Shown one piece after another: positions 1 through 64,000 of a DNA stretch of 64,000 nucleotides. The DNA comes from Candidatus Heimdallarchaeota archaeon (lineage in GTDB: Archaea; Asgardarchaeota; Heimdallarchaeia; Heimdallarchaeales; Heimdallarchaeaceae). Under the pieces are notes generated by a model, which saw only the letters and a list, made by a program, of their open reading frames with translations, ran no database searches and was not told the origin of the DNA. Position numbers and translations under genes: made by a program. Numbering within the stretch: position 1 is the stretch's first letter; every line of letters begins with the position of its first letter. The stretch covers positions 110,306 through 174,305 of the forward strand of contig JAUVXV010000006.1 in assembly GCA_030603365.1 (NCBI GenBank). The letters are read 5' to 3'.

Positions 1-749
1 TTTGAATCATTCTGTAAATAATTCTCAACAGAATATTCTAACCATCTCTTTATTATAGCGTCCTTTATGAAAAATCTTGATTTTGCTAATTCTCTATAAG
101 TATAATGTCCCATTTGGATGAATAGTGTTTCTTCTCTCTCCAACTCAAACCAAGACATCTCTCCTCTTTTTCCCTTCCAAGCAGTAGACTTTGAACGAAT
201 ACTCTGATAATCCTCTAATTCTCCTGAAAGTAGAGTATTATTATACAATCCAAACAAAGCAAAAGATTCTTCTTTGAACTTAACACCAGAAGTTAGTTCT
301 TCCTGAAGATTTCTGTTACTTGCTATTTTGATATACTGTAAAGGTTGATCAATTATCTGATACCTGATTTTAATTAGAAGAGAGGTGAGTTCTTTATCCA
401 ATATCTCATCAGCTTCGATTTTCTCTTTTATTTTCAAAATTGCTTCTGGAGTTAGATATGAAAAGGATTTATCCTGCTGCTTTTCTACAAATTCCCTTAT
501 TATTTTGTGTAGTGAGATTTGTGCTGGTCCTTGTTTGATTCCTTTTTCTCCATAAATCATTAAAGGGTAGTAATAGTATAACCATTGCTTAGCTAGATAG
601 ACTATGGGTATATTATGAAATCCGTTTTGAGGATATTCATTAGGGTTTTCAATGATATAATCCACCAATGCAGATATCAGTGCAAATTTGTATGTACTGG
701 ATTTCTTCTCGCTAAATAGAACTGATTCAATTCCTATCAAAACTTCCAT
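1..749 (-). CDS. HNH-endonuclease-family protein, N-terminal part (runs off the left window edge)
   Basis: Not in the ORF track. Translated by eye from the ATG at 749: MEVLIGIESVLFSEKKSSTYKFALISALVDY...LAKQWLYYYYPL, open to position 1. The KSSTYKFAL/WLxYYYP N-terminus is typical of proteins with a C-terminal HNH domain, which is not visible here. Confidence 0.6.
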   Translation of the reverse strand, partial: MEVLIGIESVLFSEKKSSTYKFALISALVDYIIENPNEYPQNGFHNIPIVYLAKQWLYYYYPLMIYGEKGIKQGPAQISLHKIIREFVEKQQDKSFSYLTPEAILKIKEKIEADEILDKELTSLLIKIRYQIIDQPLQYIKIASNRNLQEELTSGVKFKEESFALFGLYNNTLLSGELEDYQSIRSKSTAWKGKRGEMSWFELEREETLFIQMGHYTYRELAKSRFFIKDAIIKRWLEYSVENYLQNDS

Positions 750-798
750 AGATTCAAAGAAGATTCTTTCAATAAAAATCTAGTGTAGTTTTATTATA

Positions 799-827
799 TA
801 GGTAAGAATTTAGCAAAATAATACCAT
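799..827. promoter_or_regulatory. Island dyad site 1 (TAGGT-N19-ACCAT), between divergent genes
   Basis: Followed by TCACAGAC. TATA-like TTTTTATT lies ~21 nt away on both strands (848 on +, 778 on -). Confidence 0.7.
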
Positions 828-874
828 TCACAGACATTTTAACCATTTTTTTATTAAGTTAAAAGCAATTTTAT

Positions 875-1333
875 GTGTCTCTAATGTCCGATAATAGCAT
901 TTCCAGAAAGGTTGATATAAGTTGGGGATTTGAGCTCACTATAATAGATACCCCGAACACATTATATAGTTCAGTTTATGAATCTGAAAGAACAGAAGAA
1001 GCTTTATTAGAGATGCTAAAAAATAAGAGAAATAGATATTTCTATATTGTTAGTACTCCGAAAATGCGAATTGAATCAAGATCTTTTATTCAGAAGTTAA
1101 TGCAATTAAAGGATAAACTAAGAAATTTTGAATTTGTTTTTGTTAAAGGAAACAAGGATCCTGATGAAGAAATATTAAACTTGGCTTTATCACTAAAATG
1201 TCCAGTTATTTCTAATGATAAATTTAAACAGAGACATTACGATCGGTTTAGAAATAAAAAAATTGAGATATGGAGATTCAAAATTAATAAGAAGACAAAT
1301 TGTTTGAAAATATATGAAAAATGGAGACTATAG
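875..1333 (+). CDS. NYN/PIN-fold ribonuclease (Zc3h12a/Regnase-like)
   Basis: IIDTPN...DPDEEILNLALSLKCPVISNDKFK matches the D..DD.IL..A.....ISND.F acidic motif set. The real start may be ATG 884. Confidence 0.7.
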   Translation: MSLMSDNSISRKVDISWGFELTIIDTPNTLYSSVYESERTEEALLEMLKNKRNRYFYIVSTPKMRIESRSFIQKLMQLKDKLRNFEFVFVKGNKDPDEEILNLALSLKCPVISNDKFKQRHYDRFRNKKIEIWRFKINKKTNCLKIYEKWRL

Positions 1334-1354
1334 TAATCAAATATGGGTGTTTAG

Positions 1355-2014
1355 ATGGTTTATCAAATAAGAAGGATAGAAGCAGAGGACGATATAGCAG
1401 GGTTAAGTCTTGGTTTAGCAATTCTCCTACCTGTTTATAGTTATGATTTACTATTTGGTTTTACTATACAAAAATCAGGTTCAGAAACTCTAAGAATCTG
1501 TAAATATAGACCTATAGAAGAAAAGATAAAGATGTATAGCAACATTGATTTTGCTAAACATGATATCAAAGAAGAACTATTGATCAAGATAACAGACTCT
1601 CTGGATTATGTTCTTGAAGAATATAGTACTTTAGATGAAATATTTGCATATAGGAAAAATCAAATTTTAGATTCAAGTTTGAAAGGAGGAAATTTGAGTA
1701 ACTTAGTGTATTCTGTTTGTTATTATGAGAATAAACGACACTTCGGATTTTGCTTTATGAGAGATGAGAGAGATGAGCCAATATTACGATTCTTTAGAGT
1801 TGATGTTGATTATGGATCAGTATATCCAAGATCTCTTAGAAAAGACTATTATGAAGAACATAGATACTTTGGAATATCTCTAAGAGATTTAAAATACCGA
1901 GATTTTATGAAAGCTTTACTTGAAATACTCTTAGAAACACTTGAAATTATCCAAGAAGGAGAACCTAGTTTCAGAGAATTTCATAAGTATGCTGATAAAT
2001 TCACACTCTTTTAA
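1355..2014 (+). CDS. Hypothetical protein
   Basis: 219-aa ORF 21 nt downstream of the NYN gene; no motif recognised. Confidence 0.7.
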   Translation: MVYQIRRIEAEDDIAGLSLGLAILLPVYSYDLLFGFTIQKSGSETLRICKYRPIEEKIKMYSNIDFAKHDIKEELLIKITDSLDYVLEEYSTLDEIFAYRKNQILDSSLKGGNLSNLVYSVCYYENKRHFGFCFMRDERDEPILRFFRVDVDYGSVYPRSLRKDYYEEHRYFGISLRDLKYRDFMKALLEILLETLEIIQEGEPSFREFHKYADKFTLF

Positions 2015-2022
2015 TTTTTTGT

Positions 2023-2406
2023 TTATAAATTTTCTCTTCTATAATTCACATCATCTTCATGTTGATCATCAAAATCATTTTCTGATAAAAGAACTAGATC
2101 AAATTTAGCTCCAGATTGAAAATCAAGATGAACAACATTGTAATTGCTTCCAGGATAAACATTATCAGCTTTAAAATTTGATTTTAAAACTGAAATTAAT
2201 CTAGGATAAAAAGACTCTTCTGAAGGATTACCTGTAACAGAGAATATTACATCCATATCACTATCTGGTCTGTGTGTCCTAAGAGCTCGTGATCCAGCTT
2301 GAGCTATTCTAGAAATTTTCAGATTTGATTTTGTCATTACATTAACTATACTCTTCCATAGTCTATGATAATGAGCTTCACTATTCTTATTATTATTAAA
2401 TGTCAT
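2023..2406 (-). CDS. Minimal Pol-beta-superfamily nucleotidyltransferase (SMODS/OAS-like core only)
   Basis: AQAGSRALRTHRPDSDMDVIF (hGS...DxD) and a third acid in KFDLVL; only 127 aa. Confidence 0.8.
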   Translation of the reverse strand: MTFNNNKNSEAHYHRLWKSIVNVMTKSNLKISRIAQAGSRALRTHRPDSDMDVIFSVTGNPSEESFYPRLISVLKSNFKADNVYPGSNYNVVHLDFQSGAKFDLVLLSENDFDDQHEDDVNYRRENL

Positions 2407-2508
2407 GACAAAGTAATTGTTATTAAATTATAAAAAGCTTTAGAATTCCATTGCAGTTATACTGAAAACACATACAACAAAACCAAGTTTTTTAGATGCA
2501 ACAAGATT

Positions 2509-3279
2509 CTATTTGAAAATAAAGGTTTCATCAATTGGATTAGTCTTTATCTTCTTGTATGCGTTTTTCGATTCACTTAAAAGAAATTCTTTTTTTGGGA
2601 AACTGAAATTATATGAAACTAGTGATCTATTCCTAGAATCAAACAATTGCAGATTATCCTTTAGTTCAGAATCTTTAATATATTCAAAAAACAACTTCAG
2701 AGAATCTGTAAAAGTTTCAGGTTCATTGCTTTTGAAACAACGTACTAGTATTAATTCAATTGCAAAAGAAGGAATATTTCCAGTATTAGGAGAATTTTCA
2801 GGTAAATCTCTCCAATATTTTAGAATTCTAGCAGATCCTTTAAACAGATCACCATAACCTGCTATTTCAGCAACTTCTTTCATTGATCTTTGTGCTCTTC
2901 CCAGATCATCAGTTAAACCATATTTAGTTGGTAAAACATCCATATGAACTCCTCTTACAGTTATATTTACTGATCTCTTACGTATTATAGATTGTGTTGT
3001 AGAACAGCCTTTGAGAGTTGTTTGAAATCTTTCTAATATTTTTTCCATATCTTGTTTTGGGGAAAGCAGAACTACAGCATCAAGATCACTTTGTCCTTTG
3101 ATTCCTGTTCCCTTACCTATGGAACCACATTTCCAAATTTCTACCTTAAGGATATTCTTATTACCATCTAGACATTTGGAAACCGAATTTAAAGCTGCAT
3201 TATAATTTCTTATATCAGATATACTAGGTTTCAATTTCTTTGCTAAACTGACTAATCTATCTTCAAAACTCATTTTCAA
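2509..3279 (-). CDS. OAS/CD-NTase-like (SMODS) nucleotidyltransferase
   Basis: GSIGKGTGIKGQSDLDAVV, HMDVLP, RILKYW and PSFAIELI are the OAS/CD-NTase N-lobe and C-lobe signatures. Confidence 0.85.
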   Translation of the reverse strand: MKMSFEDRLVSLAKKLKPSISDIRNYNAALNSVSKCLDGNKNILKVEIWKCGSIGKGTGIKGQSDLDAVVLLSPKQDMEKILERFQTTLKGCSTTQSIIRKRSVNITVRGVHMDVLPTKYGLTDDLGRAQRSMKEVAEIAGYGDLFKGSARILKYWRDLPENSPNTGNIPSFAIELILVRCFKSNEPETFTDSLKLFFEYIKDSELKDNLQLFDSRNRSLVSYNFSFPKKEFLLSESKNAYKKIKTNPIDETFIFK

Positions 3280-3283
3280 TTCC

Positions 3284-4213
3284 TCAACTATACTTCTTTA
3301 CAATATTCCTTACTAAGGATTCTAGTTCTAATAAATCTTTTTGGACGAATTTTTGTTCACTTTTTTCCTGAGGATGTATAAAAAATGTCAAGACTTTATT
3401 AGATGCTAGCATTGAATCCTTATCAATAAAGTTTACAACATGCTTATCAAATAAATGGTGAATAATACTTCCAAATGTTTTAGTTTTAAACAAGTCAACA
3501 AGGAAATTTGAGTAATTATCTTTTAAAACACTCTCCATAGAATATCTAAAAAGAAATGCTCCAATTGCTAAACCATAGTCATCGTTCCTATTTATTTCTT
3601 CTATTGCTAAATCAATCATACTGTTTCTTCGTTCTTGTACTAATTGATTTTCTATGAATTTTATCTTGTTCTTTGCTTCGTGTATAAGGTATGGTGAGGT
3701 AAGAATTGCTTTTATCTTTAGTTCGATTTCTCTCAATTTCTTCTTATACCCATTTTTAACAGAATTACTAATTATATTATCTTGTTCAGATTCTTCATTT
3801 AATTCTGTCAAAATATAGAAATCTTCGTATTTTCTATGATATAAAATTGTTTTCCCTTCTTGATTTCTCTTTGAATAACCCCAATCAGTAAAGTACCAAG
3901 GTTTCTTAACTAGAATCATATTGAAAAGACTTTTTTTATCTGAAGGACTTGTCAATTCTTGAAAAAGCTGATAGAGATAATCTTCTGAATATTTCTTCAG
4001 ATATGCTGCTGTAGTTATTTGCCAGTGTATAAACTGTTCAAATAATTTATCACTGAGAAAAATGTCAGAAATTACTGGCTGAATTTTTACATAATCAGAA
4101 TTAGATGATTCATCTCTTGTTGTCAATGTAAGCTTCTTAATACTCTCAATTAGCAAATCATTTATTTCCTGAAATTCCTTAAGCTGTTCCGCAAATAGTG
4201 TTACAATATCCAT
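3284..4213 (-). CDS. Protein with C-terminal DUF4145/HEPN-like domain
   Basis: GAFLFRYSMESVLK...FGSIIHHL...NKVLTFFIHP resembles the HEPN (R..E, late His) pattern; the catalytic Rx4-6H motif is degenerate. Confidence 0.5.
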   Translation of the reverse strand: MDIVTLFAEQLKEFQEINDLLIESIKKLTLTTRDESSNSDYVKIQPVISDIFLSDKLFEQFIHWQITTAAYLKKYSEDYLYQLFQELTSPSDKKSLFNMILVKKPWYFTDWGYSKRNQEGKTILYHRKYEDFYILTELNEESEQDNIISNSVKNGYKKKLREIELKIKAILTSPYLIHEAKNKIKFIENQLVQERRNSMIDLAIEEINRNDDYGLAIGAFLFRYSMESVLKDNYSNFLVDLFKTKTFGSIIHHLFDKHVVNFIDKDSMLASNKVLTFFIHPQEKSEQKFVQKDLLELESLVRNIVKKYS

Positions 4214-4281
4214 CCGTTTTAAGCTCCGTCTTATAATAACTGATGTTAAAATTATACTTACTAGTTCATTAATGTATTTTG

Positions 4282-4701
4282 TTATTTCCTGAAATCATCA
4301 ATTGCTTTGTTAGCTAATTTATCTGCTTCTTTATTTTCTTCTCTCCGAATATGAGAATACGAAACCTTTTCAAAATAAGTTTCTTTCTTTTTTACTTCTT
4401 CAAAGAGCTCTTTTAGTTTTTCATTTCTTATTCTATATACACCTGTAAGATGATTAACAAGTAATTCAGAATCACTTAGAACATGTACTTTTCCTCTACA
4501 AACGCCTGCACACATGTCAAGCCCATAAATTAATGCGTTGTATTCAGCTTGATTATTTGTTAAACGGTTTCCAAGATATTTTGAACCTTTTTCTAATATG
4601 TTTCCTGACATATCTTTAATTATAAATCCTCCACCAGCTTTACCAGGATTACCTCTAGAACATCCGTCTACAAATAATCTAACCTCAAAACACTTCTTCA
4701 T
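4282..4701 (-). CDS. rnhA: Ribonuclease HI (archaeal/RNase_HI-like)
   Basis: FVDGCSRGNPGKAGGG, TNNQAEYNAL, SDSELLV, HIRREENKEADKLAN. The ATG at 4701 is preferred over the track's TTG at 4728. Confidence 0.92.
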   Translation of the reverse strand: MKKCFEVRLFVDGCSRGNPGKAGGGFIIKDMSGNILEKGSKYLGNRLTNNQAEYNALIYGLDMCAGVCRGKVHVLSDSELLVNHLTGVYRIRNEKLKELFEEVKKKETYFEKVSYSHIRREENKEADKLANKAIDDFRK

Positions 4702-4756
4702 CTCGAGTATACGTTTTTTAGGAAACAAATTAAAGGTTTTACTAAAATAAATGATA

Positions 4757-4785
4757 ATTGTAAAAAATATCTATAAAATTACCTT
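4757..4785 (-). promoter_or_regulatory. Island dyad site 2 (AAGGT-N19-ACAAT) upstream of the RNase HI/NTase cluster
   Basis: 19-nt spacer; TTTAATTT ~23 nt downstream on the - strand. Confidence 0.6.
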
Positions 4786-4896
4786 TTATTCTTCAAATTC
4801 CTAAATGTTTAATTAATAAAGTTCTAAAACTAAATAGGTAAGAAGAACTTAAAATTATGGACTCGGAGAGATCAGTATACCAAATAAAAATTCTAG

Positions 4897-5931
4897 CTAA
4901 CGTTCCAGATCTCTTAATTTCTGAAAAATTTTATCAGTCAGAATTTCTCTTTCTTTGCTATGATGAAATCTTTGATGGCAATTTGGACATACAGCAACAA
5001 CATTATCGGGAGAATCTGTTCCACCATCACTTAAGGGAACCAAATGATGTATCTCTAAAAAAGGTTCCTCATTTTCAGTTATGAAAGGCGCTGGACTATC
5101 GCAGCATTCACACTTACCCTTTGATCGTATCTTAGCATACTTGCGGACATTATGATCCCTTAAGTATTGTATAGTTTCAATTGTACTTTTCCTGATATTT
5201 TCTAGTTTGCTTCTTATGATTTCTAACAGATCACCCAAGTTTTTTTCTTCAACTATTTGTTCGATTAATTTCTCATAACTCTGAAGAATATCAGTAGAAA
5301 CGGCACTAGTGTCATATATCATTGATTTATCTTCATTCTCAGCGATATTAACTAACCAAGGATTAACCAATCTTAACAGATTTGTTTTCATTTCTATAAA
5401 AGTTTCTTCGTTCAGAACAGGATGTAGAAGTTTGATCTCTTGTGGAATGCTTAATTTGTAATAATAGTTTCGACCTCTCTTTCCTTTACTTAGAAGGCCT
5501 TCTTCAATTCTCTTAGTTATCTTATAAACTCTAAAAATAGCTAGATATCCTTGTTCTTGATTCTCAAAATAATTAAATGGAGCAATTGGATCCCAGACTT
5601 GAAAGAATCTGTTGCACAGATTTTCAAACATTTCATAATTAACATTAACCTTTAGATAAGAATCAATGAAGGCAACATATTCCAAAGGGAAAGGTTCATT
5701 CAAGATACTGTTTTCATTTAATGAACCTAAAGAAGATAGTTTGAATGTTGCTTTTGTTAATTTAGTATCAAGTAAGAAAGGACCGATATGAGGATTCATT
5801 TCCTTTTTACAGAGCAGTATTTGATGGTTTTTATATAAATTCTCAAAACCAAATGTCATAGAAAAGATATTTACAATCTCATCGCGTAATGCATATATTA
5901 GTTCCATGACATTCACCTTACTTAGTCTCAA
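4897..5931 (-). CDS. HNH endonuclease (McrA-like C-terminus) with a DUF1802/PUA-like N-terminal domain
   Basis: CECC...LEIHHLVPLSDGGTDSPDNVVAVCPNCHQRFH. The N-terminal QILLCKK/FLL/LAIFRVY pattern resembles DUF1802 (weaker call). Overlaps the dptH-like stop by 4 nt. Confidence 0.8.
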   Translation of the reverse strand: MRLSKVNVMELIYALRDEIVNIFSMTFGFENLYKNHQILLCKKEMNPHIGPFLLDTKLTKATFKLSSLGSLNENSILNEPFPLEYVAFIDSYLKVNVNYEMFENLCNRFFQVWDPIAPFNYFENQEQGYLAIFRVYKITKRIEEGLLSKGKRGRNYYYKLSIPQEIKLLHPVLNEETFIEMKTNLLRLVNPWLVNIAENEDKSMIYDTSAVSTDILQSYEKLIEQIVEEKNLGDLLEIIRSKLENIRKSTIETIQYLRDHNVRKYAKIRSKGKCECCDSPAPFITENEEPFLEIHHLVPLSDGGTDSPDNVVAVCPNCHQRFHHSKEREILTDKIFQKLRDLER

Positions 5932-8900
5932 ACATTCTTTACTGACCTTCCACCATGTGTTGTTGATCGAGGTCTTATTTTTATTTTCTTCATTCCCATT
6001 GTAAAATCTAAGCGGTTTGCTTCTTTAGCCCATATTAGTGCCTCACCTTTCTCAAGATTAGAAAGTTCTTTTATGTCAACATCTTCCATGCTACTTAGTT
6101 TCTTCTTAAGAATTTTCAACCAATCTGGAACAACAGTTTTATGAATTATTACAATTTCAGAAAGCTCAATTATTGTATCAGCTATAGATTTAGGATCTTG
6201 AGATGATACAACTAGAGAAACTCCTCTATGTCTTACTTCTCTATTTAATGTAACTATTTCTTCTTTCATTGAAGTTGAGAAGTATTTGTGAGCTTCATCA
6301 AACACTATTAATTTATTCCCCTCCCCTCGTTCAGATGCTACTCTAGCAAAAATCAAGAATAAGGACATAGCAGTATTCTTATCCATTAGTTTTTCTCTAA
6401 CATCTACAATAACTGTATCACCCTTGTTGATGTACTTAAATGCATGATTTTCTTTAGAGATATATCTCCTGGCAAGATTAATCCTTCGTTTTGCTAATTT
6501 CTTTTGATTTAGACTTAATTCATCATCTTCTTCAACAAGTTTTAGTAAATTGGTAGGTGTAAGTTCACTCTCTCCGTAATATAATTCATTCAGAAATTCA
6601 TGTATAACTTGAATATATAAGGAATCATTTGAATCAGCAAAAAGCAACAGTCTCCAGCCATCAATTCCTAAGTCTTCAGGATGGAAGAAAAGAGGAAATA
6701 CATCGATTTTTGATTCATTCTCATATATTTTCTTTTGTTCTTCATAAGATCTAGGAGTAACAAACACCTTGATTTTCTCTAGAGGAACTGCATGTTGGTT
6801 ATATTTCAATAACAAAGCATTCAATTCGTCTTCATTATCGTTTTTATCAATTAAGCTTAGATATTCAGGGGCATATGAAGTGTCTTGATGAAAATGGAAA
6901 ATTATGGTCTGGAGTTTAGAATGAATATTATTCAAACCAGGAGGCAAATTTTGAGCAGCTTCTATAATTACTCCTGTTGTATAACTCTTACCACTTCCTT
7001 TAGCTCCCAGTATTACTGTAGTCAGAGGTTCATTCATGTTTACTGCTACTTTCTTATTCTGATATTCTCCAATAATGCCCCATTCTTCAGCAACACTATC
7101 ACCAGTTGTACCAAGCATTATTTCTGGGTCCAAAACTGGTGCAATACTTATTTCCGCTGTAACTTCCTCTAGCTCATCTTTTAATTTTGTTACTGGTTCT
7201 TCAACTTCAATTGGTTTTATTTCCATTACATCTTCTAGTGTTTCATCTTCAATAACTTCAAGTGCAGTAAAACTTTCTTGAGATGTTATTATAGGAGTTT
7301 CTGTTACTGCTTCTAATGCTTCTTTTTCAATTACTTCAATTTCATCCACAATATCAAGTAGAACAGCTATTTTCTCAAGTCCAAATAAGAAAATTCCATC
7401 CAGTTCTAATTCAGGATCTATATCTTCTGCAGAAACATAAGGGTCAAAACCAAACACTTTGCCATACAGCAGTTTATTTTCTGTTTTATAACCAAAAAAT
7501 GTCTCATAATTCTGTCTTTGAATTTTTTCAATGACATCTATAAGAAATTCATGTACAATTAATGCTTTATCTGTTTCAAAATATCTAAAGAATCTTCTAA
7601 CATTTTTCTCCAATAATTGAGCTAATTCTAGATCTCTCAAACTAGAATTATAATCTCCAAATCTATGAAATCTATGTTTAAGGATGAGATATGCAGATTC
7701 AATTTGTTCCTTAGCACCTGATATTACATCTCTTTTACTTGCACTTTCACCATGCTTAGCTTCAATTGGAATCATAGTTATATTTATTTTCTCAAGATCT
7801 TGTCCATCTCTCTCTATTACGATCTCAAGCAAATCATCACTTAGTTTAGAGAATTTCTCAGAATCATCATTTTTCCAAGCTTCGATATAATGATAATTAG
7901 AAATCACAATTCGGATTGATTTTATATCTCCATTTTCAATTTTCACTAGAGGTTGATTTTGATTCCCCTTTAGTAGTTCGAATAGTGCTAGTACTTCTCC
8001 TAACTTTCCTGTTAAATTTGGATATTCATCCTTTAGTGCAGATAATGCCCAACTCCCTGCTAGATAGTTAAGAGACGATAGCAACATGTTCATTGTTTTT
8101 TCTTTGTGTATCTCATGTTGACAAAGAAGTTTTAGCTGGTTTTTCATAATGGCCAATATATAATCAATTTGTTCAGTTGTGACTATAACATTGGAATGAT
8201 TAATTTGGCTTTCAAATGGTGGAGAAAAATCTATTAAATATTCAACCTGGTCATTTAAAGCACGATCAAATAACTCAACCCCTAGATCTTGATCAATAAA
8301 ACATGCCCAATCAGTGTTTTGATGTAATGAAGTTATAATATCTTTCATTTTAGGCTCAATCTGTAGCATCAAAGATAATAAATTATTCTCATCATAGGTT
8401 TGATGAATTGACGCTGAAAAACAAGTCATTGTGTGAAGTAGTTGGTTATATATTACAGTAAAATCAGAATCAGAATTTGGAATTGCTTGAATATTGTTTG
8501 TTGGATATGTAAACATACCTCTATAAAATCGACTATCTGAAGGATCAAATTTGGTATCATAATAGCTAAATATACTCGATTGTGTAGAACTAAAACGATT
8601 TGCTTTTGGAGTACTAACACGTATTGAATCATGAAAAATACCAGAAATGAATGTCAAATGGGAATACGGAAGATTCTCTATCACTTTTATAGTCTCACTT
8701 AGTTCACTTCTTTTGTCAGGTGAAACATTTGAAATAACGTATGAGATGGAACTCATCATTTGTGCTTCAAAATCATTAGGATTAGGCTTCGAAAAGAATT
8801 CTACAAAACTTCTTCCTAATTCATAACTAGGAACATCTTCTCTTGAAAAAAGACTGATATTATATTTGAGTTCCAAATCACGATATCTTTTCTTTCTGTT

Positions 8901-11579
8901 TAGTTTCAGAAGCGCATCAAGAAGATGTTGTCCACGTGATGGATTAATAAAATTAATACTAATAGTTGTATTTTTTTGAAGTAGATATGGATGAGATACA
9001 AGATAATTTTCGATTTTATCATGAATAATCTTGGTTAAATCAAGACCTTGTTCTAGAGACGAGAAGTCTAATATTTCATTTATAATGGATTCTCCTTCAA
9101 TTCTTTGATTCTGCTCATAACCTTTTCTCTTTTCAGCAAGAGAGATATAAATTCCCCAAGAATCATATTTCGAGGTTAATTTTAAATAAGTAGTATCTAG
9201 GAGTGTATCTGCTTCAGTATTCTGTCCCAAATTTAGAAGAAGGGGTATAGAGCTTCTCTTAATTTTGTCAACATCATACCTTGAAATCTTACTGATTTTA
9301 TTATCAGTTTCAAACCATGAGTAAAACTGTTTTTGTTTAAGCAATAAATTAAGTAACATCAAAGGATGAAGAGGTGTCATCAGACCTATATAGGGATCAT
9401 TTTCCTTATTCTGAATGAAAATAAAATCAAAGAATAACAGAATAGATCTGTAATCAAATACTTTCTCTTCCTTTTGATAAATATTCTTTTCACTAGAAAG
9501 AAGTGAAAGATATGTAAATGCATATTCATAGATTATATTTTCATAGGGAATCAGGTTAATAGTAAAGATTGGTAGATTCAGAGTTTTAATTCTGTCCTCG
9601 ATTTTTTTAAATAATGTTTTTCTACAATTGATGAAACTTTCAAATTCTGTCATTTCTTTAATTGTGTTTATTCTATCTGCTGCCCAACTATGATTAATCA
9701 GATCTAATTCAATTTCAGAATTAGGTATAAAATTAAGTTGTTCTATTCTTTTACATGAAGGAAAGGGGTTCATTTCTTTTTCAGAAAGAATCCATTTTTC
9801 AAGTTCAAATAGATCCGAAGAATATTCAATTACATATGTTTCATTTGTTTTCTGATTCTTCAATGTGAGAGATTTATTTACATATGATATATAATCAATT
9901 AAAGGCTCTCCGAATTTCATGAAATCTAGACTATCAATATTAACATTAAAAATATCTCCTAGTTGAATTTGACTAGATTCCTTGTTAAATTGTGATTCAA
10001 AGAGTATATCGTAAATGGACTCACTTCTTTCTGCATAGTCTTTATCTCTATAAATCTTATAATTCAGATAGACAGATTCATTTTTATATTTTATTTGAAG
10101 AGTTCCTTCATCTTCCAATTCATCAGTTGATATTACAATTTGTTTTCTCTCAGTTATAAATTTGAAACTAACTTCTAAATCCTCAGGAGATTCATCTTCA
10201 TATGCTTCTTTCAATACATTGAAAGAATCTGAGGTTTCTCCTATTATTGCAAGTATTAGGGAATCATTAACATTGTCATCAATATAGAAATTATTTTTTT
10301 CAAGGTTTCCATTAATTTCATAAACTTCCCAATTTCTAAGACCACTATTGTAAATGAAATAGTAATTAATGGGTTCACGAACTTTAGATCTTGCTGTAGG
10401 CTTATAACTAAAAGTGATATAATTCAATCCATCATGCCAATTCTTTTTCTTGATCGAAAAGGTAAAATCAGTTTCATTTTTTGGAACTGGAAGTGTCTGT
10501 TTAGTTGAAGATTCATTAATTGTAAATAGTAATTGTTCTTGACCAGACAAGTATCTGGATATAGTAAACTTTAGACTAAGAGAATCTTCAGTTACATTAA
10601 AAATGCTCTGTAATGAGGTTGAAAATATGCACTCACTTGAACTGTGCTTTGTTTTATCCAATTCTATATTCAAAAAAGAGAACTTCTGAGCTACTTCTGA
10701 AGGTTTTTCAAGTTTTGATACTATTTTAGAGAGGAGTAATTCTTCAGGCCAATTTCTGAAAATTTCATTAATTTCTGAAGTAGATTGGTGTCTAATCCAA
10801 GAATCCACTTCTTGAGCTTTGGAGGGGTCACAATAATCTTCAAGTATGTAAAAAACACTATCTCCCGATTGTATTGCTTCTTTTATATTTCTTGAGATTT
10901 TCATATTAATTTCTAAATATTCATGAGTATTCACAGAAAATTTAGTAAATGAAAGCTCATCATCTCTAATCAGACCAATCAAATGAAGTTTCTTAGCGAA
11001 ATCAACTTCAGAATCTGCAGATAATATTTTTTGAATAAAATTAAATAGATCACTGAAATTCTTATAAACAAAATTATCAGATTTGCTTTCTAGATAATTT
11101 TTCAAAAAATCCAAATATGAACTCATAGGTTTATCATGCAATTTGTCTATTTGATTCATCAAAATTTCTCTTCTAGATAGAAAAGATTTGGAAATCATCA
11201 AACCAGCTGTAGCTAAAGAGTCTAGATTTAGCATATTTGGAGTAGCAATATAGAGTAGTGTTTTATCTGTTTGTCTTGAAAGATCTCGTATCTTAACTGC
11301 AAATCCTTGAGAACAATTATACTTTGAGTCAATCAAATCATCTGTAATCAAACAAACTGCGACATCAGAATCTTTTGCCCAACTATTCAAATGATTATTT
11401 TCCGGAAAAGAGAGTTTTTCGCTTTTCCCTGTATTTGTTAATAGATCATACAAAGATTCCAGAATTTTTCCATCAGTATCAGCAAATAGCAATATTGATT
11501 TTGAGACAGTTTCTTTATTATCTTCTAAAATTTCCTCAATAGCTTTTGCGATTTCTGTATGTATTTTTTGATATTTCAT
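5928..11579 (-). CDS. dptH: DptH/MAD8-like large protein with a PD-(D/E)xK motif and C-terminal HerA/FtsK-type ATPase
   Basis: Walker A GAKGSGKSYT, Walker B LIVFDEAHKY, REVRHRGVSLVVSSQDP, terminal RPRSTTHGG (MAD8-like tail), and SDDLL...IPIEAK nuclease-like motif. Confidence 0.75.
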   Translation of the reverse strand: MKYQKIHTEIAKAIEEILEDNKETVSKSILLFADTDGKILESLYDLLTNTGKSEKLSFPENNHLNSWAKDSDVAVCLITDDLIDSKYNCSQGFAVKIRDLSRQTDKTLLYIATPNMLNLDSLATAGLMISKSFLSRREILMNQIDKLHDKPMSSYLDFLKNYLESKSDNFVYKNFSDLFNFIQKILSADSEVDFAKKLHLIGLIRDDELSFTKFSVNTHEYLEINMKISRNIKEAIQSGDSVFYILEDYCDPSKAQEVDSWIRHQSTSEINEIFRNWPEELLLSKIVSKLEKPSEVAQKFSFLNIELDKTKHSSSECIFSTSLQSIFNVTEDSLSLKFTISRYLSGQEQLLFTINESSTKQTLPVPKNETDFTFSIKKKNWHDGLNYITFSYKPTARSKVREPINYYFIYNSGLRNWEVYEINGNLEKNNFYIDDNVNDSLILAIIGETSDSFNVLKEAYEDESPEDLEVSFKFITERKQIVISTDELEDEGTLQIKYKNESVYLNYKIYRDKDYAERSESIYDILFESQFNKESSQIQLGDIFNVNIDSLDFMKFGEPLIDYISYVNKSLTLKNQKTNETYVIEYSSDLFELEKWILSEKEMNPFPSCKRIEQLNFIPNSEIELDLINHSWAADRINTIKEMTEFESFINCRKTLFKKIEDRIKTLNLPIFTINLIPYENIIYEYAFTYLSLLSSEKNIYQKEEKVFDYRSILLFFDFIFIQNKENDPYIGLMTPLHPLMLLNLLLKQKQFYSWFETDNKISKISRYDVDKIKRSSIPLLLNLGQNTEADTLLDTTYLKLTSKYDSWGIYISLAEKRKGYEQNQRIEGESIINEILDFSSLEQGLDLTKIIHDKIENYLVSHPYLLQKNTTISINFINPSRGQHLLDALLKLNRKKRYRDLELKYNISLFSREDVPSYELGRSFVEFFSKPNPNDFEAQMMSSISYVISNVSPDKRSELSETIKVIENLPYSHLTFISGIFHDSIRVSTPKANRFSSTQSSIFSYYDTKFDPSDSRFYRGMFTYPTNNIQAIPNSDSDFTVIYNQLLHTMTCFSASIHQTYDENNLLSLMLQIEPKMKDIITSLHQNTDWACFIDQDLGVELFDRALNDQVEYLIDFSPPFESQINHSNVIVTTEQIDYILAIMKNQLKLLCQHEIHKEKTMNMLLSSLNYLAGSWALSALKDEYPNLTGKLGEVLALFELLKGNQNQPLVKIENGDIKSIRIVISNYHYIEAWKNDDSEKFSKLSDDLLEIVIERDGQDLEKINITMIPIEAKHGESASKRDVISGAKEQIESAYLILKHRFHRFGDYNSSLRDLELAQLLEKNVRRFFRYFETDKALIVHEFLIDVIEKIQRQNYETFFGYKTENKLLYGKVFGFDPYVSAEDIDPELELDGIFLFGLEKIAVLLDIVDEIEVIEKEALEAVTETPIITSQESFTALEVIEDETLEDVMEIKPIEVEEPVTKLKDELEEVTAEISIAPVLDPEIMLGTTGDSVAEEWGIIGEYQNKKVAVNMNEPLTTVILGAKGSGKSYTTGVIIEAAQNLPPGLNNIHSKLQTIIFHFHQDTSYAPEYLSLIDKNDNEDELNALLLKYNQHAVPLEKIKVFVTPRSYEEQKKIYENESKIDVFPLFFHPEDLGIDGWRLLLFADSNDSLYIQVIHEFLNELYYGESELTPTNLLKLVEEDDELSLNQKKLAKRRINLARRYISKENHAFKYINKGDTVIVDVREKLMDKNTAMSLFLIFARVASERGEGNKLIVFDEAHKYFSTSMKEEIVTLNREVRHRGVSLVVSSQDPKSIADTIIELSEIVIIHKTVVPDWLKILKKKLSSMEDVDIKELSNLEKGEALIWAKEANRLDFTMGMKKIKIRPRSTTHGGRSVKNV

Positions 11580-13360
11580 TGTTTCATCGCCAACCCATAA
11601 ACAAATTGTGCCTCTTTAGCATCCGAAGCCTCATAAAATAGACCTAACTTACTTAAAGCTGCTTTCAATCCCTTATTCTCTATACTATCTGGATCTTCAA
11701 CAAACGATATTATAATTCCTCGATTTTTCAAGAAGTCCTTAAAATCATCAAAAACAATAATATTATTGTTATTCAGAGTTGAGATTTGTGCAAAAATCTG
11801 AATCAATGTGTCTGATAATGTATAGTAATTACCTACGCCTCTTCTTTTCTGCATGAAACCAGTTCCACCAGAATAAGACATATTTCTGAAGAATGCAAAG
11901 AAATGTTTTCTAGAATCATTTGCTGAGGTTTGCTTATTATAATGTGCCATTATTACATCAAAGAGTCTTTTGATGTTAGTACCTTTATTGAATTCATTTT
12001 TCTGTAACTCTTGGAAATAATCCTTTTTTCTTTCAACTGTTATATTCTGAAGTTCCAAATATCTAGAAATACATAAACCAAAATAGATTTCAACAAAATT
12101 CCTGAAATCTTCTTCCGATTCATATGATTCATGAAAATCACTAAACGAATAGAATTGATTTGTGCTATAGTACTTGTTCATACAGGATCTGATATGATTG
12201 AAAATTATTGAATAGGGAGCTAATTTTAGAACTAGATTTGCATCTTCCTTACATTTTTCTAGATAAGCAGTTTTTTTGTGAACTACTGGATCATCATCAA
12301 TTTTAGGATAAATTCTTGGTGTGCATTCACAATTTTGAATGTCATTTCTAGTAAATTGACATTTTGAACAATCTATTACATCTAATTGTCTTCTTTTTGC
12401 TGGAGACATTTTAAAAATCTCACTCATATTCTTTTCAAAAATGTATGATAATCTTAAAATGTATAAAGCTAGATGAGAAGATAAAACAGTATAGAACCAG
12501 TGTATTATAGTCTCTTTATTAAAGGATTCTCCCATATTCAAGATGTTCAACAGATCAGAGCGTATTTGATCAGTATGTAGTTCGCAAATTGGAGATTCTA
12601 ATGAATCCACAACACCAAGAAGTTTTGTGCGTGATTCTTGCAAGTTCGGTAAGTTTAATTTATTGATTCTTTCCTGAATTGAGTTAATTAGAACTTTACC
12701 TAAAATTCCTAGAGAATCAATATTTTCCTTAGCAAGAAATGAACGTAGTTTTTCCAAAACCTGTATTTTGTTTATACCCTCCTTCTTTTGGTTAGTCAAA
12801 AGCTGTAGTAACAAATTCTTAATTCTGATAGCTTCCTTAACACCCCAAATTATGCTTATTTTAACATTAAATGGAAAGAGAGTTATGAATTTATTATCAA
12901 TTTTAGCAGGTTTATCTTCTCTATACATTGCCCAATTTTCAAAAATCCATTGGTTAAGTATTGTTTTTGCTCTTTCTTGTTTTATTTGAGAGTCTTTGGA
13001 TTCATGGAAATCAATTTCTATTATTTCATCTTCATAATCCTTAAAATCTTCGAAATTCATATTTTCTAGCATCAATTCTGAGACAGAAGTAACATCCAAA
13101 GGATTCTTCGGATTTCGTTTGAAATGCTGACCAGTATGTGACAATTGAACTAACAAAGTAAAAACCTCACACACATTAACACCAAGAGGTGAGGAAGGTA
13201 GAATATCTCTCGAAGTTCTAGCATGAAATTCTCTTTCTGAATATGGAATGCTAATTTCGGTTTTATTCTTCCAGATAAATTCTGTATCATCTTTGAGATG
13301 ACTTATTTTATCAACATGTTTTTTGTAATACTTTCTAATCATCAACATTGTAACCTCCAA
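11576..13360 (-). CDS. dptG: DptG/MAD7-like protein
   Basis: Lies between dptF- and dptH-like genes with overlapping codons. C-terminal FLKNRGI...LSKLGLFYEASDAKEAQFV is typical of DptG/MAD7. Confidence 0.65.
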   Translation of the reverse strand: MEVTMLMIRKYYKKHVDKISHLKDDTEFIWKNKTEISIPYSEREFHARTSRDILPSSPLGVNVCEVFTLLVQLSHTGQHFKRNPKNPLDVTSVSELMLENMNFEDFKDYEDEIIEIDFHESKDSQIKQERAKTILNQWIFENWAMYREDKPAKIDNKFITLFPFNVKISIIWGVKEAIRIKNLLLQLLTNQKKEGINKIQVLEKLRSFLAKENIDSLGILGKVLINSIQERINKLNLPNLQESRTKLLGVVDSLESPICELHTDQIRSDLLNILNMGESFNKETIIHWFYTVLSSHLALYILRLSYIFEKNMSEIFKMSPAKRRQLDVIDCSKCQFTRNDIQNCECTPRIYPKIDDDPVVHKKTAYLEKCKEDANLVLKLAPYSIIFNHIRSCMNKYYSTNQFYSFSDFHESYESEEDFRNFVEIYFGLCISRYLELQNITVERKKDYFQELQKNEFNKGTNIKRLFDVIMAHYNKQTSANDSRKHFFAFFRNMSYSGGTGFMQKRRGVGNYYTLSDTLIQIFAQISTLNNNNIIVFDDFKDFLKNRGIIISFVEDPDSIENKGLKAALSKLGLFYEASDAKEAQFVYGLAMKQ

Positions 13361-15261
13361 GAGAAAAATGAACCTTTTTCATCCGTATTAATCTTTAAAG
13401 TACACATGTCTTGTGCAATTAAATCTAATTTATAATCCTTTGAAGAAGCTAAATAGAGTAGTTTTCTTTTAATTAATTCAATTTCTTCATATTTTCTTTG
13501 ATCCAGAGTACTTGGACGATAACCGTAAGCCATTTTAAAAAGAAAATAATAGGTTTTGAAATCTAGCTCAAAACTGATAGGTTTATCTCCATTAACTCGC
13601 AAAATAATTTGGATTCTTATCGGTAACTGTGCAAAAACGTCTCGAAATTCATATGAAAAAGGTATTCTTATTTCTGATTTTCGCATATCTATAGATAACC
13701 TAACTAAAGATGAAACTGAAGGAATACGGTTTAATCTAAGAATTTTTTTCTGTAAAACTATTTCATTTGGTTCTTTGTTGAACTTTTGTAATGTATCAGC
13801 GTAAGAGTCACTTAAAGAAAGTGCTCTACAAATTCTTCTGATCAGTCTAAACTTCAGCTTATCAGGGATTTCATTATTAGCTTCATTTTTGTATCTGACA
13901 AGATTTCTAAATTCATCTAAACATTGAGATTTAATGTCTTGATCTTTTATTTGAGTTTCAGGTATAGGAAATTGCTGAAAGAAAAATTGACGTTGAATTA
14001 TATACTGAAAGGATTCGCTCTTTAACGATCTTAATTCATTCATAACTGATTTAATATAGCGTTGATTTTGATTTTCTCTACCAATTAGTTCTTCTTCCAT
14101 TTCAGCAATATCTTTCTGTAATCTTATGAAAAAGATCTCTTCAAGAGAATCGAAATTTTCCTTCATTCTTCCAATTTCGGAAACTAAACTTGCAAAACTA
14201 TAAGACATGTAATTTATCCAATTTTTCGTAGATAGAAAAATCGGACGATAATTTTTGAAGAAATCAAGTGTTTTAAGATCAATTAATTTGTATAGTGCCT
14301 TTTCGTTTAGCAAGAATATCTTATTGTAGAATAAATGATCAAATTGAGATCTGTCTCCGCTTTCATCAAATTCTCTTTTAAATTCAATAATTTCTTCCTG
14401 ACATGTTTGAAATTTATACTCACTAAAATGGCCTGCTATTAGATAAGAGATTGTTTCTAAGAATAAACGTAGAGTAATATGTGAGGTTTCTTCGATTTCA
14501 TATTTCATGAATAAATTTTTTATTTGCTCTTTTACTGTATCATTATTATTTATCATTGAAATATTGGAAATTAAATAGCAGTAATTTCTAACAGAACATT
14601 CTTGACATTGAGAGGATAAAACAACTTTTTCATTTAGATTTGTTATTATTGAATCGAATATCGAATCATTACCAGCAAAAATATCTCTAATAGACAAGTC
14701 AATAAATGATACATTCCACACAGGTTCTTTTGTTGTTGGTTTTTCTTGTTTAATAGGCAAATTAAGATTCTTTAGTGTAAAATATTCAAGCCATTTATAC
14801 TTTTGTACTGTATCTTTCATATTCTTGAAAAAGTGCATTAACATACCAGTGTTAATTGCAATCATCTTTAGTACCTTAGGTTTATTTTGGATAGATGAAT
14901 CACTATACTCTCTAAAGAATATTTTAAGATCATCTAATTGGTTTTTATCTGGTTTATCTGCATGACTTGCATCTAGATTATATTCAATTCTTCTTCCATT
15001 TATCGTATTGCCAATTAATTCTTTAAACTTCGAAAGAAAAACTGTTTTTCCATCACCTGCTGTTCCAGAAATAATTATCAAATCAATTTGATTAGATGTA
15101 TTTTCTTTTTCAGTTATAATTTGAACAAGTTTTTCCTCAAAAGTAGGTACATATAAAAGTTCTTGATCACCTAATAATTCAGTTCCAGCGACAACATTAG
15201 ATCCACCTTTATTAAAACTACTAATTATCTGTAAATAATTCTTCATTTTCCCCACCAGCAT
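13342..15261 (-). CDS. dptF: DptF-like P-loop protein
   Basis: IIISGTAGDGKT, NLDASH, FFREYSD, IAINTGML and the CxxC...C/N motif match the DptF (and MAD6 C-terminal) pattern. Confidence 0.72.
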   Translation of the reverse strand: MLVGKMKNYLQIISSFNKGGSNVVAGTELLGDQELLYVPTFEEKLVQIITEKENTSNQIDLIIISGTAGDGKTVFLSKFKELIGNTINGRRIEYNLDASHADKPDKNQLDDLKIFFREYSDSSIQNKPKVLKMIAINTGMLMHFFKNMKDTVQKYKWLEYFTLKNLNLPIKQEKPTTKEPVWNVSFIDLSIRDIFAGNDSIFDSIITNLNEKVVLSSQCQECSVRNYCYLISNISMINNNDTVKEQIKNLFMKYEIEETSHITLRLFLETISYLIAGHFSEYKFQTCQEEIIEFKREFDESGDRSQFDHLFYNKIFLLNEKALYKLIDLKTLDFFKNYRPIFLSTKNWINYMSYSFASLVSEIGRMKENFDSLEEIFFIRLQKDIAEMEEELIGRENQNQRYIKSVMNELRSLKSESFQYIIQRQFFFQQFPIPETQIKDQDIKSQCLDEFRNLVRYKNEANNEIPDKLKFRLIRRICRALSLSDSYADTLQKFNKEPNEIVLQKKILRLNRIPSVSSLVRLSIDMRKSEIRIPFSYEFRDVFAQLPIRIQIILRVNGDKPISFELDFKTYYFLFKMAYGYRPSTLDQRKYEEIELIKRKLLYLASSKDYKLDLIAQDMCTLKINTDEKGSFFSWRLQC

Positions 15262-15350
15262 TTATGAGTTTATTTCTAAGGCAAATTCAAGCCTTGTATA
15301 CTAAAAAGAAATGATTGTTAATTAATAAGTTTAATTGAGAGTAGATAGAT

Positions 15351-15379
15351 ATGGTATTTTTTTAAATAATTATAACCAT
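15351..15379 (-). promoter_or_regulatory. Island dyad site 3 (ATGGT-N19-ACCAT, perfect) upstream of the dptF-like operon
   Basis: Perfect 5-bp inverted arms; TTATTAAT ~23 nt downstream on the - strand. Confidence 0.75.
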
Positions 15380-16251
15380 TAAGTTTGCAAATCAAAAACC
15401 ATTGTTCTTGAATCTTTTGCTGATTTTGCTTTTCCAAGTACATCTAGTATGTAAAAGGCATTTTGAAACGCAAATCCTTTATCTCTGTCTTCAACATCAG
15501 GAAAATATCTATTTGCTTCATCCAATCTGGTTGAGACTCTATCAATAACATCATTTTTGTAATCTTTGTAGATGGATTCTACTAATTTTATTGGTATTTT
15601 ACTTGTTTCTAAGTTTAATCTTGAACCACTGAAAAGATAGTGATATTTATTTGAAGAATAAAGATGAAAGAAGCTTCTAGTTCTGAAACCTTTGGTTGTT
15701 CCAACATATTTTATGTCTTCTTTTTTCTTTGAAAAAGAAAGATCCTCTGGCATAAAAAAAGAGGTAACTTCAATGATAAGACCATGTCCTTCTCTAGTTA
15801 TAACAGCATAATCTGAAGATGCTAAGAAAAGAAACACATTTTGTAATGCATATCCCCCTTTTATTGAATTCAAATTAGGGAAGTAATTTTTTGCTATCTT
15901 TTTTCTAATAGTTGCATACTGCATTTTCTTTCCTAGAAAATCCTTAGCTACTTCAAAAATCAAACTCTTATCTATTATTCCAGATTTTATATCCAAGATC
16001 TTATTACATAAGCAGTGAATAGTTTCTTTTGTGTGATAGAATTCATATACGCTTCTGAAGCCATAAATATCCGATATTCTATCCAAAGTAAAACTACTAG
16101 GCAAAAATTCTAATATATTCTTAACAGATTCTTTTTCTCTATATTCACTTGATGTTCTAGGAATAATATCACTTTTCTTCTTATTTCCACATTTACATCT
16201 TTGAGGAAGATAACCACATTCTGGACAGAAAATAAATGGATCTTCGGACAT
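15379..16251 (-). CDS. Hypothetical protein with N-terminal Zn ribbon and two internally similar domains
   Basis: CPECG..RCKC at the N-terminus; repeated GYALQNVFLFL / GFAFQNAFYIL motif. Confidence 0.7.
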   Translation of the reverse strand: MSEDPFIFCPECGYLPQRCKCGNKKKSDIIPRTSSEYREKESVKNILEFLPSSFTLDRISDIYGFRSVYEFYHTKETIHCLCNKILDIKSGIIDKSLIFEVAKDFLGKKMQYATIRKKIAKNYFPNLNSIKGGYALQNVFLFLASSDYAVITREGHGLIIEVTSFFMPEDLSFSKKKEDIKYVGTTKGFRTRSFFHLYSSNKYHYLFSGSRLNLETSKIPIKLVESIYKDYKNDVIDRVSTRLDEANRYFPDVEDRDKGFAFQNAFYILDVLGKAKSAKDSRTMVFDLQT

Positions 16252-16313
16252 AACAATCAGCTTTGATCATCTATTATCCTAAGAATTTTAAAATGTAGCT
16301 TAAAATTATAAGT

Positions 16314-16342
16314 ATTGTAAAAACTGGAAAGAGAAATACCAT
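16314..16342 (-). promoter_or_regulatory. Island dyad site 4 (ATGGT-N19-ACAAT)
   Basis: TTTTAAAA begins 21 nt downstream on the - strand (16293). Confidence 0.7.
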
Positions 16343-16406
16343 TTTCTGATACCATTCCAATCCTCTATATCTTACTTAAACAAAAGGAACTCTTTATCTT
16401 ATTAAT

Positions 16407-17876
16407 TCATAATCCTCTTAATCTTGCATGGATGTAGTCATCTTTTTCATTGACTGAATAAAGAAATTCAGCTCTACCTTTTTCTGTTTGTTTTATATTT
16501 ACTAAATTTTTCCTATTTAGATCTGCAAGTGGTTTTGGAGGTTTTCTCTTCAGTTCATTTTCAGTAATTAAATTCTGATTTATTCTTTTTTGTATCAGCC
16601 ATTTTTTAATTTCAATTCGAATTCCGTATGCACTCATAGAACCTAAAGGTTTTGGAGTTTGTAGCTTTAAACCAGATATTCCTTTATTAACAACATCTTC
16701 TTTATATTTATCAAGAAGAAAATCAAGAATAACCTTTTCTTTTTGAGTTAAAATTGGTTCAGTAATTTGGTTTCTTTCTAAATCATAGTTCTTTCTTATT
16801 TTATTTATAATAGTATTTCCGCGTGACAGAAACATTACCTGTTCTCTTAGTTCCCAAGTTTTAATCTTACTAATGATTATCTCTTGTATCTTATCACTGT
16901 ATTTTTGATAGGCTAATATTTCTGCTGATTTCTTAAATAATACCCTTTGATAATGCTTTGGTAAAATTTTCAAATTTTCGAGAGATGAATAATAAATGAC
17001 ATCGAACACAGCTAGTGAGTACTCAAAAAATTCGAACTTTTTTTCAATCGGTTTTTCATTAATTTCTTCCTTATTCAAAATGTCTATCGTTCTATCTGCT
17101 AAAACACGTAACATGAAAATAAGATTAATAGCATGTTTTATCCTTTCAAGGAATAATTTACTGTAGTTCTTCTCACGAATTAATAGAATTTTATTAAAAT
17201 CCAGAAAAACTATATTTACATCATTTATTTTGATTTTTTTCTTGTTTCTTAAATCAAAATTAAGTTTCTTTAGATTTTTAGAATTTACTTCAATCATAGT
17301 ATGAGTATTTGATTCCATAACATGAAACTTACTAAAATCAGTGAAAACAGCTGATAAAATATCCATTTTTTCTGAAGTTTTTTCTCTGTTGCAAATTTTT
17401 GCGATTTTATCTAACTTTTCTTGTATCTTTTTTGTTTCAGTATTTACTTCTAGTGATACTTTTTTTGTTATAGTTCCAATAAGAGAAGGAAAAATCTCAA
17501 CTCGTTTTCTAGGTTTCAATAATTCTAAGTCATTTTCATTAATAATCCATTTAATATAGTTAGAAACAAAAGCAATAAGTGGTCGAATTGGTTCTTTGTC
17601 ACAAATATAACCTCTTGTATTTCTATAATAATTGTATGATTCAGTTGTTAACCCAATTTTGACTTTCCCCATCTTAGGAACGAAAAAATCGTGATTTTTA
17701 TCTTTATAATTATCTTCTTTTGTTTTGTTTTTCTTTGCAAAATAAAGTTGTTCAAGTTTTTGGCAGAACTTTTCACTGGTTTTAAGAAACTCTAGAGGTT
17801 TTCTAACATTTTCTTCATAAATTATCTCTAATAATGGAACAAAAAAACTGAAAGTCAAATCAATTTTATTTTTCAT
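16407..17876 (-). CDS. Hypothetical protein with probable C-terminal winged helix
   Basis: LTQKEKVILDFL...LADLNRKNLV...GRAEFLYSVN; ATGA overlap with the upstream regulator. Confidence 0.6.
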   Translation of the reverse strand: MKNKIDLTFSFFVPLLEIIYEENVRKPLEFLKTSEKFCQKLEQLYFAKKNKTKEDNYKDKNHDFFVPKMGKVKIGLTTESYNYYRNTRGYICDKEPIRPLIAFVSNYIKWIINENDLELLKPRKRVEIFPSLIGTITKKVSLEVNTETKKIQEKLDKIAKICNREKTSEKMDILSAVFTDFSKFHVMESNTHTMIEVNSKNLKKLNFDLRNKKKIKINDVNIVFLDFNKILLIREKNYSKLFLERIKHAINLIFMLRVLADRTIDILNKEEINEKPIEKKFEFFEYSLAVFDVIYYSSLENLKILPKHYQRVLFKKSAEILAYQKYSDKIQEIIISKIKTWELREQVMFLSRGNTIINKIRKNYDLERNQITEPILTQKEKVILDFLLDKYKEDVVNKGISGLKLQTPKPLGSMSAYGIRIEIKKWLIQKRINQNLITENELKRKPPKPLADLNRKNLVNIKQTEKGRAEFLYSVNEKDDYIHARLRGL

Positions 17877-19363
17877 TCTCTATCACCCAGAATATCATTT
17901 GAGTTATATTTCCACTCTTGGAATACTGTTTCATATCTTTCTGTAGGTAACTTCCATCTTCTACTATACATCTGATTGATAACAAACATTTCCTTTACAT
18001 CTTTTTTGAAAAACATATTAAACAGGCTCATACAATCAAATATCATTTCGGTTGGAATCCTTACAATAAAATGCAATCCTTGATCTGTCTCATTAACATA
18101 CTTTTGGCTATACAATTCTGGAAAAATTGACAACTGTTTATGAATTGTTAGCTGTTCTGAAGGATCTTTTGATAGAAACAGTACTAGATTTGATAAACCA
18201 AAAACATAGTTTGGATTGATTTTTGATCTGAAGTATTGATGTTTTTGTAAATTTTCAACTTGTTTTCGTGCTTCTTTCTCACTTATTCCAAAGTCATTTT
18301 TTATGGCATTTATTGACATTTCGTTTTTCATCAGCATATGATTGAGAATTTCTATTCCTGTTTTATGCAGATTCAAGACATGTTCCTGATTTTCCTTAAA
18401 TTCAGGAACAATAATTGGTAGATTCTTACTATCACTCAATTCTTCCCAGTCTAGAGCTGATGCAATCTTATAGTATGGTAAATCCCATTTTCCGTATCTA
18501 TAGTCATAATTGGCAAAATTGAACGACTTCAACCTGCTGTTCATTTCAAATTTGAATATATTGGAAGAAACAATTTCATTTCTCTCGTTAATAATATCAC
18601 ATAATTTCTGTAAATCATTCTTAACTTGATTATTATCGGGAGTTATATAATTGATCATCACTGATTGTGAATTAGAGTAACTAGTATAAATAGAATGCAA
18701 AAATGAACTATCTGGTAGTTCCTTGAAGAAGTCAATCTTAGAGGATAAGGGAACATTATAGACAATACCATAAATAGCTAAATTCAGTACTGAATAGTTC
18801 AGAGATAAACCTGTATAAATGAGCTGTCGTTCCCTTAATTTCCTTTTATATTTTGAGAGGTTTGATGAATCCATTTTTATCTTATCTAACAATTCATTAT
18901 TGCTCATTGTCTGTTCCTTAAGTATGACCTGAAAAACTTCAAATTCCTTTGTATTAAACTTGGGCATAATTTTGGAGCGATAATCAAAGAATATTTGTAG
19001 AAAAGTATTCCAGGATAGTGGGATTTTCTTCTTTTTGAAATAATCTAAAATATTAAAAAAGTGTTTTGATGATTCATCGGAACAACAAAAATTTAGATAA
19101 GAGAAAGGAACTATATAACTGAAATTCTCAAATTTAATTGTTTTTCGATTCTTTGACCAAAAACTGTACCATTCATCGAATTTCTGCTTCTTCTTTGTTA
19201 ATTTAGTTCGAATATAGAAGCAAATTATATCCCATTCAGGTGAATCTAATCTAGCTTCATATTTAATAACTAATCTTTCAAAATCTTTGAAAAGATCCTG
19301 CAGAATTTCTTCTGCTAGTTCCATTCTTTTCTTCTGTTCTGGATTCTGAATGAAAGTCATCAA
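17873..19363 (-). CDS. Tandem wHTH + Lrp/AsnC-like transcriptional regulator
   Basis: Two HTH units (MSNNELLDKIKMDSSNLSKYKRKLRER; MSINAIKNDFGISEKEARKQVENL), each followed by an NY..L/FGL linker and a ferredoxin-like block. Confidence 0.7.
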   Translation of the reverse strand: MMTFIQNPEQKKRMELAEEILQDLFKDFERLVIKYEARLDSPEWDIICFYIRTKLTKKKQKFDEWYSFWSKNRKTIKFENFSYIVPFSYLNFCCSDESSKHFFNILDYFKKKKIPLSWNTFLQIFFDYRSKIMPKFNTKEFEVFQVILKEQTMSNNELLDKIKMDSSNLSKYKRKLRERQLIYTGLSLNYSVLNLAIYGIVYNVPLSSKIDFFKELPDSSFLHSIYTSYSNSQSVMINYITPDNNQVKNDLQKLCDIINERNEIVSSNIFKFEMNSRLKSFNFANYDYRYGKWDLPYYKIASALDWEELSDSKNLPIIVPEFKENQEHVLNLHKTGIEILNHMLMKNEMSINAIKNDFGISEKEARKQVENLQKHQYFRSKINPNYVFGLSNLVLFLSKDPSEQLTIHKQLSIFPELYSQKYVNETDQGLHFIVRIPTEMIFDCMSLFNMFFKKDVKEMFVINQMYSRRWKLPTERYETVFQEWKYNSNDILGDRE

Positions 19364-19534
19364 TTCTTAAATTTATTAGGTTTATTAATCTCTTTTGTTT
19401 GATTGTTAAGATTCATTAAAGTATCGGGTAAAATTACCCAATAGTTATTTTCTAATTTTAAGCGCTGAAACCTAGTAATTTTACACTTTTAACCTCTTTG
19501 TCTGCAGAAATATAGCTCATACTATCGGACGCGA

Positions 19535-19773
19535 ATGTTAAACCAAGGAGGTGAAAAGGAAAATGAAAGGACCAATAGAATTTCCACCAGACGACCCAGA
19601 ACCCTGGCCTCCATAAGGTCAGGTGATAGGGACAAGAGAGGAGCATTAAATCTCCTCTTAGTTCCTAGGAGATATACGAATATTCTGGGAATACTCGCGT
19701 GTTCCCTTGAATCGTAAAACACAGGAACTTTCCCAAGATAACTAAATCTAACCCTATTTATTTCTTTTTTCTT
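19535..19773 (+). ncRNA. Putative structured small transcript containing a 17-aa sORF
   Basis: GC-richer patch with stems TAGGGAC..AGAGGAG/CTCCTCT..GTTCCTA (19627-19667) and GGGAATAC-TCGC-GTGTTCCC (19687-19706), ending in a T-tract at 19761-19774. The ends are estimated. Confidence 0.45.
19563..19616 (+). CDS. Small Pro-rich peptide MKGPIEFPPDDPEPWPP
   Basis: Perfect RBS GGAGGTGA at 19547-19554, 8 nt before the ATG; below the ORF-track size cutoff. Confidence 0.55.
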   Translation: MKGPIEFPPDDPEPWPP

Positions 19774-19784
19774 TGTAGTGTAAG

Positions 19785-19813
19785 ATGGTGAATTTTCCAA
19801 TCTTTCCTACCAT
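19785..19813 (+). promoter_or_regulatory. Island dyad site 5 (ATGGT-N19-ACCAT + TTTGAGAC)
   Basis: TTTAAAAA begins at 19834 (+21). Confidence 0.75.
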
Positions 19814-19880
19814 TTTGAGACTTTTTTTTTAGCTTTAAAAATACTTGAGTATATCTTTGTATTAGTTTGGATCTGATAAA

Positions 19881-20189
19881 ATGGACAAGATATTTCAATT
19901 CAAATGTCTCGAATGTGAATTAGATTTCAAACTAAGGATAGGAGCGGGAGGGAGTTCCAATCTTCCTAAAGTATATTTTTACTGCGAAAGATGTAAAATC
20001 ATAACATTGGAACATAAGTGTGAGAATTGTAAAAGACCCCTGAGAAGAATAATTTATCCTCTCAAGGAAAATATACTTGAATTTTATGAAGAAAATGGAG
20101 AAATCAAAGCTCCATGCCCTCATTGTCATTCAATCTACACGATCCTTATTCCTTTAGACAAGTGGATAACGGACTTTCAACTATGGTAA
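19881..20189 (+). CDS. Small multi-CxxC zinc-finger protein (paralogue 1)
   Basis: CLEC, CERC, CENC, CPHC; paralogous to 31539 and 20342. Confidence 0.8.
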   Translation: MDKIFQFKCLECELDFKLRIGAGGSSNLPKVYFYCERCKIITLEHKCENCKRPLRRIIYPLKENILEFYEENGEIKAPCPHCHSIYTILIPLDKWITDFQLW

Positions 20190-20230
20190 TAGTGTGAAAA
20201 AGTATAACAAAGGATTAATCTCTAGAACAG

Positions 20231-20259
20231 ATGGTATTTTTCCTCCAAATCTTTACAAA
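20231..20259 (+). promoter_or_regulatory. Island dyad site 6 (ATGGT-N19-ACAAA + TTTGAGAC)
   Basis: TTTAAAAC begins at 20280 (+21). Confidence 0.72.
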
Positions 20260-20341
20260 TTTGAGACAAAAGAACCCCATTTAAAACAACTCATTAACAT
20301 AATAATCTTGCTCAATTGTATTACTTGGAAAACGGATTAAG

Positions 20342-20653
20342 ATGTTAATGAAAGGGAATGTTACAGAAACTAGTTACCAATTCGAATGTAATTGTTGTAA
20401 GCTGAATCTAATTCTGTACAAAGGAATTGGAGAGAAAAACAACAAATCTTCACTAAATTTTTATTGTTTTAATTGTCATAAAATAAACTACCAAAATCAA
20501 TGCATAGATTGCGGAGATAAACTCTATTATGCAGTCGAAGTGCCGGAAACAAAGAAATATGAATTATTAGAAAAAGAAAATTTAATTGATATAAAATTAC
20601 AGTGTATGAGATGCAAATCGAAAGACACCACACTCACTTCAATTGGAGTTTAA
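20342..20653 (+). CDS. Small multi-CxxC zinc-finger protein (paralogue 2)
   Basis: CNCC, CFNC, CIDC, CMRC with the same spacing as 19881. Confidence 0.75.
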   Translation: MLMKGNVTETSYQFECNCCKLNLILYKGIGEKNNKSSLNFYCFNCHKINYQNQCIDCGDKLYYAVEVPETKKYELLEKENLIDIKLQCMRCKSKDTTLTSIGV

Positions 20654-20689
20654 AAGATGGAATATAACACAAATTGAATCTACTGGAAA

Positions 20690-20718
20690 ATGGTATTATT
20701 CTTTCTATTTTTTACAAG
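20690..20718 (+). promoter_or_regulatory. Island dyad site 7 (ATGGT-N19-ACAAG + ATTGAGAC)
   Basis: TTTTTATT at ~20740. Confidence 0.7.
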
Positions 20719-20789
20719 ATTGAGACTTTTTGACAATGATTTTTATTCTGGGGGCTAAATTCAATTAGTTTCTTAAATTAGAGAGGAAA

Positions 20790-23495
20790 TTGAAAATGAG
20801 AAAGAAAATTATTGTTAGTTTATTAATAGTGCTATTTGCAGTTTCACTGATTCCTTCTAATGCTATTTCAATAGATAGTAATCAAACCCAAGATAAAACT
20901 AACTCTATTGAAACACCAACTAAACAAATTATTAACAAAAACATGAAAGAACAGAAGGAATATAATGGTGATTTGAATTTAGATTCTAGTGTCAATCTGC
21001 TAGAAACATCCAGTCCTGAGATTTGTTCTCTTGACTATGAACCTGAAAATGAACTTAAGCTTGTCGAAAAACAATCTGTGGTTCCTAATATTGCTTCAAG
21101 AATAAAACTTGCTGTTAATGACACTTCAGATGTAATCAATATTTATTATCAACGTTTAACTGAAGAAATTGTTACACATGGATTACCTGATGAAACCTTA
21201 GAAATTCATGTAATAGTCAAGGGCTTGATACTAACAGGAGATAGGCTAAATATCCAATTTAGAAGAGATGTAGTTAACTGGCCTGATTCTGATCTTTATA
21301 ATGGTTACTATGAATTCGGTTTCGATCTGCTAGGTGATGAAACGTTCCATGTTTATGCAACTGTAACCTTAGATCCTAACCTATCAGACTTCGGTTATGG
21401 AACAGGAGATATTCGATCATATTTTCTTATTATCTACTTAGATTCAGGACCTACTTTATTTGATGGAAGTAACATGAATGAATTATACAGATTGTGGATG
21501 TATGGACATTTAGAGTTGCACAGAGTACAGTACTATAATTATACAACTATCGCTGGAAATGTCGAAACATCCTACGCTGTTCCTGGATGGCAAATATTTG
21601 TAAGATTTTATTTTGCTGTCGCTGATGGTCCTGTTTGGGATTTTGATATACAAGGAACAATTAAAGCAGATAAAAAGTGGGCTATTGATGAAACACTTTA
21701 TTCTGATGATGAAAAATTAATCGACTGGATTTTAGAACCTGGATTGTATTATTATGATTGGAGTGATTCTCTTTGGAATGACATGAATTTTACTGTTCCC
21801 GTTAGGTCTTATGGTAATCTTCCAGGAGATACTAGAGCTTTATTTGGAGTCTTGTTTGAAGATGGCTATCAGGTTGATTCAATTAATCCAGATGATACTA
21901 GAGATGAACTAAATATTATCCCTAATACAGTTGAACAACCACCTCAGGTGCAAATTGAATTGCCACTTGATGGTTATGTAACCTATAATACCACTTTGTC
22001 TCTAAATGTAGAAATTACAGACCCTAATAGCAACTATGATATTGTTTCAGTTGAAGTTTTAGTAGAGGGTTCTTGGTTAGATGGGACAGGTTTATACAAT
22101 CCAACGATGGGTAGGTTTGATGTTTATGTGACAAACGCATTTACATCATCTGGAATAAAAAATATAACAGTAAAAGCAGAAGATTCAGTTGGAAATGTTG
22201 GTTATGATTCTGTAGTCTTACAGTATCTAGAATACGGGTTCTTCTTTCCACCCTCCTACAGTGTTTTCAACAAGAAAGAGAGTTTAATCCTATTTGACGA
22301 ACTTCAATACTATTCAACAGATTTCATGTGGGGAGATGAAAACAGTAATGTGACAATAACTCCATTTTTCATGCTTTCCGTTGAAGCATCACTGGAGTAT
22401 GAATTTCTGTTAGCGTATCCTAATGATGTAAAACCAGGAAGTAATTTCAATACTTACCTGAAGGTAGTAAACCCTGAATTGACTTTAACAATCCAATTTC
22501 AATTAGGAGTGGATTACACTTTCATTTCAGAGGAGAGCTACTATGAAGGTGGGGTTACAGTCTTTGATGAAAATGAGAAGAAATCACTTCCTATAAGTTT
22601 CGGAATCTTCAGAATAGATCTCCGAGATATTTCAGAACAGATAGAAACACTGTGTCATTATGAAATTGAAACAAGTGACATATTTCCATCATTAATTTCA
22701 TGGTTGGCTAATTTCAAGTTTGAATTAGATTTCATACCTATTGTAAAAATCATGAATTTACTAACTTTTGATATCTCAGGAACCAATTGTGTTTCAGAAT
22801 TCGCTTCCCTAACAGTAACAACAGATTCTATGTACGTTATTCCTTGTACAGCTTCTTCAACAGCAACAGGATTAGATGATGCAACAATTATATTAGACAA
22901 TTTTAGAATAGAGTCAGCTGTTGGCTTTGAATTATATTGCCAAATGACTTTTTCAGGGAAAATATTAGGATTTACAATAGGTCCTGTGGATGTAAACAGA
23001 TGGCTATACGATTACTTTGGAATACTAATTCCCTACGTAGATATTTGGTTGTTGTCCACAACTCTACATATAGCTGGAACTGAGAATATAGCTGTACCTC
23101 TGAATCCGTTGGGATTGTCAGCAAAAATAGCAAGCATGTTCTATTCTCTAGATAACATAACATATGTATTTGAAGTAAGAGATTCTAATGGAAATTTAGT
23201 TTCGGGAGCTTCAGTACAAGTAGTTGATCATTCACAAACATATTATGGGAGTGAACAAAGTCCAGGCTTATATGAAGTTGTTATGGATTACTATGATTTA
23301 CCAGAGATAATAGGTGTAACAGTTACAAAGGCAGGATATATAACTTTAGCAACTAGTTTCAGCTTATATGTAGATCCTCCAGCAGTTACTAAAGGACCAA
23401 TTTGGGAATACACAGCAATTTCGATTGGAGTTATTGCAGTTGTTGCTACTGTCATCACTACACTGATTCTAAAGCTTAGAAGGAGGAATGTATAA
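20790..23495 (+). CDS. Large membrane-anchored surface protein with Ig-like domains
   Basis: Signal peptide, PPQVQIELP...ITVKAEDSVGN Ig-like block, C-terminal TM helix plus basic tail. Confidence 0.8.
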   Translation: MKMRKKIIVSLLIVLFAVSLIPSNAISIDSNQTQDKTNSIETPTKQIINKNMKEQKEYNGDLNLDSSVNLLETSSPEICSLDYEPENELKLVEKQSVVPNIASRIKLAVNDTSDVINIYYQRLTEEIVTHGLPDETLEIHVIVKGLILTGDRLNIQFRRDVVNWPDSDLYNGYYEFGFDLLGDETFHVYATVTLDPNLSDFGYGTGDIRSYFLIIYLDSGPTLFDGSNMNELYRLWMYGHLELHRVQYYNYTTIAGNVETSYAVPGWQIFVRFYFAVADGPVWDFDIQGTIKADKKWAIDETLYSDDEKLIDWILEPGLYYYDWSDSLWNDMNFTVPVRSYGNLPGDTRALFGVLFEDGYQVDSINPDDTRDELNIIPNTVEQPPQVQIELPLDGYVTYNTTLSLNVEITDPNSNYDIVSVEVLVEGSWLDGTGLYNPTMGRFDVYVTNAFTSSGIKNITVKAEDSVGNVGYDSVVLQYLEYGFFFPPSYSVFNKKESLILFDELQYYSTDFMWGDENSNVTITPFFMLSVEASLEYEFLLAYPNDVKPGSNFNTYLKVVNPELTLTIQFQLGVDYTFISEESYYEGGVTVFDENEKKSLPISFGIFRIDLRDISEQIETLCHYEIETSDIFPSLISWLANFKFELDFIPIVKIMNLLTFDISGTNCVSEFASLTVTTDSMYVIPCTASSTATGLDDATIILDNFRIESAVGFELYCQMTFSGKILGFTIGPVDVNRWLYDYFGILIPYVDIWLLSTTLHIAGTENIAVPLNPLGLSAKIASMFYSLDNITYVFEVRDSNGNLVSGASVQVVDHSQTYYGSEQSPGLYEVVMDYYDLPEIIGVTVTKAGYITLATSFSLYVDPPAVTKGPIWEYTAISIGVIAVVATVITTLILKLRRRNV

Positions 23496-23497
23496 TC

Positions 23498-24625
23498 ATG
23501 AAATCATTGAAATTCGCGTACATAATCTTAATTCTTCTATCTTTTGGTCTATTAGCTCAAACACCTATATTTGAATCCACATATGCTACAACATATACTA
23601 CAAATAAAATCTCTTCAGGTGGTTCAAGTTATACCTTATATTTAGATATAGACTCAACCACCTGGATTCGAGGTGAAGACAATTACTTCTACGTAGGTTT
23701 AATTGTGAATAGTTTTGGGTCTGGGATCTATGATTTTCACGAGATAAACCTATGGGCAATGTTTGACGATGGTGATGGATTCAACATAGTAGATGAATCA
23801 GAATGGGGGTCTATTGAGACTGAAGGTGGATATTATGAGAAAGGATGGTTCTATACTCCTAGTGGGTCTACTCCAGATAGCTTTTCTATTTACATTGGGT
23901 CTGATTTCTGGGAAGATGTTGGCATAGGAGATCCTTATACAGCTGATGGATGGACTTGGATGGTCGACATAACAGTCATTGACACCGAACCTCCAGAGAT
24001 TAATCAACCTAGTGACATTACTTTTGAAGAAGGAGAGACAGGACAACAACTTGCTTGGGTACCAACTAGCAATTCCCCAGATGATTACTATATCTTTCAA
24101 GATGGTCTTCTAGTCGAGTCAGGTTATTGGTTATCAGGATATCAAATTATATACCCAATTAGCTATCTACTGAAGGGAGATTATACATTTCTTATTCATG
24201 TATATGATACATTTGACCAAATGATTTCTGATACGGTATTGGTTCATGTACAAGACACTACACCGCCAGTGATTAGCTCTCCAGTCGATATTGTCTTTGA
24301 AGAATCTATAACAGGACGAATTATAGAATGGACAGCTTCTGATGCTTATCCAGAAAGCTATGAATTAGAAAGAAATGGAGAGTTAATAGATTCAGGTTCA
24401 TGGGAAGTAAATACTCAGCTCCATTTTTCATTAGATGGTCTAGAACCAGGAACTTATTCCTACTGCTTAACTGTATTCGATGATTCTGGTTTATCTTCTT
24501 CTGATTGTGTAGAAGTAGAAGTTGTAGGAACTGAAACAAGTGGTTATAATTCCATCATAACTACCATTCTATCAATAGTCACACTACTTTCAATAGCATC
24601 GATATTCAAAAGAAAATTCAGTTGA
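23498..24625 (+). CDS. Membrane-anchored surface protein with two Ig-like repeats
   Basis: Signal peptide; repeats DTEPPEINQPSDITFEEG / DTTPPVISSPVDIVFEES; C-terminal TM. Confidence 0.8.
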   Translation: MKSLKFAYIILILLSFGLLAQTPIFESTYATTYTTNKISSGGSSYTLYLDIDSTTWIRGEDNYFYVGLIVNSFGSGIYDFHEINLWAMFDDGDGFNIVDESEWGSIETEGGYYEKGWFYTPSGSTPDSFSIYIGSDFWEDVGIGDPYTADGWTWMVDITVIDTEPPEINQPSDITFEEGETGQQLAWVPTSNSPDDYYIFQDGLLVESGYWLSGYQIIYPISYLLKGDYTFLIHVYDTFDQMISDTVLVHVQDTTPPVISSPVDIVFEESITGRIIEWTASDAYPESYELERNGELIDSGSWEVNTQLHFSLDGLEPGTYSYCLTVFDDSGLSSSDCVEVEVVGTETSGYNSIITTILSIVTLLSIASIFKRKFS

Positions 24626-24719
24626 GTAAGTAGATAGAAAAGAAAATCAAACCAGTTTCTTCTTTTCTTATTTTTTTCATTATATCCTGAGGTTAAGAAA
24701 AATATTAGTAGATATAAAA

Positions 24720-24748
24720 ATGGTATTTTTCTCTAGATTTTTTATAAA
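24720..24748 (+). promoter_or_regulatory. Island dyad site 8 (ATGGT-N19-ATAAA + ACATAGAC)
   Basis: Right arm degenerate, but spacing, AGAC and TTTTTATA (~24770) are conserved. Confidence 0.6.
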
Positions 24749-24825
24749 ACATAGACTTTTCAATAAGCATTTTTTATAGCATTGGTTTCTTTTCATCTAC
24801 TGATTTAATAGGTTAGAAGGATATA

Positions 24826-25392
24826 ATGAACCACACAGAAAATAAAGAACATAATGTAGCTCTAGAGAGGAAAAGATTAACCAGACTAATGGAAGAGCGT
24901 GCTACCATAGAAGAGATGATGAGAGAGAACGAAGATTATACTGCGCTAAGAGAAGAGTTAGCTGAAACTGATAATAGAAAGATTCTCAAGCCAATTCGTG
25001 GAGGAAGCAGTAAAACAAACTATACTGCAGATGGCAGATCTTATTTTGACAATAAGAGACTGAGTTTAGATACAACTTATCTTGGTCCCAGATATGATGT
25101 TAGTGAAATGTTAGATTCAGAAAAACTGGTTCTCAAGATGATGAAAGAGCTTGATGAGAGAAAGAAGCTGATGCAGACTCCTCTAGCAGAGGTTTACAAA
25201 GAAATTATCAAAGAAGACGCTCCCCCCAACAAGTACTTTGCTATCAGAAAAATGGGAGAGTTTCTAGAAGAGGAAGAATTCACAGCAGAAGAAATTGCTT
25301 TGATGAGGACACTGATGAAAAGGATAGTTAAGAAGCATAGGGGGTCAAGAGAAGAGTTACTATTGTCGCTGTATATAGAAGAAAAACTATAG
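24826..25392 (+). CDS. Hypothetical helical protein (copy 1)
   Basis: Near-identical to 31964..32527. Confidence 0.8.
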   Translation: MNHTENKEHNVALERKRLTRLMEERATIEEMMRENEDYTALREELAETDNRKILKPIRGGSSKTNYTADGRSYFDNKRLSLDTTYLGPRYDVSEMLDSEKLVLKMMKELDERKKLMQTPLAEVYKEIIKEDAPPNKYFAIRKMGEFLEEEEFTAEEIALMRTLMKRIVKKHRGSREELLLSLYIEEKL

Positions 25393-25489
25393 AAGATGAT
25401 TTTACTCCTATTTCTTTATTTTGTTTCATCTCCTAGATGTATTTATTTTGCTCCCAAAAGTTCATAATATACAGTTATAACTATTTGCG

Positions 25490-25714
25490 ATGAATAGCGA
25501 GATTAATACGAGAAGAAAGAATGTAGTAGAGTATCTAGAAGGAGAAGATGTAACCGAAGAATCTGATAGAGAATTAATGTTTAAAATGTACGATTATCAA
25601 AAGAATCGTCTAAAAAACAAGCTCACTAATATACAAGGTTTTGCTGCTCTAAGTGTATTATTGAGTTTAATTACATTAATTATAATAATAGTTGTTCTTG
25701 TTAAATTGAGTTAG
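25490..25714 (+). CDS. Small single-TM membrane protein
   Basis: C-terminal hydrophobic helix. Confidence 0.65.
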   Translation: MNSEINTRRKNVVEYLEGEDVTEESDRELMFKMYDYQKNRLKNKLTNIQGFAALSVLLSLITLIIIIVVLVKLS

Positions 25715-25746
25715 ACATTCTTCTTTTACTAATTCAAAGAATTTTC

Positions 25747-26340
25747 TCATTTAAACCAGCTTTTTATTTGCTCGGGGTTAATTCCAGTGATTTGCATTTC
25801 ACCTTCAACAAATATTATTTCTGCATTTGGAACCTTAAGCAGATCTTGTTCAAAATATTTCTTAGTAAAGAAGATGTACTCTTGATTTGATGATCCTCTT
25901 AGCCCTTCAGGTTTATGAAATTTCTCAATATAGGGACCAACTATTATTAAATCTACTAGCTTCGACAATTTTTCTAATAGCAACATCTCTTCTATTTCAG
26001 TTCTAGTATAACCTGTCCACATAACGACAGATAGCTGAGTCTTATCTTTGATACATTTCAGTAATTCTAGTAACTCTTCACTTTGATCTAAAGGTTCTCC
26101 CCCACTTATCGATATACCTTCTATTTCCTTCTCACTTTCCAAAATTATAGAGAGAAGTTCAGCTGGTTGCATTTTTTCACCTATACTGGCGTCGTGAGTC
26201 TCAGGATTACTACAACCAGGGCAATTCCTAGTGCACCCTTGAACCCATATTGCCAATCGTACTCCTGGGCCATTAGCTCTTGTTCGTTCAATTATCTGAT
26301 GAATACGCAGATTAATCCCTCTAGTTAGTTTCATCTGCAT
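25747..26340 (-). CDS. Radical SAM protein, NrdG-like activase family
   Basis: NGPGVRLAIWVQGCTRNCPGCSNP, ISGGEPLDQ, RGSSNQ. Confidence 0.88.
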   Translation of the reverse strand: MQMKLTRGINLRIHQIIERTRANGPGVRLAIWVQGCTRNCPGCSNPETHDASIGEKMQPAELLSIILESEKEIEGISISGGEPLDQSEELLELLKCIKDKTQLSVVMWTGYTRTEIEEMLLLEKLSKLVDLIIVGPYIEKFHKPEGLRGSSNQEYIFFTKKYFEQDLLKVPNAEIIFVEGEMQITGINPEQIKSWFK

Positions 26341-26894
26341 ATTGGTATTTCTAGCAATCGTCTTTCTTGTAATCGTCTATTATTTGTTGCTGCTTCTGGT
26401 TTCATCTCTCTATGAATCACTTGTCCTATGTCTTCTTCAAAACTCTTTGTTGCATGCAGACAATTCTTTCCTCTGAAATTCTTTGTTTCTACATTCAGTC
26501 CATAAATTCCTTTAATTCTAAGTACTATTTGTTCAGGAATATATTGTCCATCCAGTCTAATATTTCTTTCAAAAATCAAGACCTCTTCTTGGGTATTTCT
26601 CTTTTCTTCTTTGAGCTTGAATCCTTTTATACCAAAATCTTCTGTTGCTAGTAGTCTAGTATATGTTGGCAAAATTATTTCAACAACCTTTTCCAGTTCG
26701 TTCTTAAGAGACTCTTCCATTTTTAGTTTATCACCTTCTCTTTCAGATAAAATAGCATGAAGCTGATATTTGTCTCCCTCCTTGATTATAGTAATTCCCG
26801 ATAATAAATTGTGCATTTCTAAAGCTTCTTCTAAGCATTCTTTACTTGCAAATCCTTGTTCATGTGTAATTCTTATTCTTATCATTTGAGACAT
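26331..26894 (-). CDS. DUF2997-like domain protein (possible DUF1257-like N-terminus)
   Basis: C-terminal VETKNFRGKNCLHATKSFEEDIG...MKPE matches the DUF2997 pattern; overlaps the radical SAM gene. Confidence 0.55.
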   Translation of the reverse strand: MSQMIRIRITHEQGFASKECLEEALEMHNLLSGITIIKEGDKYQLHAILSEREGDKLKMEESLKNELEKVVEIILPTYTRLLATEDFGIKGFKLKEEKRNTQEEVLIFERNIRLDGQYIPEQIVLRIKGIYGLNVETKNFRGKNCLHATKSFEEDIGQVIHREMKPEAATNNRRLQERRLLEIPICR

Positions 26895-27033
26895 TTATTC
26901 AACTCCTTTTTAGTAATATTATAATTCGAAGATTCTATTTAATCACCTATGAAGATAAGAAAGAAAAAAAGTGACAAACATCATTAAAACAAAAACGAAA
27001 AAAAAGTAAGCATTTGAAAAAAGAGAAAGAAGA

Positions 27034-29403
27034 TTAGATCTTCTTTTGTTTCTTCTTCTTCAAAACTATTGGTACCAGTGCTATTGGTATTATGAGAATT
27101 GATATTATTCCTATCGTTTCCCCAAATTCTGGTACGTCTGGCGGATTTTCTAGCAGCATCAAGTATACTTCTGGTCTTCCTGCTACATCTCTAGTATAGA
27201 TATAAACATCAACACCTTCTCCATCTGGTATTGTGAATGTGAAATAGTAATCATCGTTCGAGATATGTGTTACCGATGGATAACTTATGCTTGTATCTTC
27301 ATAATGCACTTCAGGTGTTATATCCCAAATTGCCAGATTATCTCTAATAGTTGCATCTATCCTGTAGGTTTCTCCACTCACGTGTGATGGCCAAATACCG
27401 ATCATCGTTGGGTTCACTGCATCCACAATTGAAGTAGTTTTCAGCTCATCTTCCTTTAATATTACTGGGAATAATGGATCATTCAATACTGGGAAGGTTA
27501 TTGGACTGAACAATCCAGTATCTCCTACCACCTCATAGTTGATATCTATACTTGGATCAGTTACCCAGGTGTCTATTTGTCCTTGCACAGTCAGGTTCAT
27601 CTGTTTTATTCTGAAATAGAGGTTGTTGAATTGTAAAGTTGTATTAGTATTTGCGTCAATTAATGCTCCATCTGCTGCACCGCTAGAGACTGTATCCCAA
27701 AGAATAACCTCTTCTCCACCATCAGCTATAGTATAACTTTCTGGACTTCCATCATCTACATCACCTGAAAACCAGATAGTATTGTTGACCTCAAGGTAAA
27801 TTCCTACTTCAAATAGCACATCTATACCAGCAGTAATGTCTATACTGAAAAGATCCTCATCTTTAGTAAGATTACCAAGTGGGAAGTTGTAAGTAAATTC
27901 ATACAAAGTCAGATCGCCAAATGGAGTGATGAAATTGTAGAAGTAGCTAATAGGGTCAAACAGCTGAAGCTTGTATCCATAGACTTCAACCTCTCCTATA
28001 ACTTCAGTTCCAGCAAATCCTTCTTCAGGAGTGATAGTTACATCTGTATTGATACTATTTCCAGGGATAACATATCGTGGTGTCTTTTGCTCGAAGAGTA
28101 AAGGAACATACAATCCTGAGAACAAACCTATAGTGAAATTTACAAAACTTATTCCACCAGTCAAATCCTGATAATAGTATTCCTTTATTCCCAAATTCTT
28201 CGTTATCTTGTTACAGATTGGTAAATCAGTTATCGTCTCAAACATATAGAGAGATCCACCGTTATCATCCACGTAGACTTCACCATCTACGTTAAGAGTC
28301 TCAATCAAGAAGTAATATGTGGAATTCTCAGTAAGACCTCCAATACTCGCACTGTGACTAGTTCTAAAACCTATCATGTTCAAAGTTTGATCCAAAGATC
28401 CTTGAGATGTTCCATAACGAACAGTAATCTGAGCATCTCTAGTAGTATCAAAATGGATTGTTGCTTCATCTCTCAAACCTATGATTCTATAATGACCGGG
28501 AACAGCTGGATAAGTAACATCTATCCGCACTGTGAAAGTGACATCAGCGATAGGAATCACCATAGTGTAGCTGTTTGTTCTATTTGCTCTCCACCATTCA
28601 GCATTAAAGACTGGATAGTTGTAGACTATTCCACCCAAAGCATCATCTGCATCGATATCTGCTTCTAGACAGTGTATATCAAAATAGAATTCGTCATCTA
28701 GTAATACTCCTTTATAGAGTTCTAGATTGGCGTTTATCGTCTCTCCATCAGTTATATCTTTGTATTCATAGGTGCTTCTTCTGGTTTCATAAATCTGATA
28801 ACTGAAGTAAATCTCTCCATCTCCTTTACCAGTTATCTCATGTTTGTCATGAATAACTGCACTAACCAAAGTAACAGTTATGTAGGCAGTTTCATCAACT
28901 TCAGGAGGAAGGATGACATTATCTTCAGCTATCACTTCTAGATAGAAGGTAGCATCAGTACCTGTATGCTCAAACACTTCATAGTTACCGTAGGTGGCAA
29001 CAAATGTAGCTAAATCAAGTGACAACATTGTGAAGTTAAAGTCTCCTATAAAATCGTCATCATCTAAATCATCGTAGTCCCAGCAGTCAATATAGATGTA
29101 AAGATTGCTTGCATCTTCTATTAAACTGTCAAAGAGAACGAAATTGAACGTTACATTATTACCAGTGTCTGTTTCTATCTGTGCGGTTTCAAATTCTGAA
29201 CCATTAACATCAAAATTGAAATAGAGCTCTCCTGCACCTAGTAATGCTCCGTCGTGGTCGTCAATAATATAGACATCTAAAAGAGTAATCTTAACGTAAC
29301 CTACAGCATTGGCTGCTTGAGCAGGTAGGAACGGAAAACTACTGACGAACAGAATAGATAATAATATAGTTGATAGTAATTTTTTATTCATTAATTTTCT
29401 CAC
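27034..29403 (-). CDS. Secreted surface protein with two C2-like domains, an Fn3-like domain and a PEFG-type C-terminal sorting signal
   Basis: Signal peptide; DCWDYDDLDDDDFIG and CLEADIDADDALG; YGTS...GLTENSTYYF; VPEFG + TM + basic tail. Confidence 0.75.
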   Translation of the reverse strand: MRKLMNKKLLSTILLSILFVSSFPFLPAQAANAVGYVKITLLDVYIIDDHDGALLGAGELYFNFDVNGSEFETAQIETDTGNNVTFNFVLFDSLIEDASNLYIYIDCWDYDDLDDDDFIGDFNFTMLSLDLATFVATYGNYEVFEHTGTDATFYLEVIAEDNVILPPEVDETAYITVTLVSAVIHDKHEITGKGDGEIYFSYQIYETRRSTYEYKDITDGETINANLELYKGVLLDDEFYFDIHCLEADIDADDALGGIVYNYPVFNAEWWRANRTNSYTMVIPIADVTFTVRIDVTYPAVPGHYRIIGLRDEATIHFDTTRDAQITVRYGTSQGSLDQTLNMIGFRTSHSASIGGLTENSTYYFLIETLNVDGEVYVDDNGGSLYMFETITDLPICNKITKNLGIKEYYYQDLTGGISFVNFTIGLFSGLYVPLLFEQKTPRYVIPGNSINTDVTITPEEGFAGTEVIGEVEVYGYKLQLFDPISYFYNFITPFGDLTLYEFTYNFPLGNLTKDEDLFSIDITAGIDVLFEVGIYLEVNNTIWFSGDVDDGSPESYTIADGGEEVILWDTVSSGAADGALIDANTNTTLQFNNLYFRIKQMNLTVQGQIDTWVTDPSIDINYEVVGDTGLFSPITFPVLNDPLFPVILKEDELKTTSIVDAVNPTMIGIWPSHVSGETYRIDATIRDNLAIWDITPEVHYEDTSISYPSVTHISNDDYYFTFTIPDGEGVDVYIYTRDVAGRPEVYLMLLENPPDVPEFGETIGIISILIIPIALVPIVLKKKKQKKI

Positions 29404-29465
29404 CCTAAATTAACTGCTTAAAAATAGAAATAAGAGGTATTTAAACTTGTGGTGAAAGTTTCTAA

Positions 29466-29494
29466 TTGGTAAAAATCAAGGTTATTTTTACATA
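29466..29494. promoter_or_regulatory. Island dyad site 9 (TTGGT-N19-ACATA), between divergent genes
   Basis: TTTAAATA begins exactly 21 nt away on the - strand (29445); TTAAATA at 29512 on +. Confidence 0.65.
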
Positions 29495-29539
29495 AATTTT
29501 CGAGAAAAAACTTAAATATTCAAATAAACTTAAACCGCT

Positions 29540-29806
29540 ATGCAATGCAATATGAAATGTCCTAAATGCCAAGAAATACATGAAGTCAACAGTAGATACT
29601 GCATAAGTTGCGGTTTCGATCTTGAACCTTACATCATCAGATTCAAAGATAAGCACTTACCAATTCATTTTGATGGGGGTATAATTGATGCTATTGTTGG
29701 AGAAGAGGAAGAAGACACTTGTTGTGACTGTTGTGGATGTTGTTGTGGAGGAAGCAGTAAGAAAAAAGACCAAGGGTGCTGCATGAGTCTATTAGATTGT
29801 CTATAA
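29540..29806 (+). CDS. Zinc-ribbon protein with Cys-rich C-terminal tail
   Basis: CPKC...CISCG, then CCDCCGCCC and GCC. Confidence 0.7.
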   Translation: MQCNMKCPKCQEIHEVNSRYCISCGFDLEPYIIRFKDKHLPIHFDGGIIDAIVGEEEEDTCCDCCGCCCGGSSKKKDQGCCMSLLDCL

Positions 29807-29931
29807 TCCAATTATCTCTTACAAGAGAAAGATCATAATGGTTTCATATTTTCTCAAGAACTACACTACAACAGAATATGTTAAAACTATTCATTTTGCA
29901 AGGATAAATCAATAACAAAATAGTTAGAATG

Positions 29932-31417
29932 CTAGATTTCATTTCCTAAGATATCAGCTGAATCATATTTCCATTCTTGGAATACTGTTTCATATCTCTC
30001 TGTTGGTAATAGCCATCTTCTACTATACATTTGATTGATAACAAACATCTCCTTTACTTCTTTTTGGAAATATTTATTGAACAAGCTCATACTATCAAAA
30101 ATCATCTCATTGGGAATTCTAATTATAAATTGTAATCCTTCCTCTTCTTCAGAGATGTATTTCTGACTATACAATTCTGGGAATACAGACAACTGTTTGT
30201 GCAATTGCATCTGTTCTGCAGGATCTCTTGAAAGAAAGAGTACTAGGTTTGATAATCCAAAAACATAGTTGGGATTAGTACGGGTTTTGAAATAGTTCAA
30301 CTTACGAAAATTTTCTACTTGCTTTCTCGCTTCTTTTTCACTTATACCAAGATCGTTTTTTATTGCACTTATTGACAACTTATTTTTTAGAAGTATATTA
30401 TTGAGTATCTCAATCCCAGTCTTATGCAAGTTTAGAATTTTTTCCTTTACCTCATGAAACTCTGATAAGATGAAGGGGATTTTCTTATTATCTCTAGCTT
30501 TCGTTGAGGAGATAGCTGAGGATATTTTATAGAAGGGTAAATCCCATTTTCCTAAACGATAATCATAATAAGAGAAATTGAATGATTTTAACCGTGATAG
30601 CATGTCAAATTGATAAAAATTTGAAGAAATTAGAGTGTGTTTATCTTCTAAATCTTGTTTAAGTTTTCGCAAATCTTCTTTTACTTGAGGATTATCAGGA
30701 GTCACATAATTTACCATTACCTATTGTGAGTTAGAATAACTTGTATAAATAGAATGTAGGAATGCACTCTCTGGCAATTCCTTAAAGAAATCTAGTTTGG
30801 AATCCAAAGCAACAGTAAATACCAGACCATAGATGGCTAAATTTAAAGCAGAGTAATTGAGAGAGTCCTTCAAAAATGAGAGTTCGTTCCAGTAACCGTC
30901 TCTTATATTTTGAAAGATTGGATGGATCCATCGAGAGTTTTTCTAATAGTGTTTTGTTATCCATTGTCTGCTCTTTGAGGATTGTTTCAAAGACAAGAAA
31001 TTCATTCTTATTGAATTTGGGCATAATCTTAGATCTATAGTCAAAAAATATCTGTAAGTAAATATCCCAAGAGAGTTTAAGATTAGCATTTGAAAAATAT
31101 TCTAGAATATCTAGAAGATAGGAAGAAGATTCATCAGAACTATGAAGGTTATAGTAAGTAGAAGGAACTAGATAACTGAAATTCTCGAATATAATGGATT
31201 TTCTATTAGTAGACCAAAAAATATTCTAGTCATCAAATTGTTTGTTAGTTCTAGCTAACTTTGTTCTAATATAAAAACAGATAATGTCCCATGCAGGAGT
31301 GTCTAACTTAGCTTCAAAGGTTACCACTAATTGCTCAAAATCAGAGTAGAGCTCTTGAAGAATTTTCTTAGCTAACTCCATTCTCTGCTTCTGCTCGGGA
31401 TTCTTAGTGAAAGGCAT
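29932..31417 (-). pseudogene. Pseudogenised paralogue of the 17873..19363 regulator
   Basis: Three track fragments align collinearly with the intact copy. There is TAG for Trp at 31226-31228, a frameshift near 30855 and TAG for Ser at 30721-30723. Confidence 0.85.
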
Positions 31418-31466
31418 CAGATTTAACATAGTTCTAACTTACATAATCTTTACCATATGACTGCAA

Positions 31467-31495
31467 ATGGTTTTTTTAGAAGTCATTATTACCAT
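31467..31495 (+). promoter_or_regulatory. Island dyad site 10 (ATGGT-N19-ACCAT + TTTTAGAC)
   Basis: Perfect arms; TTTAAATC at 31516 (+21). Confidence 0.75.
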
Positions 31496-31538
31496 TTTTA
31501 GACTTTTTTTGAACTTTTAAATCTATGGAATAAGAGAG

Positions 31539-31865
31539 GTGTTAGGAGAAAGAGAAATGGATGAGGTATATCTATTCAAATGCCTTGAATGTGAACTAGA
31601 ATTTAAGTTGAGGAAGGGAGTGGGAGGGAGCTCTACATCTCCAAGAACAAGATTCTATTGTCAAGAATATGGGAAGATATCAATAGAATCACAATGCAGG
31701 CAGTGTAGTCAATATTTGAAGAGGGTTATTTTTCCTTTAGAGGGAAATACAATAAAGCTGGAAGAAGCAGGAGAAGAATTAAAGGTTAAATGTCCTCATT
31801 GCTCTTCAAATCAAACTATTCTTACACTTTTAGATAAGTGGGTGATAGATTATCAAATGTGGTAA
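31539..31865 (+). CDS. Small multi-CxxC zinc-finger protein (paralogue 3)
   Basis: FKCLECELEFKLR...CPHC...LDKW..DYQMW matches 19881; one Cys is lost (CQEY). Likely start is ATG 31557. Confidence 0.8.
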   Translation: MLGEREMDEVYLFKCLECELEFKLRKGVGGSSTSPRTRFYCQEYGKISIESQCRQCSQYLKRVIFPLEGNTIKLEEAGEELKVKCPHCSSNQTILTLLDKWVIDYQMW

Positions 31866-31963
31866 ATTTCAATGCATACACCCCGTTCTAGTCGTTCAGA
31901 AAATTTTTTAAACGCAATTGTGCGTTTTCTTGCACAACCGAAACAAATAGGCTATGAGTAATA

Positions 31964-32527
31964 ATGAATTATACCAATAAGGAACATAATGTAGCTCTGG
32001 AGAGAGAAAGACTAACCAGACTGATGGAAGAACGTGCTGTCATTGAAGAGATGATGAGGAATGATGAAGACCACACTGCTCTAAGAGAAGAGTTAGCTGA
32101 AACTGACAATAGAAAGGTTCTCAAGCCAATTCGTGGAGGAAGTAGTAAAACAAACTATACTGCAGATGGCAGATCTTATTTTGACAATAAGAGACTAAGT
32201 TTAGACACAACCTATCTTGGACCTAGATACGATGTCAGTGAAATGCTAGATTCAGAAAAACTAGTTCTTAGGAGAATGAAAGAACTTGATGAGAGAAAGA
32301 AATTGATGCAAACTCCAATAGCTGATGTTTACAAAGAGATAATCAAAGAAGACGCTCCCCCCAACAAATACTTTGCAATCAGAAAAATGGGGGAGTTTCT
32401 AGAAGAGGAGGAATTCACAGCAGAAGAAATTGCTTTGATGAGGACACTGATGAAAAGGATAGTTAAGAAGCATAGGGGGTCAAGAGAAGAGTTACTATTG
32501 TCGCTGTATATAGAAGAAAAACTATGA
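31964..32527 (+). CDS. Hypothetical helical protein (copy 2)
   Basis: Near-identical to 24826..25392. Confidence 0.8.
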   Translation: MNYTNKEHNVALERERLTRLMEERAVIEEMMRNDEDHTALREELAETDNRKVLKPIRGGSSKTNYTADGRSYFDNKRLSLDTTYLGPRYDVSEMLDSEKLVLRRMKELDERKKLMQTPIADVYKEIIKEDAPPNKYFAIRKMGEFLEEEEFTAEEIALMRTLMKRIVKKHRGSREELLLSLYIEEKL

Positions 32528-32659
32528 AACAAGAGTTTACAAAGTTATAGAGTGAAGCTAAATACATTGTATTACCAAAGAAATTTTTTAAACCTTCTAA
32601 AAATGACTATGGATAAGAACGAAAGAACAGTCTCTTAAATCACTTAATTCGAATAGTTG

Positions 32660-33601
32660 CTAATCTAATTTATTTTTCCTTCCTTCTCTGTTTTTCTTTT
32701 GCTTTTCGTTTTTCTTATATTTCTTCAGCATTAGTTTATCCAGTTGTTCATCTGTTAAATCGGGGGGAGTTAGTAGTGGTTCAGGATTTTCTATTAATTT
32801 CCTCACAAAATCAATCGTTGGTCCAGTGTAACTTCCTGATGCAATACGATCATCAATAGATACCTTCATTTCCATCACCTTACGAATATCAACTTTATCT
32901 GTTTCTTGATCAACAACTTGAGCTTTGAGCATTTTTCCAAATGTTATCAGAATCCCTGTTGTTCCATATTCAAAGAGATGGTGATAGACCGCTGGAATGT
33001 TTATTGATCCCAAGTGAGCTAAAAACACTGTTGACCACATGGGTACATCTTTAGTAAGAAAGTGCATAGGCATATTGTGTTCGTCTGTCCATCTCATAAG
33101 CCAGAAGATAAATCTTATTAGAAATCTTGGCAAGCGTTTCATTAATTCTACATCTTGCTCATTTTTGTTTACACCATGTCGTGCTTCGTAGAGATGTTCG
33201 TTAACATTTCCTTGAACAGTTGCTAAAGTGTCATAAGGATCAAACTCAATCATGGCATTGATTTCCTCTCCATCCTCAGTCTTCTCCTTCTTAACAACAA
33301 AGGAAATAATAATTCTATTACGTTGCCATAATCTTCGTCCTGAAACGAATCTGTTGATTTTCGGTCGTAATGTTATGGCTCTAACAGCTGCTGTGAGATA
33401 GATTTGAAATAAAGTTATCTTATCTTCTTCTGCTTTATCTTGATTGAACTTTTCTAGAAATTCTAAAGTGCGAGTAAGATCTACCTGAGTTTTGTAGTGT
33501 ATTTCACTCTGTGTTTTCTTTCGCATAATAAGGAATTCTATTTCATGAAACTTGGTTGTCTTTACTAATTCAGCATCAGGTCTTCTTGGCATGTTTGTCA
33601 C
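32660..33601 (-). CDS. 2-oxoacid dehydrogenase E2 acyltransferase catalytic-domain-like protein (stand-alone)
   Basis: PKINRFVSGRRLWQRN, LAHLGSI, SIDDRIASG (variant of DHRxxDG). Confidence 0.8.
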   Translation of the reverse strand: MTNMPRRPDAELVKTTKFHEIEFLIMRKKTQSEIHYKTQVDLTRTLEFLEKFNQDKAEEDKITLFQIYLTAAVRAITLRPKINRFVSGRRLWQRNRIIISFVVKKEKTEDGEEINAMIEFDPYDTLATVQGNVNEHLYEARHGVNKNEQDVELMKRLPRFLIRFIFWLMRWTDEHNMPMHFLTKDVPMWSTVFLAHLGSINIPAVYHHLFEYGTTGILITFGKMLKAQVVDQETDKVDIRKVMEMKVSIDDRIASGSYTGPTIDFVRKLIENPEPLLTPPDLTDEQLDKLMLKKYKKNEKQKKNREGRKNKLD

Positions 33602-33752
33602 TTCTAATGTTAGATTTTATAGATTCTTCTCATAGTTAGATATGGTTATTCTTAACTTTTTCTGGATATAATTAAGTTCAAATTGTCAGTTTTTTGAAAG
33701 AAAGTCTAACTAATATAAATAAGTAGTTGAAATAAGAATTTGAGTAAGGAGA

Positions 33753-34016
33753 TTAATCATAAACTGTTTTGTAATTTTTCCTTCGTTCATGAAAGAATAG
33801 TAATAAGAACACTAATCCTAGAAATAAGAATCCACTTCCAGCTCCTATAACTATGTATGGAGCAGCGTAAGTACTATTGAAGAGTATGAAAAGAACTTCC
33901 TTTACAAAATTGGTTAACAATTCTAAGAGGATGAAACATAATGACCCCAGTATAGTAAAAATCAAACAAACAACAATGAAAGTTATTAATTTTCTTCTCT
34001 TTTTGGATTCAGGCAT
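33753..34016 (-). CDS. Small two-TM membrane protein
   Basis: Two hydrophobic segments. Confidence 0.6.
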   Translation of the reverse strand: MPESKKRRKLITFIVVCLIFTILGSLCFILLELLTNFVKEVLFILFNSTYAAPYIVIGAGSGFLFLGLVFLLLFFHERRKNYKTVYD

Positions 34017-34447
34017 CGAATACAGAAAGAAAATAAAATCATAAAAAGATATCGTTTTTATTTGTTCAACTTAATGTAGATTATTATGCTATATTCCAAT
34101 TTCTCCAAGCTTTTTCTCTTACTTATTCCGTTCATCGTGAATACAAAGAAACTCAGATGTCACAATATAATCAATCTACTAACCAAACAAATCTTGAACC
34201 TTTATGTAGTTTATTACTACTAGCTCTTCTTTTGATCTCCTTCATCTCATAATTTTTTTTTATCATTGTTGCTTTCATTTTAGTAAACTAAAAATCACAC
34301 TTTTGCTGGTTCTCTTTGCTATATAGAAATTTCACAAAATGAAGAAAAAATCTAAACTAAATTACCAAATTAGCCCTTTTTTACTCATTTTCTGAACAAA
34401 GTTTATCTTTTACTTAAGGTATACTAGTATAATTTTCGAAAATTAAA

Positions 34448-36205
34448 GTGATAAAAATGAATAAAAAAAAGTTTTTTGTTTTAATTAGTGTAAGTCTTTT
34501 CCTCTTAGGTTTTATTTGGAGTAATGGTTTCAAAGATAATGGTGTTATAGCTATAGATTATTCTGATAGTGTATTTAAAGAGAATCTAGATTCTTTAGAT
34601 ATGTCCAATAGAAAGTGGACACCAATACAAGTGGTGTCGACAGAGAGCACAGAGCCTTCTCGTTATCCTTCTGTTGCAGTGGATCAAGCTGGGAACATCC
34701 ATGTAGCCTGGGAAGATGGAACTGATTATAATGGGGCTGGACCACTTGCAGACATCTTCTATAAATCATGGGATGCTACTTCGCAAACATGGTCGATAAC
34801 TGAGGTAGTTTCAACAGAAAGTACAGGTGGTTCTACCTATCCTTCTCTTGCTGTGGATGCTGCAGGAAATGTGCACATAGCATGGTTAGATTGGACTGAT
34901 TATGCTGGGAGTGGACCAGATGATGATATCTTCTATAAATCAAGGGATGCTACTTCGCAGACATGGTCGATAACTGAAGTCGTTTCCACAGAAAGTACAG
35001 ATACTTCTTCTTATCCTTCTCTTGTAGCAGATGTTGGAGGGAATATCCACGTGGTTTGGCATGATCAGACAGATTATGCGGGGGCTGGAACAGATTCGGA
35101 TATTTTCTATAAATCAAGGGATACTACTTCGCAAACATGGTCAATAACTGAGATAGTATCGACAGAAAGTCCAGTTGGTTCTGAACATCCTTCTCTTGTT
35201 GTTGGTTCTACTGGTAATCTACATATTGCTTGGTACGATGGAACTGATTATGATGGGGCTGGAACAGACTGGGATATTTTCTATAAATCAAGGGATGCTA
35301 CTTCGCAGACATGGTCAATAATTGAGGTAGTATCCACAGCAAGTACAGATTTTTCATATCATCCTTCTATTGCAGTGGATCAAGCAGAGAATGTACATAT
35401 AACATGGTTTGATAGGACAGATTATACTGGAGCGGGAACAGATTGGGATATTTTCCATAATTTCAGGGACACCTCATCTCAATCTTGGAGGATAACACAA
35501 GTAGTATCATCAGAAAGCACGGGAGATTCTATGTATCCTTCTGTAGCAGTGGATCAAGCAGGGAATGTCCATGTGTTATGGGATGATAATACTGACTTAG
35601 GTTGTGGAACAGACTATGATATATTTTATAATACATGGGATGCTTCTTTGCAAATTTGGCTAACAACACAGTTGGTGTCAACAGAAAGCACAGAATATTC
35701 TCGTGAACCTTCTGTTGCAGTGGATCAAGCTAGAAATATCCATATGGTGTGGTATGATCAAACCAATTATACTGGGAGTGGAACGGATAATGATATTTTC
35801 TATAGACAGCTCATTGCTGCTCCTCCAGCTCCAGATTTAGCATTTATTCTTCCCAACCCTAGCTCTACTGGTGAAATTCATTTAGATTGGAATGATATAG
35901 CTAGTGTTTCAGAATACTATGTTTATCGTTCCTCCGCGTACATCTGGACAACAGAAGGTCTTTCACCCATAGATATAACTTCAGAGAATGATTATATCGA
36001 TAATATAGATACTAATGGTTTCTATTACTATACTATTGTTGCTAGTAATTTTGCTGGAAACAGCTCCCACTCTAATTGCCAATATGTTGAAGTCCAACTA
36101 GCTGTTCTTGATACTACTGAAGAGACTACTTTTACTACTGGTCTGATAGTATCTGTAACTCTGTTATTCATTGTCAAGTGGAGATTTCACACAAGGAAGA
36201 AATAA
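34448..36205 (+). CDS. Secreted 7-bladed beta-propeller-like repeat protein with Fn3-like domain and TM anchor
   Basis: Seven ~58-aa repeats W...EVVSTES...S..PS.AVD..GN.H..W.D.TDY.G.G.D.DIFY. Confidence 0.85.
   Translation: MIKMNKKKFFVLISVSLFLLGFIWSNGFKDNGVIAIDYSDSVFKENLDSLDMSNRKWTPIQVVSTESTEPSRYPSVAVDQAGNIHVAWEDGTDYNGAGPLADIFYKSWDATSQTWSITEVVSTESTGGSTYPSLAVDAAGNVHIAWLDWTDYAGSGPDDDIFYKSRDATSQTWSITEVVSTESTDTSSYPSLVADVGGNIHVVWHDQTDYAGAGTDSDIFYKSRDTTSQTWSITEIVSTESPVGSEHPSLVVGSTGNLHIAWYDGTDYDGAGTDWDIFYKSRDATSQTWSIIEVVSTASTDFSYHPSIAVDQAENVHITWFDRTDYTGAGTDWDIFHNFRDTSSQSWRITQVVSSESTGDSMYPSVAVDQAGNVHVLWDDNTDLGCGTDYDIFYNTWDASLQIWLTTQLVSTESTEYSREPSVAVDQARNIHMVWYDQTNYTGSGTDNDIFYRQLIAAPPAPDLAFILPNPSSTGEIHLDWNDIASVSEYYVYRSSAYIWTTEGLSPIDITSENDYIDNIDTNGFYYYTIVASNFAGNSSHSNCQYVEVQLAVLDTTEETTFTTGLIVSVTLLFIVKWRFHTRKK
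34616..35805 (+). repeat. Seven tandem ~174-bp coding repeats
   Basis: Recurrent ttctataaatcaagggatgctacttcgcagacatggtc at DNA level. Confidence 0.85.
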
Positions 36206-36211
36206 TCTAAA

Positions 36212-36421
36212 CTAGCTTACCAAGCTAGTACTCTTTTTTCCCCTTTCAATCTGACTATTTAATATCTCTATACCATAGGTTTTGTAACCTTCACGATGGA
36301 AAATCGCTAAAGGAGGAATTCCTCCACCTGCTCCACAGTCAAGTATCTTTTTGGGTAAGGGACTCTTATTGCATTCATTCAAGAAATCAAACAATGGTGT
36401 ATCTCTTCGATGTAGGGTCAT
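36212..36421 (-). pseudogene. Truncated class I SAM-dependent methyltransferase fragment
   Basis: KKILDCGAGG motif I and YGIEI motif II, then a stop after ~70 aa. Confidence 0.6.
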
Positions 36422-36523
36422 ATTATTCACTAGTCTGGTATTTACTAGCCAATCGAATCTCAAACCTGTATTTACTTTATGCAGTTAATTGTTGATTTGA
36501 AAAAAAGAACTATAAGAAGAACA

Positions 36524-37546
36524 TTATTCTTCGCTCTTCTTCTTTGCTAGATTTTCATCCACTATTGATACTATTCTTTTCTTGAAGAGTTCTTTAGCTT
36601 TTATCTGTTCTTCTTCGGTTAGAAACTTCTCCTCTATTCTTTGAGCATATTTCTTCAAGATATTAGCTATTAACTTTTCCCTTACCTTAGCAAAGTCAGC
36701 TACCTTTGGTTCTACTGCTTCCTCTACTGGTTGTTCTATAACTTGTTCAACCACTTCTGGGGACTTTACAATCTCTTCAACTGGTTCCTCAACAACCTCT
36801 TCTGAAACTTCTTTTGCAGTCTCAAGAATCTCATAAGCACCGACTACTTTAGATTCTACTTCCACTTCTTTAACTACCTCAATCACTTCCTCAACTGGGT
36901 CCTCAACGACTTCTACTGGTTCTTCAGTTATCTCTGCAATTTCTTCTGCTGCTTCAACTTCTGCTGCTTCTTTCTCTTCTACAAGAACCTTAGCGATTAA
37001 AATACCTATTTGTGCATCAATTCTTCCAACTGCTTCATCAACTAGTTTGGCAATAGCTTTTTTTGCTAATCCCATTGCTTTTTCCTTTACAATTTCTTGA
37101 TCTGGTAGAACAGATTCAATCTTTGGACCTACAGAATGCATAATGAAATTAATGATAGGTTCTTCAATTTTATCTAGACCTAATTCTTTGATAGTCTCAA
37201 GATTTAGATTAACTGGCTCAAGTTCTACTAGTTTCAGCTTGATTTCTGCTTCTAGTTCCTCAATTTCCTTTTGTAACTTTTCTTTTTTCTCGTCCTCAGT
37301 TTCTTCATCGTCTATTTTCTTTTGTTTCTTGTCTTGTCTCCATTTGTTCTTGACCATAGTTTTGTTTTTCTTCTTGGTCAGTTCCTTCAGTTTGTCTGAA
37401 TATCTTTCTACAAAAGGAGGGATATAGTCTTCGATGAGTTTCTTTATCTCGATAACCATCTCGTCATCAACAGGATTCTTAGGAACCTCAACCTTTGGGA
37501 TATCTTTAGGAATATCTTTGGCTTTATCTTTCATTTTCTTAAACAA
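36524..37546 (-). CDS. Glu/Lys-rich coiled-coil protein
   Basis: Low-complexity EEPVEEV repeats; GAGGTG RBS upstream. Confidence 0.75.
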   Translation of the reverse strand: MFKKMKDKAKDIPKDIPKVEVPKNPVDDEMVIEIKKLIEDYIPPFVERYSDKLKELTKKKNKTMVKNKWRQDKKQKKIDDEETEDEKKEKLQKEIEELEAEIKLKLVELEPVNLNLETIKELGLDKIEEPIINFIMHSVGPKIESVLPDQEIVKEKAMGLAKKAIAKLVDEAVGRIDAQIGILIAKVLVEEKEAAEVEAAEEIAEITEEPVEVVEDPVEEVIEVVKEVEVESKVVGAYEILETAKEVSEEVVEEPVEEIVKSPEVVEQVIEQPVEEAVEPKVADFAKVREKLIANILKKYAQRIEEKFLTEEEQIKAKELFKKRIVSIVDENLAKKKSEE

Positions 37547-37731
37547 ACTTATTCACCTCTTAATTTTTCTCATGAAATTAAATTAATTATTAATCAAATA
37601 TTAAATAAGACCACCTCGATAATAACTGTTTTGGATACAATCAAATCCGAACAAAATAATATACAACTACAAGAAAATTAGATTTGAAGTGAAAAAAGAA
37701 AAAGAAAAAAGAAAGAGAAGGTTTAATCCTT

Positions 37732-38112
37732 TTATTCAATAATTATGGGTTCTTTAATTGTGGTATCCTTTTCAAAAGTTGCTAAGAAGAAATAAGTTGT
37801 CAATGTAATTGCACCTTTTGGACACACATCTTCGCACAACGCACAGAAACAACATTTTCCCAGATCCACTTGTGGATAAGTTTTGGGATATTTCTCTTTG
37901 AGCTCTGGAGGGACTTCAACCATCATTATTGCTCTATTTGGGCAAATTCTTGCACAAGCTCCACAAGATATACATTCATCTATATCTAGATGGTGCTCCC
38001 CTCGATTCCTTTCTGGAATCTCTACTACTTCCTGCGGAAACATTACAGTCATTGGCTTCTTGAAAAGGTTCTTGAAAACTTCTTTAACTGGACCTATTTT
38101 CATTTTCATCAT
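37732..38112 (-). CDS. nuoI: NuoI/MbxN-like 2x[4Fe-4S] subunit
   Basis: CISCGACARICP and CCFCALCEDVCP. Confidence 0.9.
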   Translation of the reverse strand: MMKMKIGPVKEVFKNLFKKPMTVMFPQEVVEIPERNRGEHHLDIDECISCGACARICPNRAIMMVEVPPELKEKYPKTYPQVDLGKCCFCALCEDVCPKGAITLTTYFFLATFEKDTTIKEPIIIE

Positions 38113-38113
38113 C

Positions 38114-39232
38114 TCACCTATCTACATCAGCTGGGCACTGATACAAACTCCAATAAATAGCAGGAAGATCTGCGTAGTCTACACCTGTTAACAGTCGCTC
38201 TAAAATTGGTATCATATGAGAAAATGATGGACCACGTATTTTTACTCTGTAAGGCGTTTTTTCACCAGTTGCTACCATATAGAAGGCCCCTTCACCACGA
38301 GACAGTTCATTGCGAACGTAGGTTTCACCTTTTGCTTTTCGAAATTGTACTGTTGGTTTGAGGTTAGGAGTCCTCACTTCTCCTTTTGGTAATCTGTCTA
38401 CTGCTTGAGTTATAATTTTCATGCTCTCCTCTATTTCTTCTAAACCAATACGGAATCGATGAAAAGCATCACCTTCGTCATACACTGGAATATTAAAGTC
38501 TAGCTGATCATATATCTCATAGGGGTCATCTCGTCTGACATCTGCAGCAACTCCACATCCACGTAAAATTGGACCAGTAGCTCCATACTTAATGGCTTCT
38601 TCCTTTGTTAAAACCCCGATATCCTTAAATCGTGCCATCCAAGCAAGGTTTTCTGTTGAAGCAAATTTTCTCATATAGTCTACTTTGTCTAGTACAGCTA
38701 AAATTTTCTTTTCAGCTTTTTCAGGTAAATCTTTTCTAACTCCTCCTGGACAAATGTAACCAGCTGGATATACTCTTCCACCTGTTATCATGTTGAAAAC
38801 ATCCAAGATATAATCTCTGTACCCCATAGCAACGTTGAAACCGGTCATAAATCCTGTTCCTAATGACATCACCGCATACCAAATAAAATGAGACTGAATT
38901 CTTGAGAGTTCAGCTAGAATAACTCGTATGTATTTAGCTCTTTCTGGAACATCATACTCCATCAGATTATCAACTGCTTCAGCATGAACTAAGTTCCATT
39001 GTAAAGGTTCTAAAACACACACTCTATCAGATAAAACAGAGTTCTGCATCGGATCACGGTATTCCATCAGTTTTTCAAAACCACGATGAAGGTATCCGGG
39101 ATCAGCTGTAGCTTTTAGTACTCTCTCACCACGCATTTCAACTTTAACAGAAAAGTTTCCAGACCCTGGATGAGCAGGACCAAAAAACATGGCAAAGTCG
39201 CCTACATCGTATTTCTGCTGTTTGTTGGTCAT
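38114..39232 (-). CDS. nuoD: NuoD/MbxL(MbsL)-like catalytic subunit (not a NiFe hydrogenase)
   Basis: GPAHPGSG, GYLHRGFEKL, DRVCVLE and terminal CPADVDR. Confidence 0.88.
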   Translation of the reverse strand: MTNKQQKYDVGDFAMFFGPAHPGSGNFSVKVEMRGERVLKATADPGYLHRGFEKLMEYRDPMQNSVLSDRVCVLEPLQWNLVHAEAVDNLMEYDVPERAKYIRVILAELSRIQSHFIWYAVMSLGTGFMTGFNVAMGYRDYILDVFNMITGGRVYPAGYICPGGVRKDLPEKAEKKILAVLDKVDYMRKFASTENLAWMARFKDIGVLTKEEAIKYGATGPILRGCGVAADVRRDDPYEIYDQLDFNIPVYDEGDAFHRFRIGLEEIEESMKIITQAVDRLPKGEVRTPNLKPTVQFRKAKGETYVRNELSRGEGAFYMVATGEKTPYRVKIRGPSFSHMIPILERLLTGVDYADLPAIYWSLYQCPADVDR

Positions 39233-39762
39233 TTTTTCACCTCAAAATAAGCTTTTTCTCTTGGGTTTTCCTCATCATAAAGTTCCTTCAGAGTATATTC
39301 CCGCCAATTGAAATCTTTCAGAAATGGTGGTGGTCCTTTCCAATCCTCTAGGAACAAGGGAGTAAGATTAGAATTACCCTTAAAATCTATTCCAAATAGT
39401 TCGTGGCATTCCCGTTCACATGTTTCAGCATATGTATCCCAGATGGAGTTAATAGAGGAGATGGAAGGTTTGTTTCTATCAATCTTGGTTTTAATGCTAA
39501 GTAAGGAATTATATTTGTAAGACCAAAGATGATATACTAGTTCAAACCTTCCTTCCTCTAACCAATCTACTGCAGAAATAGTAGAAAGGTGTTCAAATCC
39601 CATCTGTTGTGCTTTCAGACAAGTGTCAACTACTTTTGATGAGTCAATTGTAACCCATAGTCTACGATCAGTCTTGAGTACAACAGAAGCGTCAAGTTCA
39701 GAGCTCAATTTCTCCACAATATCGGTCTTTTTTTCTTGTTCTATCGCTGTCATTTTTCTCAC
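39229..39762 (-). CDS. nuoC: NuoC/MbxK-like subunit
   Basis: ERECHELFGIDFKGN, FLEDWKGPPPFLKDF. Confidence 0.9.
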   Translation of the reverse strand: MRKMTAIEQEKKTDIVEKLSSELDASVVLKTDRRLWVTIDSSKVVDTCLKAQQMGFEHLSTISAVDWLEEGRFELVYHLWSYKYNSLLSIKTKIDRNKPSISSINSIWDTYAETCERECHELFGIDFKGNSNLTPLFLEDWKGPPPFLKDFNWREYTLKELYDEENPREKAYFEVKK

Positions 39763-40244
39763 TTATCCGGAAGTTCTTCTACATGCTCAAAAACTTTAAA
39801 AACCGCATCATAAATCGCCTCAGGTCTTGGAGGACACCCTGGAATGTACATAAAGACGGGTAAATAGTCCTCTAGCCTTTTAATTGTATTATAAGAATCC
39901 CAATACATTCCTCCGGTTATAGTGCATGAACCCAATGCAAAAACAAATTTTGGATTACCCATCTGTTCATAAATTTGTTGAGCTCTTTTGATCGATTTAG
40001 GAGTCTGATATCCTGCTATAAACAAGGCATCAGCTTTCCTTGGAGAGTTTACTGCTTTCATTCCAAAACGTTCCATATCCCATCTGGATCCTACAACTGG
40101 ACATAGTTCAGTAAAACCACAAGAATTGAACCAGTTAAAGACCCAAACGGCCCTAACAAATTTTCTCATTACCTTCTTCTTAGTTATCATGCAATCACTT
40201 GCTTTGAATAAAAACCTATTGAGAACTAGCGTTATTTTTCTCAA
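39759..40244 (-). CDS. nuoB: NuoB/MbxJ-like subunit
   Basis: RWDMERFG, SPRKAD, GSCTITGGMYWDSY, YIPGCPPRPE. The start is uncertain (possibly ~40190). Confidence 0.88.
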   Translation of the reverse strand: MRKITLVLNRFLFKASDCMITKKKVMRKFVRAVWVFNWFNSCGFTELCPVVGSRWDMERFGMKAVNSPRKADALFIAGYQTPKSIKRAQQIYEQMGNPKFVFALGSCTITGGMYWDSYNTIKRLEDYLPVFMYIPGCPPRPEAIYDAVFKVFEHVEELPDK

Positions 40245-40493
40245 TAAATGTTTAAAAAATCTCTATTCAACATATAATTATATGGGTCAAATCATATACC
40301 AAAAACGATAAGTATAAGCCCCCAGTGATAAATATAGAAGAATGATGATAACTATAAATATCAGCTTTTAATTATAGTCGACCGTCTAGTTGTATGAATA
40401 ATTATTCATAGAATATTTCTAATAGTGGACCCATATATATGTAAAACAGTAAAGTTTTTACTATTTAGATATAGAAATAGAAAGGTGACAAGT

Positions 40494-40679
40494 TTGAGTT
40501 CTAATTACGACAAAGAAAGACCTGTTAGGGGTAATGGACAACAGATAGGAAGGCCTGGTTTAGGACCTAATGGAATGTGCAAATGTTCTTCTTGCAAGCA
40601 CACAATTCCGCACCAGAGAGGCACTCCATGCACTAAAAATCCATGCCCTAAATGTGGTGCAATAATGTATAGAGAATGA
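40494..40679 (+). CDS. Small Cys-rich metal-binding protein (GPxGxCxCxxC...HxRGxPC..CPKCG family)
   Basis: GPNGMCKCSSCKHTIPHQRGTPCTKNPCPKCG; AAGGTGA RBS before the TTG at 40494. Confidence 0.7.
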   Translation: MSSNYDKERPVRGNGQQIGRPGLGPNGMCKCSSCKHTIPHQRGTPCTKNPCPKCGAIMYRE

Positions 40680-40828
40680 TATCGCTTTTGATCTGAGTAT
40701 CTTCTCTAAACAAATTTAAATCCATGAAATCGAAGTGAAATGTTTTGGAATTGTTATTAATCCTTCTAACCATAGGTTTTAAGCCTTTAGGCAAAAAATA
40801 GATATACAACTTCAGATTAATATAATTC

Positions 40829-41776
40829 ATGCACATAGGTTTACACATAGGTAAATTTCACTGGCCTGGAAGTCCAGAGAATATTTCGGATAAGCTTAAA
40901 GAAATTGCTAAAGTAGCTGATGAAGCTGGTTTCTATAGTATCTGGGTTATGGATCATGTTTTTCAATTAGGTGCTCAATTTGGTTCAGTCCATGGTCCTG
41001 AAGAAGAAGAGATGTTAGAAGCTTATTCAACTATTGCTTACTTAGCTGGTGTTACCAAGAAAATCAAAGTGGGTGTACAAGTAAGTTGTAATTTCTTTAG
41101 GAATCCTGCCCTTCTTATCAAGATGATGACAACTATTGATGTTCTATCTAAGGGAAGAACATATTTTGGTATAGGTGCAGGTTGGTTTGAAAGAGAAACA
41201 GTAGGATATGGTTATGATTTTCCGTCTTTAAAAGAGCGTTTTGAAAGGCTAGAAGAGATACTAAAAATAGCCAAACACATGTGGTCTGGAAACACAGACC
41301 CTTTTGAAGGAAAGTATTTCAGTCTCAAAGAACCTTTAAACAATCCTCCCCCAGTTAGTAAACCTCATCCCCCTATTTTAATTGGAGGATCAGGAGAGAA
41401 GAAAACTCTAAGATTTGTTGCTAAGTATGCTGATGCTTGTAATATTGTTCTTGGTACTACCATTAAGAATGCAGGACGTTTAACTGGAGAGGATATAACA
41501 TGGGAGAGTAATGTGGAACGCTTAAAGCACAAATATGCTGTTCTCAAACAACACTGTGAAGATGTAGGAAGACCATATGATGAGATAGAAAAAACTGTTA
41601 CTACTTACATTCAAATATCTCCTGATGCAATGACTGCTCAAGATGTTATTGAAATATGCAAGAAATTGAATGATGCTGGATGTGAGCACGTTGTCTTTAA
41701 TATGCCTAATGTTCATGAGATAAAGCCGCTCAAAATAATGGGCAAAGAAGTCATTCCAAAGGTGCTGAATCTTTAA
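40829..41776 (+). CDS. LLM-class F420-dependent oxidoreductase
   Basis: IWVMDHVFQ, RNPALLIK, GIGAGWFERE, PPILIGGSGEKKTLRFVAKYADACN. Confidence 0.9.
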   Translation: MHIGLHIGKFHWPGSPENISDKLKEIAKVADEAGFYSIWVMDHVFQLGAQFGSVHGPEEEEMLEAYSTIAYLAGVTKKIKVGVQVSCNFFRNPALLIKMMTTIDVLSKGRTYFGIGAGWFERETVGYGYDFPSLKERFERLEEILKIAKHMWSGNTDPFEGKYFSLKEPLNNPPPVSKPHPPILIGGSGEKKTLRFVAKYADACNIVLGTTIKNAGRLTGEDITWESNVERLKHKYAVLKQHCEDVGRPYDEIEKTVTTYIQISPDAMTAQDVIEICKKLNDAGCEHVVFNMPNVHEIKPLKIMGKEVIPKVLNL

Positions 41777-41806
41777 GATAGATTTTAATCATTTAGAAGA
41801 AAACTT

Positions 41807-42289
41807 CTATTTCTTCTTCTTTGAATGAATCTCTTTTTCTTTCTTTCTCAAGAAAGCTAACGATATCATTGTTCTATGATTACTAATATTGGTCACAACA
41901 GACCAAGCGTTGTGAACACCTTTAGCTTTAATTCTATTTGGTAATCCTTCTACAGTGAAATTGGCGTAGATTGCTGGTATCCCCTCCCCTGGATATTCAC
42001 ACATATCTAAATATTCATCTTCTTGAATTAATCGAATTTCTGAGAGAAGGTCTCCTGTTTTGTCAAAATCATCTGCTGCAACAAATTCAGCATAGGGGTA
42101 ACCATCAATAAAAACGACTATTCTCTTTCTGTTCAAACCATATGTTTCTCTTTCTGTGTGACCAATCTCAACATCATGCTTTCCACTATCATCTAGTGCA
42201 ATATATTGGATTAAAGTATAGTTCTCTTTATGGTCAAACCATTGATATTCGAAATTCTCCTTAACACCTAAAAAGCTTATAATTTTCAT
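41807..42289 (-). CDS. Hypothetical protein
   Basis: 160-aa ORF with GGTGA RBS. Confidence 0.7.
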   Translation of the reverse strand: MKIISFLGVKENFEYQWFDHKENYTLIQYIALDDSGKHDVEIGHTERETYGLNRKRIVVFIDGYPYAEFVAADDFDKTGDLLSEIRLIQEDEYLDMCEYPGEGIPAIYANFTVEGLPNRIKAKGVHNAWSVVTNISNHRTMISLAFLRKKEKEIHSKKKK

Positions 42290-42490
42290 TTTTTCACCAT
42301 TTAATACTAAACATTAGAATCTAATACTTAAAATTCTTTGGAATAACGGAACTGAAGAAGATTTTTCCTTGAAGGAAAAAAATCTAGAAATGAAACGTAC
42401 TTCAACTATCAATCTAATTTCTGCCCACACACGTTATGAAACTTGGTTAAACTTGCCAGAAGGCGTATAACCGTCGTTTAAGTGGATCCC

Positions 42491-44521
42491 CTACACGTGT
42501 GTTGAGGGGAAGAGATCGTAAGGAAGGGATGTACCTTGGAGGGAAGCGATGTTTAATGCAGCATTCTTATGAGTATTAACTTGTTGACCGCATTTAGTAC
42601 AAGGAGCAACATCATGATGGTGTTTATCACGAGCAATTGTTCCTCCACAACCATAATGCTTGGAACTGGTATGATAAGGGGGAACAGCTTCTAATTCCAC
42701 ATCAAAACCTAACTCTAGAGAAGCTAACCAGACAGCTTTCTTGTAAATGTACAAACTGTCTGGCATGGTGTAAATAGCTTTAGCTAACGCTCCTTTAGTA
42801 CCTGCAGGGTCAGTAGTTAGTTCTTCAATCTTTAGAGTTTGACACTGCTTCTTCACCATTACTGCAGCTAAGAAGTGTGGGAGAAGACGGGTGATCTCAC
42901 GGAGGAGACGGTGACGACGTCTATACACTCGGTTGAGCTCACCTTTGAGCTTGCAACTACCAAGATTGTCGTAAGTTTTACGTTTGCGAAGGTAACCACG
43001 ATTGAGCTCGTCTAGAACTTTCTTATCTAGACGTTTGTAACGCTTAGCTAGAAGCAGTAAGTCTGGGAGTAAAGGCACAGGGGTGTTAAACACCACCATA
43101 AACTCTCCCAAACGGTTGATATCTACACCTAGCACTTTCTTCCTCCCTCCTGGAATTGTGGGGAGATAACTGTGGAGAAGGGTAGAGGAGCGGAAACAGT
43201 TATGGGTGCCTTCTAGCACTACATCTACTCGAGGTTTGAACCTAGGAGCTCCTCCACTACTCACTTGGAAAACCTTAATTTCTGCACCGTTCTGGATATA
43301 TTCCACCACTTTTGGAGGAAACAGCACTTGAGCGGTGAGTCTCTTCTTTCCCATTTGTGGGAATCCTAAAGTGGTTCTTCCTTGCTTCTTTACTTGTCTG
43401 GTCAATTCGCTTGCATTCCCTTGTCGGGTGATAACATACTCTCTTTTCATTAACAATTTTATCGGTAATCTTCCTTGCTTTTTACGTTTAAATGGTAAGG
43501 GAACAAGCCTGTCTACAGGTAAACCTTGTAGTAACTGAGGGACACTCTGCATGAATTGGTCAAAGAGTGTGAAAACCACTATCTGCCTGACAGCAGAAAA
43601 GAGTTTTCGAGTAGGTTTGCCTATGATTTTGGCTAGTTCCTTGGATAATTTTTTGAGACTTTTCCAACGAGAGGATTGATAACTATTGATCCATGAGGTG
43701 AGGAAAGGTACAACGATCTGTTGTTCTTGTTTGAGGAGATGGAGTTTATTTAGAAATGCTTGTTGGTTCTTCGAGAGGGTAGGTAACTGTGCGAACGTGG
43801 TGGTTTGGTAAGCTAGAGTATCGTCGATTCCTTGCACAACATCTTGTTGGGTGTAAGTAGGTAAAGCTCCGTTATACACCAAACTGTTGGAGAAATAGTA
43901 AGCTCTTTTTTTCTTTCTACTATACGAATCCAGTTGCAGTCTAGAGTTTGCTAACAGATTAACAACGTACCTTCTTTGCAGCTTCCAGTATTTTCCCAAA
44001 CTGTTTTCAGTATAGGGTGAACGACCAAAAATTATCCACTCCACTAATTGTTGAGGGTTCTTCTGCAGAAAGTTTAACATCCCTTGCACTTTCTTTTCTT
44101 TATCTACTTTCCCTTTCACTGCTATCTGGAGCCAGTGGTAAGCACTTTCAGCTATGTTAGGATTCTTGCCTACCGCTTTCCCTACTTGACGCACAAAGAA
44201 CCGTTCTTTAGGATTAGCGCGATAGAGCTCAACTGCTTGCTTAACCACATCTTGGGTAAGGAGGTGGTGTTGTCTCTCTTCTAACCTTCGTATGCGTTGG
44301 TTGATTTCTTCTCGTTGGACGGGTGAGTCACACTTCAACGCCACCTGGTAACTCCTCATCACTGTATCTAGTACAATCGGATGAGAGATCTGGGAGGTGC
44401 TAGTTGCTTGTGTGCCCATCTGTTTCATAAATATAATGAGAAGATTGGTATTTAAACCCGGGAAAATCTCACTGGTTTGGTGGTGCTTTTCCTCTCCGTT
44501 GTCGGTGTAATCTCCCAGCAA
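42491..44521 (-). CDS. tnpB: Oversized TnpB/Cas12f-like RuvC protein
   Basis: RuvC-I LGVDIN, RuvC-II LKIEEL, VPPYHTSS, Zn finger HYGC..CTKC, RuvC-III NTHKNAALNI. Likely start is ATG 44428 or 44359. Confidence 0.8.
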   Translation of the reverse strand: MLGDYTDNGEEKHHQTSEIFPGLNTNLLIIFMKQMGTQATSTSQISHPIVLDTVMRSYQVALKCDSPVQREEINQRIRRLEERQHHLLTQDVVKQAVELYRANPKERFFVRQVGKAVGKNPNIAESAYHWLQIAVKGKVDKEKKVQGMLNFLQKNPQQLVEWIIFGRSPYTENSLGKYWKLQRRYVVNLLANSRLQLDSYSRKKKRAYYFSNSLVYNGALPTYTQQDVVQGIDDTLAYQTTTFAQLPTLSKNQQAFLNKLHLLKQEQQIVVPFLTSWINSYQSSRWKSLKKLSKELAKIIGKPTRKLFSAVRQIVVFTLFDQFMQSVPQLLQGLPVDRLVPLPFKRKKQGRLPIKLLMKREYVITRQGNASELTRQVKKQGRTTLGFPQMGKKRLTAQVLFPPKVVEYIQNGAEIKVFQVSSGGAPRFKPRVDVVLEGTHNCFRSSTLLHSYLPTIPGGRKKVLGVDINRLGEFMVVFNTPVPLLPDLLLLAKRYKRLDKKVLDELNRGYLRKRKTYDNLGSCKLKGELNRVYRRRHRLLREITRLLPHFLAAVMVKKQCQTLKIEELTTDPAGTKGALAKAIYTMPDSLYIYKKAVWLASLELGFDVELEAVPPYHTSSKHYGCGGTIARDKHHHDVAPCTKCGQQVNTHKNAALNIASLQGTSLPYDLFPSTHV

Positions 44522-45062
44522 AGGAGGTCACGAGAGCTATCATGTCTTCCACCAGTTTGCTCTTTGCTGCTTGTTCCTTTGGTCTGTATAGCGAGATCAC
44601 CTTTGTTTCAAATGTTTGACAAAACTGGTTAATCACTTTCGTTCCAAACCTTGCTATCCGGTCTTCATAAGTGCAGATAACCGCGTAAGGGTGTGTGGTT
44701 GCTACTGCCTTCAGTAATGAGTGTAACCCTTTTTCCTGGTCATTCATCCCCGAAGCAATGTCAGTAAAGATCTTCCCTACTTTCCACCCTTGTTGTTTTG
44801 CAAAAGTTCGTAAGTGTGCTTGTTGGGTCACTAATTCCTTCTTCTGTTTTGCTCCACTCACTCGTGCATAACCCAACACCACTTGCTTGTGCCGAGGGTC
44901 ATTTTGTTCCTGTTCTTCTCCTAGCATTTGTGCGAGTTTATATCTTCTATGCCCTCCCTTAGTTCTCCCAAAAGGTAATAGTTTCTCTTCTTTTTCCCAC
45001 CTTCTCAATGTGCTAGCTGACACTCCTTGTATGGTTGCTGTTATACCTATTCTTACTAACAT
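44469..45062 (-). CDS. tnpA: IS607 TnpA serine recombinase with MerR-like HTH
   Basis: GVSASTLRRWE, RTKGGHRRY, YARVS, DIASGM, DRIARFG, LVEDMIALVTSFAGRL. Confidence 0.93.
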   Translation of the reverse strand: MLVRIGITATIQGVSASTLRRWEKEEKLLPFGRTKGGHRRYKLAQMLGEEQEQNDPRHKQVVLGYARVSGAKQKKELVTQQAHLRTFAKQQGWKVGKIFTDIASGMNDQEKGLHSLLKAVATTHPYAVICTYEDRIARFGTKVINQFCQTFETKVISLYRPKEQAAKSKLVEDMIALVTSFAGRLHRQRRGKAPPNQ

Positions 45063-45171
45063 ACTTGTGTTTTTGTTGTTTATTCAGATAATGTTTGTGC
45101 TTTTCTGGCAAGATTGAGTAGATTTTCACTCAGCAGTTGGTCACAGTAATTGCAAAATATTGCTTTATCAC

Positions 45172-45486
45172 TTATTTTCTTGATGAATTTCTTTGTGGGA
45201 TGAAATCTCTTTGTTCTATCTCTTGAGTGCTGTCATGATAGGCTCTATAATCTTTGTCTGTTCTAATTTCATGACTCCTAGAAAGTTTATTTATTCGTGA
45301 TCTTGGAATCAGCATAATACCGGATAAGACTAGAACAACAGCACCTCCCACTATTGCGACCAATACCCAGGGGAAAGATTCATCAAAAAGGCCACTTTGA
45401 AAAGCGAAATAGAATCCTAGCCCTAACAGCAAAATTAAACCAGCTGAAACACCTTTGATTATGTTCGTTTGTCTGTTATTGTTCAT
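45172..45486 (-). CDS. Two-TM membrane protein, probably truncated (frameshift plus IS607 insertion in its C-terminal CxxC)
   Basis: Two hydrophobic helices; the -1 frame continues ISDKAIFCNYC up to the IS end. Confidence 0.6.
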   Translation of the reverse strand: MNNNRQTNIIKGVSAGLILLLGLGFYFAFQSGLFDESFPWVLVAIVGGAVVLVLSGIMLIPRSRINKLSRSHEIRTDKDYRAYHDSTQEIEQRDFIPQRNSSRK

Positions 45487-45574
45487 GCCTAATTACTTAG
45501 AGTTTGGACACTTATAATCCTTCATTTGTTTCATTACCAGTTTATAGAATTCTTGACAATTTGCATATTGAGTC

Positions 45575-46708
45575 TTATACTTTTCTTCTTTTCTTTAAAC
45601 TAACTAAGGTTATTATACAACTTAGAACTAGTGAGACCCCGATGGTTATCATCACACTCCAAATCTTCTGATTATCATTCAATGGGTAAGGTGTTGAATT
45701 AATATACCAAGATTTCAAAACTTCTTCAGCCAACTTCTCTTGAGGTGTGAAGTTCTTCAGATCATGTTCTGTATATATCGCTTCCCAATTCCACCAATAG
45801 AACCCTTTTAACCAAGAGATTTCATTAAAAACCTCAAGAGTAGCTTCATAACATAGAGCTTGTTCATTTTCATCTAACCTTCCTTTTTTCTGCCAATTCC
45901 AAGGATAAATATTACAGCCGTCTATACTTCTATAACCTAGTTCGGTGAAAATAATATCTTTCCCTAAAGAAGAAGAATAGTCTTCTAATTCAGGCAGATA
46001 TTTTTGCCAGCCTTTCTTCAATTCATTTAATGTTGGAACTGTAGAATATGTAAGAGTGTAGTAAGCATTCACTCCTATGTAATCTAACTCATCCCAGAAC
46101 GCTATTTGCTGATAACTATCATAAGTGGCTGAATATGTTAAAGGACCAGAATAAATAGCCTTTACTTCACCAATTATATCTACCCATTCTTCCAGATAGC
46201 TCTCTGTACTTCTCAGCTCGCATCCAATGACAAACAATTCAACACTTTTTTGATCTGCAACATCTGCCCAATAAGTGATATAAGTTGTGTATTCGTCAAA
46301 CCATTCCTCTGAAGGTTCGATAAGTGCTCTCCATTCTCCAGTCCTTATATCTACCATTGGTTTTAGAATCACTTTCAAACCTAGAGAGTGTGCTTCATCA
46401 ATAAACGTCAAAACGTCAGTTGTATTTACAGAATAGAGATCATAAGCAGGTTGAATTGCTGTAGATGATGGAGTTTCTTGGAACCAGAAGATGCAGAAAA
46501 CTACCCACTCAGTACCTGTTGATTTTAACCGCTGTAATGATTCTAAGGCTTTTTCATCTCTAAATTCTGACTCTCCCCAACCTATGAAAGAAAAACCTTT
46601 CTGGAAATCCAGTTGCTGATAAATTGATTCATGTATATTTCCATTAATCTGGGGAGAACAACCTAAAGGTAATAGCAAAGAAAGCATTAACCAAGATCTA
46701 TAGTTCAC
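45575..46708 (-). CDS. Glycoside hydrolase family 113-like, membrane-anchored
   Basis: GLKVILKPMVD, LFVIGCEL, FWDELDYIGVNAYY, IIFTELGYRS; C-terminal TM. Confidence 0.85.
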   Translation of the reverse strand: MNYRSWLMLSLLLPLGCSPQINGNIHESIYQQLDFQKGFSFIGWGESEFRDEKALESLQRLKSTGTEWVVFCIFWFQETPSSTAIQPAYDLYSVNTTDVLTFIDEAHSLGLKVILKPMVDIRTGEWRALIEPSEEWFDEYTTYITYWADVADQKSVELFVIGCELRSTESYLEEWVDIIGEVKAIYSGPLTYSATYDSYQQIAFWDELDYIGVNAYYTLTYSTVPTLNELKKGWQKYLPELEDYSSSLGKDIIFTELGYRSIDGCNIYPWNWQKKGRLDENEQALCYEATLEVFNEISWLKGFYWWNWEAIYTEHDLKNFTPQEKLAEEVLKSWYINSTPYPLNDNQKIWSVMITIGVSLVLSCIITLVSLKKRRKV

Positions 46709-46982
46709 ACTTCTACTATTCTTAGGAGTTATTTAAATATTCATCAGTAAGAAAAAGGAAGATCTGTTAATTTTTTGAAATTTATGTTCTAGAGGAAATT
46801 TCAGTTATTATCAGAAGCTGGTTTTCCACACATTCTCCACCTCGTTTTTAGATATTCAGTGAGTCTAGCTGGTTCTAGTTTAGACAGAAATTATATCCAA
46901 AACCTACATTTTACTATAAAATTGCTATTTTTGTTTCTATATCGATTTTACCTTGCAAAGATGAAGGTAAGAGTATGGGGAA

Positions 46983-48524
46983 ATGCTTTTATTCGTCACT
47001 CTTAGTGTTAACAATTCGAAAAATCTTGCTATGTTTCGAAAATATAGCAAAATAGAGGTCGATATTATGAAAATAAAGAATAATCAATTTAAAATTGGTT
47101 TAACTATTCTTATTATTAGTTTCTTACTATATTCTTATGAACCGTCTCAAATAACGGCAAATCTGAATAACAATTTCAACTGGGAATGGGGTACAATAGA
47201 AGTTGTTTCAACAGAGAGCTCAGATTATTGCGCGGACCCATGCGTTGCAGTTGATGATTTTGGTAACATTCATGTGGTTTGGGAAGAAAATACAAACTAT
47301 GGTGGAAGTGGAACTGACTATGACATTTTCTATAAACAATGGGATGCAACATCTTCAACTTGGGGTACAACAGAGGTTGTGTCCACAGAAAGCTGGGATA
47401 GCTCAAAAGATCCTTCTTTAGCAGTTGATGCTTCTGGAAATGTACATGTAGTTTGGGAAGACAATACTGACATTGGGGGGGCAGGAGACGAGTATGATAT
47501 TTTTTATAAAATTAGGATAGCCTCTCTCTCTACATGGACAGTAACTGAAGAGATTAGTATATTTAGTTTATATACATCATTGGATCCTTCTATAGCTATT
47601 GATTCTATTGTGAATATACATATAGTGTGGAGAGATAGTTCAACTTGGTCAGGATCAGGTTTGGATACGGATATTTATTATAAATTTTGGAATTCTTCCT
47701 CTAGTTCTTGGAACATCTCATCACTAGTTTCAACTGAAAGTACAGGTGCTTCATACGACCCTTCTATAACTATTGATTCCTCAGATAATCGGCATTTAGT
47801 TTGGTATGATGAGACAGATTATGATAGTAATGGTAACGATTTTGATATCTTCTATAAAGTTTCAAACGAGGCAACTTTTACGTGGTCATCACCTCAAATA
47901 GTAACTAGTGAAAGTGGTCTTGATTCCTACGCCCCGTCTAGTGTTGTTGATGTGAATGGAAACATTCATGTAGTTTGGATAGAGAACCAGGGTACTATTT
48001 CTTATCCAGAATCTAATATTTTCTACAAAGTTTGGATTTCATCTGTCTCTTCTTGGTCAATTGCGCAGGATCTATCAGCAGAGTTCAATATCCTTTGTAA
48101 CCGACCTTCTGTCTTGGTCGATTCAGCAGAAAATGTGCATGTTTTTTGGGATGAAGCATTTTACTTTATGGAAGAACCTTATGAAGTTAAGTATAAACGT
48201 TGGGAAACTTCTAGTTCCTCCTGGACTACCAAAGAAATTGTTTCTTCAGGTATTGGTGGTGGTGATAGAACCGCAATCAGTGCTTCACCAGCAATTGACT
48301 CACTAAATAAAATCCATTTAGTCTGGATGGACAACAATGATTACGATGGTAGTGGATTAGATGCTGACATTCTCTACAGAATGTTACTTGAAGCCCCTAT
48401 TGTTCCTGAGTTAGAAATCAATGTTTTAAATTTCCTCGAATACTTGATAATCTCAGGCCTAATATCAGGTTTTATTGTTCTACCAATCTTAGTTTCTAGA
48501 ATTCGCAAGAGAAATTTCAATTGA
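46983..48524 (+). CDS. Secreted beta-propeller repeat protein, paralogue of 34448..36205
   Basis: Seven similar EVVSTES/GNIHVVW/DIFYK repeats; VPEL + TM tail. Likely start is ATG 47067. Confidence 0.85.
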   Translation: MLLFVTLSVNNSKNLAMFRKYSKIEVDIMKIKNNQFKIGLTILIISFLLYSYEPSQITANLNNNFNWEWGTIEVVSTESSDYCADPCVAVDDFGNIHVVWEENTNYGGSGTDYDIFYKQWDATSSTWGTTEVVSTESWDSSKDPSLAVDASGNVHVVWEDNTDIGGAGDEYDIFYKIRIASLSTWTVTEEISIFSLYTSLDPSIAIDSIVNIHIVWRDSSTWSGSGLDTDIYYKFWNSSSSSWNISSLVSTESTGASYDPSITIDSSDNRHLVWYDETDYDSNGNDFDIFYKVSNEATFTWSSPQIVTSESGLDSYAPSSVVDVNGNIHVVWIENQGTISYPESNIFYKVWISSVSSWSIAQDLSAEFNILCNRPSVLVDSAENVHVFWDEAFYFMEEPYEVKYKRWETSSSSWTTKEIVSSGIGGGDRTAISASPAIDSLNKIHLVWMDNNDYDGSGLDADILYRMLLEAPIVPELEINVLNFLEYLIISGLISGFIVLPILVSRIRKRNFN

Positions 48525-48629
48525 GCTAGTATATACTAGTTCATACTTTTTCTCAATGTCATACCATTAGTTAAGGAAAGAGAACGTGCTATTCAGTAAT
48601 AGAAGTAATGGAGAAAAAAAAGAAAAGAA

Positions 48630-49739
48630 TTAGGTAAGATAGAAAAGATTACTTCCGTCTTCATCCCATTCTTGAGGTCTGTCATTTTTCCCTTTGATGG
48701 GATAGATAGAGTAAGCCCAATCAAAGTTTCCTTCCATGTCTGTATGATCACTTCCTCCTTGAATTAATCCTACATCTAGGAACCAATAAGTCCATGCTCC
48801 GTTTTCATACGATGGTTCATCATAACCATAACCTTTCGCAGTACAAGTTGTAGTAACATACATTATACCTACTGGATTATCTGCTTGTAATTCAGGAATG
48901 AATCCTCCTGAACTACAACTATCAAAGAACATGAAAATCTTACCAGCAGCAGTATTGCCAATTATAGAAGAGATTTCATAATCAAAGATGTCATAATCCC
49001 AAATAGTAGTGCTTGTATCCCATGAACAAATTGTGTGTTGAACTCTATCATATGCAGCACCATGACCAGAGAATATGAAGGCTATTGTATCTTCAGGGCC
49101 TTTACTTGCCACAAGGTTTTGTAATTCAGAGAGTATATTTGCTTTAGTTGCTAAACCATCATACTTAGGATAATCAGAGGTGTGACCATCCCCTAGTACA
49201 ACTATATTGTCATAGCCTATTCCATACAAGTAATTGTACCAATCACTTGCATCGTCATCGCAATAATCTAAATCGCTTAGATAGCCATAATCACTTATTC
49301 CTACAATAAGAGCAAAGTAATTCCCAGAAGGAGGAGGAGAAGGACTTCCATTATCTACATTAACAGTTATAGTATCTGATCCTCTCTTGTTTGCACTGTC
49401 ATAAGCTTTAGCTGATATTATATGAATTCTATCAGTGTAAGTTGTTGTATCCCAAGTATAGCTATTAGCATGAATCATGAAAATGCCATCAATATAAATA
49501 TCTGCAATTAAGGGAGTGTCTTCTTTGTCACTCGCTTCGACAGTAATCAAAACTGAACCAGTAACAGTTGCTCCTTTAGAAGGATTAATTATCGAAACAT
49601 TTGGTGTCTGTTTATTTCCTAGAGGTACAGGTAATTTTACTCTTGTATTTGGATTACTAGTAGCTTCAACACAAATCAAGAATGATGATAGTAAAATGAG
49701 AATAATAACAGATGTTTTTACTTTCTTCATTTTTATCAC
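48630..49739 (-). CDS. Secreted caspase-family (C14) peptidase with Ig-like domain
   Basis: ALIVGISDY, FSGHG, FFDSCSSGG catalytic dyad; signal peptide and Big-like N-terminal domain. Confidence 0.85.
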   Translation of the reverse strand: MIKMKKVKTSVIILILLSSFLICVEATSNPNTRVKLPVPLGNKQTPNVSIINPSKGATVTGSVLITVEASDKEDTPLIADIYIDGIFMIHANSYTWDTTTYTDRIHIISAKAYDSANKRGSDTITVNVDNGSPSPPPSGNYFALIVGISDYGYLSDLDYCDDDASDWYNYLYGIGYDNIVVLGDGHTSDYPKYDGLATKANILSELQNLVASKGPEDTIAFIFSGHGAAYDRVQHTICSWDTSTTIWDYDIFDYEISSIIGNTAAGKIFMFFDSCSSGGFIPELQADNPVGIMYVTTTCTAKGYGYDEPSYENGAWTYWFLDVGLIQGGSDHTDMEGNFDWAYSIYPIKGKNDRPQEWDEDGSNLFYLT

Positions 49740-49954
49740 TCAGTAGAAGAATGCTTCTACAAATAAGAAAGATAGTTGTTTTATTAATAAGGTTTACTGG
49801 GAGTAAGAAAATAATTCTTTCTTGATTCTTCCTTTACTTCATAAGAGAATTCTACTGTTTAATACCACAATTTGGACAAATTCTAGTTCTTTCCTTAAGC
49901 TTGAAACCACAATAATCACAGAATCTTGCTTTATTAATATCAAACATTTAATTT

Positions 49955-50938
49955 TTGAATTTTTTCTCAGACATCTTAAAAAGATGTATATTTTTTATCC
50001 AGAAATGTTTTTTAGTTATTAATCGTATATCAAACAAGTTAGCTAATAAAAACAAAATAGGTGAACGAATGAATCAAAGTAATTTATCCAGTCAAGTTGT
50101 CATTAAAGGTGTAAAATCTAATGGACAACCCTTTGAATTTCCTTTTAACACTCAAGATACTTCATTAATATTAAGTAAAATGAATCTAAAAAGCATTGAT
50201 TTAACACAATTAGCAAATTGTCCTAATCTGAAGATTCTTGACTTAAAAAACAATAAGCTAGAATCCATTGATCTTTCCCCTTTGACAAATTGCACTAAGC
50301 TAGTAGACATCTATCTTAGGGTTAACATGCTTTCAAGTATCGATTTGAGTCCTCTACAAAATAAAAAAGAACTAGATTATCTTGGTCTATCTTCAAATAG
50401 ACTTACTTCCATAGATCTTACTCCCCTACAGTCTTGTGATAAATTTAGATCATTAAGTCTTAGAAAAAATGAACTTACTTCTCTTGATCTGTCTCCTCTC
50501 CAATCTCTACAGAATCTAAGAGTATTATACTTGAACAAAAACAGGTTTACATCCTTGGATTTGTCACCGATAGAACATATAGTAGCAGAGTTAGTAATTT
50601 TCGAAGTAGACAAAGGAACTGATACAAAAGGTATTGCTAAACCTGGACTTCCTGCTGGTGCCAAGAAAACATTTATTCTAGTCTCAATATGCTTCTTTTC
50701 TAGTGTATTTGGTTATTTGTTGGCTTTATATTACCTAATAAGAAATAAGAAGAAGCATGCTCTATGGTATCTACTAACTGGACTTTTCACTACAATAAGT
50801 ATTGTGTTCTTCTGGCTTTCATCATTTTATGATGGACCAGGAGGACCTGGTGTCATGATTGCAACAGGTATAGTTAATTGGCTTGTAGCTTACTTCTGGT
50901 TGTGGGCAAAAATTACTGCTTTAGAGGAGCAGAAATAA
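49955..50938 (+). CDS. Leucine-rich-repeat membrane protein
   Basis: About six 22-aa LxLxxNxLxSIDLSPL repeats and three C-terminal TM helices. Likely start is ATG 50069. Confidence 0.88.
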   Translation: MNFFSDILKRCIFFIQKCFLVINRISNKLANKNKIGERMNQSNLSSQVVIKGVKSNGQPFEFPFNTQDTSLILSKMNLKSIDLTQLANCPNLKILDLKNNKLESIDLSPLTNCTKLVDIYLRVNMLSSIDLSPLQNKKELDYLGLSSNRLTSIDLTPLQSCDKFRSLSLRKNELTSLDLSPLQSLQNLRVLYLNKNRFTSLDLSPIEHIVAELVIFEVDKGTDTKGIAKPGLPAGAKKTFILVSICFFSSVFGYLLALYYLIRNKKKHALWYLLTGLFTTISIVFFWLSSFYDGPGGPGVMIATGIVNWLVAYFWLWAKITALEEQK

Positions 50939-51006
50939 AAATATAAAATACCATTCTCTTTTTTCCCCTTTATTTTTCTCACTTGAGATAGTTTTTTTCA
51001 TTTTTT

Positions 51007-51068
51007 CACCGACATACTTAGAGTTAAACAACCTATATACCTTCAGAAAAACATATGTTTCACAAAGT
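51007..51068 (-). repeat. Diverged duplicate of the promoter at 54984-55045 (orphan promoter/gene remnant)
   Basis: caccgacatacttagagttaaacaacctatataccttcagaaaaacatatgtttcacaaagt versus caccgatatagttagggtgaaacaacctatataactttagaaaaacgtatgttccacaaagt. Confidence 0.8.
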
Positions 51069-51114
51069 ACAATAACAATAAGATAAAAGAAGACAGAAAA
51101 GAGGAAAAAAGAAT

Positions 51115-52047
51115 CTAATTGACTGTGAGTACTTTCCTTGAATTTTCTGTAATGATTTTCTTGATCAATTCCTCTTCTATTCCTTCTTCAACACAATAAG
51201 GAACAAATTCCTGGAAAAATCTTGCATAAGGTCTCATTGGCCATTCTTCTTTTTCTTCTTTAACCCAGAATGAACCTGAATCTTGTCCAAAAAGCAACTG
51301 AGGAATTAGATTTTCTTCTTTCAATTTTTCTATTGCAGGAGGATATTTCTTGAAATCTTGTACAGAACCTATTCCATCAAATTGTAACCATATTCCTTTC
51401 TTCCCAAATTCAAGAATTTTTTCCATATCCATTTGACCATCAGCATGTACCCAGATGAATCTATGATAAGGTAGGTTTTCTTCTTCAATAATTTTGATAG
51501 CACTAGGCACAGATGATGCGTCCCAGATATGACATTGAATACGCATTCCTGTTTTCTTACTTGCTCTTGCTGCAGCTCGAAGGATTTTCTCTTGTAAAGG
51601 AAAGATCTCTCCTTCATCACCTAATGCTAGTTTAATATAACCAGGCTTAATTCCAGTGTCATCTATACCTTCTTCAAATTCTCTTGTCCAGACATTAGCT
51701 ATTTCATCAATGGTCATTTTCTTAATAGAATCAGGAATGCTTAGCCCTTTCACAGTACTTCCATCCCACGCACCTGTACAAGTGACAATGTTGAGACCTG
51801 ATTGTTTAGAACATTCGACTAGAACATCTAGATCTCTTCCTAGACCGAGAGGTGTAGCTTCCACAATAGTTTGACAGCCTTTGTTTTTTGCTTCAATCAA
51901 ATAAGGTAAGACATATTCCACAACTTCTTCAATAGTATATGTTCTTTCCCCGCGATCTGCTCCAATTATATCTACTACTATGTGTTCGTGCATTAATGTA
52001 ACACCTAAATCTTCCTTTGAAATTGGTCCCAAAACGGTATTTATCAT
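51115..52047 (-). CDS. Phosphotriesterase-family protein
   Basis: LGVTLMHEH, EATPLGLGRD, GYIKLA, HAD, GQDSG. Confidence 0.9.
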   Translation of the reverse strand: MINTVLGPISKEDLGVTLMHEHIVVDIIGADRGERTYTIEEVVEYVLPYLIEAKNKGCQTIVEATPLGLGRDLDVLVECSKQSGLNIVTCTGAWDGSTVKGLSIPDSIKKMTIDEIANVWTREFEEGIDDTGIKPGYIKLALGDEGEIFPLQEKILRAAARASKKTGMRIQCHIWDASSVPSAIKIIEEENLPYHRFIWVHADGQMDMEKILEFGKKGIWLQFDGIGSVQDFKKYPPAIEKLKEENLIPQLLFGQDSGSFWVKEEKEEWPMRPYARFFQEFVPYCVEEGIEEELIKKIITENSRKVLTVN

Positions 52048-52204
52048 TTTATTATAACTCTTTCCAATCGTTTTGGAAAGATGAATTCACACACTTAAAA
52101 CTCTTATCAGAAATAAAATCGTTGGGATTAAATTGAAATACAGAAAAAGGTTCAAGTGTTTGTTCTATTCTAACTGAAAAAAAAGCTTAAAATTGACTTA
52201 GTAT

Positions 52205-53536
52205 TTATTTCTTTGCAAATTTAAAGAATGATGATTCCTTATCCAAGTAAAGTTGATGTGACATTCCTACACTTTTCTTGTAGACTAGCCCTTTTCTTTC
52301 CATTTTGGCCACTATTCTAGATAAAGTTGCTTTTGATATTTCCGTGTTTCTAACTATTTGCGCTTGACTTATTCCTGGGTTTTCTATTACTTCTTTGATT
52401 ACTAACATCTCATTCTCATTTAGAAATCCTTCTAGTTTCTCTATATTCATCCCTCTGATTTGCTCTTGGGTTTTCTTATCCTCAATTACTTGTTCTACGG
52501 GTTTCAGCTGTCTATACATATAGAAAGCAAATCCTCCTAAAGCAAGAAAAGCAATACCCAAAACTAGTCCTACAACTGTCCAAGGATTTGATCCTTCTTC
52601 TACATAAACTGACACTTCGCAAGTAATTTCTAGTAAGCTCATATTGGTAGAGAAGAAGATAGCACCTGCAAAACTCCCTTCTTGAGAGATATCTAGTTCA
52701 GCAATGATTTCTTTCTGTGATGATGGATTCAAAACGATGAAATTAACAATCTCAAGTCTTGAATCATTAGTAACAATATTTACTCTAACATATGAGTTGA
52801 TTAGATTTTGAATAGTAAATTTCTGTTTCAAAGTTTTTCCACTTCGAGTGATATTCCCTATATTCCAAATAGTTGGACTGACGGATATTACCTCATAGGC
52901 TAAAGATGCTTTAAATTCCACAACTAGGTTGAAATCATCTAGCATAATTGTGTCCCAAGTCATCATGATTCTCTGATCAATTACACTTGTAGTTTGTGGG
53001 GGAGGAGTTGTTGAAAGTAGAACTAGATACTTCTCAAGATAAACAATAGCTGAGAAAACTGAAACAGTTTGTGTCCAATTTACTGAAAAATCTAACATCC
53101 TATTCTGAACTATCGTTTTTGTTGGAATTAAACCGAATATTAAAGCAGAATATTTTTCCCCCAAGTTTAGTGCTCTTTGTAGTTGAAAGGTAATTGAAGT
53201 AACATCTAATGTCTCATTATAACCCGAAATTATCAGAAGTTCATTGGACAAAGAATCAACAACTGAAACATCACTCACATTTCCTTTAATCGTTACTGTA
53301 TCAAGAAATCTAGTTGCATTCTCTTCAATCTGGATATATTCAATGGTCAGATTCATTCTTGCAATCATCAGATAAATGTTGACAACTAAATCAACCTTTG
53401 ATATTGCAGTTTGAAAAGATTGGTTAAGAACAGGAGCTTCTTTCTCTGGTATTTGTTTTCCCGAAATATGAGAAAGGTTAGTAGATGAAATTATGATAAG
53501 GAAAATTACCATAGAAAGAGCTGTTCTCCTGCTCAT
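52205..53536 (-). CDS. Membrane-anchored one-component regulator (extracellular domain, TM, C-terminal wHTH)
   Basis: Signal peptide, TM, then GISQAQIVRNTEISKATLSRIVAKMERKGLV. Confidence 0.8.
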   Translation of the reverse strand: MSRRTALSMVIFLIIISSTNLSHISGKQIPEKEAPVLNQSFQTAISKVDLVVNIYLMIARMNLTIEYIQIEENATRFLDTVTIKGNVSDVSVVDSLSNELLIISGYNETLDVTSITFQLQRALNLGEKYSALIFGLIPTKTIVQNRMLDFSVNWTQTVSVFSAIVYLEKYLVLLSTTPPPQTTSVIDQRIMMTWDTIMLDDFNLVVEFKASLAYEVISVSPTIWNIGNITRSGKTLKQKFTIQNLINSYVRVNIVTNDSRLEIVNFIVLNPSSQKEIIAELDISQEGSFAGAIFFSTNMSLLEITCEVSVYVEEGSNPWTVVGLVLGIAFLALGGFAFYMYRQLKPVEQVIEDKKTQEQIRGMNIEKLEGFLNENEMLVIKEVIENPGISQAQIVRNTEISKATLSRIVAKMERKGLVYKKSVGMSHQLYLDKESSFFKFAKK

Positions 53537-53630
53537 TTAACCACATTTTTTACTTACTTATACTAGTTAACATAAGGCTAAGGTATATTATATTCATTGT
53601 GTCTACTTTAACACAAAAAAAAGGAAAAGA

Positions 53631-54986
53631 TTAGAGAACTACTTCAATTGGTCCAACTGGTTCATCATATTGATAGTTTTCAATTGATAAAACAGTCAAA
53701 TCGTAGTCATCTATCATAATCCATAATCCATCATAGAAATCTAGGCTGTAGATATCTACATACCAGAAACCATCATAGAAGTATAGCCACATCTCGTATT
53801 CAGGATTGTCATTTATGAAATCTATAACCTCAGTGAGAGCCATTACTACAGCTATTACTTCACTCTCTTCATGTTGTGGAGGGACAGGTAAATATTGTTC
53901 TATATAGAGTATTTCTCCAGTTAGATCATCAATTTCTAAGAAGCAATATGCATCCCATTGAATCTCTGACCAAATCCAGACATACCAAGTACCAAATCCA
54001 TCATACCAGACATCTATGAAAGCATCTTCATACTGAGCTAGAAACTCTTGCACTTCTACTGTTGCGTTTGCTATAGAGAATATTTCCTCAGCAGTTCTTG
54101 TTGCAGGAATTGTCATCCATTTATCGATTATCTCTCCTGTTACGTCATCTATCCATACTTCCATCCAGTCCATGTAGTCGAGTGAGGAGAATCCTACAAT
54201 CCAGGTTATGTTATCTGTCCAGTACATAGGCTCATCCATTTCTGGATTTGTATCAAAAGTATCATAGAATTCTGTTAGATAGACATACATTTCATATTCG
54301 GGATGATCAATTATGAATTGCTGAACATCAAGATCAGCTAAAGCAATATCTACTACTTCATCAACAGTTAGTACTGTTTCATAGAAATCATCAGAAGAAT
54401 AGACCTCAATAATCTCACCTGTTATGTCATCAATAATTGCACTGCACCAAGAGTAGTAATAGTTATCATAGAAATCAACGTACCAGTATTGGAAATAATC
54501 ATAGAAAACATAGACTTCGTAATCTGGATGATCAGTGACAAATTCTTGCACTTTTTCATTAGATAGAGCGATGTTTATTACTTGTTCCTCTGTAAGGTTA
54601 GAATCCTCAGAAGCTATAAAGGTTTCAACTAGAATTGCTTCAGCTGTTAAATCGTCAATAACAACAAGAGCATAGCTATAGAAATCATCAATGACGAAAA
54701 ATAGAGCGTACCATAATTCATATTCTGGATCAAAGAAAAGATACAGTTCTACTTCTTCAAATTGAGCTAGAAACTCAGTTATTTCAGGTATAGTAGTTAG
54801 TAGTGCTTCTACTTCTGTTTCGCTTAAATTAGAGTTTGTATATAGTATATCATCAGGATTCTTTTCTCCCATTGGAAATATTCCCAATTCATCAGCCGAG
54901 AGAGCTAAACCTATTGCTATAGAACCAAAGAGTAGTGCCAAAATCCCGATGGTTATCATCGTGTGAGTTTTCTTCATTTTATTCAC
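53631..54986 (-). CDS. Secreted acidic repeat protein (PepSY-like repeats)
   Basis: Five ~70-aa repeats LTEEQVINIAL...VQEF....W.V.F.....IDD.TGEI. Confidence 0.75.
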   Translation of the reverse strand: MNKMKKTHTMITIGILALLFGSIAIGLALSADELGIFPMGEKNPDDILYTNSNLSETEVEALLTTIPEITEFLAQFEEVELYLFFDPEYELWYALFFVIDDFYSYALVVIDDLTAEAILVETFIASEDSNLTEEQVINIALSNEKVQEFVTDHPDYEVYVFYDYFQYWYVDFYDNYYYSWCSAIIDDITGEIIEVYSSDDFYETVLTVDEVVDIALADLDVQQFIIDHPEYEMYVYLTEFYDTFDTNPEMDEPMYWTDNITWIVGFSSLDYMDWMEVWIDDVTGEIIDKWMTIPATRTAEEIFSIANATVEVQEFLAQYEDAFIDVWYDGFGTWYVWIWSEIQWDAYCFLEIDDLTGEILYIEQYLPVPPQHEESEVIAVVMALTEVIDFINDNPEYEMWLYFYDGFWYVDIYSLDFYDGLWIMIDDYDLTVLSIENYQYDEPVGPIEVVL

Positions 54987-55032
54987 CGATATAGTTAGGG
55001 TGAAACAACCTATATAACTTTAGAAAAACGTA

Positions 55033-55051
55033 TGTTCCACAAAGTGAAACA
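55033..55051. promoter_or_regulatory. Dyad TGTTCCAC-AAA-GTGAAACA, putative operator
   Basis: 8-bp inverted arms with one mismatch, just upstream of the TATA box of the PepSY-like gene; a degenerate copy lies at ~51056. Confidence 0.5.
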
Positions 55052-55086
55052 AGACATATTATTTAGAAAAATAACGTTAGATTATA

Positions 55087-55671
55087 TTGGTAGCTTTCTG
55101 GAAAACAGTTATTAATGAAAAAAGAAGCTTTTTCTTCATGTCGGAAATAAATCAATCTGACAAAGAACTCGTTTCAGGTAAAAAAGGCATTTTTTCTTTA
55201 CCAGGTTTTCCTCTTGTTATCGGTTGTATTGGTAAAAATCTTATCACAGTAGCTGCAATTAGCATGGTTTCTTTTGATAATCCTCCTTTAATCATGATGG
55301 GAATTGTTCCAAAAAGATATTCCTTTGAATTGATAAAAAAAATAAAGGATTATTCTATTAATATCCCAACAACTGATCTTTTAGAAGCCGTACAATATTG
55401 TGGAAAAGTCTCTGGAAGGGATGTAAAAGATAAATTTGAAATTGCTGGGTTAACACCTGTCAAAGCTTCAAAAATCAGTTCATATCTGATAAAAGAATGT
55501 CCTGTTAATCTAGAGTGCAAAGTCGTTCATACTCTCGATTTGGGAGGAAGTCATACTTGGTTTGTTGGTGAAGTAGTTGCAGCTCATATAACCAAGGATT
55601 ATAGCAGATCGAAAGCTATCATGTTTTGGCCTGGAGAATATAGATATGTTGGAGATGTAATTGAAAAATAG
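55087..55671 (+). CDS. Flavin reductase-like (flavoredoxin) protein
   Basis: NPPLIM, SINIP, CGKVSGRD, ECPVNLEC, GSHTWFVGEV. Likely start is ATG 55138. Confidence 0.9.
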   Translation: MVAFWKTVINEKRSFFFMSEINQSDKELVSGKKGIFSLPGFPLVIGCIGKNLITVAAISMVSFDNPPLIMMGIVPKRYSFELIKKIKDYSINIPTTDLLEAVQYCGKVSGRDVKDKFEIAGLTPVKASKISSYLIKECPVNLECKVVHTLDLGGSHTWFVGEVVAAHITKDYSRSKAIMFWPGEYRYVGDVIEK

Positions 55672-55729
55672 TTTTGAAAAAAAGTATTATCTAATTATTT
55701 ACAATAGATTAATTGAGCTAAAACCAGAA

Positions 55730-55912
55730 TTATTGTTCTGAAGCTGGTTTCCCATTCATTCCCCAATGAGTTTTTGGATATTCTTGAACTAACACCCTAA
55801 CTGATTCAGGTTTAGAACCCATTTTCACGAAAACATCTGTTATTCCTGCAATTACTTCTTTGATTTGTTCCTCTGTTCTACCTTCCCATAACTGTACTTG
55901 AACTACTGGCAT
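55730..55912 (-). CDS. 4-oxalocrotonate tautomerase family protein
   Basis: N-terminal Pro (MPVVQV), GRTEEQ, HWGMNG; 60 aa. Confidence 0.9.
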   Translation of the reverse strand: MPVVQVQLWEGRTEEQIKEVIAGITDVFVKMGSKPESVRVLVQEYPKTHWGMNGKPASEQ

Positions 55913-56239
55913 ATTTATTCACCTTAATTTTATTTTATTCTTGTTTTCAGTTAATAGATTAATTATTAATTTTCTTGTTCGGCACTAGTTTTTCGCTCTC
56001 TAAGTTTGTGCAAATTAAAAAATAACCTAAGAGACTTCCAAGAGCTGCAGCGGCAGGTATTTCTGCTAATACAAAAGGGGCATGAGTAAAAATATCTCCA
56101 CCTACTTCACCCCCTCTAATGAACATCTATTCATCTCTTGTCATAAGTTTAGACCACACATTTGGTTATCAGTGGATTTGTATAATCATCTAATTATTGT
56201 AAGAAATGTTTGTTTATTGAAAGAGTGTAATTTAAGTAT

Positions 56240-57001
56240 TTGATTGTTTTATCCTTCTTAAGAAGTGAAATGATGGATAATGATGTCATAGTTAAGACTC
56301 AAGATTTAGTTCGCTCTTTCGAATTTGGTGAAACAGAAGTTTTTGCTTTAAATGGGGTTGATTTTGAGGTTTATAGAGGAGAGTTTGCTTGTGTCTTAGG
56401 TCCTTCAGGCGCTGGAAAAACAACCTTATTGAATATGATAGGCGGGATCGACTATCCCACAAAAGGCAGAGTTATTGTTGATGGTGAAACCATTAGTGAT
56501 TACAATAAAGATGATTTGAATGATTATCGACGTGATAGTGTTGGTTGGGTTTTTCAATTCTTCAATATTGTAGCCAGCTTACGAGCTTGGGAAAATGTAG
56601 GATTAGCTCTTGAATTTCAAGGTATTAAGGATAAGAATGAGATTAAATCTAGATCTTATGATATACTTAAGAAAGTAGGATTGGAGGGAAAAGAGCTAAG
56701 GTTTCCTAGTCAATTATCAGGTGGAGAGCAACAAAGAGTCGCAATTGCTAGAGCACTAGTAAAAAAGCCCAAACTCATCGTGGCTGATGAACCTACAGGC
56801 AATCTTGACTTTGTAACAGGTCAGAAGATTGCGGAACTGATTAGAGAATTGAATAAAGAAGAGGGTACGACACTCATAGTTGTATCACACGATATTAGTA
56901 TTACTCAATATGCAGACAGAGTTTTTCACCTTAGAATGGGTAAAATCGAGAAAATAGAGAATCAAATAAGTAATAGCAATTACAAAAAAGTGAGAGTGTA
57001 A
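56240..57001 (+). CDS. ABC transporter ATP-binding protein (LolD/MacB-type)
   Basis: [36 protein letters not shown]. Confidence 0.95.
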
Positions 57002-57002
57002 T

Positions 57003-59486
57003 TTGATGAAAATTTTAACCAAGAAGACTTTCCGAGAGATTTGGAAAAATAAATTTAGATCACTCTCTATTGTTCTTATTATTGCACAAACAATTGCACT
57101 TCTAGCAGGTTTAAGAGCTGGACATCCAATTCTGTTTAACACTTATGATTTAAATCTAACATATTATAACGTCGCTGATGGAACATTCACTTTCTCTGAA
57201 CCTATAGAATCGAACAATGTTACCGAGATTAGAAATAATCTAGTATTTATGGAAGAGAATAATATTACAAAAATAGAAGGAAGAATTCAATATTTAACAG
57301 AAATTGTTTACAAAGGAGAAAAGTTTCAAGCAGTGGTTTATGGTATAAACTATCCCACCGACGTAAACCAATTGGTCATTGAGAAAAAAGCAGAAGATAT
57401 CACTAATACAAGTCTAATCCTGCAATCAAATTCAAGTTGTCTTTTAGAAACACATTTTGCTGGAGGATTTTTGGGTCAAAGTGTAGAAATAGAAGACCAA
57501 TTAGAGGTGAAATTCCCTGATAGTGATATCAATTTCACTGTCAAAGGAGTTGCACAAGATTCTTATTATTCATATATGGTTGATGAAAACTCGAAAATGC
57601 CTTTACTAGGTAATCTTGCAGTCATCTGGATAAACCTACAGATTGCACAAGAGCTTAGGTATGATGGAAATCCTTTGATTAATCAAGTACTGTTTACTGT
57701 AGAAGATAAGCTTAACACAGACCAGATTCTTCCTGCTGCTAATGCACTCTCTTATTATTTTAGTAGTCAAAGTATCCCTGCAAACTCGATGAAATTTACA
57801 GTTTATAATGAAACTGATGAATATGTAATGTTTATTGGAGATGCTGGAGCAGTCGATAAAGCTGGTACTATTTTTGGCATTATTGGGCTTATTATATGTG
57901 TTGTAATCATTTTCAATACTTTGAATAAAATGATTTATGCTCAAAGGAAAAATATAGGTTTATTCTTGGCTATGGGATCTCCTAAACGCAAAATTCTATT
58001 TCATTATATAGGTATTACCCTGTTTCTTACTATTTTGGGAATTATTCTTGGTATCCCATTTGCATATGGAATAGCAATAGGAATGGCATATCTTGTTTCT
58101 GGATATATGTATGGTTTTCACCAGATTGATCTTTCTTTACCAACCGAGGAATTCGTTTATGCAGGGGTCATTACTTTAGGCGTATGTGTTGTTTGTTCAA
58201 TCCTAAGTGCATGGACGATAACAACAGTTACACCTCGTGAAGCAATGACTGCTACTTTCACACGAATCAAAAAAGCTAGAAAAACTTTTGCTGAAAAAAT
58301 ATTCGGTTGGATTCCAGGTTTTAAAACCATCCACATGATAGTTCCTCTTCGGGAAGTGTTTTTGAAGAAGAAAAAGAGTCTAATAACTATTCTAGCTCTG
58401 TGTACGTCAATGATTTTCCTAATCAACTCTCTTGCAATGGTTTACAATATCTTCGATCTAATGATTGCTAATTTTGATGAGTATAATACTTACGATGTAC
58501 AAGTTGTTCTTGAGAATCCATATCATGTTAATTATATTAACAAGTTCTTGAATAATGACAGCATAGAAGTTTTACAATCCATTAACCATCATGAGATTTT
58601 CGTTAATGTTTATACGAAAATTATCCATGATGGAGAATTACTAAGTTGGACAGAACTTGCTTGTTATCAAGAGAACTCAACGTTACGGTCATTCAATGTT
58701 ATCAAGGGTGATTTGGATCATAAATCTGATTTAACCAACGACAGCATTTTCCTTGGTACAGCAATTGCTAGTAAGTATAACTTAGAATTGAATGATATGA
58801 TAGAGGTTGGTATTCTATCTAATTACTCAGTTGAAATCGTTGGATTAGTAGGAGAGTTCATTGACTATTCTGTTCTCTGGACCTATGAAGCTTTACAAGA
58901 CAGTGGAGCTAGTTTCTACTTTGGATTATTACCTAACAGAGTCAATGGAATACTATTTACTGTAAACGAAGATACAGATTTAAAATATATTAGAGACGAA
59001 TTTGAAACACATTTTAATATTACTTCTTGGATTGAATCCGATATAGCTAAAGATACAACCCTAGCTCTCATGCAATCATTTTTAGGAATAACGATTCTCT
59101 TCCTCGGAATAGGTATTCTAATAGGAGTGCTATTTAGTTTTCAGTCAATGTATATAGCTTTTATTGATAGACAGCAAGATTTTCTATCATTCAAAGCAAT
59201 GGGAACGAAAAATAAACATATTCGGAGGATTATCTTTTGGGAAAATGCTATTCTCAATCTCGTTAGTCTTATTCTCACAATTCCAGTTGCATACTTAACC
59301 TTTTGGTGGACAATAGATTATATGCTTGGAGGTAATTTCTATATGCCAACTACCATTCCTTGGTTCGCTTGGCCGTTAGTCTTTCTCCTATCACTATTTA
59401 CCTTATGGTTAGCAACATCTAGATTAGTAAGAAGAATAAAGAAAATGAAACTTGCTGATGAATTAAGACAATCAGGAATAACCTAG
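57003..59486 (+). CDS. ABC transporter permease (FtsX/MacB-type, duplicated)
   Basis: Two FtsX-like halves (QRKNIGLFLAMG; RQQDFLSFKAMG). Confidence 0.9.
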   Translation: MMKILTKKTFREIWKNKFRSLSIVLIIAQTIALLAGLRAGHPILFNTYDLNLTYYNVADGTFTFSEPIESNNVTEIRNNLVFMEENNITKIEGRIQYLTEIVYKGEKFQAVVYGINYPTDVNQLVIEKKAEDITNTSLILQSNSSCLLETHFAGGFLGQSVEIEDQLEVKFPDSDINFTVKGVAQDSYYSYMVDENSKMPLLGNLAVIWINLQIAQELRYDGNPLINQVLFTVEDKLNTDQILPAANALSYYFSSQSIPANSMKFTVYNETDEYVMFIGDAGAVDKAGTIFGIIGLIICVVIIFNTLNKMIYAQRKNIGLFLAMGSPKRKILFHYIGITLFLTILGIILGIPFAYGIAIGMAYLVSGYMYGFHQIDLSLPTEEFVYAGVITLGVCVVCSILSAWTITTVTPREAMTATFTRIKKARKTFAEKIFGWIPGFKTIHMIVPLREVFLKKKKSLITILALCTSMIFLINSLAMVYNIFDLMIANFDEYNTYDVQVVLENPYHVNYINKFLNNDSIEVLQSINHHEIFVNVYTKIIHDGELLSWTELACYQENSTLRSFNVIKGDLDHKSDLTNDSIFLGTAIASKYNLELNDMIEVGILSNYSVEIVGLVGEFIDYSVLWTYEALQDSGASFYFGLLPNRVNGILFTVNEDTDLKYIRDEFETHFNITSWIESDIAKDTTLALMQSFLGITILFLGIGILIGVLFSFQSMYIAFIDRQQDFLSFKAMGTKNKHIRRIIFWENAILNLVSLILTIPVAYLTFWWTIDYMLGGNFYMPTTIPWFAWPLVFLLSLFTLWLATSRLVRRIKKMKLADELRQSGIT

Positions 59487-59515
59487 AAACAAAAAAAATG
59501 AACTGAAGTGAAAAA

Positions 59516-61015
59516 ATGAAGAAATTAATCATTATTGGAGGAGGTTTAGGTGGTTTATCTACTGGTATCTATGCTCAATTGAATGGTTTTGATACTACTA
59601 TTTTCGAAAAAAATCCCGTACCAGGTGGTCTTGCTGCTTGTTGGAAAAGAGGTGATTATCTAATCGATGGTGGAATTCATTTTCTTTCTGGGTATAAACC
59701 TGGACTTTCTCTTTATAATGTTTTCAAAGAAGTTGGTGCTCACAAAGCAGAATGTGTAGACATAGAAACATATGCTAGATATGTAGATGAGAAAAGTGGA
59801 ATAGTTATTGATATCTCTGCTGATTTAGATAAATTCCAAGCTGATCTTCTTTCTTTATTTCCTGAAGATAAGAAAAAAATTAACCATTTCATTAAAGCAA
59901 CTAGAGGATTAAGTAAAACTGATATTAGCGAATTTGGGTTCAAAGAACCTTTAGAGCTAATGAGAACTAGAGATTGGATAAAAGAATATTGGCAGAATAG
60001 AAAAGCTCTCAAATACTTCATGGGCAAATCTATGAAACCTGTTCGGGAATATGTTAAGGATATACATAATCCATTGTTTAGAGATCTCCTCCTTTACATG
60101 TTCTTACCAAGTGTTCCAATAGTTTTTCTTTGGATGGTCTTAAGTTTTGTTTCTCAAAAGCAGATGGGAGTGTTGAAGAGAGGGTCTTTAGATTTTGCTA
60201 AAAAATTAGAAGAAAGATATCTGGAACTGGGAGGAAAAATCGAATATAAATCTCAGGTCAAAGATATTCTTGTTGAAGCTGATACAGCTGTAGGGATTAG
60301 CATAGAAGATGGAATAGTACATAATGCAGATTTTGTAATCTCTGCAATAGATGGACGTACTGTAATCTATGAAATGCTTAATGGGAATTATACAAATGAC
60401 AAGATAAATGAAATTTATAGCAAATGGAAGACCGTTGATCCTTTTGTAAGTGTGAGTCTTGGAGTAAATATGGAGTTTAAAGATGAAGTATGGATGACGC
60501 TCTTCAAAACCACAGACCCTGTTATAGTCGCTGAGGAAGAAAATGATACTGTCATGATTCGTTTCTTTAACTACAGTCCTTATTTCGCTCCAGAAGGAAA
60601 AACAGTCATTCAAGTAGATTTTGAAACTGAATGGGAATATTGGTTTGTTTTAAGTAAAGATAAGAAAAAATACAATCAAGTGAAGAAAGAATTAGCTGAA
60701 AGTACTATAGAATGGTTAGAGAAAAGATACCCTGGAATAAAAGATAAGATTGAGGTTACAGATATAGCAACTCCTTATACCTACTGGAGATATACACTCA
60801 ATGAAAAGGGATCATACATGGGGTTCCTACCCACGGCAGATGCATTTACTTCCAATGTTGAGAAGAGATTACCAGGCTTAAGTAATTTCTATATGTCAGG
60901 TCAATGGTCTATGCCAATGGGAGGAGTGCAACCAGTAATCTATTCAGGTAAACATGTTATTCAGCTATTATGTCATGATGAAGGAAAAAAATTCTCAACT
61001 AATAAAAAAGGATAA
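59516..61015 (+). CDS. FAD-dependent oxidoreductase, phytoene-desaturase-like family
   Basis: IIGGGLGGL, FEKNPVPGG, DIATPYT, FYMSGQW. Confidence 0.88.
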   Translation: MKKLIIIGGGLGGLSTGIYAQLNGFDTTIFEKNPVPGGLAACWKRGDYLIDGGIHFLSGYKPGLSLYNVFKEVGAHKAECVDIETYARYVDEKSGIVIDISADLDKFQADLLSLFPEDKKKINHFIKATRGLSKTDISEFGFKEPLELMRTRDWIKEYWQNRKALKYFMGKSMKPVREYVKDIHNPLFRDLLLYMFLPSVPIVFLWMVLSFVSQKQMGVLKRGSLDFAKKLEERYLELGGKIEYKSQVKDILVEADTAVGISIEDGIVHNADFVISAIDGRTVIYEMLNGNYTNDKINEIYSKWKTVDPFVSVSLGVNMEFKDEVWMTLFKTTDPVIVAEEENDTVMIRFFNYSPYFAPEGKTVIQVDFETEWEYWFVLSKDKKKYNQVKKELAESTIEWLEKRYPGIKDKIEVTDIATPYTYWRYTLNEKGSYMGFLPTADAFTSNVEKRLPGLSNFYMSGQWSMPMGGVQPVIYSGKHVIQLLCHDEGKKFSTNKKG

Positions 61016-61044
61016 GGCAGTTTTTAAAGACAGTATTGGGAATT

Positions 61045-61950
61045 TTAACCCAAAATATACCTTAGTAATGGTTCTATTCCAATAGCTATACCTGCTGATC
61101 TCCTTCCATCAGTTTCCATCATCTCTAGATATAATTGAAATTCAGAAATATCTTCTCCTGATGTTTTCAAATGATCACTGATTTTATTGACATCAATCAC
61201 TCTTTCTCCACCACTAGCTGCTTCTCCAAATCCTTCTGGATAGATCAATTCAGCTGTTGCTAGATATCCTGGTTGGTTGAAATCCTCTCTATATAGACCC
61301 TTCCTTGAACCAATGGGATAGTTGATAATCCACATGGGTTTCCTAGCCCTCTTGGATATTTCTTCTTTAACATAAGAAGGAATTTCTTCTCCAAAATTAA
61401 ATGAACTATCAAGAGAAGTAGCTAACTCATGTAATTCTGAATATGTAATTCTTAGAAAAGGTAGAGATGGTATAGTTATCTTTCTTTCACACTCATCAAG
61501 AACATTAGAGCAGATTAGGCCCACAATATTCAGTAATCTCTCCAAGAAGAGTTCAGTGGTTTCTATAACTTCGTTAATCGATTTTTCTCTCATCTCCAAC
61601 TCAAGTTGATAAGATTCGTACAGGTGACGAGAAATGTGAGAATAAGATTGGGATTCTTCTTTAATAGATGGCGAAAGTGTATAGATCTTTTCAACAGAAC
61701 GAATCAAGGTTTGCTTATAGATAGTCATGTCACTCAATGATTTTTTATAAGAATCATTTGTAAGACTAGATACAGGAGCTAATATTTCTATGAACTCCTC
61801 ATCATTTAATATTCTTCTAATTTGATGAAGAAGAACATGTTGAACAGTCAGAGCTGTTTTTGTTGTTTTTGATAAGGATTCCTTATGCACTGAATACACA
61901 TTATTTCCTTTCTCTACGACTACCATTTCACATACACCAATTGGAATCAT
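61045..61950 (-). CDS. Archaeal asparagine synthetase A / anticodon-less AsnRS-like protein, degenerate
   Basis: RHLYESYQLELE, LIYPEGFGEAASGGER, SAGIAIGIEPLLRYILG. Confidence 0.75.
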   Translation of the reverse strand: MIPIGVCEMVVVEKGNNVYSVHKESLSKTTKTALTVQHVLLHQIRRILNDEEFIEILAPVSSLTNDSYKKSLSDMTIYKQTLIRSVEKIYTLSPSIKEESQSYSHISRHLYESYQLELEMREKSINEVIETTELFLERLLNIVGLICSNVLDECERKITIPSLPFLRITYSELHELATSLDSSFNFGEEIPSYVKEEISKRARKPMWIINYPIGSRKGLYREDFNQPGYLATAELIYPEGFGEAASGGERVIDVNKISDHLKTSGEDISEFQLYLEMMETDGRRSAGIAIGIEPLLRYILG

Positions 61951-62102
61951 TGAACTACGAAGGATGTATATAAATTATGTTTCTTGGTGATAGAATATTA
62001 TGAGTATAAACCTCTAAAATTGCAGTATACTGTAATACTAGGCTTAAATGGATGAATTCCCTTTTAACTCGAAATTAAGTTTTTAAAATAGCTTATTTCT
62101 TA

Positions 62103-63679
62103 ATGACTATGCAAGTTTATACTGGTGCTATTGTTACATGTGACCAATCCGATAATGTTTACAAATACCTAGTCGAAGACAAAGGTAAAATCATTCATGT
62201 GGGAAATCAACTACCTCAGAAATTCACCAACAAACCTATACTAAATTTAGGAGATAAAGCTCTCCTTCCATCATTTAGTGACACTCATATTCATTTCTCT
62301 AATTATGCTTTTTTTGCTCAACAGCTATACTTTGAAAATATTACCTCTTTTCAACAAGCTAAAGACCAGCTCCAGCAATATGTTAAAGAAAGTAAATTAA
62401 AGTTTGTTCTTGGCTTTGGTTTATCTGCTCATAGTCTTGAAGAAAAACATCTCCCTTTTCGTCAGGAACTAGATGAATGGTGCTCCGATCTTCCAGTTAT
62501 GATAATCAGCTATGAAGGTCATTCCTTGGTAGTAAACTCTTTAATGCTTTCAAAACTCCCTTCAGAAATTAAGGAACTTAGAGGGTATAATCCAGAGAAA
62601 GGTCTGTTAGAACAGGAAGCATATTTTCTTGGAGCAGACTTTGTAACTACTCTTGTTTCACCCCTGTCTCTACTAAACTATCTTCTGAAGAGTGTTGATC
62701 TATTGGCTGAGAAGGGAATAGGAATGATCCATGTAGTTGAAGGTATTGGTTTTCCTAGAGATTTAGATGTCGATCTTGTCAGATATGTAGCCCGTAGTCT
62801 AAAAGATGGATTTCAATTTAGAATAAATTTTCAAACCATGGATGTTGACAAAGTTCTAAAAAGAAAACTCCCTCGAATTGGAGGATGTTTTGCAACTGCT
62901 CTAGATGGAGCCTTCACTCCCTTTGATGCAGCTCTGAAAGAAGGATATACTAATGACCCAGATAACAAAGGAATTCTCTTCTACTCCGACGATGAATTGA
63001 TTCATTTCGCAAAAGAAGCACACAATGCTAATCTCCAAATCTCATTTCATGCTGTAGGGGATGCTGCTTTTGAACAAGCAATTAGAGTATTAGAAGCTGT
63101 TATTCTCGCTAATCCTAGAGAAGACCATCGTCACACAATTATTCATGCATGTCTTCCTACTAAAGAAGGATTGAAAAAATGTGCAGAATTAGGTATATGT
63201 ATATCTGCTCAACCTATTTTCCTAATTTTAAAGAAGAACCAATAGAGTTTTTACAAGAAATACTTGGAGAACGTCACAAGAAGATTTCTCCCTTTAGAAA
63301 AATGCTTGACATGGGGATTGTAGTAAGTGGTAGTTCAGATGGTCCAGTCAGTTCACCTAACCCTATTAAAGGAATCCATGCTGCTTGCAATCATTATGTA
63401 CCAGAACAATCTATTACTATTCAAGAAGCTCTGAAGATGTTCACATATCAAGCCGCTTACATGGGTTTTGATGAGCAAGAAAGAGGAAGTCTGGAAATAG
63501 GCAAAACAGCTGATATGGTTATTTTGAACAAGAATCCTTTAGAAGTGAAGCCTGAAAATCTTCTTGATTTAAAGGTTGAAGAAATCTATCTTCAAGGAAA
63601 GAAATATCAAGGAAAACAGGGACTTCTAAGCTTCCTTATGAGATTTATATTAGGTAAAGGAAAAAGGAAAAAAATATGA
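62103..63679 (+). pseudogene. YtcJ-like amidohydrolase split by a single-base frameshift (or sequencing error)
   Basis: PSFSDTHIH, HAVGDAA and RHTIIHA in ORF1; GSSDGP and RGSLEIGKTADMVIL in ORF2. One extra A at ~63224 joins the two frames. Confidence 0.8.
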
Positions 63680-64000
63680 AATTATTATTATGAAAGATTT
63701 TTGTCATATAGTCATGTTAAATGAACAGAGAATCACCTTGAACGTATGCGTTAGACCAGATATTACTGGAGCTTTTATAGGAAAATACAACTGAACTACT
63801 GATGACACAGGTCTTACGAGTGGAATGTATAGAGGTAGACTATCATCTAGCGTTGAGCAAGCTTTGTCATCAAGTGAAGAATCTCTATAATCGAGCTAAT
63901 TTCCTTTTCAAAACCTCTCTTAATAAGCAGAACAAGATCCTGTACTATTATGACCTCAACTCTTTGCTCAAAAACGAAGAATGCTATAAGATTTTACCAG

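What the first reader, a model, noticed from the sequence alone, without database searches (positions are those of the whole stretch)
799..31495. A 29-bp dyad (ATGGT-N19-ACCAT) at a fixed distance from TATA links the whole island into an apparent defence regulon
Seen: ten intergenic sites (799, 4757, 15351, 16314, 19785, 20231, 20690, 24720, 29466, 31467) share GT-N19-AC (one has GT-N19-AT) with exactly 19 nt of spacer. Three are perfect ATGGT/ACCAT dyads and six are followed by NNNNAGAC. In each, a TATA-like box starts ~21-23 nt beyond the dyad. At 799 it does so on both strands, serving divergent genes. The sites precede the dptFGH-HNH operon, the RNase H/HEPN/NTase cluster, the NYN RNase, the left HNH gene, the Zn-finger genes and surface proteins. 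I saw no convincing copy right of ~32 kb. Established: archaeal activators bind just upstream of BRE/TATA, and bacterial defence islands have dedicated regulators (e.g. WYL-type CapW/BrxR). Inference: one dimeric activator, most plausibly the tandem-wHTH protein at 17873..19363, co-induces several unrelated defence modules, forming a coordinated immune regulon.
Basis: partly seen in the sequence, partly recalled or inferred. Interest (0 to 1): 0.88.

Follow-up and report, generated by a model that had tools for sequence, protein, structure and literature searches.

The report
Shared operator of an Asgard defence regulon
A 29-base palindromic control site sits exactly 20 bases in front of the TATA box of about a dozen promoters in one gene island of a Heimdall-group (Asgard) archaeon. 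It travels through related genomes with one regulator gene set that elsewhere sits beside CRISPR-Cas genes. It is therefore most likely the switch site of a lineage-specific immune and cell-surface gene network.

Summary
The six best positions in the whole 3.65-Mb genome all lie in this island. The consensus is WTGGTA-N17-TACMAT, often followed by N4-(A/C)GAC. A TATA-like box starts exactly 20 nt after the dyad in 25 of 42 sites.

The motif co-occurs across three genera of Heimdallarchaeaceae with a conserved set of three genes:
- a Pro-rich micropeptide of 16-24 aa
- the 496-aa protein, which is a fused tandem Lrp/AsnC regulator
- a 489-aa partner with a C-terminal winged helix.

In other genomes this set flanks CRISPR-Cas loci, and the dyad sits at cas6 or cas8b promoters. 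In this genome no Cas1 or Cas7 gene was found. Here the dyad fronts Zn-ribbon and surface genes, an HNH/NYN-like gene pair, an RNase H/CD-NTase operon, a Dnd/Dpt-like operon and, left of the window, a GIY-YIG gene.

Activation, dimer binding and co-induction are untested. The conserved core targets are not defence genes. The scan met the same three genes before, next to CRISPR in another genome (e1-5718381).

The parts
799..827 (.). Dyad site in a divergent promoter region. It serves the HNH gene (leftwards) and the NYN-like 152-aa plus 219-aa genes (rightwards). An AGAC box lies on the + side.
   Evidence: Leave-one-out score 18.6 bits. Rank 8 genome-wide with the relatives-only dyad matrix. 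TATA-like box about 20 nt away on both sides. HNH domain E 2e-7, NYN hint E 0.06. The HNH orthologue in G021 also has a dyad upstream.
4757..4785 (-). Dyad site upstream of the operon RNase H-like / 309-aa / SMODS (CD-NTase-like) / small NTase (4728 down to 2023). No GAC box.
   Evidence: Leave-one-out score 22.7 bits. Rank 4 genome-wide, 23.3 bits. TATA-like box at about +21, and an in-frame ATG 56 nt after the dyad. Gene families.
15351..15379 (.). Perfect ATGGT-N19-ACCAT dyad upstream of the DndF/SspF-like - 594 aa - 1883 aa (mad8/HerA-like) - HNH operon (15261 down to 4897). Its T-rich polarity points away from the operon, and it has no GAC box.
   Evidence: One of only 9 perfect dyads in the genome, 3 of them in the island. 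Rank 6 genome-wide, 20.5 bits, with the relatives-only dyad matrix. It drops to background in the 41-nt leave-one-out test. Gene families.
16314..16342 (-). Dyad site directly after the partner gene. It is the promoter of the 290-aa gene 15379-16251, which occupies a variable gene slot. No GAC box.
   Evidence: Leave-one-out score 22.7 bits. Rank 2 genome-wide, 25.6 bits. TATA-like box at +20. The same slot holds an OLD nuclease in G002, a 288-aa gene in G001, a 615-aa gene or DUF2997 plus radical SAM genes in metagenome loci, and a Zn-ribbon gene in clade B.
16407..17876 (-). 489-aa partner protein, whose gene overlaps the regulator gene by 4 nt. It has a C-terminal winged-helix domain; the rest has no recognised fold.
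   Evidence: AlphaFold2 pLDDT 77. VIA-align Z 8-9.4 to YceH, ORC2-WH and MarR over residues 371-489. No Pfam, PADLOC or PDB sequence hit. Adjacent to the regulator in most loci.
17873..19363 (-). 496-aa candidate regulator. It has an N-terminal helical domain followed by two complete Lrp/AsnC units, each an HTH plus a RAM domain.
   Evidence: A PDB profile search hits LrpA on residues 143-258 and FL11/PH1519 on 332-466. AlphaFold2 pLDDT 88, pTM 0.86. Best fold match is NirDL, a fused Lrp-like pair, E 2e-6, followed by many Lrp/AsnC regulators. The HTH1 recognition helix is conserved across genera.
19563..19616 (+). 17-aa Pro/Asp-rich micropeptide gene with a strong Shine-Dalgarno sequence. It lies divergent from the regulator, between the regulator and dyad 19785.
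   Evidence: Conserved peptides of 15-24 aa ending in DPxP(W/F)P-type motifs lie about 180-245 nt from the regulator ATG in 11 loci of three regulator clades and in 3 metagenome loci.
19785..19813 (.). Perfect dyad with a GAGAC box. It is the promoter of Zn-ribbon gene 19881-20189. A TATA-like box also lies on the regulator side.
   Evidence: Leave-one-out score 18.5 bits. Rank 4 with the relatives-only dyad+GAC matrix. TATA box at +20. Orthologous arrangement in L053-L055 and L100-L102.
20231..20259 (+). Dyad with a GAGAC box. It is the promoter of Zn-ribbon gene 20342-20653.
   Evidence: Best hit in the genome with model R2, trained on relatives only (E 1.5e-6). TATA box at +20. The orthologous gene has the same site in at least 9 genomes.
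20690..20718 (+). Dyad with a GAGAC box. It is the promoter of the 901-aa and 375-aa (PKD-like) genes, 20790-24625.
   Evidence: Leave-one-out score 35.7 bits. R2 E 5.6e-5. The orthologue of the 901-aa gene has the site in L004, L015, L100 and L101.
24720..24748 (+). Dyad (right arm ATAAA) with an AGAC box. It is the promoter of the 188-aa gene 24826-25392.
   Evidence: Rank 1 genome-wide with the relatives-only dyad matrix, 25.7 bits. Leave-one-out score 25.6 bits. TATA-like box at +21.
29466..29494 (+). Weak dyad between the 789-aa gene (27034-29403, minus strand) and the 88-aa gene (29540-29806, plus strand).
   Evidence: 14.7 bits, rank 19 genome-wide. Background in the leave-one-out test. 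TATA-like box at +16/17 rather than +20. A weak hit lies at the orthologous spot in G008 (L053 6965).
29941..31420 (-). Decayed second copy of the regulator gene, with two in-frame TAG stops.
   Evidence: Six-frame match to the 496-aa protein, 63-69% identity, in two pieces each with one TAG. Fragments also found by blastp.
31467..31495 (.). Perfect dyad with an AGAC box. It is the promoter of Zn-ribbon gene 31539-31865 and the 187-aa gene, divergent from the dead regulator copy.
   Evidence: Leave-one-out score 27.0 bits. R2 E 0.007. TATA box at +20. Same arrangement in L100.

Best explanation
The 29-bp element (WTGGTA, a 17-nt T-rich spacer, TACMAT) is the operator of the regulator module encoded in the island. 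That module is the fused tandem Lrp/AsnC protein (17873-19363), probably working with its 489-aa winged-helix partner and perhaps modulated by the adjacent 17-aa Pro-rich micropeptide.

Because the site ends exactly 20 nt before the TATA box, leaving about 13 nt to the BRE position, the bound protein would sit just upstream of TFB and TBP. This is the position from which archaeal Lrp-type activators (Ptr2, LysM, Ss-LrpB) work. At divergent promoters one centred dyad would serve both directions.

The module is ancestrally linked to CRISPR-Cas in Heimdallarchaeaceae. In this genome, where no Cas1 or Cas7 gene was found, its operator stands in front of Zn-ribbon and surface genes and of four or five unrelated nuclease or nucleotide-signalling operons. 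One input can therefore set the level of much of the island.

Shown: the motif, its restriction to the island, its fixed spacing to TATA, its conservation, its co-occurrence with the three genes, the Lrp fold and the CRISPR linkage.

Inferred: which protein binds, the sign of regulation, and any role of the peptide.
For: Specificity of the motif:
- All strong hits in the 3.65-Mb genome lie at C16:97-142 kb.
- The relatives-only matrix puts the island at ranks 1-6 genome-wide, with zero control hits at that level.
- That matrix reproduces exactly the ten sites in the window.
- Of 62 R2 hits at E of 5 or less, 15 lie in the 50-kb island (binomial P about 6e-15).

Promoter link:
- The TATA-like box starts 20 nt after the dyad in 25 of 42 sites, while the distance to the start codon varies from about 33 to 190 nt.

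Conservation:
- 14 hits at E of 0.01 or less in 12 of 30 family genomes, where about 0.3 are expected by chance.
- The hits lie upstream of orthologues of the window's target genes.

Co-occurrence with the regulator:
- The cassette [496 aa][489 aa]-dyad-[Zn-ribbon] recurs in at least 8 genomes with unrelated flanking genes.
- Three metagenome loci show peptide, then dyad, then targets.
- A dyad lies next to the regulator gene in G001 (GGTA-N17-TACC 94 nt from its start) and in L054 and L055.

DNA-binding fold:
- Two full Lrp/AsnC units.
- The HTH1 recognition helix is conserved in all genera.

Defence link:
- Dyad 20.1 bits, TATA +20, between cas6 and cas8b-cas7-cas5 in Ca. Heimdallarchaeum aukensis.
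- Dyad before cas6-cas1-cas2-cas4, next to a 37-nt-repeat CRISPR array, in G001.
- Dyad before cas6-cas8b-cas7-cas5-cas3 in G008.
- OLD nuclease (G002) and HNH (G021) genes behind dyads.

Literature:
- Archaeal Lrp activators bind just upstream of BRE at a highly constrained position, with multiple sites spaced two or three helical turns apart (PMC2995911).
Against: - No binding or expression data exist. No transcription start site is mapped, so the TATA assignment is by sequence only.
- Canonical Lrp dimers read 13-15-bp palindromes (PMC2715240 abstract). Here the conserved arms are 23 bp apart centre to centre, and the T-tracts in the spacer are direct rather than inverted, so the binding geometry is unexplained.
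- The partner's winged helix cannot be separated from the regulator by co-occurrence. In G001 the partner gene lies 9.5 kb from the regulator but on the same contig, with a dyad beside it.
- Clade-B cassettes show no dyad upstream of the regulator or peptide.
- No convincing dyad was found at the G006 type III locus or at the second G005 regulator copy.
- The defence-gene sites lack the GAC box, and individually they are not significant with the full-length relatives-only model R2 (E 0.2-3.7).
- A position upstream of TATA does not exclude repression by DNA wrapping.
Confidence: 0.7

Rival explanations
1. The element is a real operator, but it is read by a different protein. Candidates are the 489-aa partner's winged helix acting alone, or a regulator encoded elsewhere. 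On this view the tandem Lrp protein only senses a ligand or binds another site such as the GAC box.
For: The partner has a winged-helix domain. It always lies in the same neighbourhood as the dyad, including G001, where a 19.5-bit dyad lies right after the partner gene, 9.5 kb from the regulator. The dyad arms are too far apart for one canonical Lrp dimer.
Against: A dyad also lies 94 nt from the regulator's own start in G001, far from the partner. HTH1 of the 496-aa protein is far more conserved than the partner, which drops to 24-31% identity, matching the conserved GGTA core. No other DNA-binding gene travels with the motif.
Confidence: 0.14
2. The element is a protein-independent promoter enhancer. 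Phased T-tracts would give curved DNA upstream of TATA, spread with duplicated promoters, and there would be no dedicated regulator.
For: The spacer T-tracts are direct repeats about 11 nt apart, and an A/T run follows the GAC box. G002 carries many near-identical copies that look like duplicated promoter modules.
Against: The invariant positions are the G/C-containing arms GGT and AC, not the T-tracts. The arms are an inverted repeat with a strict 17-nt spacing. Sites in this genome share no similarity beyond the motif, so they are not recent duplicates. Restriction to loci that hold the regulator set is unexplained by curvature alone.
Confidence: 0.08
3. The dyads are recombination or cassette-boundary sites, integron-like or element ends, used to assemble the defence island. 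Their nearness to TATA boxes would be incidental.
For: The sites lie at borders between unrelated gene modules. The slot after the partner gene holds a different gene in each genome. One site in G008 abuts a tRNA-like fragment.
Against: The sites lie 5' of genes. The GAC box and TATA lie on the gene side, at a spacing fixed to the base pair. No integrase or transposase domain was found in the island genes scanned. Orthologous genes keep the site across genomes, including cas operons. The window and nearby loci hold no tRNA gene.
Confidence: 0.04
4. Chance similarity of AT-rich intergenic DNA.
For: The genome is 33% G+C. The minimal pattern ATGGT-N19-AC occurs at background frequency genome-wide (414 observed, 417 expected).
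Against: Leave-one-out tests, matrices trained on relatives only, the reversed-sequence control, the spacer control and cross-genome conservation all reject it.
Confidence: 0.01

Closest known systems
Archaeal Lrp/AsnC (FFRP) activators with upstream sites: Ptr2 (M. jannaschii), LysM and Ss-LrpB (Sulfolobus)
   Same: The HTH plus RAM fold. A binding site just upstream of BRE/TATA at a tightly constrained distance. Spacing of about two helical turns between contact points. Sites in the regulator's own control region (PMC2995911).
   Different: Here two Lrp units and an extra N-terminal domain are fused in one 496-aa chain, encoded next to a winged-helix partner and a micropeptide. The site is a 29-bp dyad with 6-bp arms and a 17-nt spacer, not a 13-15-bp palindrome. 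The targets are immune and surface genes, not metabolic genes. Nothing has been tested biochemically.
Csa3a/Csa3b (CARF + wHTH) regulators of CRISPR-Cas in Sulfolobales (PMC5389559 abstract)
   Same: An archaeal transcription factor encoded beside cas genes, with sites in cas promoters.
   Different: No CARF domain was recognised. PADLOC matches to Csa3 and CasR cover only the HTH segments, at E about 1e-4. The sensing part here is of Lrp RAM type. The regulon also extends to non-CRISPR defence and surface genes.
Bacterial defence-island regulators: RptR (PMC12255303) and WYL-type BrxR/CapW (own knowledge)
   Same: A small dedicated regulator encoded in a defence island, with repeated or palindromic sites in the island's promoters and strong genomic association with defence genes.
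   Different: Those are bacterial repressors acting at sigma-70 promoters, usually on one operon. This is an archaeal TATA/BRE promoter architecture with about a dozen separate promoters. The fold is different and the sign of regulation is unknown.
NirDL / AhbAB siroheme decarboxylase (PDB 4ch7, 4czd)
   Same: The best structural match: a covalently fused pair of Lrp/AsnC-like units.
   Different: Those proteins are enzymes. The present protein keeps conserved HTH recognition helices, has regulator-type genomic context and shows no link to haem synthesis.
Peptide-receptor regulator pairs (RRNPP, phage arbitrium AimR/AimP; own knowledge, and the comparison made in scan note e1-5718381)
   Same: A short peptide gene is encoded next to a transcription factor that controls immunity-related genes.
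   Different: The regulator has no TPR receptor fold. The peptide has no evident signal sequence or processing site. Peptide binding is pure conjecture.

Membership tests
Lrp/AsnC (FFRP) transcription regulators | N-terminal HTH followed by a RAM (alpha-beta sandwich) domain | tested here: met
   A profile search hits LrpA and FL11 over full length on both halves. AlphaFold2 model pLDDT 88. Foldseek matches NirDL at E 2e-6 and many Lrp/AsnC regulators at probability about 1.0.
Lrp/AsnC (FFRP) transcription regulators | A subunit of about 150 aa that forms dimers or octamers and reads a 13-15-bp palindrome per dimer | tested here: not met
   The protein is 496 aa, with two fused units and a 130-aa N-terminal domain. 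The conserved DNA element is a 29-bp dyad with a 17-nt spacer.
Lrp-type upstream activation (Ptr2, LysM, Ss-LrpB) | A site just upstream of BRE/TATA at a constrained distance | tested here: met
   A TATA-like box starts 20 nt after the dyad in 25 of 42 sites. The criterion comes from PMC2995911. TATA boxes are assigned by sequence only.
Lrp-type upstream activation (Ptr2, LysM, Ss-LrpB) | The protein binds the site and stimulates TBP/TFB recruitment | not testable with these tools
   Needs gel-shift, footprinting and in vitro transcription assays.
CRISPR-associated regulators (Csa3/CasR type) | Encoded next to cas genes, with sites in cas promoters | tested here: met
   Regulator homologues flank type I-B or type III cas genes in G001, G005, G006 and G008. 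Dyads lie at cas6 or cas8b promoters in three of them. This does not hold in the window's own genome, where Cas1 and Cas7 were not found in an 89%-complete assembly.
CRISPR-associated regulators (Csa3/CasR type) | A CARF sensor domain | tested here: not met
   Pfam finds none. PADLOC Csa3, CasR and CARF models align only to the HTH segments at E 4e-5 to 7e-4. The fold is Lrp/RAM.
WYL-type defence regulators (BrxR/CapW) | A WYL ligand-sensing domain next to a wHTH | tested here: not met
   No WYL hit in Pfam or PADLOC for either protein. The structure shows RAM domains.
Integron-like cassette recombination sites | Sites at the 3' ends of cassettes, with an adjacent site-specific recombinase | tested here: not met
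   The sites lie 5' of genes with TATA at +20. No recombinase domain was seen in the island genes scanned. The N-terminal part of the partner protein remains without a recognised fold.
RRNPP/arbitrium-type peptide signalling | A TPR-type receptor-regulator and an exported, processed peptide | tested here: not met
   The regulator has an Lrp fold. The peptides are 15-24 aa and acidic and Pro-rich, without a hydrophobic leader. Peptide binding cannot be tested here.

The most novel reading that the evidence does not exclude
The micropeptide, tandem Lrp regulator and winged-helix partner form a peptide-gated immune switch of Heimdallarchaeaceae. The Pro-rich peptide, or a product derived from it, would bind the RAM domains or the partner and toggle the regulator at the 29-bp operator. 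CRISPR-Cas, or in this genome a whole island of nucleases and nucleotide-signalling systems plus surface proteins, would then be turned on together. This would be an archaeal counterpart of quorum- or arbitrium-like control of immunity, in the closest known relatives of eukaryotes.
Probability: 0.2. Interest if true: 0.85.

Novelty: new variant of a known kind. Interest (0 to 1): 0.62.

Why it matters
Almost nothing is known about gene-specific transcription control in Asgard archaea, or about how archaeal defence islands are regulated.

This work gives a precise, testable operator-regulator pair: a defined 29-bp site, base-pair-exact promoter geometry, and named proteins. The pair is conserved across three genera. 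It connects CRISPR-Cas with non-CRISPR defence systems (Dnd/Dpt-like, CD-NTase-type, and HNH, GIY-YIG and OLD nucleases) and with surface proteins.

It suggests that, in this lineage, immune genes arriving in an island are wired into an existing circuit by acquiring one operator. It also provides a handle, through synthetic DNA and recombinant proteins, to study regulation in organisms that are very hard to culture.

Tried and rejected
- The minimal core pattern is at background frequency genome-wide, so enrichment had to be shown with fuller models.
- The 41-nt model R1 and the relatives-only model R2 weight the GAC box and A/T run heavily and under-score the defence-gene sites. A dyad-only matrix resolved this.
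- The ESM Atlas gave only generic HTH look-alikes for the regulator and nothing usable for the partner.
- Foldseek found no fold for the partner. VIA-align recognised only the C-terminal winged helix, at middling Z.
- The 496-aa and 489-aa proteins are not paralogues.
- No tRNA gene or att-like border was found.
- The regulator has no relatives on viral contigs.
- The genome-contig and metagenome scans rested on one or two peptide patterns and returned only family members.
- No dyad was found at the G006 type III locus or at the second G005 regulator copy.
- The dyad in G001 was first read as a CRISPR leader element. This was rejected because the repeat orientation (3' end ATTGAAAT) puts the leader at the other end of the array. 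It is therefore taken as the cas6 promoter (repeat orientation from own knowledge).
- Literature searches found no description of this regulator or motif.
Targets in G002 and in the metagenome loci were therefore named only by blastp against the window's proteins.

Full report
**Context.** The window is C16:110306-174305 of a 3.65-Mb, 33% G+C, 17-contig assembly that is 89% complete. Records that hold relatives of its genes are titled Candidatus Heimdallarchaeota or Heimdallarchaeaceae. Other genera of the same family include Ca. Heimdallarchaeum aukensis and endolithica. It is therefore an Asgard archaeon with TATA/BRE promoters.

**1. The observation.**
- The bare core ATGGT-N19-AC is at background frequency genome-wide (414 observed, 417 expected). 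In the window it occurs 20 times against 5 expected.
- A 41-nt matrix built from the oriented sites finds every strong hit of the genome inside C16:97-142 kb.
- In the leave-one-out test, eight sites keep 18-36 bits, with 0-1 equal-scoring positions elsewhere. Sites 15351 and 29466 drop to background there.
- The decisive test is independent of this genome. A 29-nt dyad matrix trained only on 26 sites from other genomes ranks 24720, 16314, 20231, 4757, 20690 and 15351 as the six best of 7.3 million positions. Sites 799, 31467 and 29466 rank 8, 17 and 19.
- A reversed-sequence control has no hit at or above 20 bits. At 16 bits or more it has five hits, which equals the number of real hits outside the island.
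- The spacer is strict. TGGTA-Nx-TACMA hits the island only at x = 17.
- Further copies lie left of the window, at C16:103892 (a divergent GIY-YIG / 386-aa promoter) and C16:97718. One lies on another contig, at C15:379079 before a transglutaminase-like gene.

**2. Anatomy.** Forty-two aligned sites from this genome and its relatives give AA-ATGGTAaTTTTt-N7-TTTTTACaAT-TTTn-AGAC-N12-TTTAWAW.
- True dyad symmetry is limited to the six-base arms. The T-tracts of the spacer are direct repeats about 11 nt apart.
- A TATA-like octamer starts exactly 20 nt after the dyad in 25 of 42 sites. No other offset on that side exceeds 9, and no offset on the upstream side exceeds 4.
- The distance to the start codon varies from about 33 to 190 nt. 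The element is therefore positioned relative to the promoter, not the coding sequence.
- At divergent regions (799, L001:13586, 19785) TATA-like boxes lie about 20 nt out on both sides.
- The (A/C)GAC box is present at the Zn-ribbon, 901-aa and 188-aa type promoters. It is absent at the defence-gene and cas promoters.

**3. Conservation and what travels with it.**
- A family-wide scan found 14 hits at E of 0.01 or less in 12 of 30 relatives, where about 0.3 are expected.
- These hits lie upstream of orthologues of the window's Zn-ribbon gene 20342 and its 901-aa gene, next to orthologues of the 489-aa and 496-aa genes.
- Larger loci show a cassette [496 aa][489 aa]-dyad-[Zn-ribbon, about 105 aa] in at least eight genomes of the same genus. 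The regulator is only 38% identical in these, and the flanking genes are unrelated housekeeping genes.
- The closer relative G008 has partner, regulator, dyad, Zn-ribbon, dyad, Zn-ribbon, a 786-aa gene and a weak dyad.
- Three metagenome contigs repeat the order partner-regulator, micropeptide, dyad, 904-aa, dyad, 373-aa, dyad, Zn-ribbon.
- The gene directly after the partner always stands behind a dyad but differs between genomes. It is a 290-aa gene here, an OLD-family nuclease in G002, and a 288-aa gene in G001. In metagenome loci it is a 615-aa gene or DUF2997 plus radical SAM genes, and in clade B a Zn-ribbon gene.
- G002 carries an expanded set of at least 13 sites, many nearly identical.

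**4. The candidate regulator.**
- The 496-aa protein is not a generic tandem wHTH. It is an N-terminal helical domain followed by two complete Lrp/AsnC units.
- A profile search hits Pyrococcus LrpA on residues 143-258 and FL11 on 332-466.
- The AlphaFold2 model has pLDDT 88.
- The best fold match is the fused Lrp-like pair NirDL, followed by many Lrp/AsnC regulators.
- The recognition helix of the first HTH (a D-x-S-N-I/L-S-K-Y-K type motif) is conserved in all genera. The second HTH helix diverges outside the genus.
- The 489-aa partner overlaps the regulator gene by 4 nt and has a C-terminal winged helix (Z 8-9.4, a middling score). Otherwise it has no recognised fold.
- Homologues in public databases are labelled hypothetical.
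- Window 29941-31420 is a dead second copy of the regulator gene, with two TAG stops.

**5. The CRISPR link.**
- In G001 the partner gene is followed by a CRISPR array of about 30 units with a 37-nt repeat. A 17.5-bit dyad with TATA at +21 then stands in front of cas6, a Zn-ribbon gene, cas1, cas2 and cas4. A second dyad (19.5 bits) lies right after the partner gene, and a third lies 94 nt from the regulator's start codon.
- In Ca. Heimdallarchaeum aukensis the gene pair lies 0.5 kb from cas6. An ATTGTA-N17-TACAAT dyad (20.1 bits, TATA +20) fills the cas6-cas8b gap.
- In G008, of the window's own genus, a third paralogue of the pair is divergent from cas6-cas8b-cas7-cas5-cas3. The peptide gene and a 15.3-bit dyad lie in between.
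- In G006 the regulator sits between a Cas10 operon and cas1.
- The window's own genome shows no Cas1 or Cas7, though the assembly is incomplete.

**6. The micropeptide.** Peptides of 15-24 aa ending in DPxP(W/F)P-type motifs, each behind a strong Shine-Dalgarno sequence, lie about 180-245 nt from the regulator's start on the divergent strand. This holds in all three regulator clades and in the metagenome loci. In L054 and L055 the peptide gene has its own dyad promoter. This agrees with scan note e1-5718381, which described the same three genes next to CRISPR in another genome.

**7. Targets in this genome.**

| Site | Genes behind it |
|---|---|
| 799 | HNH gene (E 2e-7) and NYN-like gene with a 219-aa gene, divergent |
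| 4757 | RNase H-like / 309-aa / SMODS cyclase-like / small NTase operon |
| 15351 | DndF/SspF-like - 594 aa - 1883 aa (mad8/HerA-like) - HNH operon |
| 16314 | 290-aa gene |
| 19785, 20231, 31467 | Three Zn-ribbon paralogues |
| 20690 | 901-aa and PKD-like 375-aa genes |
| 24720 | 188-aa gene |
| 29466 | 789-aa and 88-aa genes |
| L001:13586 (left of window) | GIY-YIG gene |

The island also holds QueC/TGT-like, TIR, SLOG and RNase III genes without a dyad.

**8. Mechanism.**
- Best reading (confidence 0.7): the dyad is the operator of the tandem Lrp regulator, probably together with its partner.
- The dyad ends about 13 nt before the BRE position. This matches what is described for archaeal Lrp activators: a site just upstream of BRE at a highly constrained position, and contact points two or three helical turns apart (PMC2995911). 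I therefore favour activation, at roughly 55:45 over repression by wrapping.
- The phased T-tracts suggest bent DNA that lets two HTH1 helices reach arms 23 bp apart. This is inference.
- The GAC box may be a contact for HTH2 or for the partner. This is speculation.
- Rivals are another reader protein (0.14), regulator-independent curved-DNA promoter modules (0.08), recombination sites (0.04) and chance (0.01).

**9. Comparison and novelty.**
- The element works like an Lrp-type upstream site and like bacterial defence-island regulators (RptR, PMC12255303; WYL-type BrxR/CapW) or archaeal Csa3.
- It fails defining features of each. It has no 13-15-bp palindrome and no 150-aa subunit, and it has neither a CARF nor a WYL domain.
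- I found no paper describing the regulator or the motif.
- It is a new variant of a known kind: a fused Lrp regulator module with a private 29-bp operator that wires CRISPR-Cas, other defence systems and surface genes in Heimdallarchaeaceae.

**Limits.** There are no expression or binding data. TATA boxes are assigned by sequence. Several relatives are fragmented metagenome-assembled genomes.

Noticed in passing
window 19563-19616 (+): A 17-aa Pro/Asp-rich micropeptide gene with a strong Shine-Dalgarno sequence lies divergent from the regulator. It is conserved as a 15-24-aa peptide ending in DPxP(W/F)P-type motifs in all three regulator clades, including the CRISPR-linked ones.
   Followed up: yes
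window 29941-31420 (-): A pseudogene copy of the 496-aa regulator (63-69% identity, two in-frame TAG stops), divergent from Zn-ribbon gene 31539. The regulator / Zn-ribbon module was duplicated and one regulator copy decayed.
   Followed up: partly
G000 C15:379079-379120 (locus L090 about 3080-3121): The only good motif copy outside the island. It lies upstream of a transglutaminase-like 429-aa gene and a class-V aminotransferase gene. A TnpB/Cas12f-like ORF lies 1.4 kb upstream. In clade-B relatives the regulator cassette sits next to the same aminotransferase family, so this may be a remnant of that cassette.
   Followed up: partly
L091 (G001:C18) 2670-5142: A CRISPR array of about 30 units with a 37-nt repeat lies between the partner gene and a dyad-fronted cas6-cas1-cas2-cas4 operon. 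One repeat-spacer unit is duplicated (4422-4498 and 4499-4575, 99% identical).
   Followed up: partly
L092-L095 (G002 contigs C103, C12, C102, C248): More than ten nearly identical copies of the 29-mer, with subfamily-specific conserved flanks, lie between small genes. This looks like an expanded or duplicated promoter-module family in another genus. In some copies the TATA-like box lies at about +26 instead of +20.
   Followed up: partly
L071 (G030:C43) 9968-10028: A palindromic dyad lies between a secreted subtilase/TSP3 gene and a Gtr1/RagA-type small GTPase gene. A eukaryote-like GTPase may therefore belong to this regulon in a sister species.
   Followed up: no
L010 (G008:C134) 1486-1536: A dyad copy directly abuts a tRNA-like T-arm fragment (GGGTTCGAACCCC) and has no TATA box at +20. 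ARAGORN finds no tRNA. This may be a remnant of an integration junction.
   Followed up: no
L001 (C16:90306-110305), left of the window: The island continues to the left with QueC, a TGT-like gene, a ThsB-type TIR gene, a SLOG gene, a GIY-YIG gene and an RNase III gene. Only the GIY-YIG / 386-aa divergent promoter (L001:13586) and a site at L001:7366 carry the dyad.
   Followed up: partly
window 25747-26894 (-): The DUF2997 plus radical SAM (Fer4_12) gene pair has no dyad in this window. In metagenome locus L102 its orthologues sit directly behind the dyad that follows the partner gene.
   Followed up: partly

What the first reader, a model, noticed from the sequence alone, without database searches (positions are those of the whole stretch)
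2023..4785. RNase HI + HEPN-like + OAS-like NTase + second minimal NTase: candidate novel nucleotide-signalling defence system
Seen: four co-oriented genes behind one dyad-marked promoter. The 256-aa enzyme has the GSxGKGTxxxGxSDxD and PSFAIEL motifs shared by 2'-5' OAS and bacterial CD-NTases. The 127-aa gene is a second, core-only NTase with intact GS/DxD/D. Established: CBASS pairs a CD-NTase with Cap effectors (SAVED, STING, phospholipase, NucC), none of which is present here. Metazoan OAS activates RNase L, whose nuclease domain is HEPN-related, and MNT-HEPN pairs also form toxin-antitoxin systems. Inference: a non-canonical CBASS/OAS-like module in which RNA:DNA hybrids or RNase H products trigger the synthase and the HEPN-like protein is the effector. 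This is of special interest if the host is Asgard.
Basis: partly seen in the sequence, partly recalled or inferred. Interest (0 to 1): 0.8.

Follow-up and report, generated by a model that had tools for sequence, protein, structure and literature searches.

The report
Asgard nucleotide-controlled HEPN defence cassette
In an Asgard archaeon's antiviral gene island, a compact relative of the cGAS/OAS signal-making enzymes sits tightly paired with an uncatalogued RNase-fold (HEPN) protein that it probably keeps switched off; the second small enzyme is an add-on and the RNase H gene is a bystander.

Summary
The four genes are real, but the conserved unit is two genes: the 309-aa protein plus the 254-aa nucleotidyltransferase (NTase). 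All six distinct relatives of the 309-aa protein are followed directly by a CD-NTase-like gene. RNase HI adjoins only here and in the nearest relative. The dyad is chance.

The host is a Heimdallarchaeaceae (Asgard) genome, and the locus lies in a ~50-kb defence island. The NTase has intact catalytic residues and matches CBASS CdnC best. It is not the CCA enzyme, which is elsewhere, and lacks the OAS1_C domain. The partner has an unclassified N-terminal domain and a HEPN fold, but lacks the motif arginine.

The 127-aa NTase belongs to an Asgard family whose commonest partner is a similar ~300-aa HEPN protein (12 of 13 intact copies lie beside an NTase). Partners are swapped freely. Intact HEPN genes were not found without an NTase, whereas lone NTases are common.

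Best reading (0.45): the NTase product restrains the HEPN protein (guard or antitoxin logic). A CBASS/OAS-like activating signal gets 0.27. The RNase H trigger is unsupported. The scan noted related Asgard pairs before.

The parts
3284..4213 (-). Core gene 1: 309-aa protein ('HEPN-300', group A). Unclassified N-terminal domain (1-~180; helices with two beta-hairpin insertions) and C-terminal HEPN fold (185-309) with E227-x3-K231 and H280 but no motif Arg.
   Evidence: AlphaFold pLDDT 77. VIA Z 11.6, rmsd 3.5, 115 aligned to 2hsb; the top 9 rows are HEPN/HI0074-type or uncharacterised chains. No Pfam, PADLOC or NCBIfam hit. Invariant residues. N-domain as conserved as the HEPN domain.
2509..3273 (-). 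Core gene 2: 254-aa compact CD-NTase/OAS-class nucleotidyltransferase with an intact GS/DxD/D triad
   Evidence: Pfam SMODS 28.7 bits, cut-off 26.5. PADLOC Cyclase 7e-20. Best PDB sequence and fold match is E. coli CdnC. Forms its own 100/100 clade.
2023..2406 (-). Accessory gene: 127-aa head-only NTase of an Asgard-wide family that usually pairs with group-B HEPN-300 proteins. Not a recent duplicate of the 254-aa enzyme.
   Evidence: 55 homologues besides itself, those named being Odin/Hel/Loki. 33 matches in 31 of 400 phylum genomes. Better match to CBASS_cyclase_a (6e-5) than to MntA (0.018). 64-65% identical to NTases beside group-B HEPN genes. hhalign to the 254-aa family only 8%.
4282..4728 (-). 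Bystander: intact archaeal-type RNase HI (start may be the ATG at 4701). Patchy accessory gene, not part of the conserved unit.
   Evidence: Pfam and NCBIfam hits. Found in 3 of 30 family genomes, with no NTase or HEPN-300 neighbours there. Adjacent only in the nearest relative L010.
4755..4781 (.). The 'dyad' upstream of RNase HI: chance-level, not a feature
   Evidence: 7 pairs; matched or beaten in 94.5% of 200 shuffles
1..19363 (.). Context: right-hand part of a ~50-kb lower-GC defence island (contig C16, ~81-130 kb). It holds an HNH nuclease, a Mad8/HerA-like ATPase and a DndF/SspF-like gene; left of the window lie type I RM and TIR genes.
   Evidence: GC 0.27-0.32 against 0.333 for the genome. 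PADLOC and Pfam hits.

Best explanation
This is a mobile two-gene defence/addiction cassette. The 254-aa NTase polymerises nucleotides, probably adenylates (inferred from its CdnC/OAS kinship). Its product holds the HEPN-300 protein in an off state. The product is most likely a small diffusible nucleotide read by the conserved N-terminal domain; a covalent NMP chain as in HepT/MntA is the less likely route. When infection or stress removes the product (host shut-off, viral nucleotide sponges or phosphodiesterases, ATP loss), the HEPN dimer is released and acts on RNA, causing dormancy or death. The 127-aa NTase is an add-on from the same wider family that may supply a second or back-up product. 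RNase HI is a passenger. SHOWN: anatomy, folds, intact NTase triad, conserved pairing, island context, partner swapping. INFERRED: enzyme activity, product, direction of control, RNase activity, trigger.
For: (1) Pairing. All 6 distinct group-A proteins are directly followed by a CD-NTase-like gene. Three were found from the HEPN side, so were not selected for an NTase neighbour. (2) A look-alike family (group B) has the same length, layout and HEPN end. 12 of 13 intact genome copies plus two assembly copies adjoin an NTase, in divergent, upstream and downstream orders. Of the five not used as seeds, four have one and one ends 127 bp from a contig end. (3) Asymmetry. No intact HEPN-300 gene with readable flanks lacks an NTase, and four broken or fragmentary copies have none in the flanks read. 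21 of 33 small-NTase matches lack a HEPN-300 neighbour, several among housekeeping genes. This fits an effector that needs its NTase to be tolerated. (4) The NTases are stripped down (108-127, ~205 and 254 aa against 321 for CdnC), and no HORMA/TRIP13 or E1/E2 genes flank the window locus, which fits constitutive enzymes. (5) Partner swapping. HEPNs 73% identical have NTases 34% identical, and group A uses two separate NTase clades. This favours a shared small product over a fitted interface. (6) Precedent: Panoptes (PMC12657218), Clover (PMC12265719), HepT/MntA (PMC13000451).
Against: The window protein and all group-A members lack the motif Arg, which is required in RNase L/KEN and PrrC (PMC3710099), so the toxin may be dead. 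There is no HxY acceptor Tyr for AMPylation. Homology between groups A and B is only suggestive (hhalign full-length and colinear but E 0.04; HMM bits 8.6-8.9 against 6.3 shuffled), so the group-B asymmetry may not carry over. Nine of the 13 genome copies of group B were seeds found beside NTases. The closest characterised enzyme, CdnC, makes an activating signal, and one small-NTase relative sits directly upstream of a SAVED effector. Three group-B partner NTases lack the third Asp.
Confidence: 0.45

Rival explanations
1. Activating signal, with CBASS or OAS-RNase L logic. Infection switches on the 254-aa enzyme, which makes a cyclic or 2'-5' oligoadenylate. That binds the novel N-terminal domain and activates the HEPN effector. 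HEPN-300 would be a new CBASS effector class.
For: The best sequence and fold match is CdnC, a cyclic tri-adenylate synthase of the clade in which OAS nests (PMC10732462). The NTase beside the distant group-A member scores 137 bits on CBASS_cyclase_a and groups (96/93) with a CD-NTase followed by an E1-type (ThiF) gene. A small-NTase relative precedes a SAVED-Schlafen gene. Partner swapping fits any diffusible signal.
Against: Orphan effectors would be harmless under this model, yet no intact orphan HEPN-300 gene was found. No sensor or ancillary gene is visible, and head-only enzymes have little room for regulation. The HEPN Arg is missing.
Confidence: 0.27
2. The HEPN protein is a non-catalytic subunit (sensor, substrate-binding or inhibitory partner) of the NTase, and the NTase is the active output, for example by tailing RNA or draining NTPs.
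For: The Rx4-6H motif is lost in HEPN domains that serve NTases as substrate-binding domains (PMC3710099). The Arg is absent in all group-A members. The HEPN gene comes first and is translationally coupled. RNA-tailing enzymes are among the fold matches.
Against: NTases often occur without HEPN-300 while the reverse was not seen, which is opposite to a toxic NTase. H280 and E227-x3-K231 are invariant. Group B keeps Asn, Lys and His, with an upstream Arg or Lys in 12 of 15.
Confidence: 0.14
3. One reading: RNA:DNA hybrids or RNase H products trigger the synthase, and all four genes form one system.
For: The four genes are co-oriented and RNase HI is intact. The same RNase HI end and spacer precede the nearest relative, L010. 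RNase H-HEPN fusions exist in the RNase LS family (PMC3710099).
Against: There is no RNase HI upstream in the other four lineages. The RNase HI relatives at 63-64% identity have no NTase or HEPN-300 neighbours. The small NTase is absent downstream in L003, L016 and L083. The dyad is chance.
Confidence: 0.04
4. A housekeeping or decaying gene cluster: a CCA/poly(A)-type enzyme, or a chance pile-up in an island.
For: The tree does not reject grouping with CCA enzymes (p-AU 0.28). Poly(A)/TUTase folds score within about 1-2 Z of CdnC.
Against: A full-length CCA enzyme lies on contig C15 (239 bits against 24 for this gene). The gene is rare (2 of 400 genomes with a full-length match). The pair persists down to 34%/44% identity, in RM-rich islands.
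Confidence: 0.06

Closest known systems
Type III CBASS CdnC (E. coli MS115-1; PDB 6p80; NF041116)
   Same: Best sequence (E 2.8e-15), Foldseek and VIA match for the 254-aa enzyme; same catalytic triad and C-lobe motifs.
   Different: About 65 aa shorter; 57 bits against a cut-off of 200; own clade; no HORMA/Cap7, TRIP13/Cap6 or NucC, which flank the bacterial hits; partner is HEPN-300.
Type VII toxin-antitoxin HepT/MntA (MNT-HEPN)
   Same: A Pol-beta NTase next to a HEPN-fold gene; GSx10DxD in the 127-aa enzyme; HepT structures among the top fold matches.
   Different: The HEPN carries an extra ~180-aa domain and has no R-x4-H-x-Y motif; the NTases resemble the CD-NTase/OAS head (MntA 14.9 bits against a cut-off of 60); the conserved partner here is the 254-aa enzyme.
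Guard-type nucleotide systems: Panoptes OptSE (PMC12657218) and Clover CloAB (PMC12265719); Hailong from my own knowledge
   Same: Proposed logic: a small constitutive synthase restrains an effector. Panoptes often lies next to CBASS, and some mCpol genes are coupled to HEPN RNases, as the small NTases here recur beside CD-NTases.
   Different: Different synthase (mCpol) or effector (2TM, dGTPase). Similarity of logic only; no homology was tested.
Metazoan OAS - RNase L
   Same: [quoted passage not shown]
   Different: No OAS1_C Pfam hit; CdnC scores higher; no ankyrin or kinase sensor was detected; the motif Arg is absent; activation by dsRNA is untested.
DUF4145-like HEPN proteins (PF13643)
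   Same: 4 of 10 group-B members hit DUF4145 weakly (best E 2e-4); UniRef names the H. endolithica copy DUF4145.
   Different: The window protein has no Pfam hit; its N-terminal domain and NTase link are not described in the libraries searched.

Membership tests
CD-NTase/SMODS enzymes | GS ... DxD ... D catalytic triad | tested here: met
   G50, S51, D63, D65, D112 invariant in 9 sequences
CD-NTase/SMODS enzymes | Pfam SMODS above the gathering score | tested here: met
   28.7 against 26.5 bits; narrow margin
CD-NTase/SMODS enzymes | Two-lobed CD-NTase fold closer to CD-NTases than to other class I NTases | tested here: inconclusive
   CdnC ranks first (Z 13.9, rmsd 4.6, 231 aligned), but GLD-2 and Utp22 are within 1 Z
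CD-NTase/SMODS enzymes | Synthesis of a cyclic oligonucleotide | not testable with these tools
   needs an in vitro assay
CBASS clade C cyclase (NF041116) | Equivalog cut-off of 200 bits | tested here: not met
   57.2 bits. Separate clade; union with CdnC neither shown nor rejected (p-AU 0.12)
CBASS system | Adjacent effector of a known CBASS class | tested here: not met
   The flanking genes have no PADLOC, Pfam or NCBIfam effector hit. The HNH gene at 4897-5931 matches type IV REase best and is not conserved beside the pair.
Type III CBASS | HORMA and TRIP13 genes in the operon | tested here: not met
   None in the locus. Genome-wide HORMA and SAVED searches were blank, but their controls were blank too.
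2'-5' OAS | OAS1_C domain (PF10421) | tested here: not met
   No hit up to E 1
2'-5' OAS | Groups with OAS in a tree | not tested
   No OAS sequence was available by reference
2'-5' OAS | dsRNA-activated 2'-5' oligoadenylate synthesis | not testable with these tools
   needs an assay
Archaeal CCA-adding enzyme (TIGR03671) | Full-length four-domain match over 281 bits | tested here: not met
   24 bits, profile positions 6-117 of 410; a full-length copy (239 bits) lies on C15
HEPN superfamily | HEPN helical fold | tested here: met
   Z 11.6, 11.4, 11.4, 10.4 for residues 185-309; the HEPN-type rows stand above unrelated bundles (8.5 or less). Z under 13 is middling for a helical fold, and Foldseek E-values were not significant. 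The Atlas model of a group-B protein gives TM 0.71 to a PF05168 cluster.
HEPN superfamily | Ex3[KR] motif | tested here: met
   E227 and K231 invariant in 6 of 6
HEPN RNases | Rx4-6H catalytic motif | tested here: not met
   H280 invariant; Leu or Cys at the Arg position, Asn272 three residues earlier. Families lacking the Arg may use other basic residues (PMC3710099).
Type VII HepT/MntA | GSx10DxD in the NTase | tested here: met
   127-aa enzyme has G38-S39-x10-D50-x-D52; the 254-aa enzyme has x11
Type VII HepT/MntA | Acceptor Tyr two residues after the motif His | tested here: not met
   H280 is followed by Pro-Gln; group B has aromatic residues at +3/+4 in most copies, not at +2
Type VII HepT/MntA | MntA model (NF047752) above its cut-off | tested here: not met
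   14.9 against 60 bits
RNase HI | RNase H domain with four acidic residues | tested here: met
   RVT_3 82.8 and RNase_H 49.4 bits; D21, E62, D86, D136 in the sequence

The most novel reading that the evidence does not exclude
Heimdallarchaeia, among the closest prokaryotic relatives of eukaryotes, run an OAS-class synthase whose (2'-5' or cyclic) oligoadenylate directly controls a HEPN RNase through a new nucleotide-binding domain. That would be a prokaryotic counterpart of OAS-RNase L and a new CBASS effector class, with head-only 110-130-aa NTases as working signal synthases.
Probability: 0.15. Interest if true: 0.88.

Novelty: new variant of a known kind. Interest (0 to 1): 0.55.

Why it matters
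NTase-HEPN pairs and CBASS are known. This combination is not in PADLOC, NCBIfam or Pfam, and I found no paper on it in the library searched: an OAS/CdnC-class enzyme (or its bare head domain) bound to a ~300-aa HEPN protein with an unclassified domain. It recurs across Asgard lineages, including Ca. Heimdallarchaeum endolithica. It gives a small, clonable test of whether CD-NTase-class enzymes can act as guards or antitoxins, and whether head-only enzymes make signals. It also bears on whether the OAS-to-HEPN-RNase logic of eukaryotes has an Asgard precedent; OAS is held to be ancient and to nest in clade C (PMC10732462).

Tried and rejected
- Complex prediction of the 309-aa and 254-aa proteins: no answer (score 0.00); not used as evidence either way.
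- Sequencing runs: no RNA holder listed.
- Viral contigs: no relative of either NTase found with the patterns used.
- Foldseek of the 309-aa model against PDB and BFVD, and the Atlas shape search: nothing significant. The N-terminal domain was not folded alone, so 'no known fold' is not shown.
- Atlas feature searches: all under 0.9, leads only.
- PDB sequence search with the small-NTase profile: nothing significant.
- Direct group A to group B profile comparison: 0.3% probability; with a bridging sequence E 0.04. Suggestive only.
- AU tests could not place the enzyme with CdnC or with CCA enzymes.
- SAVED and HORMA genome searches were uninformative (controls blank).
- I first read the Cap17-like effector in L134 as the small NTase's partner. 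Rejected, because it has its own canonical cyclase (370 bits).
- I first noted RNase HI as absent from all relatives. Corrected after finding its last five codons at the start of L010.
- Recent duplication of the two NTases: rejected.
- The Mantel correlation of partner identities (rho 0.61) is confounded by kinship and was not used as evidence of co-evolution.
- Four literature searches on Asgard, HEPN and CD-NTase terms returned no description of this pair.
Full report
1. Observation. The gaps are 68, 10 and 102 bp. Only the 10-bp gap shows coupling, with a ribosome-binding site over the stop codon; two relatives overlap by 4 nt. The upstream dyad (4755-4781) is matched in 94.5% of shuffles. 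The small NTase has a TATA-like run about 26 nt upstream, so a single promoter is not shown.

2. Host and setting. The genome shares a family with a genome whose proteins NCBI names Ca. Heimdallarchaeum endolithica, and same-genus proteins are named Heimdallarchaeota/Heimdallarchaeaceae. The locus lies in a ~50-kb stretch of 27-32% GC against 33% for the genome. It holds type I RM, two TIR genes, QueC and TGT, an HNH nuclease, a Mad8/HerA-like ATPase and a DndF/SspF-like gene. This is a defence island.

3. The 254-aa enzyme. It passes Pfam SMODS narrowly and hits PADLOC cyclase models but is far below the NCBIfam CBASS cut-offs. Its triad is invariant. The best PDB sequence match is E. coli CdnC, then OAS2, CdnE and OAS1. 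CdnC also leads both fold searches, though tailing enzymes are close. Plasmid hits are type III and type II CBASS cyclases at 22-29% identity. In a 36-row tree the family is its own 100/100 clade on an unresolved backbone; union with CdnC or with CCA enzymes is not rejected. It is not the housekeeping CCA enzyme, which lies full-length on C15, and it has no OAS1_C domain. No OAS sequence could be put in the tree.

4. The 309-aa protein. No library names it. The model (pLDDT 77) has an N-terminal helical domain with two beta-hairpins and a C-terminal domain that aligns to AF0298, sacsin HEPN, HepT and HI0074 (Z 10-11.6). That is a middling Z for a helical fold, but the HEPN-type rows stand together above unrelated bundles. 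E227-x3-K231 and H280 are invariant, while the motif Arg is absent in all six members. Arg is needed in KEN and PrrC, but some families use other basic residues (PMC3710099), so RNase activity is open. The N-terminal domain is as conserved as the HEPN domain and is the candidate sensor; that role is inference.

5. What is conserved. Six distinct group-A proteins (74, 59, 35, 34 and 24% identical to the window's) are each followed directly by a CD-NTase-like gene; two of these pairs sit among type I RM genes. The most distant uses an NTase from a different clade. Among close relatives of the 254-aa enzyme, seven have a HEPN-300 gene upstream, two do not, and two are cut or broken. RNase HI precedes only the window and L010, where the spacer is also shared, so this is common descent of one insertion. 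Its own relatives in the family (3 of 30 genomes) lack these neighbours. Both core genes are rare: full-length matches in 2 of 400 phylum genomes.

6. The 127-aa enzyme. It belongs to an Asgard family with 33 matches in 31 of 400 genomes that looks like the head of a CD-NTase/OAS enzyme rather than MntA; 185-226-aa intermediates bridge the two sizes. Eleven matches adjoin a 286-321-aa 'group B' protein ending in an Asn-x-x-Lys-His HEPN motif. A genome-wide search for group B found 13 intact copies: 12 beside an NTase and one 127 bp from a contig end. A frameshifted copy and three fragments have none in the flanks read. Nine of the 13 were seeds, which inflates this count; of five non-seed copies (one from an assembly), four have an NTase. 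Groups A and B align colinearly over their whole length but only weakly. The window's small NTase is 64-65% identical to group-B partners and 74-76% to a copy with no HEPN-300 neighbour, so here it is an add-on. Effector-plus-two-NTase clusters recur in the window, L002, L092, L094 and L134, in different orders. That may be function or island crowding.

7. Mechanism. Shown: pairing, swapping (HEPNs 73% identical with NTases 34% identical) and asymmetry (no intact HEPN-300 without an NTase; 21 of 33 small NTases without HEPN-300). Swapping favours a shared diffusible product, and the covalent route lacks its acceptor Tyr (PMC13000451). Asymmetry and the stripped-down enzymes favour constitutive restraint, as in Panoptes and Clover. 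I put restraint at 0.45, activation at 0.27 (CdnC kinship; one small NTase upstream of SAVED-Schlafen), a non-catalytic HEPN subunit at 0.14, housekeeping or chance at 0.06, and the RNase H-triggered four-gene system at 0.04. No activity, product or trigger was measured.

8. Comparison and novelty. It works like an NTase-guarded HEPN module or a minimal CBASS, but fails defining tests for type VII TA, type III CBASS, OAS and CCA enzymes. It is a new variant of a known kind, absent from the libraries and papers searched. Earlier notes of this scan describe related Asgard pairs on other DNA; they are not independent support. Interest 0.55.

Noticed in passing
L153:10149-13538 (G000 C16 90149-93538, same island, left of the window): 8xMP membrane gene, ThsB-TIR, QueC, TGT and a second TIR whose N-terminus starts Met-Gly-Gly-Gly, like the type IV CBASS-type cyclase in L019. 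Possibly a TIR system controlled by N-terminal deazaguanine modification (inference from my own knowledge of Cap9/QatC).
   Followed up: partly
L028:1438-3126 (G044): A 142-aa head-only NTase (33% identical to the window's) 15 bp upstream of a SAVED-Schlafen(AlbA_2) gene, with no other cyclase seen on the 6-kb contig: a candidate minimal CBASS.
   Followed up: partly
L134:3810-6419 and L135: The small NTase sits directly behind a canonical CD-NTase plus Cap17-N effector operon; L135 shows the same effector end followed by the small NTase.
   Followed up: partly
window 5928-15261: 1883-aa protein with a C-terminal Mad8/HerA-like ATPase, a 594-aa unknown and a 639-aa DndF/SspF-like gene, co-oriented, followed by an HNH nuclease: a DndFGH- or MADS-like restriction block.
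   Followed up: partly
L071-L082: At least 15 of 24 same-genus genomes carry a ~480-aa membrane protein whose C-terminus matches the group-B HEPN profile (E about 1e-9), in a housekeeping setting with no NTase; not found in G000 at that threshold.
   Followed up: no
window 17873-19363 and 29941-31420: The 496-aa wHTH protein has a 64-70% identical paralogue split into two frames; ORFs at 19881, 24826, 31539 and 31964 also come in paralogous pairs, suggesting a duplicated mobile segment.
   Followed up: no
L120, L123, L128: Another clade of solo ~265-aa CD-NTase-like genes in same-order genomes, with no recognisable effector in the flanks read.
   Followed up: partly
L087, L002, L086: Three small NTases paired with group-B HEPN genes keep GS and DxD but have Ser at the third acidic position.
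   Followed up: no
L093:184-2877 (G014): A CD-NTase followed by a 578-aa gene with a ThiF/E1 domain: a type II CBASS-like operon in the same family as the host.
   Followed up: partly
L017: A 2.9-kb contig carrying the cassette is filed under Ca. Aenigmatarchaeota; this is either transfer outside Asgard or a binning error.
   Followed up: no
L023/L139: A small NTase lies just downstream of what looks like an Argonaute PIWI gene (by eye; no Pfam hit on the fragment).
   Followed up: no
window 875-1333: 152-aa ORF with a weak NYN/PIN ribonuclease hit (E 0.06), on the opposite strand to the cassette.
   Followed up: no

What the first reader, a model, noticed from the sequence alone, without database searches (positions are those of the whole stretch)
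4897..15261. Orphan DptFGH/MAD6-8-like restriction trio translationally coupled to a putative modified-base-reading HNH nuclease
Seen: four genes with overlapping stop/start codons (13342-13360, 11576-11579, 5928-5931). The 1883-aa protein has a MAD8-style ATPase tail and a PD-(D/E)xK motif. The DptF-like protein lacks the N-terminal kinase region of MAD6. No dndABCDE, ssp or methyltransferase gene lies in the window. Established: DndFGH works with phosphorothioation, MADS with methylation, and characterised archaeal PT defence uses PbeABCD. Inference: a stand-alone archaeal variant in which a DUF1802/PUA-like-HNH protein supplies recognition, possibly of modified viral DNA.
Basis: partly seen in the sequence, partly recalled or inferred. 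Interest (0 to 1): 0.72.

Follow-up and report, generated by a model that had tools for sequence, protein, structure and literature searches.

The report
Asgard MADS-like restriction cassette plus McrA-like nuclease
An Asgard archaeon carries a rare, stripped-down relative of the bacterial MADS/DndFGH anti-virus machine, and right behind it, probably on the same transcript, sits a separate nuclease of the kind that cuts chemically modified DNA; this nuclease looks like an add-on, not the machine's missing recognition subunit.

Summary
The four genes are real. The trio is a true but very divergent MAD6-8/DndFGH-type module:
- H is collinear with a named MAD8 over about 1,230 residues (E 6e-72). 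Its D...ExK nuclease motif and HerA Walker motifs are conserved.
- F equals the DndF/MAD6 core without the NERD/kinase region.
- G is weakly MAD7-like.

The fourth protein folds with high confidence into an ASCH/PUA-like (DUF1802-related) reader plus an EcoKMcrA-type HNH domain. This is a known Type IV architecture.

The only close relative of the cassette (66-71% identity, another Heimdall MAG) keeps a missed 290-aa zinc-ribbon gene plus F-G-H, but has a PLD-DpnI_C nuclease where the HNH gene sits here. HNH homologs elsewhere are solitary genes. About 150 bacterial MAD8 loci mostly carry a PP2C phosphatase in that slot, and none carries this nuclease.

One stated overlap (H/HNH) is probably a 20-nt gap with a ribosome-binding site. 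No dnd gene or methyltransferase lies in the window. The nearest methyltransferases belong to a complete Type I system 31 kb away. Stand-alone DndFGH in archaea is already published.

Verdict: a new variant of a known kind, of moderate interest. The scan noted this same stretch twice before, and no look-alike on other DNA.

The parts
15379..16251 (-). 290-aa protein with an N-terminal CPxCG...CxCG zinc ribbon. It is conserved upstream of F-G-H in the sister cassette. Function unknown; possibly a DNA-binding or regulatory partner.
   Evidence: 66% identical over 289 aa to L002:1152-2024. No Pfam, PADLOC or Atlas match. Absent from 399 other Asgard genomes. AF2 model unusable, pLDDT 37.5.
13342..15261 (-). 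F: DndF/MAD6-core P-loop kinase-like protein, 639 aa. The likely start is the second ATG at 15246, giving 634 aa. Walker A is GTAGDGKT. Walker B carries Asn (AINTG). It has a Cys-rich lid insert.
   Evidence: PADLOC DndF 5.7e-18 and SspF 1.8e-14, res 41-281. BLASTP to Spirosoma MAD6 res 851-1096, E 2e-12. 67% identity to the L002 homolog. Motifs match the DndF description in PMC10853773.
11576..13348 (-). G: MAD7/DndG-like protein, about 590 aa. Its start overlaps the F stop by 7 nt, and its stop overlaps the H start (ATGA).
   Evidence: NCBIfam MAD7 4.7e-08 but only 32.5 bits against a 410-bit cut-off. The sister protein carries a faint PF26611 MAD7 hit. BLASTP to Spirosoma MAD7 E 9e-4. Junctions.
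5928..11579 (-). H: 1883-aa MAD8/DndH-like protein. It has a PD-(D/E)xK-type nuclease motif (D1249...E1273-x-K1275) and a C-terminal HerA/FtsK-type ATPase (Walker A 1525-1532, DEAH 1761-1764). The N-terminal ~650 residues have no detectable relatives.
   Evidence: PADLOC mad8 2.8e-29. BLASTP to named MAD8 P0141, E 6e-72, 25% identity over res 649-1881. Motif conservation in 27 homologs. PDB HerA 8xau 2.9e-06. hhalign of res 1-650 against MAD8 N-termini, probability 0.3%.
5908..5927 (-). 20-nt spacer between the H stop (TGA, 5930-5928) and the probable HNH start (ATG 5907). It contains an AGGTGA ribosome-binding site, has no T-tract and leaves no room for a promoter.
   Evidence: Sequence read. 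The collection's recorded product of this gene is 336 aa (P0005).
4897..5907 (-). 336-aa ASCH/PUA-like (DUF1802-related) reader (res 1-~170), helical linker, and EcoKMcrA-type HNH nuclease (res ~248-335). Predicted Type IV (modification-dependent) restriction endonuclease.
   Evidence: AF2 pLDDT 91.9. HNH domain matches 6ghc with Z 14.1 and 43% identity. N-domain matches ASCH folds 6kir (Z 8.2), 5guq (Z 8.0), TRIP4 and YqfB. phmmer against 6ghc 4.3e-22. In its family, 14 of 98 members hit DUF1802, and members are fused to HNH, NucS_C, Mrr_cat, HSDR_N or AAA_5.
4882..4890 (-). T-tract (TTTTTATTT) 7 nt after the HNH stop codon. Plausible archaeal terminator marking the end of the transcription unit.
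   Evidence: Sequence read. That it acts as a terminator is inference.

Best explanation
The locus is a composite of two restriction modules in an AT-rich, horizontally acquired defence island of a Heimdall-group Asgard archaeon.

Module 1 is a four-gene cassette: a 290-aa zinc-ribbon protein, F, G and H. It is a minimal MAD6-8/DndFGH-type system.
- H is the effector. It combines a PD-(D/E)xK nuclease with a HerA/FtsK-type DNA-pumping ATPase.
- F is a nucleotide-binding P-loop kinase-like sensor or regulator.
- G is the MAD7/DndG-type DNA-binding partner.
- The cassette lacks the Ser/Thr kinase, the PP2C phosphatase and the Type I-like methylase and specificity genes of its bacterial MADS relatives.

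Module 2 is a self-sufficient Type IV enzyme. An ASCH/PUA-like pocket domain reads a modified base, and an McrA-type HNH domain cuts nearby.

The HNH gene was inserted directly behind H and is probably read from the same transcript. The two modules would then be expressed together and cover each other's gaps, one acting on ordinary invader DNA and the other on modified invader DNA. The HNH protein is an add-on, not a subunit.

Shown here: homologies, motifs, fold, gene order and distribution. Inferred: co-transcription, the activities and the complementarity.
For: Trio homology:
- H against a named MAD8: E 6e-72 over about 1,230 residues. Nuclease and ATPase motifs are invariant.
- F matches the DndF/MAD6 core. 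G is weakly MAD7-like.

The conserved unit is 290aa+F+G+H, at 66-71% identity in L002/L003. A different nuclease lies downstream there, and synteny breaks at the H stop.

HNH protein:
- High-confidence ASCH + McrA-HNH model.
- Its reader domain forms a family of 127 representatives. It occurs alone or fused to HNH, NucS_C, Mrr_cat, HSDR_N, AAA_5 and EVE.
- Homologs are solitary genes elsewhere.
- PUA-superfamily-HNH and PLD-wH fusions are published Type IV classes (PMC6765204, PMC11037411).

Bacterial relatives: in 160 loci the slot after MAD8 holds PP2C (112), a metallophosphoesterase (8) or assorted defence genes, and never this HNH.

Transcription unit: the H-HNH spacer is 20 nt with an RBS and no T-tract, and a T-tract follows the HNH gene.

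Acquisition: the whole block is absent from 399 other Asgard genomes. GC is 0.27-0.31 against 0.33-0.40 in the rest of the window. In a same-genus genome, the ortholog of the flanking 489-aa gene is followed by an OLD-family nuclease instead.
Against: - Three loci have a reader-nuclease gene directly after a MAD8-like gene, each of a different family: ASCH-HNH here, PLD-DpnI_C in L002, and HARE-HTH-Mrr_cat only 10 nt after MAD8 in L119. This could mean a functional partnership rather than mere adjacency.
- Only two independent Asgard-type cassettes are known, so conservation statistics are weak.
- G's link to MAD7 is far below the family cut-off.
- The N-terminal third of H has no detectable homology.
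- No activity, transcript or interaction data exist.
- How the trio spares host DNA without a cognate methylase is unexplained.
Confidence: 0.6

Rival explanations
1. First reader's model. The ASCH-HNH protein is an integral fourth subunit that gives the F-G-H complex its target recognition (modified viral DNA) and possibly its cutting activity.
For: The gene starts 20 nt after the H stop, with an RBS and no promoter space. Reader-nuclease genes of three different families sit in the same slot in three loci. F here lacks the N-terminal effector domains that other DndF/MAD6 proteins carry.
Against: The gene is not conserved in the sister cassette. It is absent from 160 MAD8 loci. Homologs are solitary elsewhere. 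H keeps its own invariant nuclease motif. The protein has the complete architecture of single-chain Type IV enzymes such as EcoKMcrA.
Confidence: 0.15
2. The trio is not truly orphan. It uses host DNA methylation written in trans as its self mark, as bacterial MADS uses its own Type I-like methylase. The writer could be the Type I system 31 kb away or another of the genome's methylases.
For: Bacterial relatives nearly always have N6_Mtase and Methylase_S genes just upstream. The genome encodes a complete Type I R-M with two HsdM genes on the same contig, plus C5 and N4/N6 methylases. The only tblastn hits of the MADS methylase in this genome are those two HsdM genes.
Against: That Type I operon is complete with its own HsdR, so it needs no partner. 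The sister cassette's 13-kb contig has no methylase either. Published analysis argues that DndFGH works without an inbuilt modification module. The assembly is 89% complete, so absence elsewhere cannot be judged.
Confidence: 0.25
3. The cassette is a decaying or inert remnant of a bacterial MADS operon that lost its methylase, kinase and phosphatase after transfer, and the neighbouring HNH gene is unrelated.
For: It lacks four components that are typical of its bacterial relatives. It is extremely rare: 1 of 400 Asgard genomes.
Against: All ORFs are intact. Two lineages at 66-71% amino-acid identity both keep four full-length genes, the overlapping junctions and every catalytic motif. This argues for purifying selection. 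Kinase-less F cores also occur as separate proteins in bacterial loci (L119).
Confidence: 0.07

Closest known systems
MADS (methylation-associated defence system) MAD6-MAD7-MAD8 module, e.g. Spirosoma endbachense CP045997 locus (L027); prototype Pseudomonas aeruginosa SMC4386
   Same: Same gene order F-G-H with overlapping junctions. H is collinear with MAD8 from residue ~650 to the end (25% identity, E 6e-72), with the same D...ExK and HerA motifs. F matches the MAD6 core. G is weakly MAD7-like.
   Different: No Type I-like methylase or S subunit. No NERD or Ser/Thr-kinase region on F. No PP2C or metallophosphoesterase gene after H. The N-terminal ~650 aa of H is unrelated by sequence. There is an extra 290-aa zinc-ribbon gene upstream. 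The host is archaeal (Asgard). PADLOC matched only H to a mads profile (mad8); F matched DndF/SspF and G matched nothing.
DndFGH / DptFGH (and SspFGH) restriction modules as re-analysed by Rakesh, Aravind and Krishnan 2024 (PMC10853773)
   Same: Short F consisting of the P-loop kinase core with an Asn Walker B and a Zn-binding lid insert. Giant H with a REase domain plus a HerA/FtsK ATPase. Stand-alone occurrence without dndBCDE. Presence in archaea.
   Different: No match at E<=0.01 to any NCBIfam model other than MAD7 (G) and HerA (H), so none to a Dnd-associated model. Only the F P-loop region hits the DndF/SspF profiles. The triple-wHTH fold of G and the N-terminal domains of H were not verified.
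EcoKMcrA (PDB 6ghc) and PUA-superfamily-HNH modification-dependent endonucleases (Lutz et al. 2019, PMC6765204); ScoMcrA (5zmm)
   Same: N-terminal modified-base reader, helical linker and C-terminal Zn-containing HNH domain (43% identity to the EcoKMcrA HNH, Z 14.1). No adjacent methylase.
   Different: It is not the EcoKMcrA N-domain, SRA, EVE or SBD. Its ligand is unknown, and ASCH has no experimentally proven DNA-modification specificity.
PLD-wH (DpnI_C) m6A-dependent Type IV candidates (PMC11037411) and BREX loci with an embedded Type IV enzyme (from my own knowledge of the pEFER BREX/BrxU island; not checked here)
   Same: The sister cassette carries a PLDc_2+DpnI_C gene in the slot that the HNH gene occupies here. 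A Type IV gene embedded in a larger defence operon for complementary coverage has precedent.
   Different: The nuclease families differ between the two Asgard loci. No experimental link to MADS/DndFGH-type systems has been reported in the papers read.

Membership tests
MADS (MAD6-8 core) | MAD8 homolog: giant protein with REase motif and C-terminal HerA-type ATPase | tested here: met
   PADLOC mad8 2.8e-29. BLASTP to NCBI-named MAD8 E 6e-72 over res 649-1881. Motifs invariant.
MADS (MAD6-8 core) | MAD7 homolog encoded between MAD6 and MAD8 | tested here: inconclusive
   NCBIfam MAD7 E 4.7e-08 but 32.5 bits against a 410-bit cut-off. No PADLOC or Pfam hit for the window protein. The sister protein has a faint PF26611 hit. 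Position and size fit.
MADS (MAD6-8 core) | MAD6 with N-terminal NERD and Ser/Thr kinase domains fused to the DndF-like core | tested here: not met
   F (639 aa) aligns only to MAD6 res 851-1096. Bacterial homologs have a median length of 1379 aa. Split forms with a separate 636-aa core do exist (L119).
MADS (full system) | Cognate m6A methyltransferase and specificity subunit in the operon | tested here: not met
   No N6_Mtase, N6_N4_Mtase, C5 or D12 methylase in the window. The nearest belong to a complete Type I R-M 31 kb away. The sister contig has none.
DndFGH / DptFGH | DndF: P-loop kinase core with canonical Walker A, Asn in Walker B and an enlarged lid | tested here: met
   PADLOC DndF 5.7e-18, res 41-281. 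GTAGDGKT and AINTG motifs, with the Cys-rich insert aligned to MAD6. Description.
DndFGH / DptFGH | DndG: three winged-helix domains | not tested
DndFGH / DptFGH | DndH eight-domain architecture (SF2-C, HTH, two beta-sandwiches, TRD, inactive DAM, REase, HerA/FtsK) | tested here: inconclusive
   The REase motif and HerA are present. The N-terminal 650 aa gives no Pfam hit and no profile match to MAD8 N-termini. It was not folded because of the 1200-aa limit and a two-sequence alignment.
DndFGH / DptFGH | Linkage to dndBCDE phosphorothioation genes | tested here: not met
   DndC best hit is 36 bits against a 290-bit cut-off, on another contig. No DndE was found, although that search also rang in none of the 14 control genomes, so it does not show absence. 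The assembly is 89% complete. Per PMC10853773 this linkage is not obligatory.
Type IV (modification-dependent) PUA-superfamily-HNH endonucleases | N-terminal PUA-superfamily (here ASCH-like) reader domain | tested here: met
   AF2 pLDDT 91.9. ASCH folds 6kir Z 8.2 (136 aa aligned), 5guq Z 8.0, 8alz, 9kyf and 9kyk. 14 of 98 family members hit DUF1802.
Type IV (modification-dependent) PUA-superfamily-HNH endonucleases | C-terminal HNH nuclease with catalytic His/Asn and Zn-binding cysteines | tested here: met
   Pfam HNH 2.5e-12. 6ghc 4.3e-22 by sequence and Z 14.1 by structure. CxxC...CxxC and HH...N...H are visible.
Type IV (modification-dependent) PUA-superfamily-HNH endonucleases | Cleavage depends on a DNA modification | not testable with these tools
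   Needs in vitro cleavage of modified and unmodified DNA.

The most novel reading that the evidence does not exclude
The position directly after the MAD8-type gene is a functional accessory slot. Kinase-bearing bacterial systems put a PP2C or metallophosphatase there to reset the kinase. Forms whose F is a bare core (both Asgard loci and bacterial L119) instead recruit interchangeable modification-reading nucleases: ASCH-HNH, PLD-DpnI_C or HARE-HTH-Mrr. These nucleases would be co-transcribed and work with F-G-H. Together with the new 290-aa zinc-ribbon protein, this would give a methylase-free operon that attacks both unmodified and modified invader DNA.
Probability: 0.18. Interest if true: 0.62.

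Novelty: new variant of a known kind. Interest (0 to 1): 0.4.

Why it matters
- It extends the MADS/DndFGH family to Asgard archaea in a minimal form. PADLOC matched only H to a mads profile, so profile-based tools probably would not call the system. None of the Asgard or archaeal defence papers I searched mentions it.
- It supports the published idea that the F-G-H core can work without its own modification genes.
- It gives a compact four-gene cassette, with an uncharacterised zinc-ribbon partner, for mechanistic work.
- It adds an ASCH/DUF1802-type reader to the domains found in Type IV nucleases. The modification that ASCH domains read in DNA is still unproven, so this protein and its 127-member family are practical test cases.

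Tried and rejected
- The AF2 model of the 290-aa protein, built from a two-sequence alignment, gave pLDDT 37.5 and was not used. The ESM Atlas gave only sub-threshold unnamed hits for it.
- The Atlas search on H residues 1-1450 gave unnamed clusters only.
- Permissive Pfam scans of H segments, F, G and the 290-aa protein gave nothing meaningful.
- Pattern scans with the F and G alignments found no relatives in genome or metagenome contigs.
- The metagenome scan with the H alignment found 478 relatives but no further Asgard-type cassette.
- hhalign of the H N-terminus against MAD8 N-termini found no match. The profile was shallow, so this is inconclusive.
- I tried to define the insertion boundaries from same-genus genomes. 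The closest ortholog of the flanking 489-aa gene sits at a contig end.
- The 615-aa neighbour in G039 looked like a possible F homolog. It is an OLD-family nuclease instead.
- I considered the PDB hit 2ffj for F (E 0.014). It is too weak to use.
- dN/dS between the two cassettes was not computed, because synonymous sites are expected to be saturated at about 70% amino-acid identity.
Full report
**Observation**

The window has five co-directional minus-strand ORFs at 15379-16251 (290 aa), 13342-15261 (639 aa, F), 11576-13360 (594 aa, G), 5928-11579 (1883 aa, H) and 4897-5931 (344 aa, HNH).

- The G/H junction is a true ATGA overlap.
- G most likely starts at ATG 13348, just after GGAGGT. This gives a 7-nt overlap with the F stop, the same as in the sister locus.
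- The H/HNH 'overlap' depends on a TTG start. The ATG at 5907 lies 6 nt after AGGTGA, and the collection's recorded product of this gene is that 336-aa form. The junction is therefore a 20-nt spacer with no T-tract.
- A TTTTTATTT tract follows the HNH stop.

**What the trio is**

- F hits PADLOC DndF (5.7e-18) and SspF over residues 41-281. It aligns to residues 851-1096 of a 1420-aa MAD6, sharing the Walker A motif, the Asn-type Walker B (AINTG against AINEG) and a Cys-rich insert. These are the features described for the DndF core (PMC10853773). F therefore lacks the NERD and kinase region of MAD6.
- G has only a weak MAD7 signal, 32.5 bits against a 410-bit cut-off. Its sister protein has a faint PF26611 hit.
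- H hits PADLOC mad8 (2.8e-29) and HerA models. In a direct comparison it is collinear with an NCBI-named MAD8 from Spirosoma over residues 649-1881 (E 6e-72, 25% identity).
- In an alignment of 27 MAD8 homologs, D1249...E1273-x-K1275, the Walker A motif and the DEAH box are invariant. H therefore has its own nuclease and motor.
- The first ~650 residues of H match nothing.

**The conserved unit and the fate of the HNH gene**

- Only one close relative of the cassette exists in 5.8 billion protein clusters, from a Heimdallarchaeaceae MAG. Its contigs carry 290aa-F-G-H at 66-71% identity.
- After the H stop, the sequence is unrelated to this window. There is a 156-nt spacer, a 43-aa ORF and a PLDc_2+DpnI_C protein.
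- G, the 290-aa protein and the HNH reader domain are each absent from 399 other Asgard genomes, including 24 of the same genus.
- There are no paralogs in the window's own genome.

**The HNH protein**

- An exhaustive search with its N-terminal 227 residues found 127 cluster representatives.
- Of the 98 scanned, 25 carry HNH, 14 HNH_2, 14 DUF1802 and 8-9 sigma-70 regions. Others carry AAA_5, NucS_C, HSDR_N, Mrr_cat, YhcG_C or EVE.
- Many family members are about 200-aa stand-alone proteins. Two of these lie next to an AAA_21/AAA_15 ATPase or a DUF4268 protein.
- AF2 with 44 sequences gave pLDDT 91.9.
- Residues 248-335 superpose on the EcoKMcrA HNH domain (Z 14.1, 43% identity). Residues 1-166 superpose on ASCH folds: EOLA1 Z 8.2, ZmASCH Z 8.0, TRIP4 and YqfB.
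- This is the architecture of single-chain Type IV enzymes (PMC6765204).
- Two homologs with long contigs are solitary genes in unrelated defence or mobile contexts.
- The PLD-wH protein of the sister locus belongs to another published Type IV class (PMC11037411).

**Wider family**

- A genome scan found MAD8 relatives in 211 species. The best 80 are all bacterial. A metagenome scan found 478 more relatives.
- Of 160 loci, 151 have enough downstream sequence to judge. The gene abutting the MAD8 stop is a PP2C in 112 and a metallophosphoesterase in 8.
- The rest carry assorted defence genes: STAND-SIR2, CHAT, NB-ARC, PDDEXK_1 or a helicase.
- One locus, L119, has a HARE-HTH x2-Mrr_cat gene 10 nt after MAD8. 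It is also the locus where the F core is a separate 636-aa protein.
- Methylase and S-subunit homologs lie upstream in most of these loci.

**Modification genes**

- The window's own assembly is 3.65 Mb and 89% complete. It has no DndC above cut-off. No DndE was found, although that search also rang in none of the control genomes.
- It does encode DNA methylases, but none lies in the window.
- The nearest two are in a complete Type I operon (2 HsdM, HsdS, HsdR, YgjP) about 31 kb from the trio.

**Comparison with the literature**

- PMC10853773 already shows that DndFGH is usually decoupled from DndABCDE, acts as a stand-alone system and occurs in archaea.
- MADS was defined by a mandatory MAD6-8 core.
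- Neither that paper nor the two archaeal/Asgard defence surveys I searched mentions MADS or DndFGH in Asgard archaea.

**Verdict**

This is a rare, horizontally acquired, minimal MAD6-8/DndFGH-type cassette with a new zinc-ribbon partner. It is followed by a co-oriented, probably co-transcribed Type IV-like ASCH-HNH nuclease, which is an add-on rather than the trio's recognition subunit.

The recurrence of three different reader-nuclease genes in the post-MAD8 slot keeps a functional partnership possible but unproven.

The scan had noted this same stretch twice in other windows, and no look-alike in other genomes.

Noticed in passing
L028-L107 and L112-L191 (e.g. L031:13882-14586, L073:13892-15022): In 120 of about 151 bacterial or metagenomic MAD8 loci, a PP2C phosphatase (112) or a calcineurin-like metallophosphoesterase (8, e.g. 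in Chloroflexota genomes) starts at or within a few bases of the MAD8 stop codon. This looks like a conserved ninth component pairing with the MAD6 Ser/Thr kinase. I did not see it mentioned in the MADS papers I read.
   Followed up: partly
L119:13181-14101: A 2x HARE-HTH + Mrr_cat protein is encoded 10 nt after a bacterial MAD8 gene. In this locus MAD6 is split into a 752-aa NERD/kinase protein and a 636-aa core.
   Followed up: partly
Proteins P0062 and other members of alignment A1: The ASCH/DUF1802-like reader domain is fused to sigma-70 regions 2 and 4 in 8-9 of 98 family representatives. This suggests transcription factors that respond to a modified base or nucleotide.
   Followed up: no
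L004:4430-6747 and L005:2958-4542: Stand-alone ~200-aa copies of the same reader domain sit directly upstream of an AAA_21/AAA_15 ATPase (L004) or a DUF4268 protein (L005). These look like two-gene sensor-effector pairs.
   Followed up: no
window 16407-17876 and G039:C160:25-1872 (L202): The 489-aa gene flanking the cassette has orthologs in 9 of 24 same-genus genomes. In G039 its downstream neighbour is an OLD-family AAA_15+TOPRIM nuclease instead of the cassette, so this position is a variable defence slot.
   Followed up: partly
G000:C16:81809-90072 (L110:5810-14072), about 20-28 kb before the window start: A complete Type I R-M operon with two tandem HsdM genes (490 aa each), one HsdS, HsdR and a YgjP-like metallopeptidase. 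The duplicated methylase subunit is unusual.
   Followed up: partly
window 1-20000: GC content is 0.27-0.31 here against 0.33-0.40 in the rest of the window. This fits a foreign, AT-rich defence island that also holds the CD-NTase/HEPN cassette at 2023-4213.
   Followed up: no
L002:275-565: A 96-aa fragment matching the C-terminal half of restriction endonuclease BglII (E 3.9e-12) lies upstream of the sister cassette. It is probably a degraded Type II enzyme gene.
   Followed up: no

Follow-up and report, generated by a model that had tools for sequence, protein, structure and literature searches.

A candidate proline-rich micropeptide encoded on a structured small RNA, divergently paired with a predicted double Lrp/AsnC-type regulator in Heimdallarchaeota

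Introduction

At the agr P2/P3 region of Staphylococcus aureus, RNAIII, a structured RNA encoding delta-haemolysin, lies divergent from the regulator operon. Arrest leader peptides such as mgtP of Salmonella mgtCBR, TnaC and hCMV uORF2 exert their effect in cis, on the gene that follows, and Pro-Pro-stop arrest peptides, for which hCMV uORF2 is an example, act on eRF1-type termination. Regulators of the Rgg and ComR type possess TPR-type peptide pockets, and the corresponding peptides are hydrophobic, exported and re-imported, while the RAM domains of Lrp/AsnC regulators bind small molecules. To our knowledge, few archaeal micropeptides with a known genetic partner have been reported, and none has been described in Asgard archaea, the closest prokaryotic relatives of eukaryotes.

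Rgg/SHP and ComR/ComS (XIP) are presented as streptococcal peptide-regulator pairs in a review (PMC13361665). CreT of the Pseudomonas aeruginosa CreTA system has been characterized as a ‘proline-codon toxin’ (bioRxiv 10.64898/2026.06.02.729485), and tRNA-sequestering CreT RNAs are placed in archaeal type I-B loci in a further study (PMC8501985).

Here, we describe a locus in a 64,000-nt stretch of DNA from a Heimdallarchaeota genome (referred to as the window; all coordinates are counted from its first nucleotide), where a short open reading frame (sORF) rich in proline codons is embedded in a structured RNA and faces away from a regulator gene. The predicted module of regulator, small RNA and micropeptide is previously undescribed and lineage-restricted to Heimdall (Asgard) archaea, with no homologue in curated libraries.

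Results

Architecture of the sORF locus

On the plus strand of the window, the Shine-Dalgarno (SD) motif GGAGGTGA (19547-19554) is found 8 nt before the ATG (19563) of a sORF which extends to a TAA at 19614-19616 (19563..19616) and encodes a product of 17 aa, with seven prolines among its 17 codons and a C-terminus reading W-P-P-stop. The perfect ribosome binding site and the start and stop codons given in a preliminary description of this DNA are hence all present, the SD being positioned one base left of the site implied there. Likewise, the elements proposed to follow the sORF could be located, that is, a long stem (19629-19633 pairing with 19661-19665 and 19637-19643 with 19652-19658), a second hairpin (19687-19694 with 19699-19706), the GGAAC (19724-19728) and TTTCCC (19729-19734) stretches put forward as alternative pairing partners and a T-tract, seen as a T-rich segment at 19757-19774. 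Also in agreement with that description, the block is missing from the corresponding intergenic region (31417-31557) of a second, pseudogenised module.

The locus forms a GC island, with values of 0.43-0.47 at 19500-19700 versus 0.23-0.31 in the flanking DNA. Compared with dinucleotide shuffles, the plus strand folds better than expected (z -3.24; none of 200 shuffles equal), whereas the fold of the minus strand of the block is unremarkable (z -1.83). At gathering score, Rfam gave no match anywhere in the whole window, and at E ≤ 10 the sole match within 19350-19900 was a spurious plant miRNA (E 9.6). ARAGORN found neither a tRNA nor a tmRNA, and no match to the sORF/RNA unit was obtained in Rfam, Pfam or the literature. 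Other frames in this region were discarded, as a 60-aa ORF at 19535-19717 is not kept open in relatives and antisense ORFs of 62 and 92 aa are not conserved there either. Within the same genome, no credible further copies of the peptide motif were detected. Two cold-seep metatranscriptome contig sets do not cover the locus at 80% likeness and are uninformative on its expression; the public contigs matching it are solely DNA contigs of relatives.

A U-run scan revealed a T-tract about 60-160 nt 3' of the sORF stop in every locus compared. Oligo-T terminators are established in archaea, and the small transcript likely ends within the T-rich tract at 19757..19774 (plus strand). As part of the reading favoured below, which as a whole we hold with rather less than even confidence, the block from about 19497 to 19775 would represent a stand-alone small gene with its own promoter, strong ribosome binding site, ORF, folded 3' domain and oligo-T terminator.

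Conservation and coding signature

BLAST against relatives recovered the block from five congeneric genomes, all with SD-led sORFs of 15-18 codons bearing the core PDDPxPWP; an SD-led ORF with this core is carried by six genus genomes. A degenerate DNA pattern for the PDDPxPWP core gave exactly one match in 6 of 25 genus genomes, with none in 58 further genomes from the class and none in reversed controls. Distant relatives of the regulator (27-42% identity) are present in 20 of the 31 genomes of the family, and at nine of these distant loci an SD-led sORF of 16-24 codons, related in sequence and rich in Pro, Asp and Glu, is found at the same place and in the same orientation. A DNA pattern scan of metagenomes returned 38 stretches, four of them true family members including one with a new variant; searching metagenomes with the regulator profile yielded no locus. 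Taken together, an SD-led ORF of 15-24 codons occurs in at least 17 Heimdallarchaeota loci from three of the five genera of one family and from metagenome contigs, a count that leaves out about 13 further regulator clusters.

All 17 loci can be aligned without gaps over a common C-terminal core, P-[DN]-[DE]-P-x-[PF]-[WFLV]-P, with the stop codon following after 0-2 residues. These loci maintain the start codon, the SD spacing (8-10 nt), the frame and the stop codon despite indels, which preserve the reading frame, and variable sites at codon positions 1/2/3 amount to 1/1/5 in group A, comprising the window and its close relatives, and to 1/0/6 in group B. Moreover, groups with unalignable nucleotide sequence still have the amino-acid core in common. 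The same unit of SD, ORF and hairpin is found at the same place in related genomes, well beyond chance, and the comparative evidence shows that the predicted sORF is selected as a protein and is not a chance frame.

Proline makes up 36% of the sORF codons versus 3.6% genome-wide. As the proline codons used are the common ones, a rare-codon trap was rejected. The SD reads GGAGGTG or GAGGTGA in nearly all of the 17 loci; in the genome of the window, the full 7-nt SD is rare and precedes 2 of 1678 long ORFs. In all 17 loci the sORF ends 0-1 residues past a proline, the window and most members of groups A and B showing Pro-Pro-stop, four loci (three species) ending with W-P-stop and three loci having one extra residue. 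The sORF of genome G005 keeps the core and has no Pro-Pro pair. From the W/F position to the stop, the distance is 1-3 residues and varies even between close relatives. The encoded peptides are acidic and proline-rich, show no signal sequence or hydrophobic stretch and are devoid of Cys, Ser and Thr.

Folded RNA domain

Folding begins within the coding sequence. Hairpin P1 (19603..19623, plus strand) uses the Pro-Trp-Pro codons as its 5' arm and exposes the stop codon in its loop, and C:G, U:A and U.G alternate at a pair involving the third position of a Pro codon. In group B, a palindromic stretch of Pro-Glu-Phe-Trp codons likewise renders part of the ORF itself helical. Downstream of the stop, hairpin P2 (19629..19665, plus strand) consists of AGAGGAG and CUCCUCU enclosing an A-U-rich loop and is extended by GGGAC/GUUCC. 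Its stem does not vary within group A; in groups B and C as well as in G014, the sequence is different yet still complementary, with an A/U-rich loop at the same position after the stop. The alifold consensus further predicts P4, a long-range helix AGUUCCU:AGGAACU (19660..19729, plus strand; 19660-66 pairing with 19723-29), which encloses hairpin P3 (19676-19715, plus strand) with one compensatory pair.

In the metagenome locus L089, a G:C pair of P4 is replaced by A:U through a double change. The G-to-A exchange at 19661 meets a U at both candidate partners, the one in P4 and the one in the GGGAC arm (19629-33), and a U at the latter also occurs in G016 and G020, hence is not specific to L089; the change might be taken as weak evidence of two exclusive folds. 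The 3' domain is closed by an anti-SD-like box, CUUUCCC (19728..19734, plus strand); groups A, B and C all show CUUCC or a near variant just 5' of the T-tract. This CUUCC-like box is able to pair with the SD, as is also seen in the alifold pairing, or with a purine box just past the stop, and in G014 inspection by eye places it in a 9-bp closing helix together with the box directly following the stop. Assigning the 3' domain to C/D-box, K-turn or tRNA-like RNAs was dropped on inspection by eye.

With a length of about 120 nt, the folded 3' domain is the best-conserved segment of the locus, its mean pairwise identity reaching 0.82 in group A (sORF, 0.63) and 0.94 in group B (sORF, 0.83). In the alifold consensus of six group A sequences, 94.8% of the cells are paired versus 34-52% when the partners are slid by 1-3 columns, and four consensus pairs have changes on both sides. 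From few and closely related sequences, these values support, short of proof, a fold under selection as RNA. As the 3' domain appears conserved beyond the need of a message tail, the RNA may be the main effector. The preliminary description had proposed looking for sORFs and for covarying structure next to homologues of the regulator, and had named a lack of conservation of ribosome binding site, ORF and stems as part of the outcome speaking against it; an SD-led, proline-rich sORF at the same place in at least 17 loci, compensatory pairs detected by alifold among six group A sequences and conservation of these elements in related genomes are what was encountered.

Predicted regulator and partner protein

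The regulator gene (17873..19360, minus strand; about 495 aa) encodes an N-terminal helical/winged-helix domain and two tandem Lrp/AsnC-like modules, each consisting of a winged helix-turn-helix (wHTH) and a RAM-like alpha-beta domain in the AlphaFold model (pLDDT 88, pTM 0.87). Foldseek ranks the fused NirDL (4ch7, E 2e-7) first for this model and lists many Lrp/AsnC regulators behind it at probability 1.0, and the modelled order of secondary structures, a wHTH preceding a beta-alpha-beta-beta-alpha-beta RAM domain, is that of the Lrp/AsnC family. Pfam gave solely sub-threshold wHTH matches, and PADLOC reported weak wHTH similarity to CasR/Csa3-type models (E about 1e-4). The regulator is thus modelled as a tandem double Lrp/AsnC fold. 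A known peptide-binding domain is not apparent in the model, nor did Foldseek reveal a TPR or RRNPP-type fold. The family is tiny, with 24 clusters in 5.8 billion, all from Heimdallarchaeota where named. A maximum-likelihood tree calculated for 18 regulators recovers group A as well as group B as monophyletic (each 100/100) and places the sORF-bearing regulators of group C on separate deep branches beside sORF-less ones.

Overlapping the regulator stop by 4 nt, a partner gene (16407..17876, minus strand) codes for a protein of about 489 aa with an orphan N-terminal part of about 365 aa and a C-terminal winged helix. Its residues from about 370 to 489 match ORC/Cdc6 and MarR winged helices at Z values of 7-8 (VIA; model pLDDT 77), while Foldseek, Pfam and PADLOC gave no match and a PqqD-like RRE is absent from the structural matches. 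Regulator and partner are found together in groups A, B and C.

Control region

Between the divergent genes, a 22-bp palindrome, TATCGGG-N8-CCCAATA (19422..19443), represents a putative operator. In groups A and B, palindromes of the type TATCGGG-N8-CCCGATA are conserved at -142 to -121 relative to the sORF start codon, although the regulators of the two groups are just about 40% identical. From position, symmetry and conservation of this element, we infer that the regulator binds to it. The palindrome occurs a single time in the window as well as in the 3.65-Mb genome (17 contigs), which suggests that the direct targets of the regulator would be only itself and the sORF RNA.

Closer to the sORF, a BRE/TATA-like box, AGAAATATA, and a TATCGG half-site (19523-19528) make up a segment (19505..19531, plus strand) that might serve as promoter or belong to the 5' UTR of the sORF RNA. 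All six group A sequences retain the box, though imperfectly in G013, and the half-site is found at -40 in five of them, L089 having AATCGG. A second TATA-like box is located upstream of the sORF at 19456-19470. The Zn-ribbon gene behind the sORF (19881-20189) is preceded by a promoter-like motif, TACCATTTTGAGACTTTTT, plus TATA (19808..19848, plus strand), and this motif is repeated at 31490 and 20713 and, in weaker form, at 822. In G012 and G005, the sORF is preceded instead by the TACCATTT..GACTTTTT motif, the one otherwise found before Zn-ribbon genes.

Linkage to the regulator and variable neighbours

Throughout the 17 loci, the sORF is divergent to the regulator, and about 200 nt separate it from the start of the regulator gene. 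The regulator, the 489-aa partner and a Zn-ribbon gene of about 100 aa somewhere in the module make up the constant neighbours; none of transporter, peptidase, radical-SAM, P450 or cyclase genes is among them. The gene directly behind the sORF varies: the window has the Zn-ribbon gene there, G016 a 901-aa gene and group B an aminotransferase or Ig-domain protein gene. In G027, the sORF is followed by cas6-cas8b-cas7-cas5-cas3-cas4 (type I-B) with flanking CRISPR arrays, and group C copies have the regulator on one side and, on the other, a type I-B cas operon accompanied by CRISPR arrays. The group A and B copies lie outside cas loci, the group B modules among metabolic genes, and the window has neither cas genes nor a CRISPR array. 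At the loci examined for this, a promoter-like motif of its own precedes the next gene. The comparative evidence hence shows the predicted unit to travel with the regulator and not with the downstream gene.

Genome G013 carries both group A and group C, that is, paralogous regulator-peptide pairs with different peptide variants in one genome. About one third of the regulator loci are without a sORF, and no proline-rich sORF was found near distant regulator relatives of about 560-590 aa from other families of the class. As sORF-bearing regulators occupy deep, separate branches next to sORF-less ones, the predicted sORF-regulator pairing is old, with losses.

Discussion

We favour, at a probability somewhat short of one half, a stand-alone small RNA of dual function that is controlled by the regulator and encodes a micropeptide acting within the module. 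Accounting for both parts of such an RNA, the coding pattern points to a sORF, the translation of which is putative, and the compensatory pairs to a structurally selected RNA domain. By binding to the palindrome, the regulator would control its own operon and the sORF RNA, and the acidic micropeptide of the PxxPxPxP type would be the product that matters, acting in trans on the regulator, the partner or the Zn-ribbon protein and thereby closing a feedback loop. The 3' domain would gate translation and stability of the message by offering its CUCCUC and CUUCC boxes to the SD, while a ribosome terminating at the sORF would melt the helices that begin at or just past the stop codon. The G005 variant, keeping the core in the absence of a Pro-Pro pair, fits better with a binding motif than with polyproline stalling. 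In the preliminary description, a peptide ligand for the adjacent regulator or a translation-sensing RNA switch, possibly triggering the regulon, had been envisaged. A peptide gene in a structured RNA functionally tied to the divergent regulator is strongly supported by the pairing across deep branches, the coding-type substitutions and the unique palindrome; against the more specific proposals stand the regulator model without a peptide-binding domain, the G005 sORF without Pro-Pro and the varying downstream genes with their own promoter. More speculatively, and in our estimation improbable, the module might be an Asgard-specific peptide-regulator circuit in which a dedicated and translation-gated small RNA encodes an acidic micropeptide of about 15 aa and of the PxxPxPxP type, and this micropeptide serves the double-Lrp module as cognate ligand or anti-factor, some copies being wired to CRISPR-Cas or other defence loci.

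Alternatively, the act of translating the proline-rich ORF might matter and not the free peptide; we regard this as the main competing explanation, with a probability somewhat below that of the favoured reading. Ribosomes pausing on the C-terminal core or at Pro-stop would then hold the post-stop helices open, so that the fold switch of the 3' domain might report translation capacity (aIF5A, Pro-tRNA), or the RNA might be a ribosome-jamming, CreT-like toxin that is kept off by the adjacent regulator and constitutes a defence or addiction switch. Retention of an SD that is otherwise so rare in the genome would suit such a function, as would the invariable end of the ORF within one residue of a proline and the stop codon lying in the P1 loop or directly before the closing helix. 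The alternative pairings point in the same direction, with the L089 exchange at 19661 matched by U at both partners (at the GGGAC arm also in G016 and G020), and group C copies adjoin type I-B cas operons with CRISPR arrays. Furthermore, the published CreT depends on an SD and a hairpin as well as on a mini-ORF with Pro-Pro-stop (bioRxiv 10.64898/2026.06.02.729485). However, the pure polyproline-stalling version is weakened by G005, the W/F-to-stop distance is variable, and a core of 8-9 residues with two acidic positions exceeds what Pro-Pro-stop would require. The common proline codons exclude a rare-tRNA trap, neither a CreA-like degenerate repeat next to the sORF nor cas genes or an array in the window were found, and group B modules reside among metabolic genes. 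With a T-tract and a separate promoter preceding a downstream gene that differs between loci, classical attenuation in cis is unlikely. Judged from the sequence, the sORF is probably not co-transcribed upstream of one regulated operon, as would be the case for a leader attenuator, though some read-through may occur.

Quite improbable is an exported signal or a RiPP precursor, in which the peptide would be secreted or modified and then sensed by the regulator, in the manner of quorum-sensing or arbitrium-like systems, or would undergo tailoring by the adjacent 489-aa protein. A divergent arrangement of regulator and small peptide gene, known from shp/rgg and comS/comR, and the paralogous pairs with distinct variants in G013 would be expected for such a system, yet the peptides are acidic and have no export signal, hydrophobic stretch, Cys, Ser or Thr, and none of the transport or tailoring genes mentioned above is a constant neighbour. 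In addition, neither a TPR nor any other peptide-binding fold of the RRNPP type is seen in the regulator, and the sole recognisable part of the partner is an ORC/MarR-type winged helix, with no PqqD-like RRE among the matches. Still far less probable, we give hardly any credence to a purely non-coding structured RNA with the ORF as a by-product of constraints on the RNA sequence. The 3' domain is the most conserved part and the ORF is partly engaged in helices (P1 in group A, the palindromic codons in group B), but start, SD spacing, frame and stop are kept through indels in all 17 loci, substitutions are concentrated at third codon positions and the amino-acid core is common to groups without nucleotide alignability.

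The proposed circuit is amenable to testing, offering a unique putative operator, a regulator of modelled fold, a peptide core of 8-9 residues and a conserved RNA domain, and it represents a gene class that is missed by gene callers and absent from Rfam and Pfam. If the peptide binds to a protein of the module, this would establish a new regulatory principle for archaea. If the ligand circuit is true, archaea would have their first counterpart to the peptide-regulator pairs of bacteria, involving a proline-rich short linear motif as read by eukaryotic adaptor domains. If, on the other hand, the ORF stalls ribosomes, ‘proline-codon’ RNA toxins would be extended to archaea with eRF1-type termination and also to control by a protein repressor.

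Comparison with known systems

In its layout, the locus resembles agr/RNAIII, as a regulator operon and a structured RNA diverge from one short control region and the RNA combines a short ORF with a conserved folded domain carrying C/U-rich boxes able to pair with SDs. Of the base-pairing to target mRNAs that characterizes dual-function small RNAs, the locus displays the sequence boxes alone, namely the anti-SD-like CUCCUC and CUUCC. In contrast to agr/RNAIII, the host is an archaeon, neither sequence nor fold is homologous, the regulator is predicted to have a double Lrp/AsnC fold in place of a LytTR response regulator, and the peptide is Pro/Asp-rich and not an amphipathic toxin.

With Rgg/SHP and ComR/ComS, the locus shares a peptide gene of about 17-24 codons beside, and often divergent from, the regulator gene as well as paralogous pairs with matched peptide variants. 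The adjacency of peptide and regulator genes typical of RRNPP and Rgg-SHP systems is thus found here, whereas a TPR-like domain and features of an exported or processed peptide are not. There is no homology to Rgg/SHP, the sORF module showing instead an Lrp/AsnC-like fold, an acidic proline-rich peptide and no linked export machinery.

Similarities to CreT comprise a strong canonical SD, a mini-ORF ending in Pro (often Pro-Pro-stop), a hairpin downstream, the location of some copies inside type I-B cas loci and the tolerance of synonymous proline codons. However, CreT has four codons, while the sORFs have 15-24 with a conserved core of 8-9 residues; one variant is without Pro-Pro, and most copies are outside cas loci. 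Two successive Pro or rare codons right before the stop are essential for CreTA; of the sORFs, those of the window and of most members of groups A and B end in Pro-Pro-stop, others end in W-P-stop or carry one more residue, and the Pro codons are common ones. Unlike CreTA, no CreA or degenerate repeat partner accompanies the sORF, and a CreA-like repeat was not found near the sORF in the cas locus of G027 either. Control would be exerted by a protein regulator, and the 3' domain is far more elaborate than the stabilising hairpin of CreT.

Like mgtP, TnaC and hCMV uORF2, the locus presents a short ORF with prolines near the stop, an RNA with alternative pairings and a U-tract, but differs from these leaders in that the downstream gene varies and has its own promoter, the constant neighbour being the divergent regulator. 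The regulator itself is, according to the structural model, comparable to NirDL/AhbAB and to Lrp/AsnC (FFRP) proteins, with a wHTH and a RAM-like alpha-beta sandwich occurring twice per chain as in NirDL, and is set apart from canonical Lrp/AsnC members by an extra N-terminal domain of about 130 aa and by Pfam HMM scores below threshold.

Possible RNA-level constraint in the sORF, and expression signals

Within the Pro-rich sORF (19563-19616, plus strand), the second Asp codon is GAC without exception in the window (19590-19598) and in the homologues of group A, one of the groups of sORF loci; this is a minor codon representing 17% of Asp codons genome-wide. The sequence GACCCA is likewise invariant across this set, suggesting that the sORF is also constrained at the RNA level. 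In the Alifold structure, the CCC of GACCCA is paired with GGG at 19629-31.

Full Shine-Dalgarno sites are rare throughout the window's own genome. Taking the first ATG as the start of each long ORF, GGAGG was found before 46 of 1678 and GGAGGTG upstream of only two of these, and the majority of genes appear either leaderless or weakly SD-led. One promoter-like motif recurs in the window: TACCATTT-N-AGACTTTTT with a TATA-like box behind it lies upstream of the Zn-ribbon gene (19808-19848), a second Zn-ribbon gene (31490-31525), the 901-aa gene (20713-20745) and, in weaker form, the gene at 875 (822-860). Genome-wide, good copies are confined to the island of the window. In the related genomes G012 and G005, the sORF itself is preceded by this motif.

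Additional regulator copies, a possible nuclease and a solitary repeat

A second regulator copy (29932-31429) is split by internal TAG stops into at least three fragments. The neighbouring Zn-ribbon gene (31539-31865) and 188-aa gene (31964-32527) are intact, and this module has neither the sORF RNA nor the palindrome. Related genome G026 carries a tandem array of three regulator paralogues (contig C37, 329-5042; L037, L051 and L052), one with an internal stop and none adjoined by a Pro-rich sORF.

Elsewhere in the window, a 676-aa ORF (42491-44521, minus strand) with a C-terminal Cas12f/TnpB-type TNB domain (Pfam, E = 9e-6) possibly encodes a TnpB/Fanzor-like nuclease. At the cas-associated locus L057 of G027 (contig C1), a solitary degenerate CRISPR repeat is located at about 18000 between cas3 and cas4, matching the array repeat at 26 of 29 positions, which could represent a mini-array or an element resembling CreA, the degenerate-repeat partner of the CreT RNA toxin in CreTA systems.
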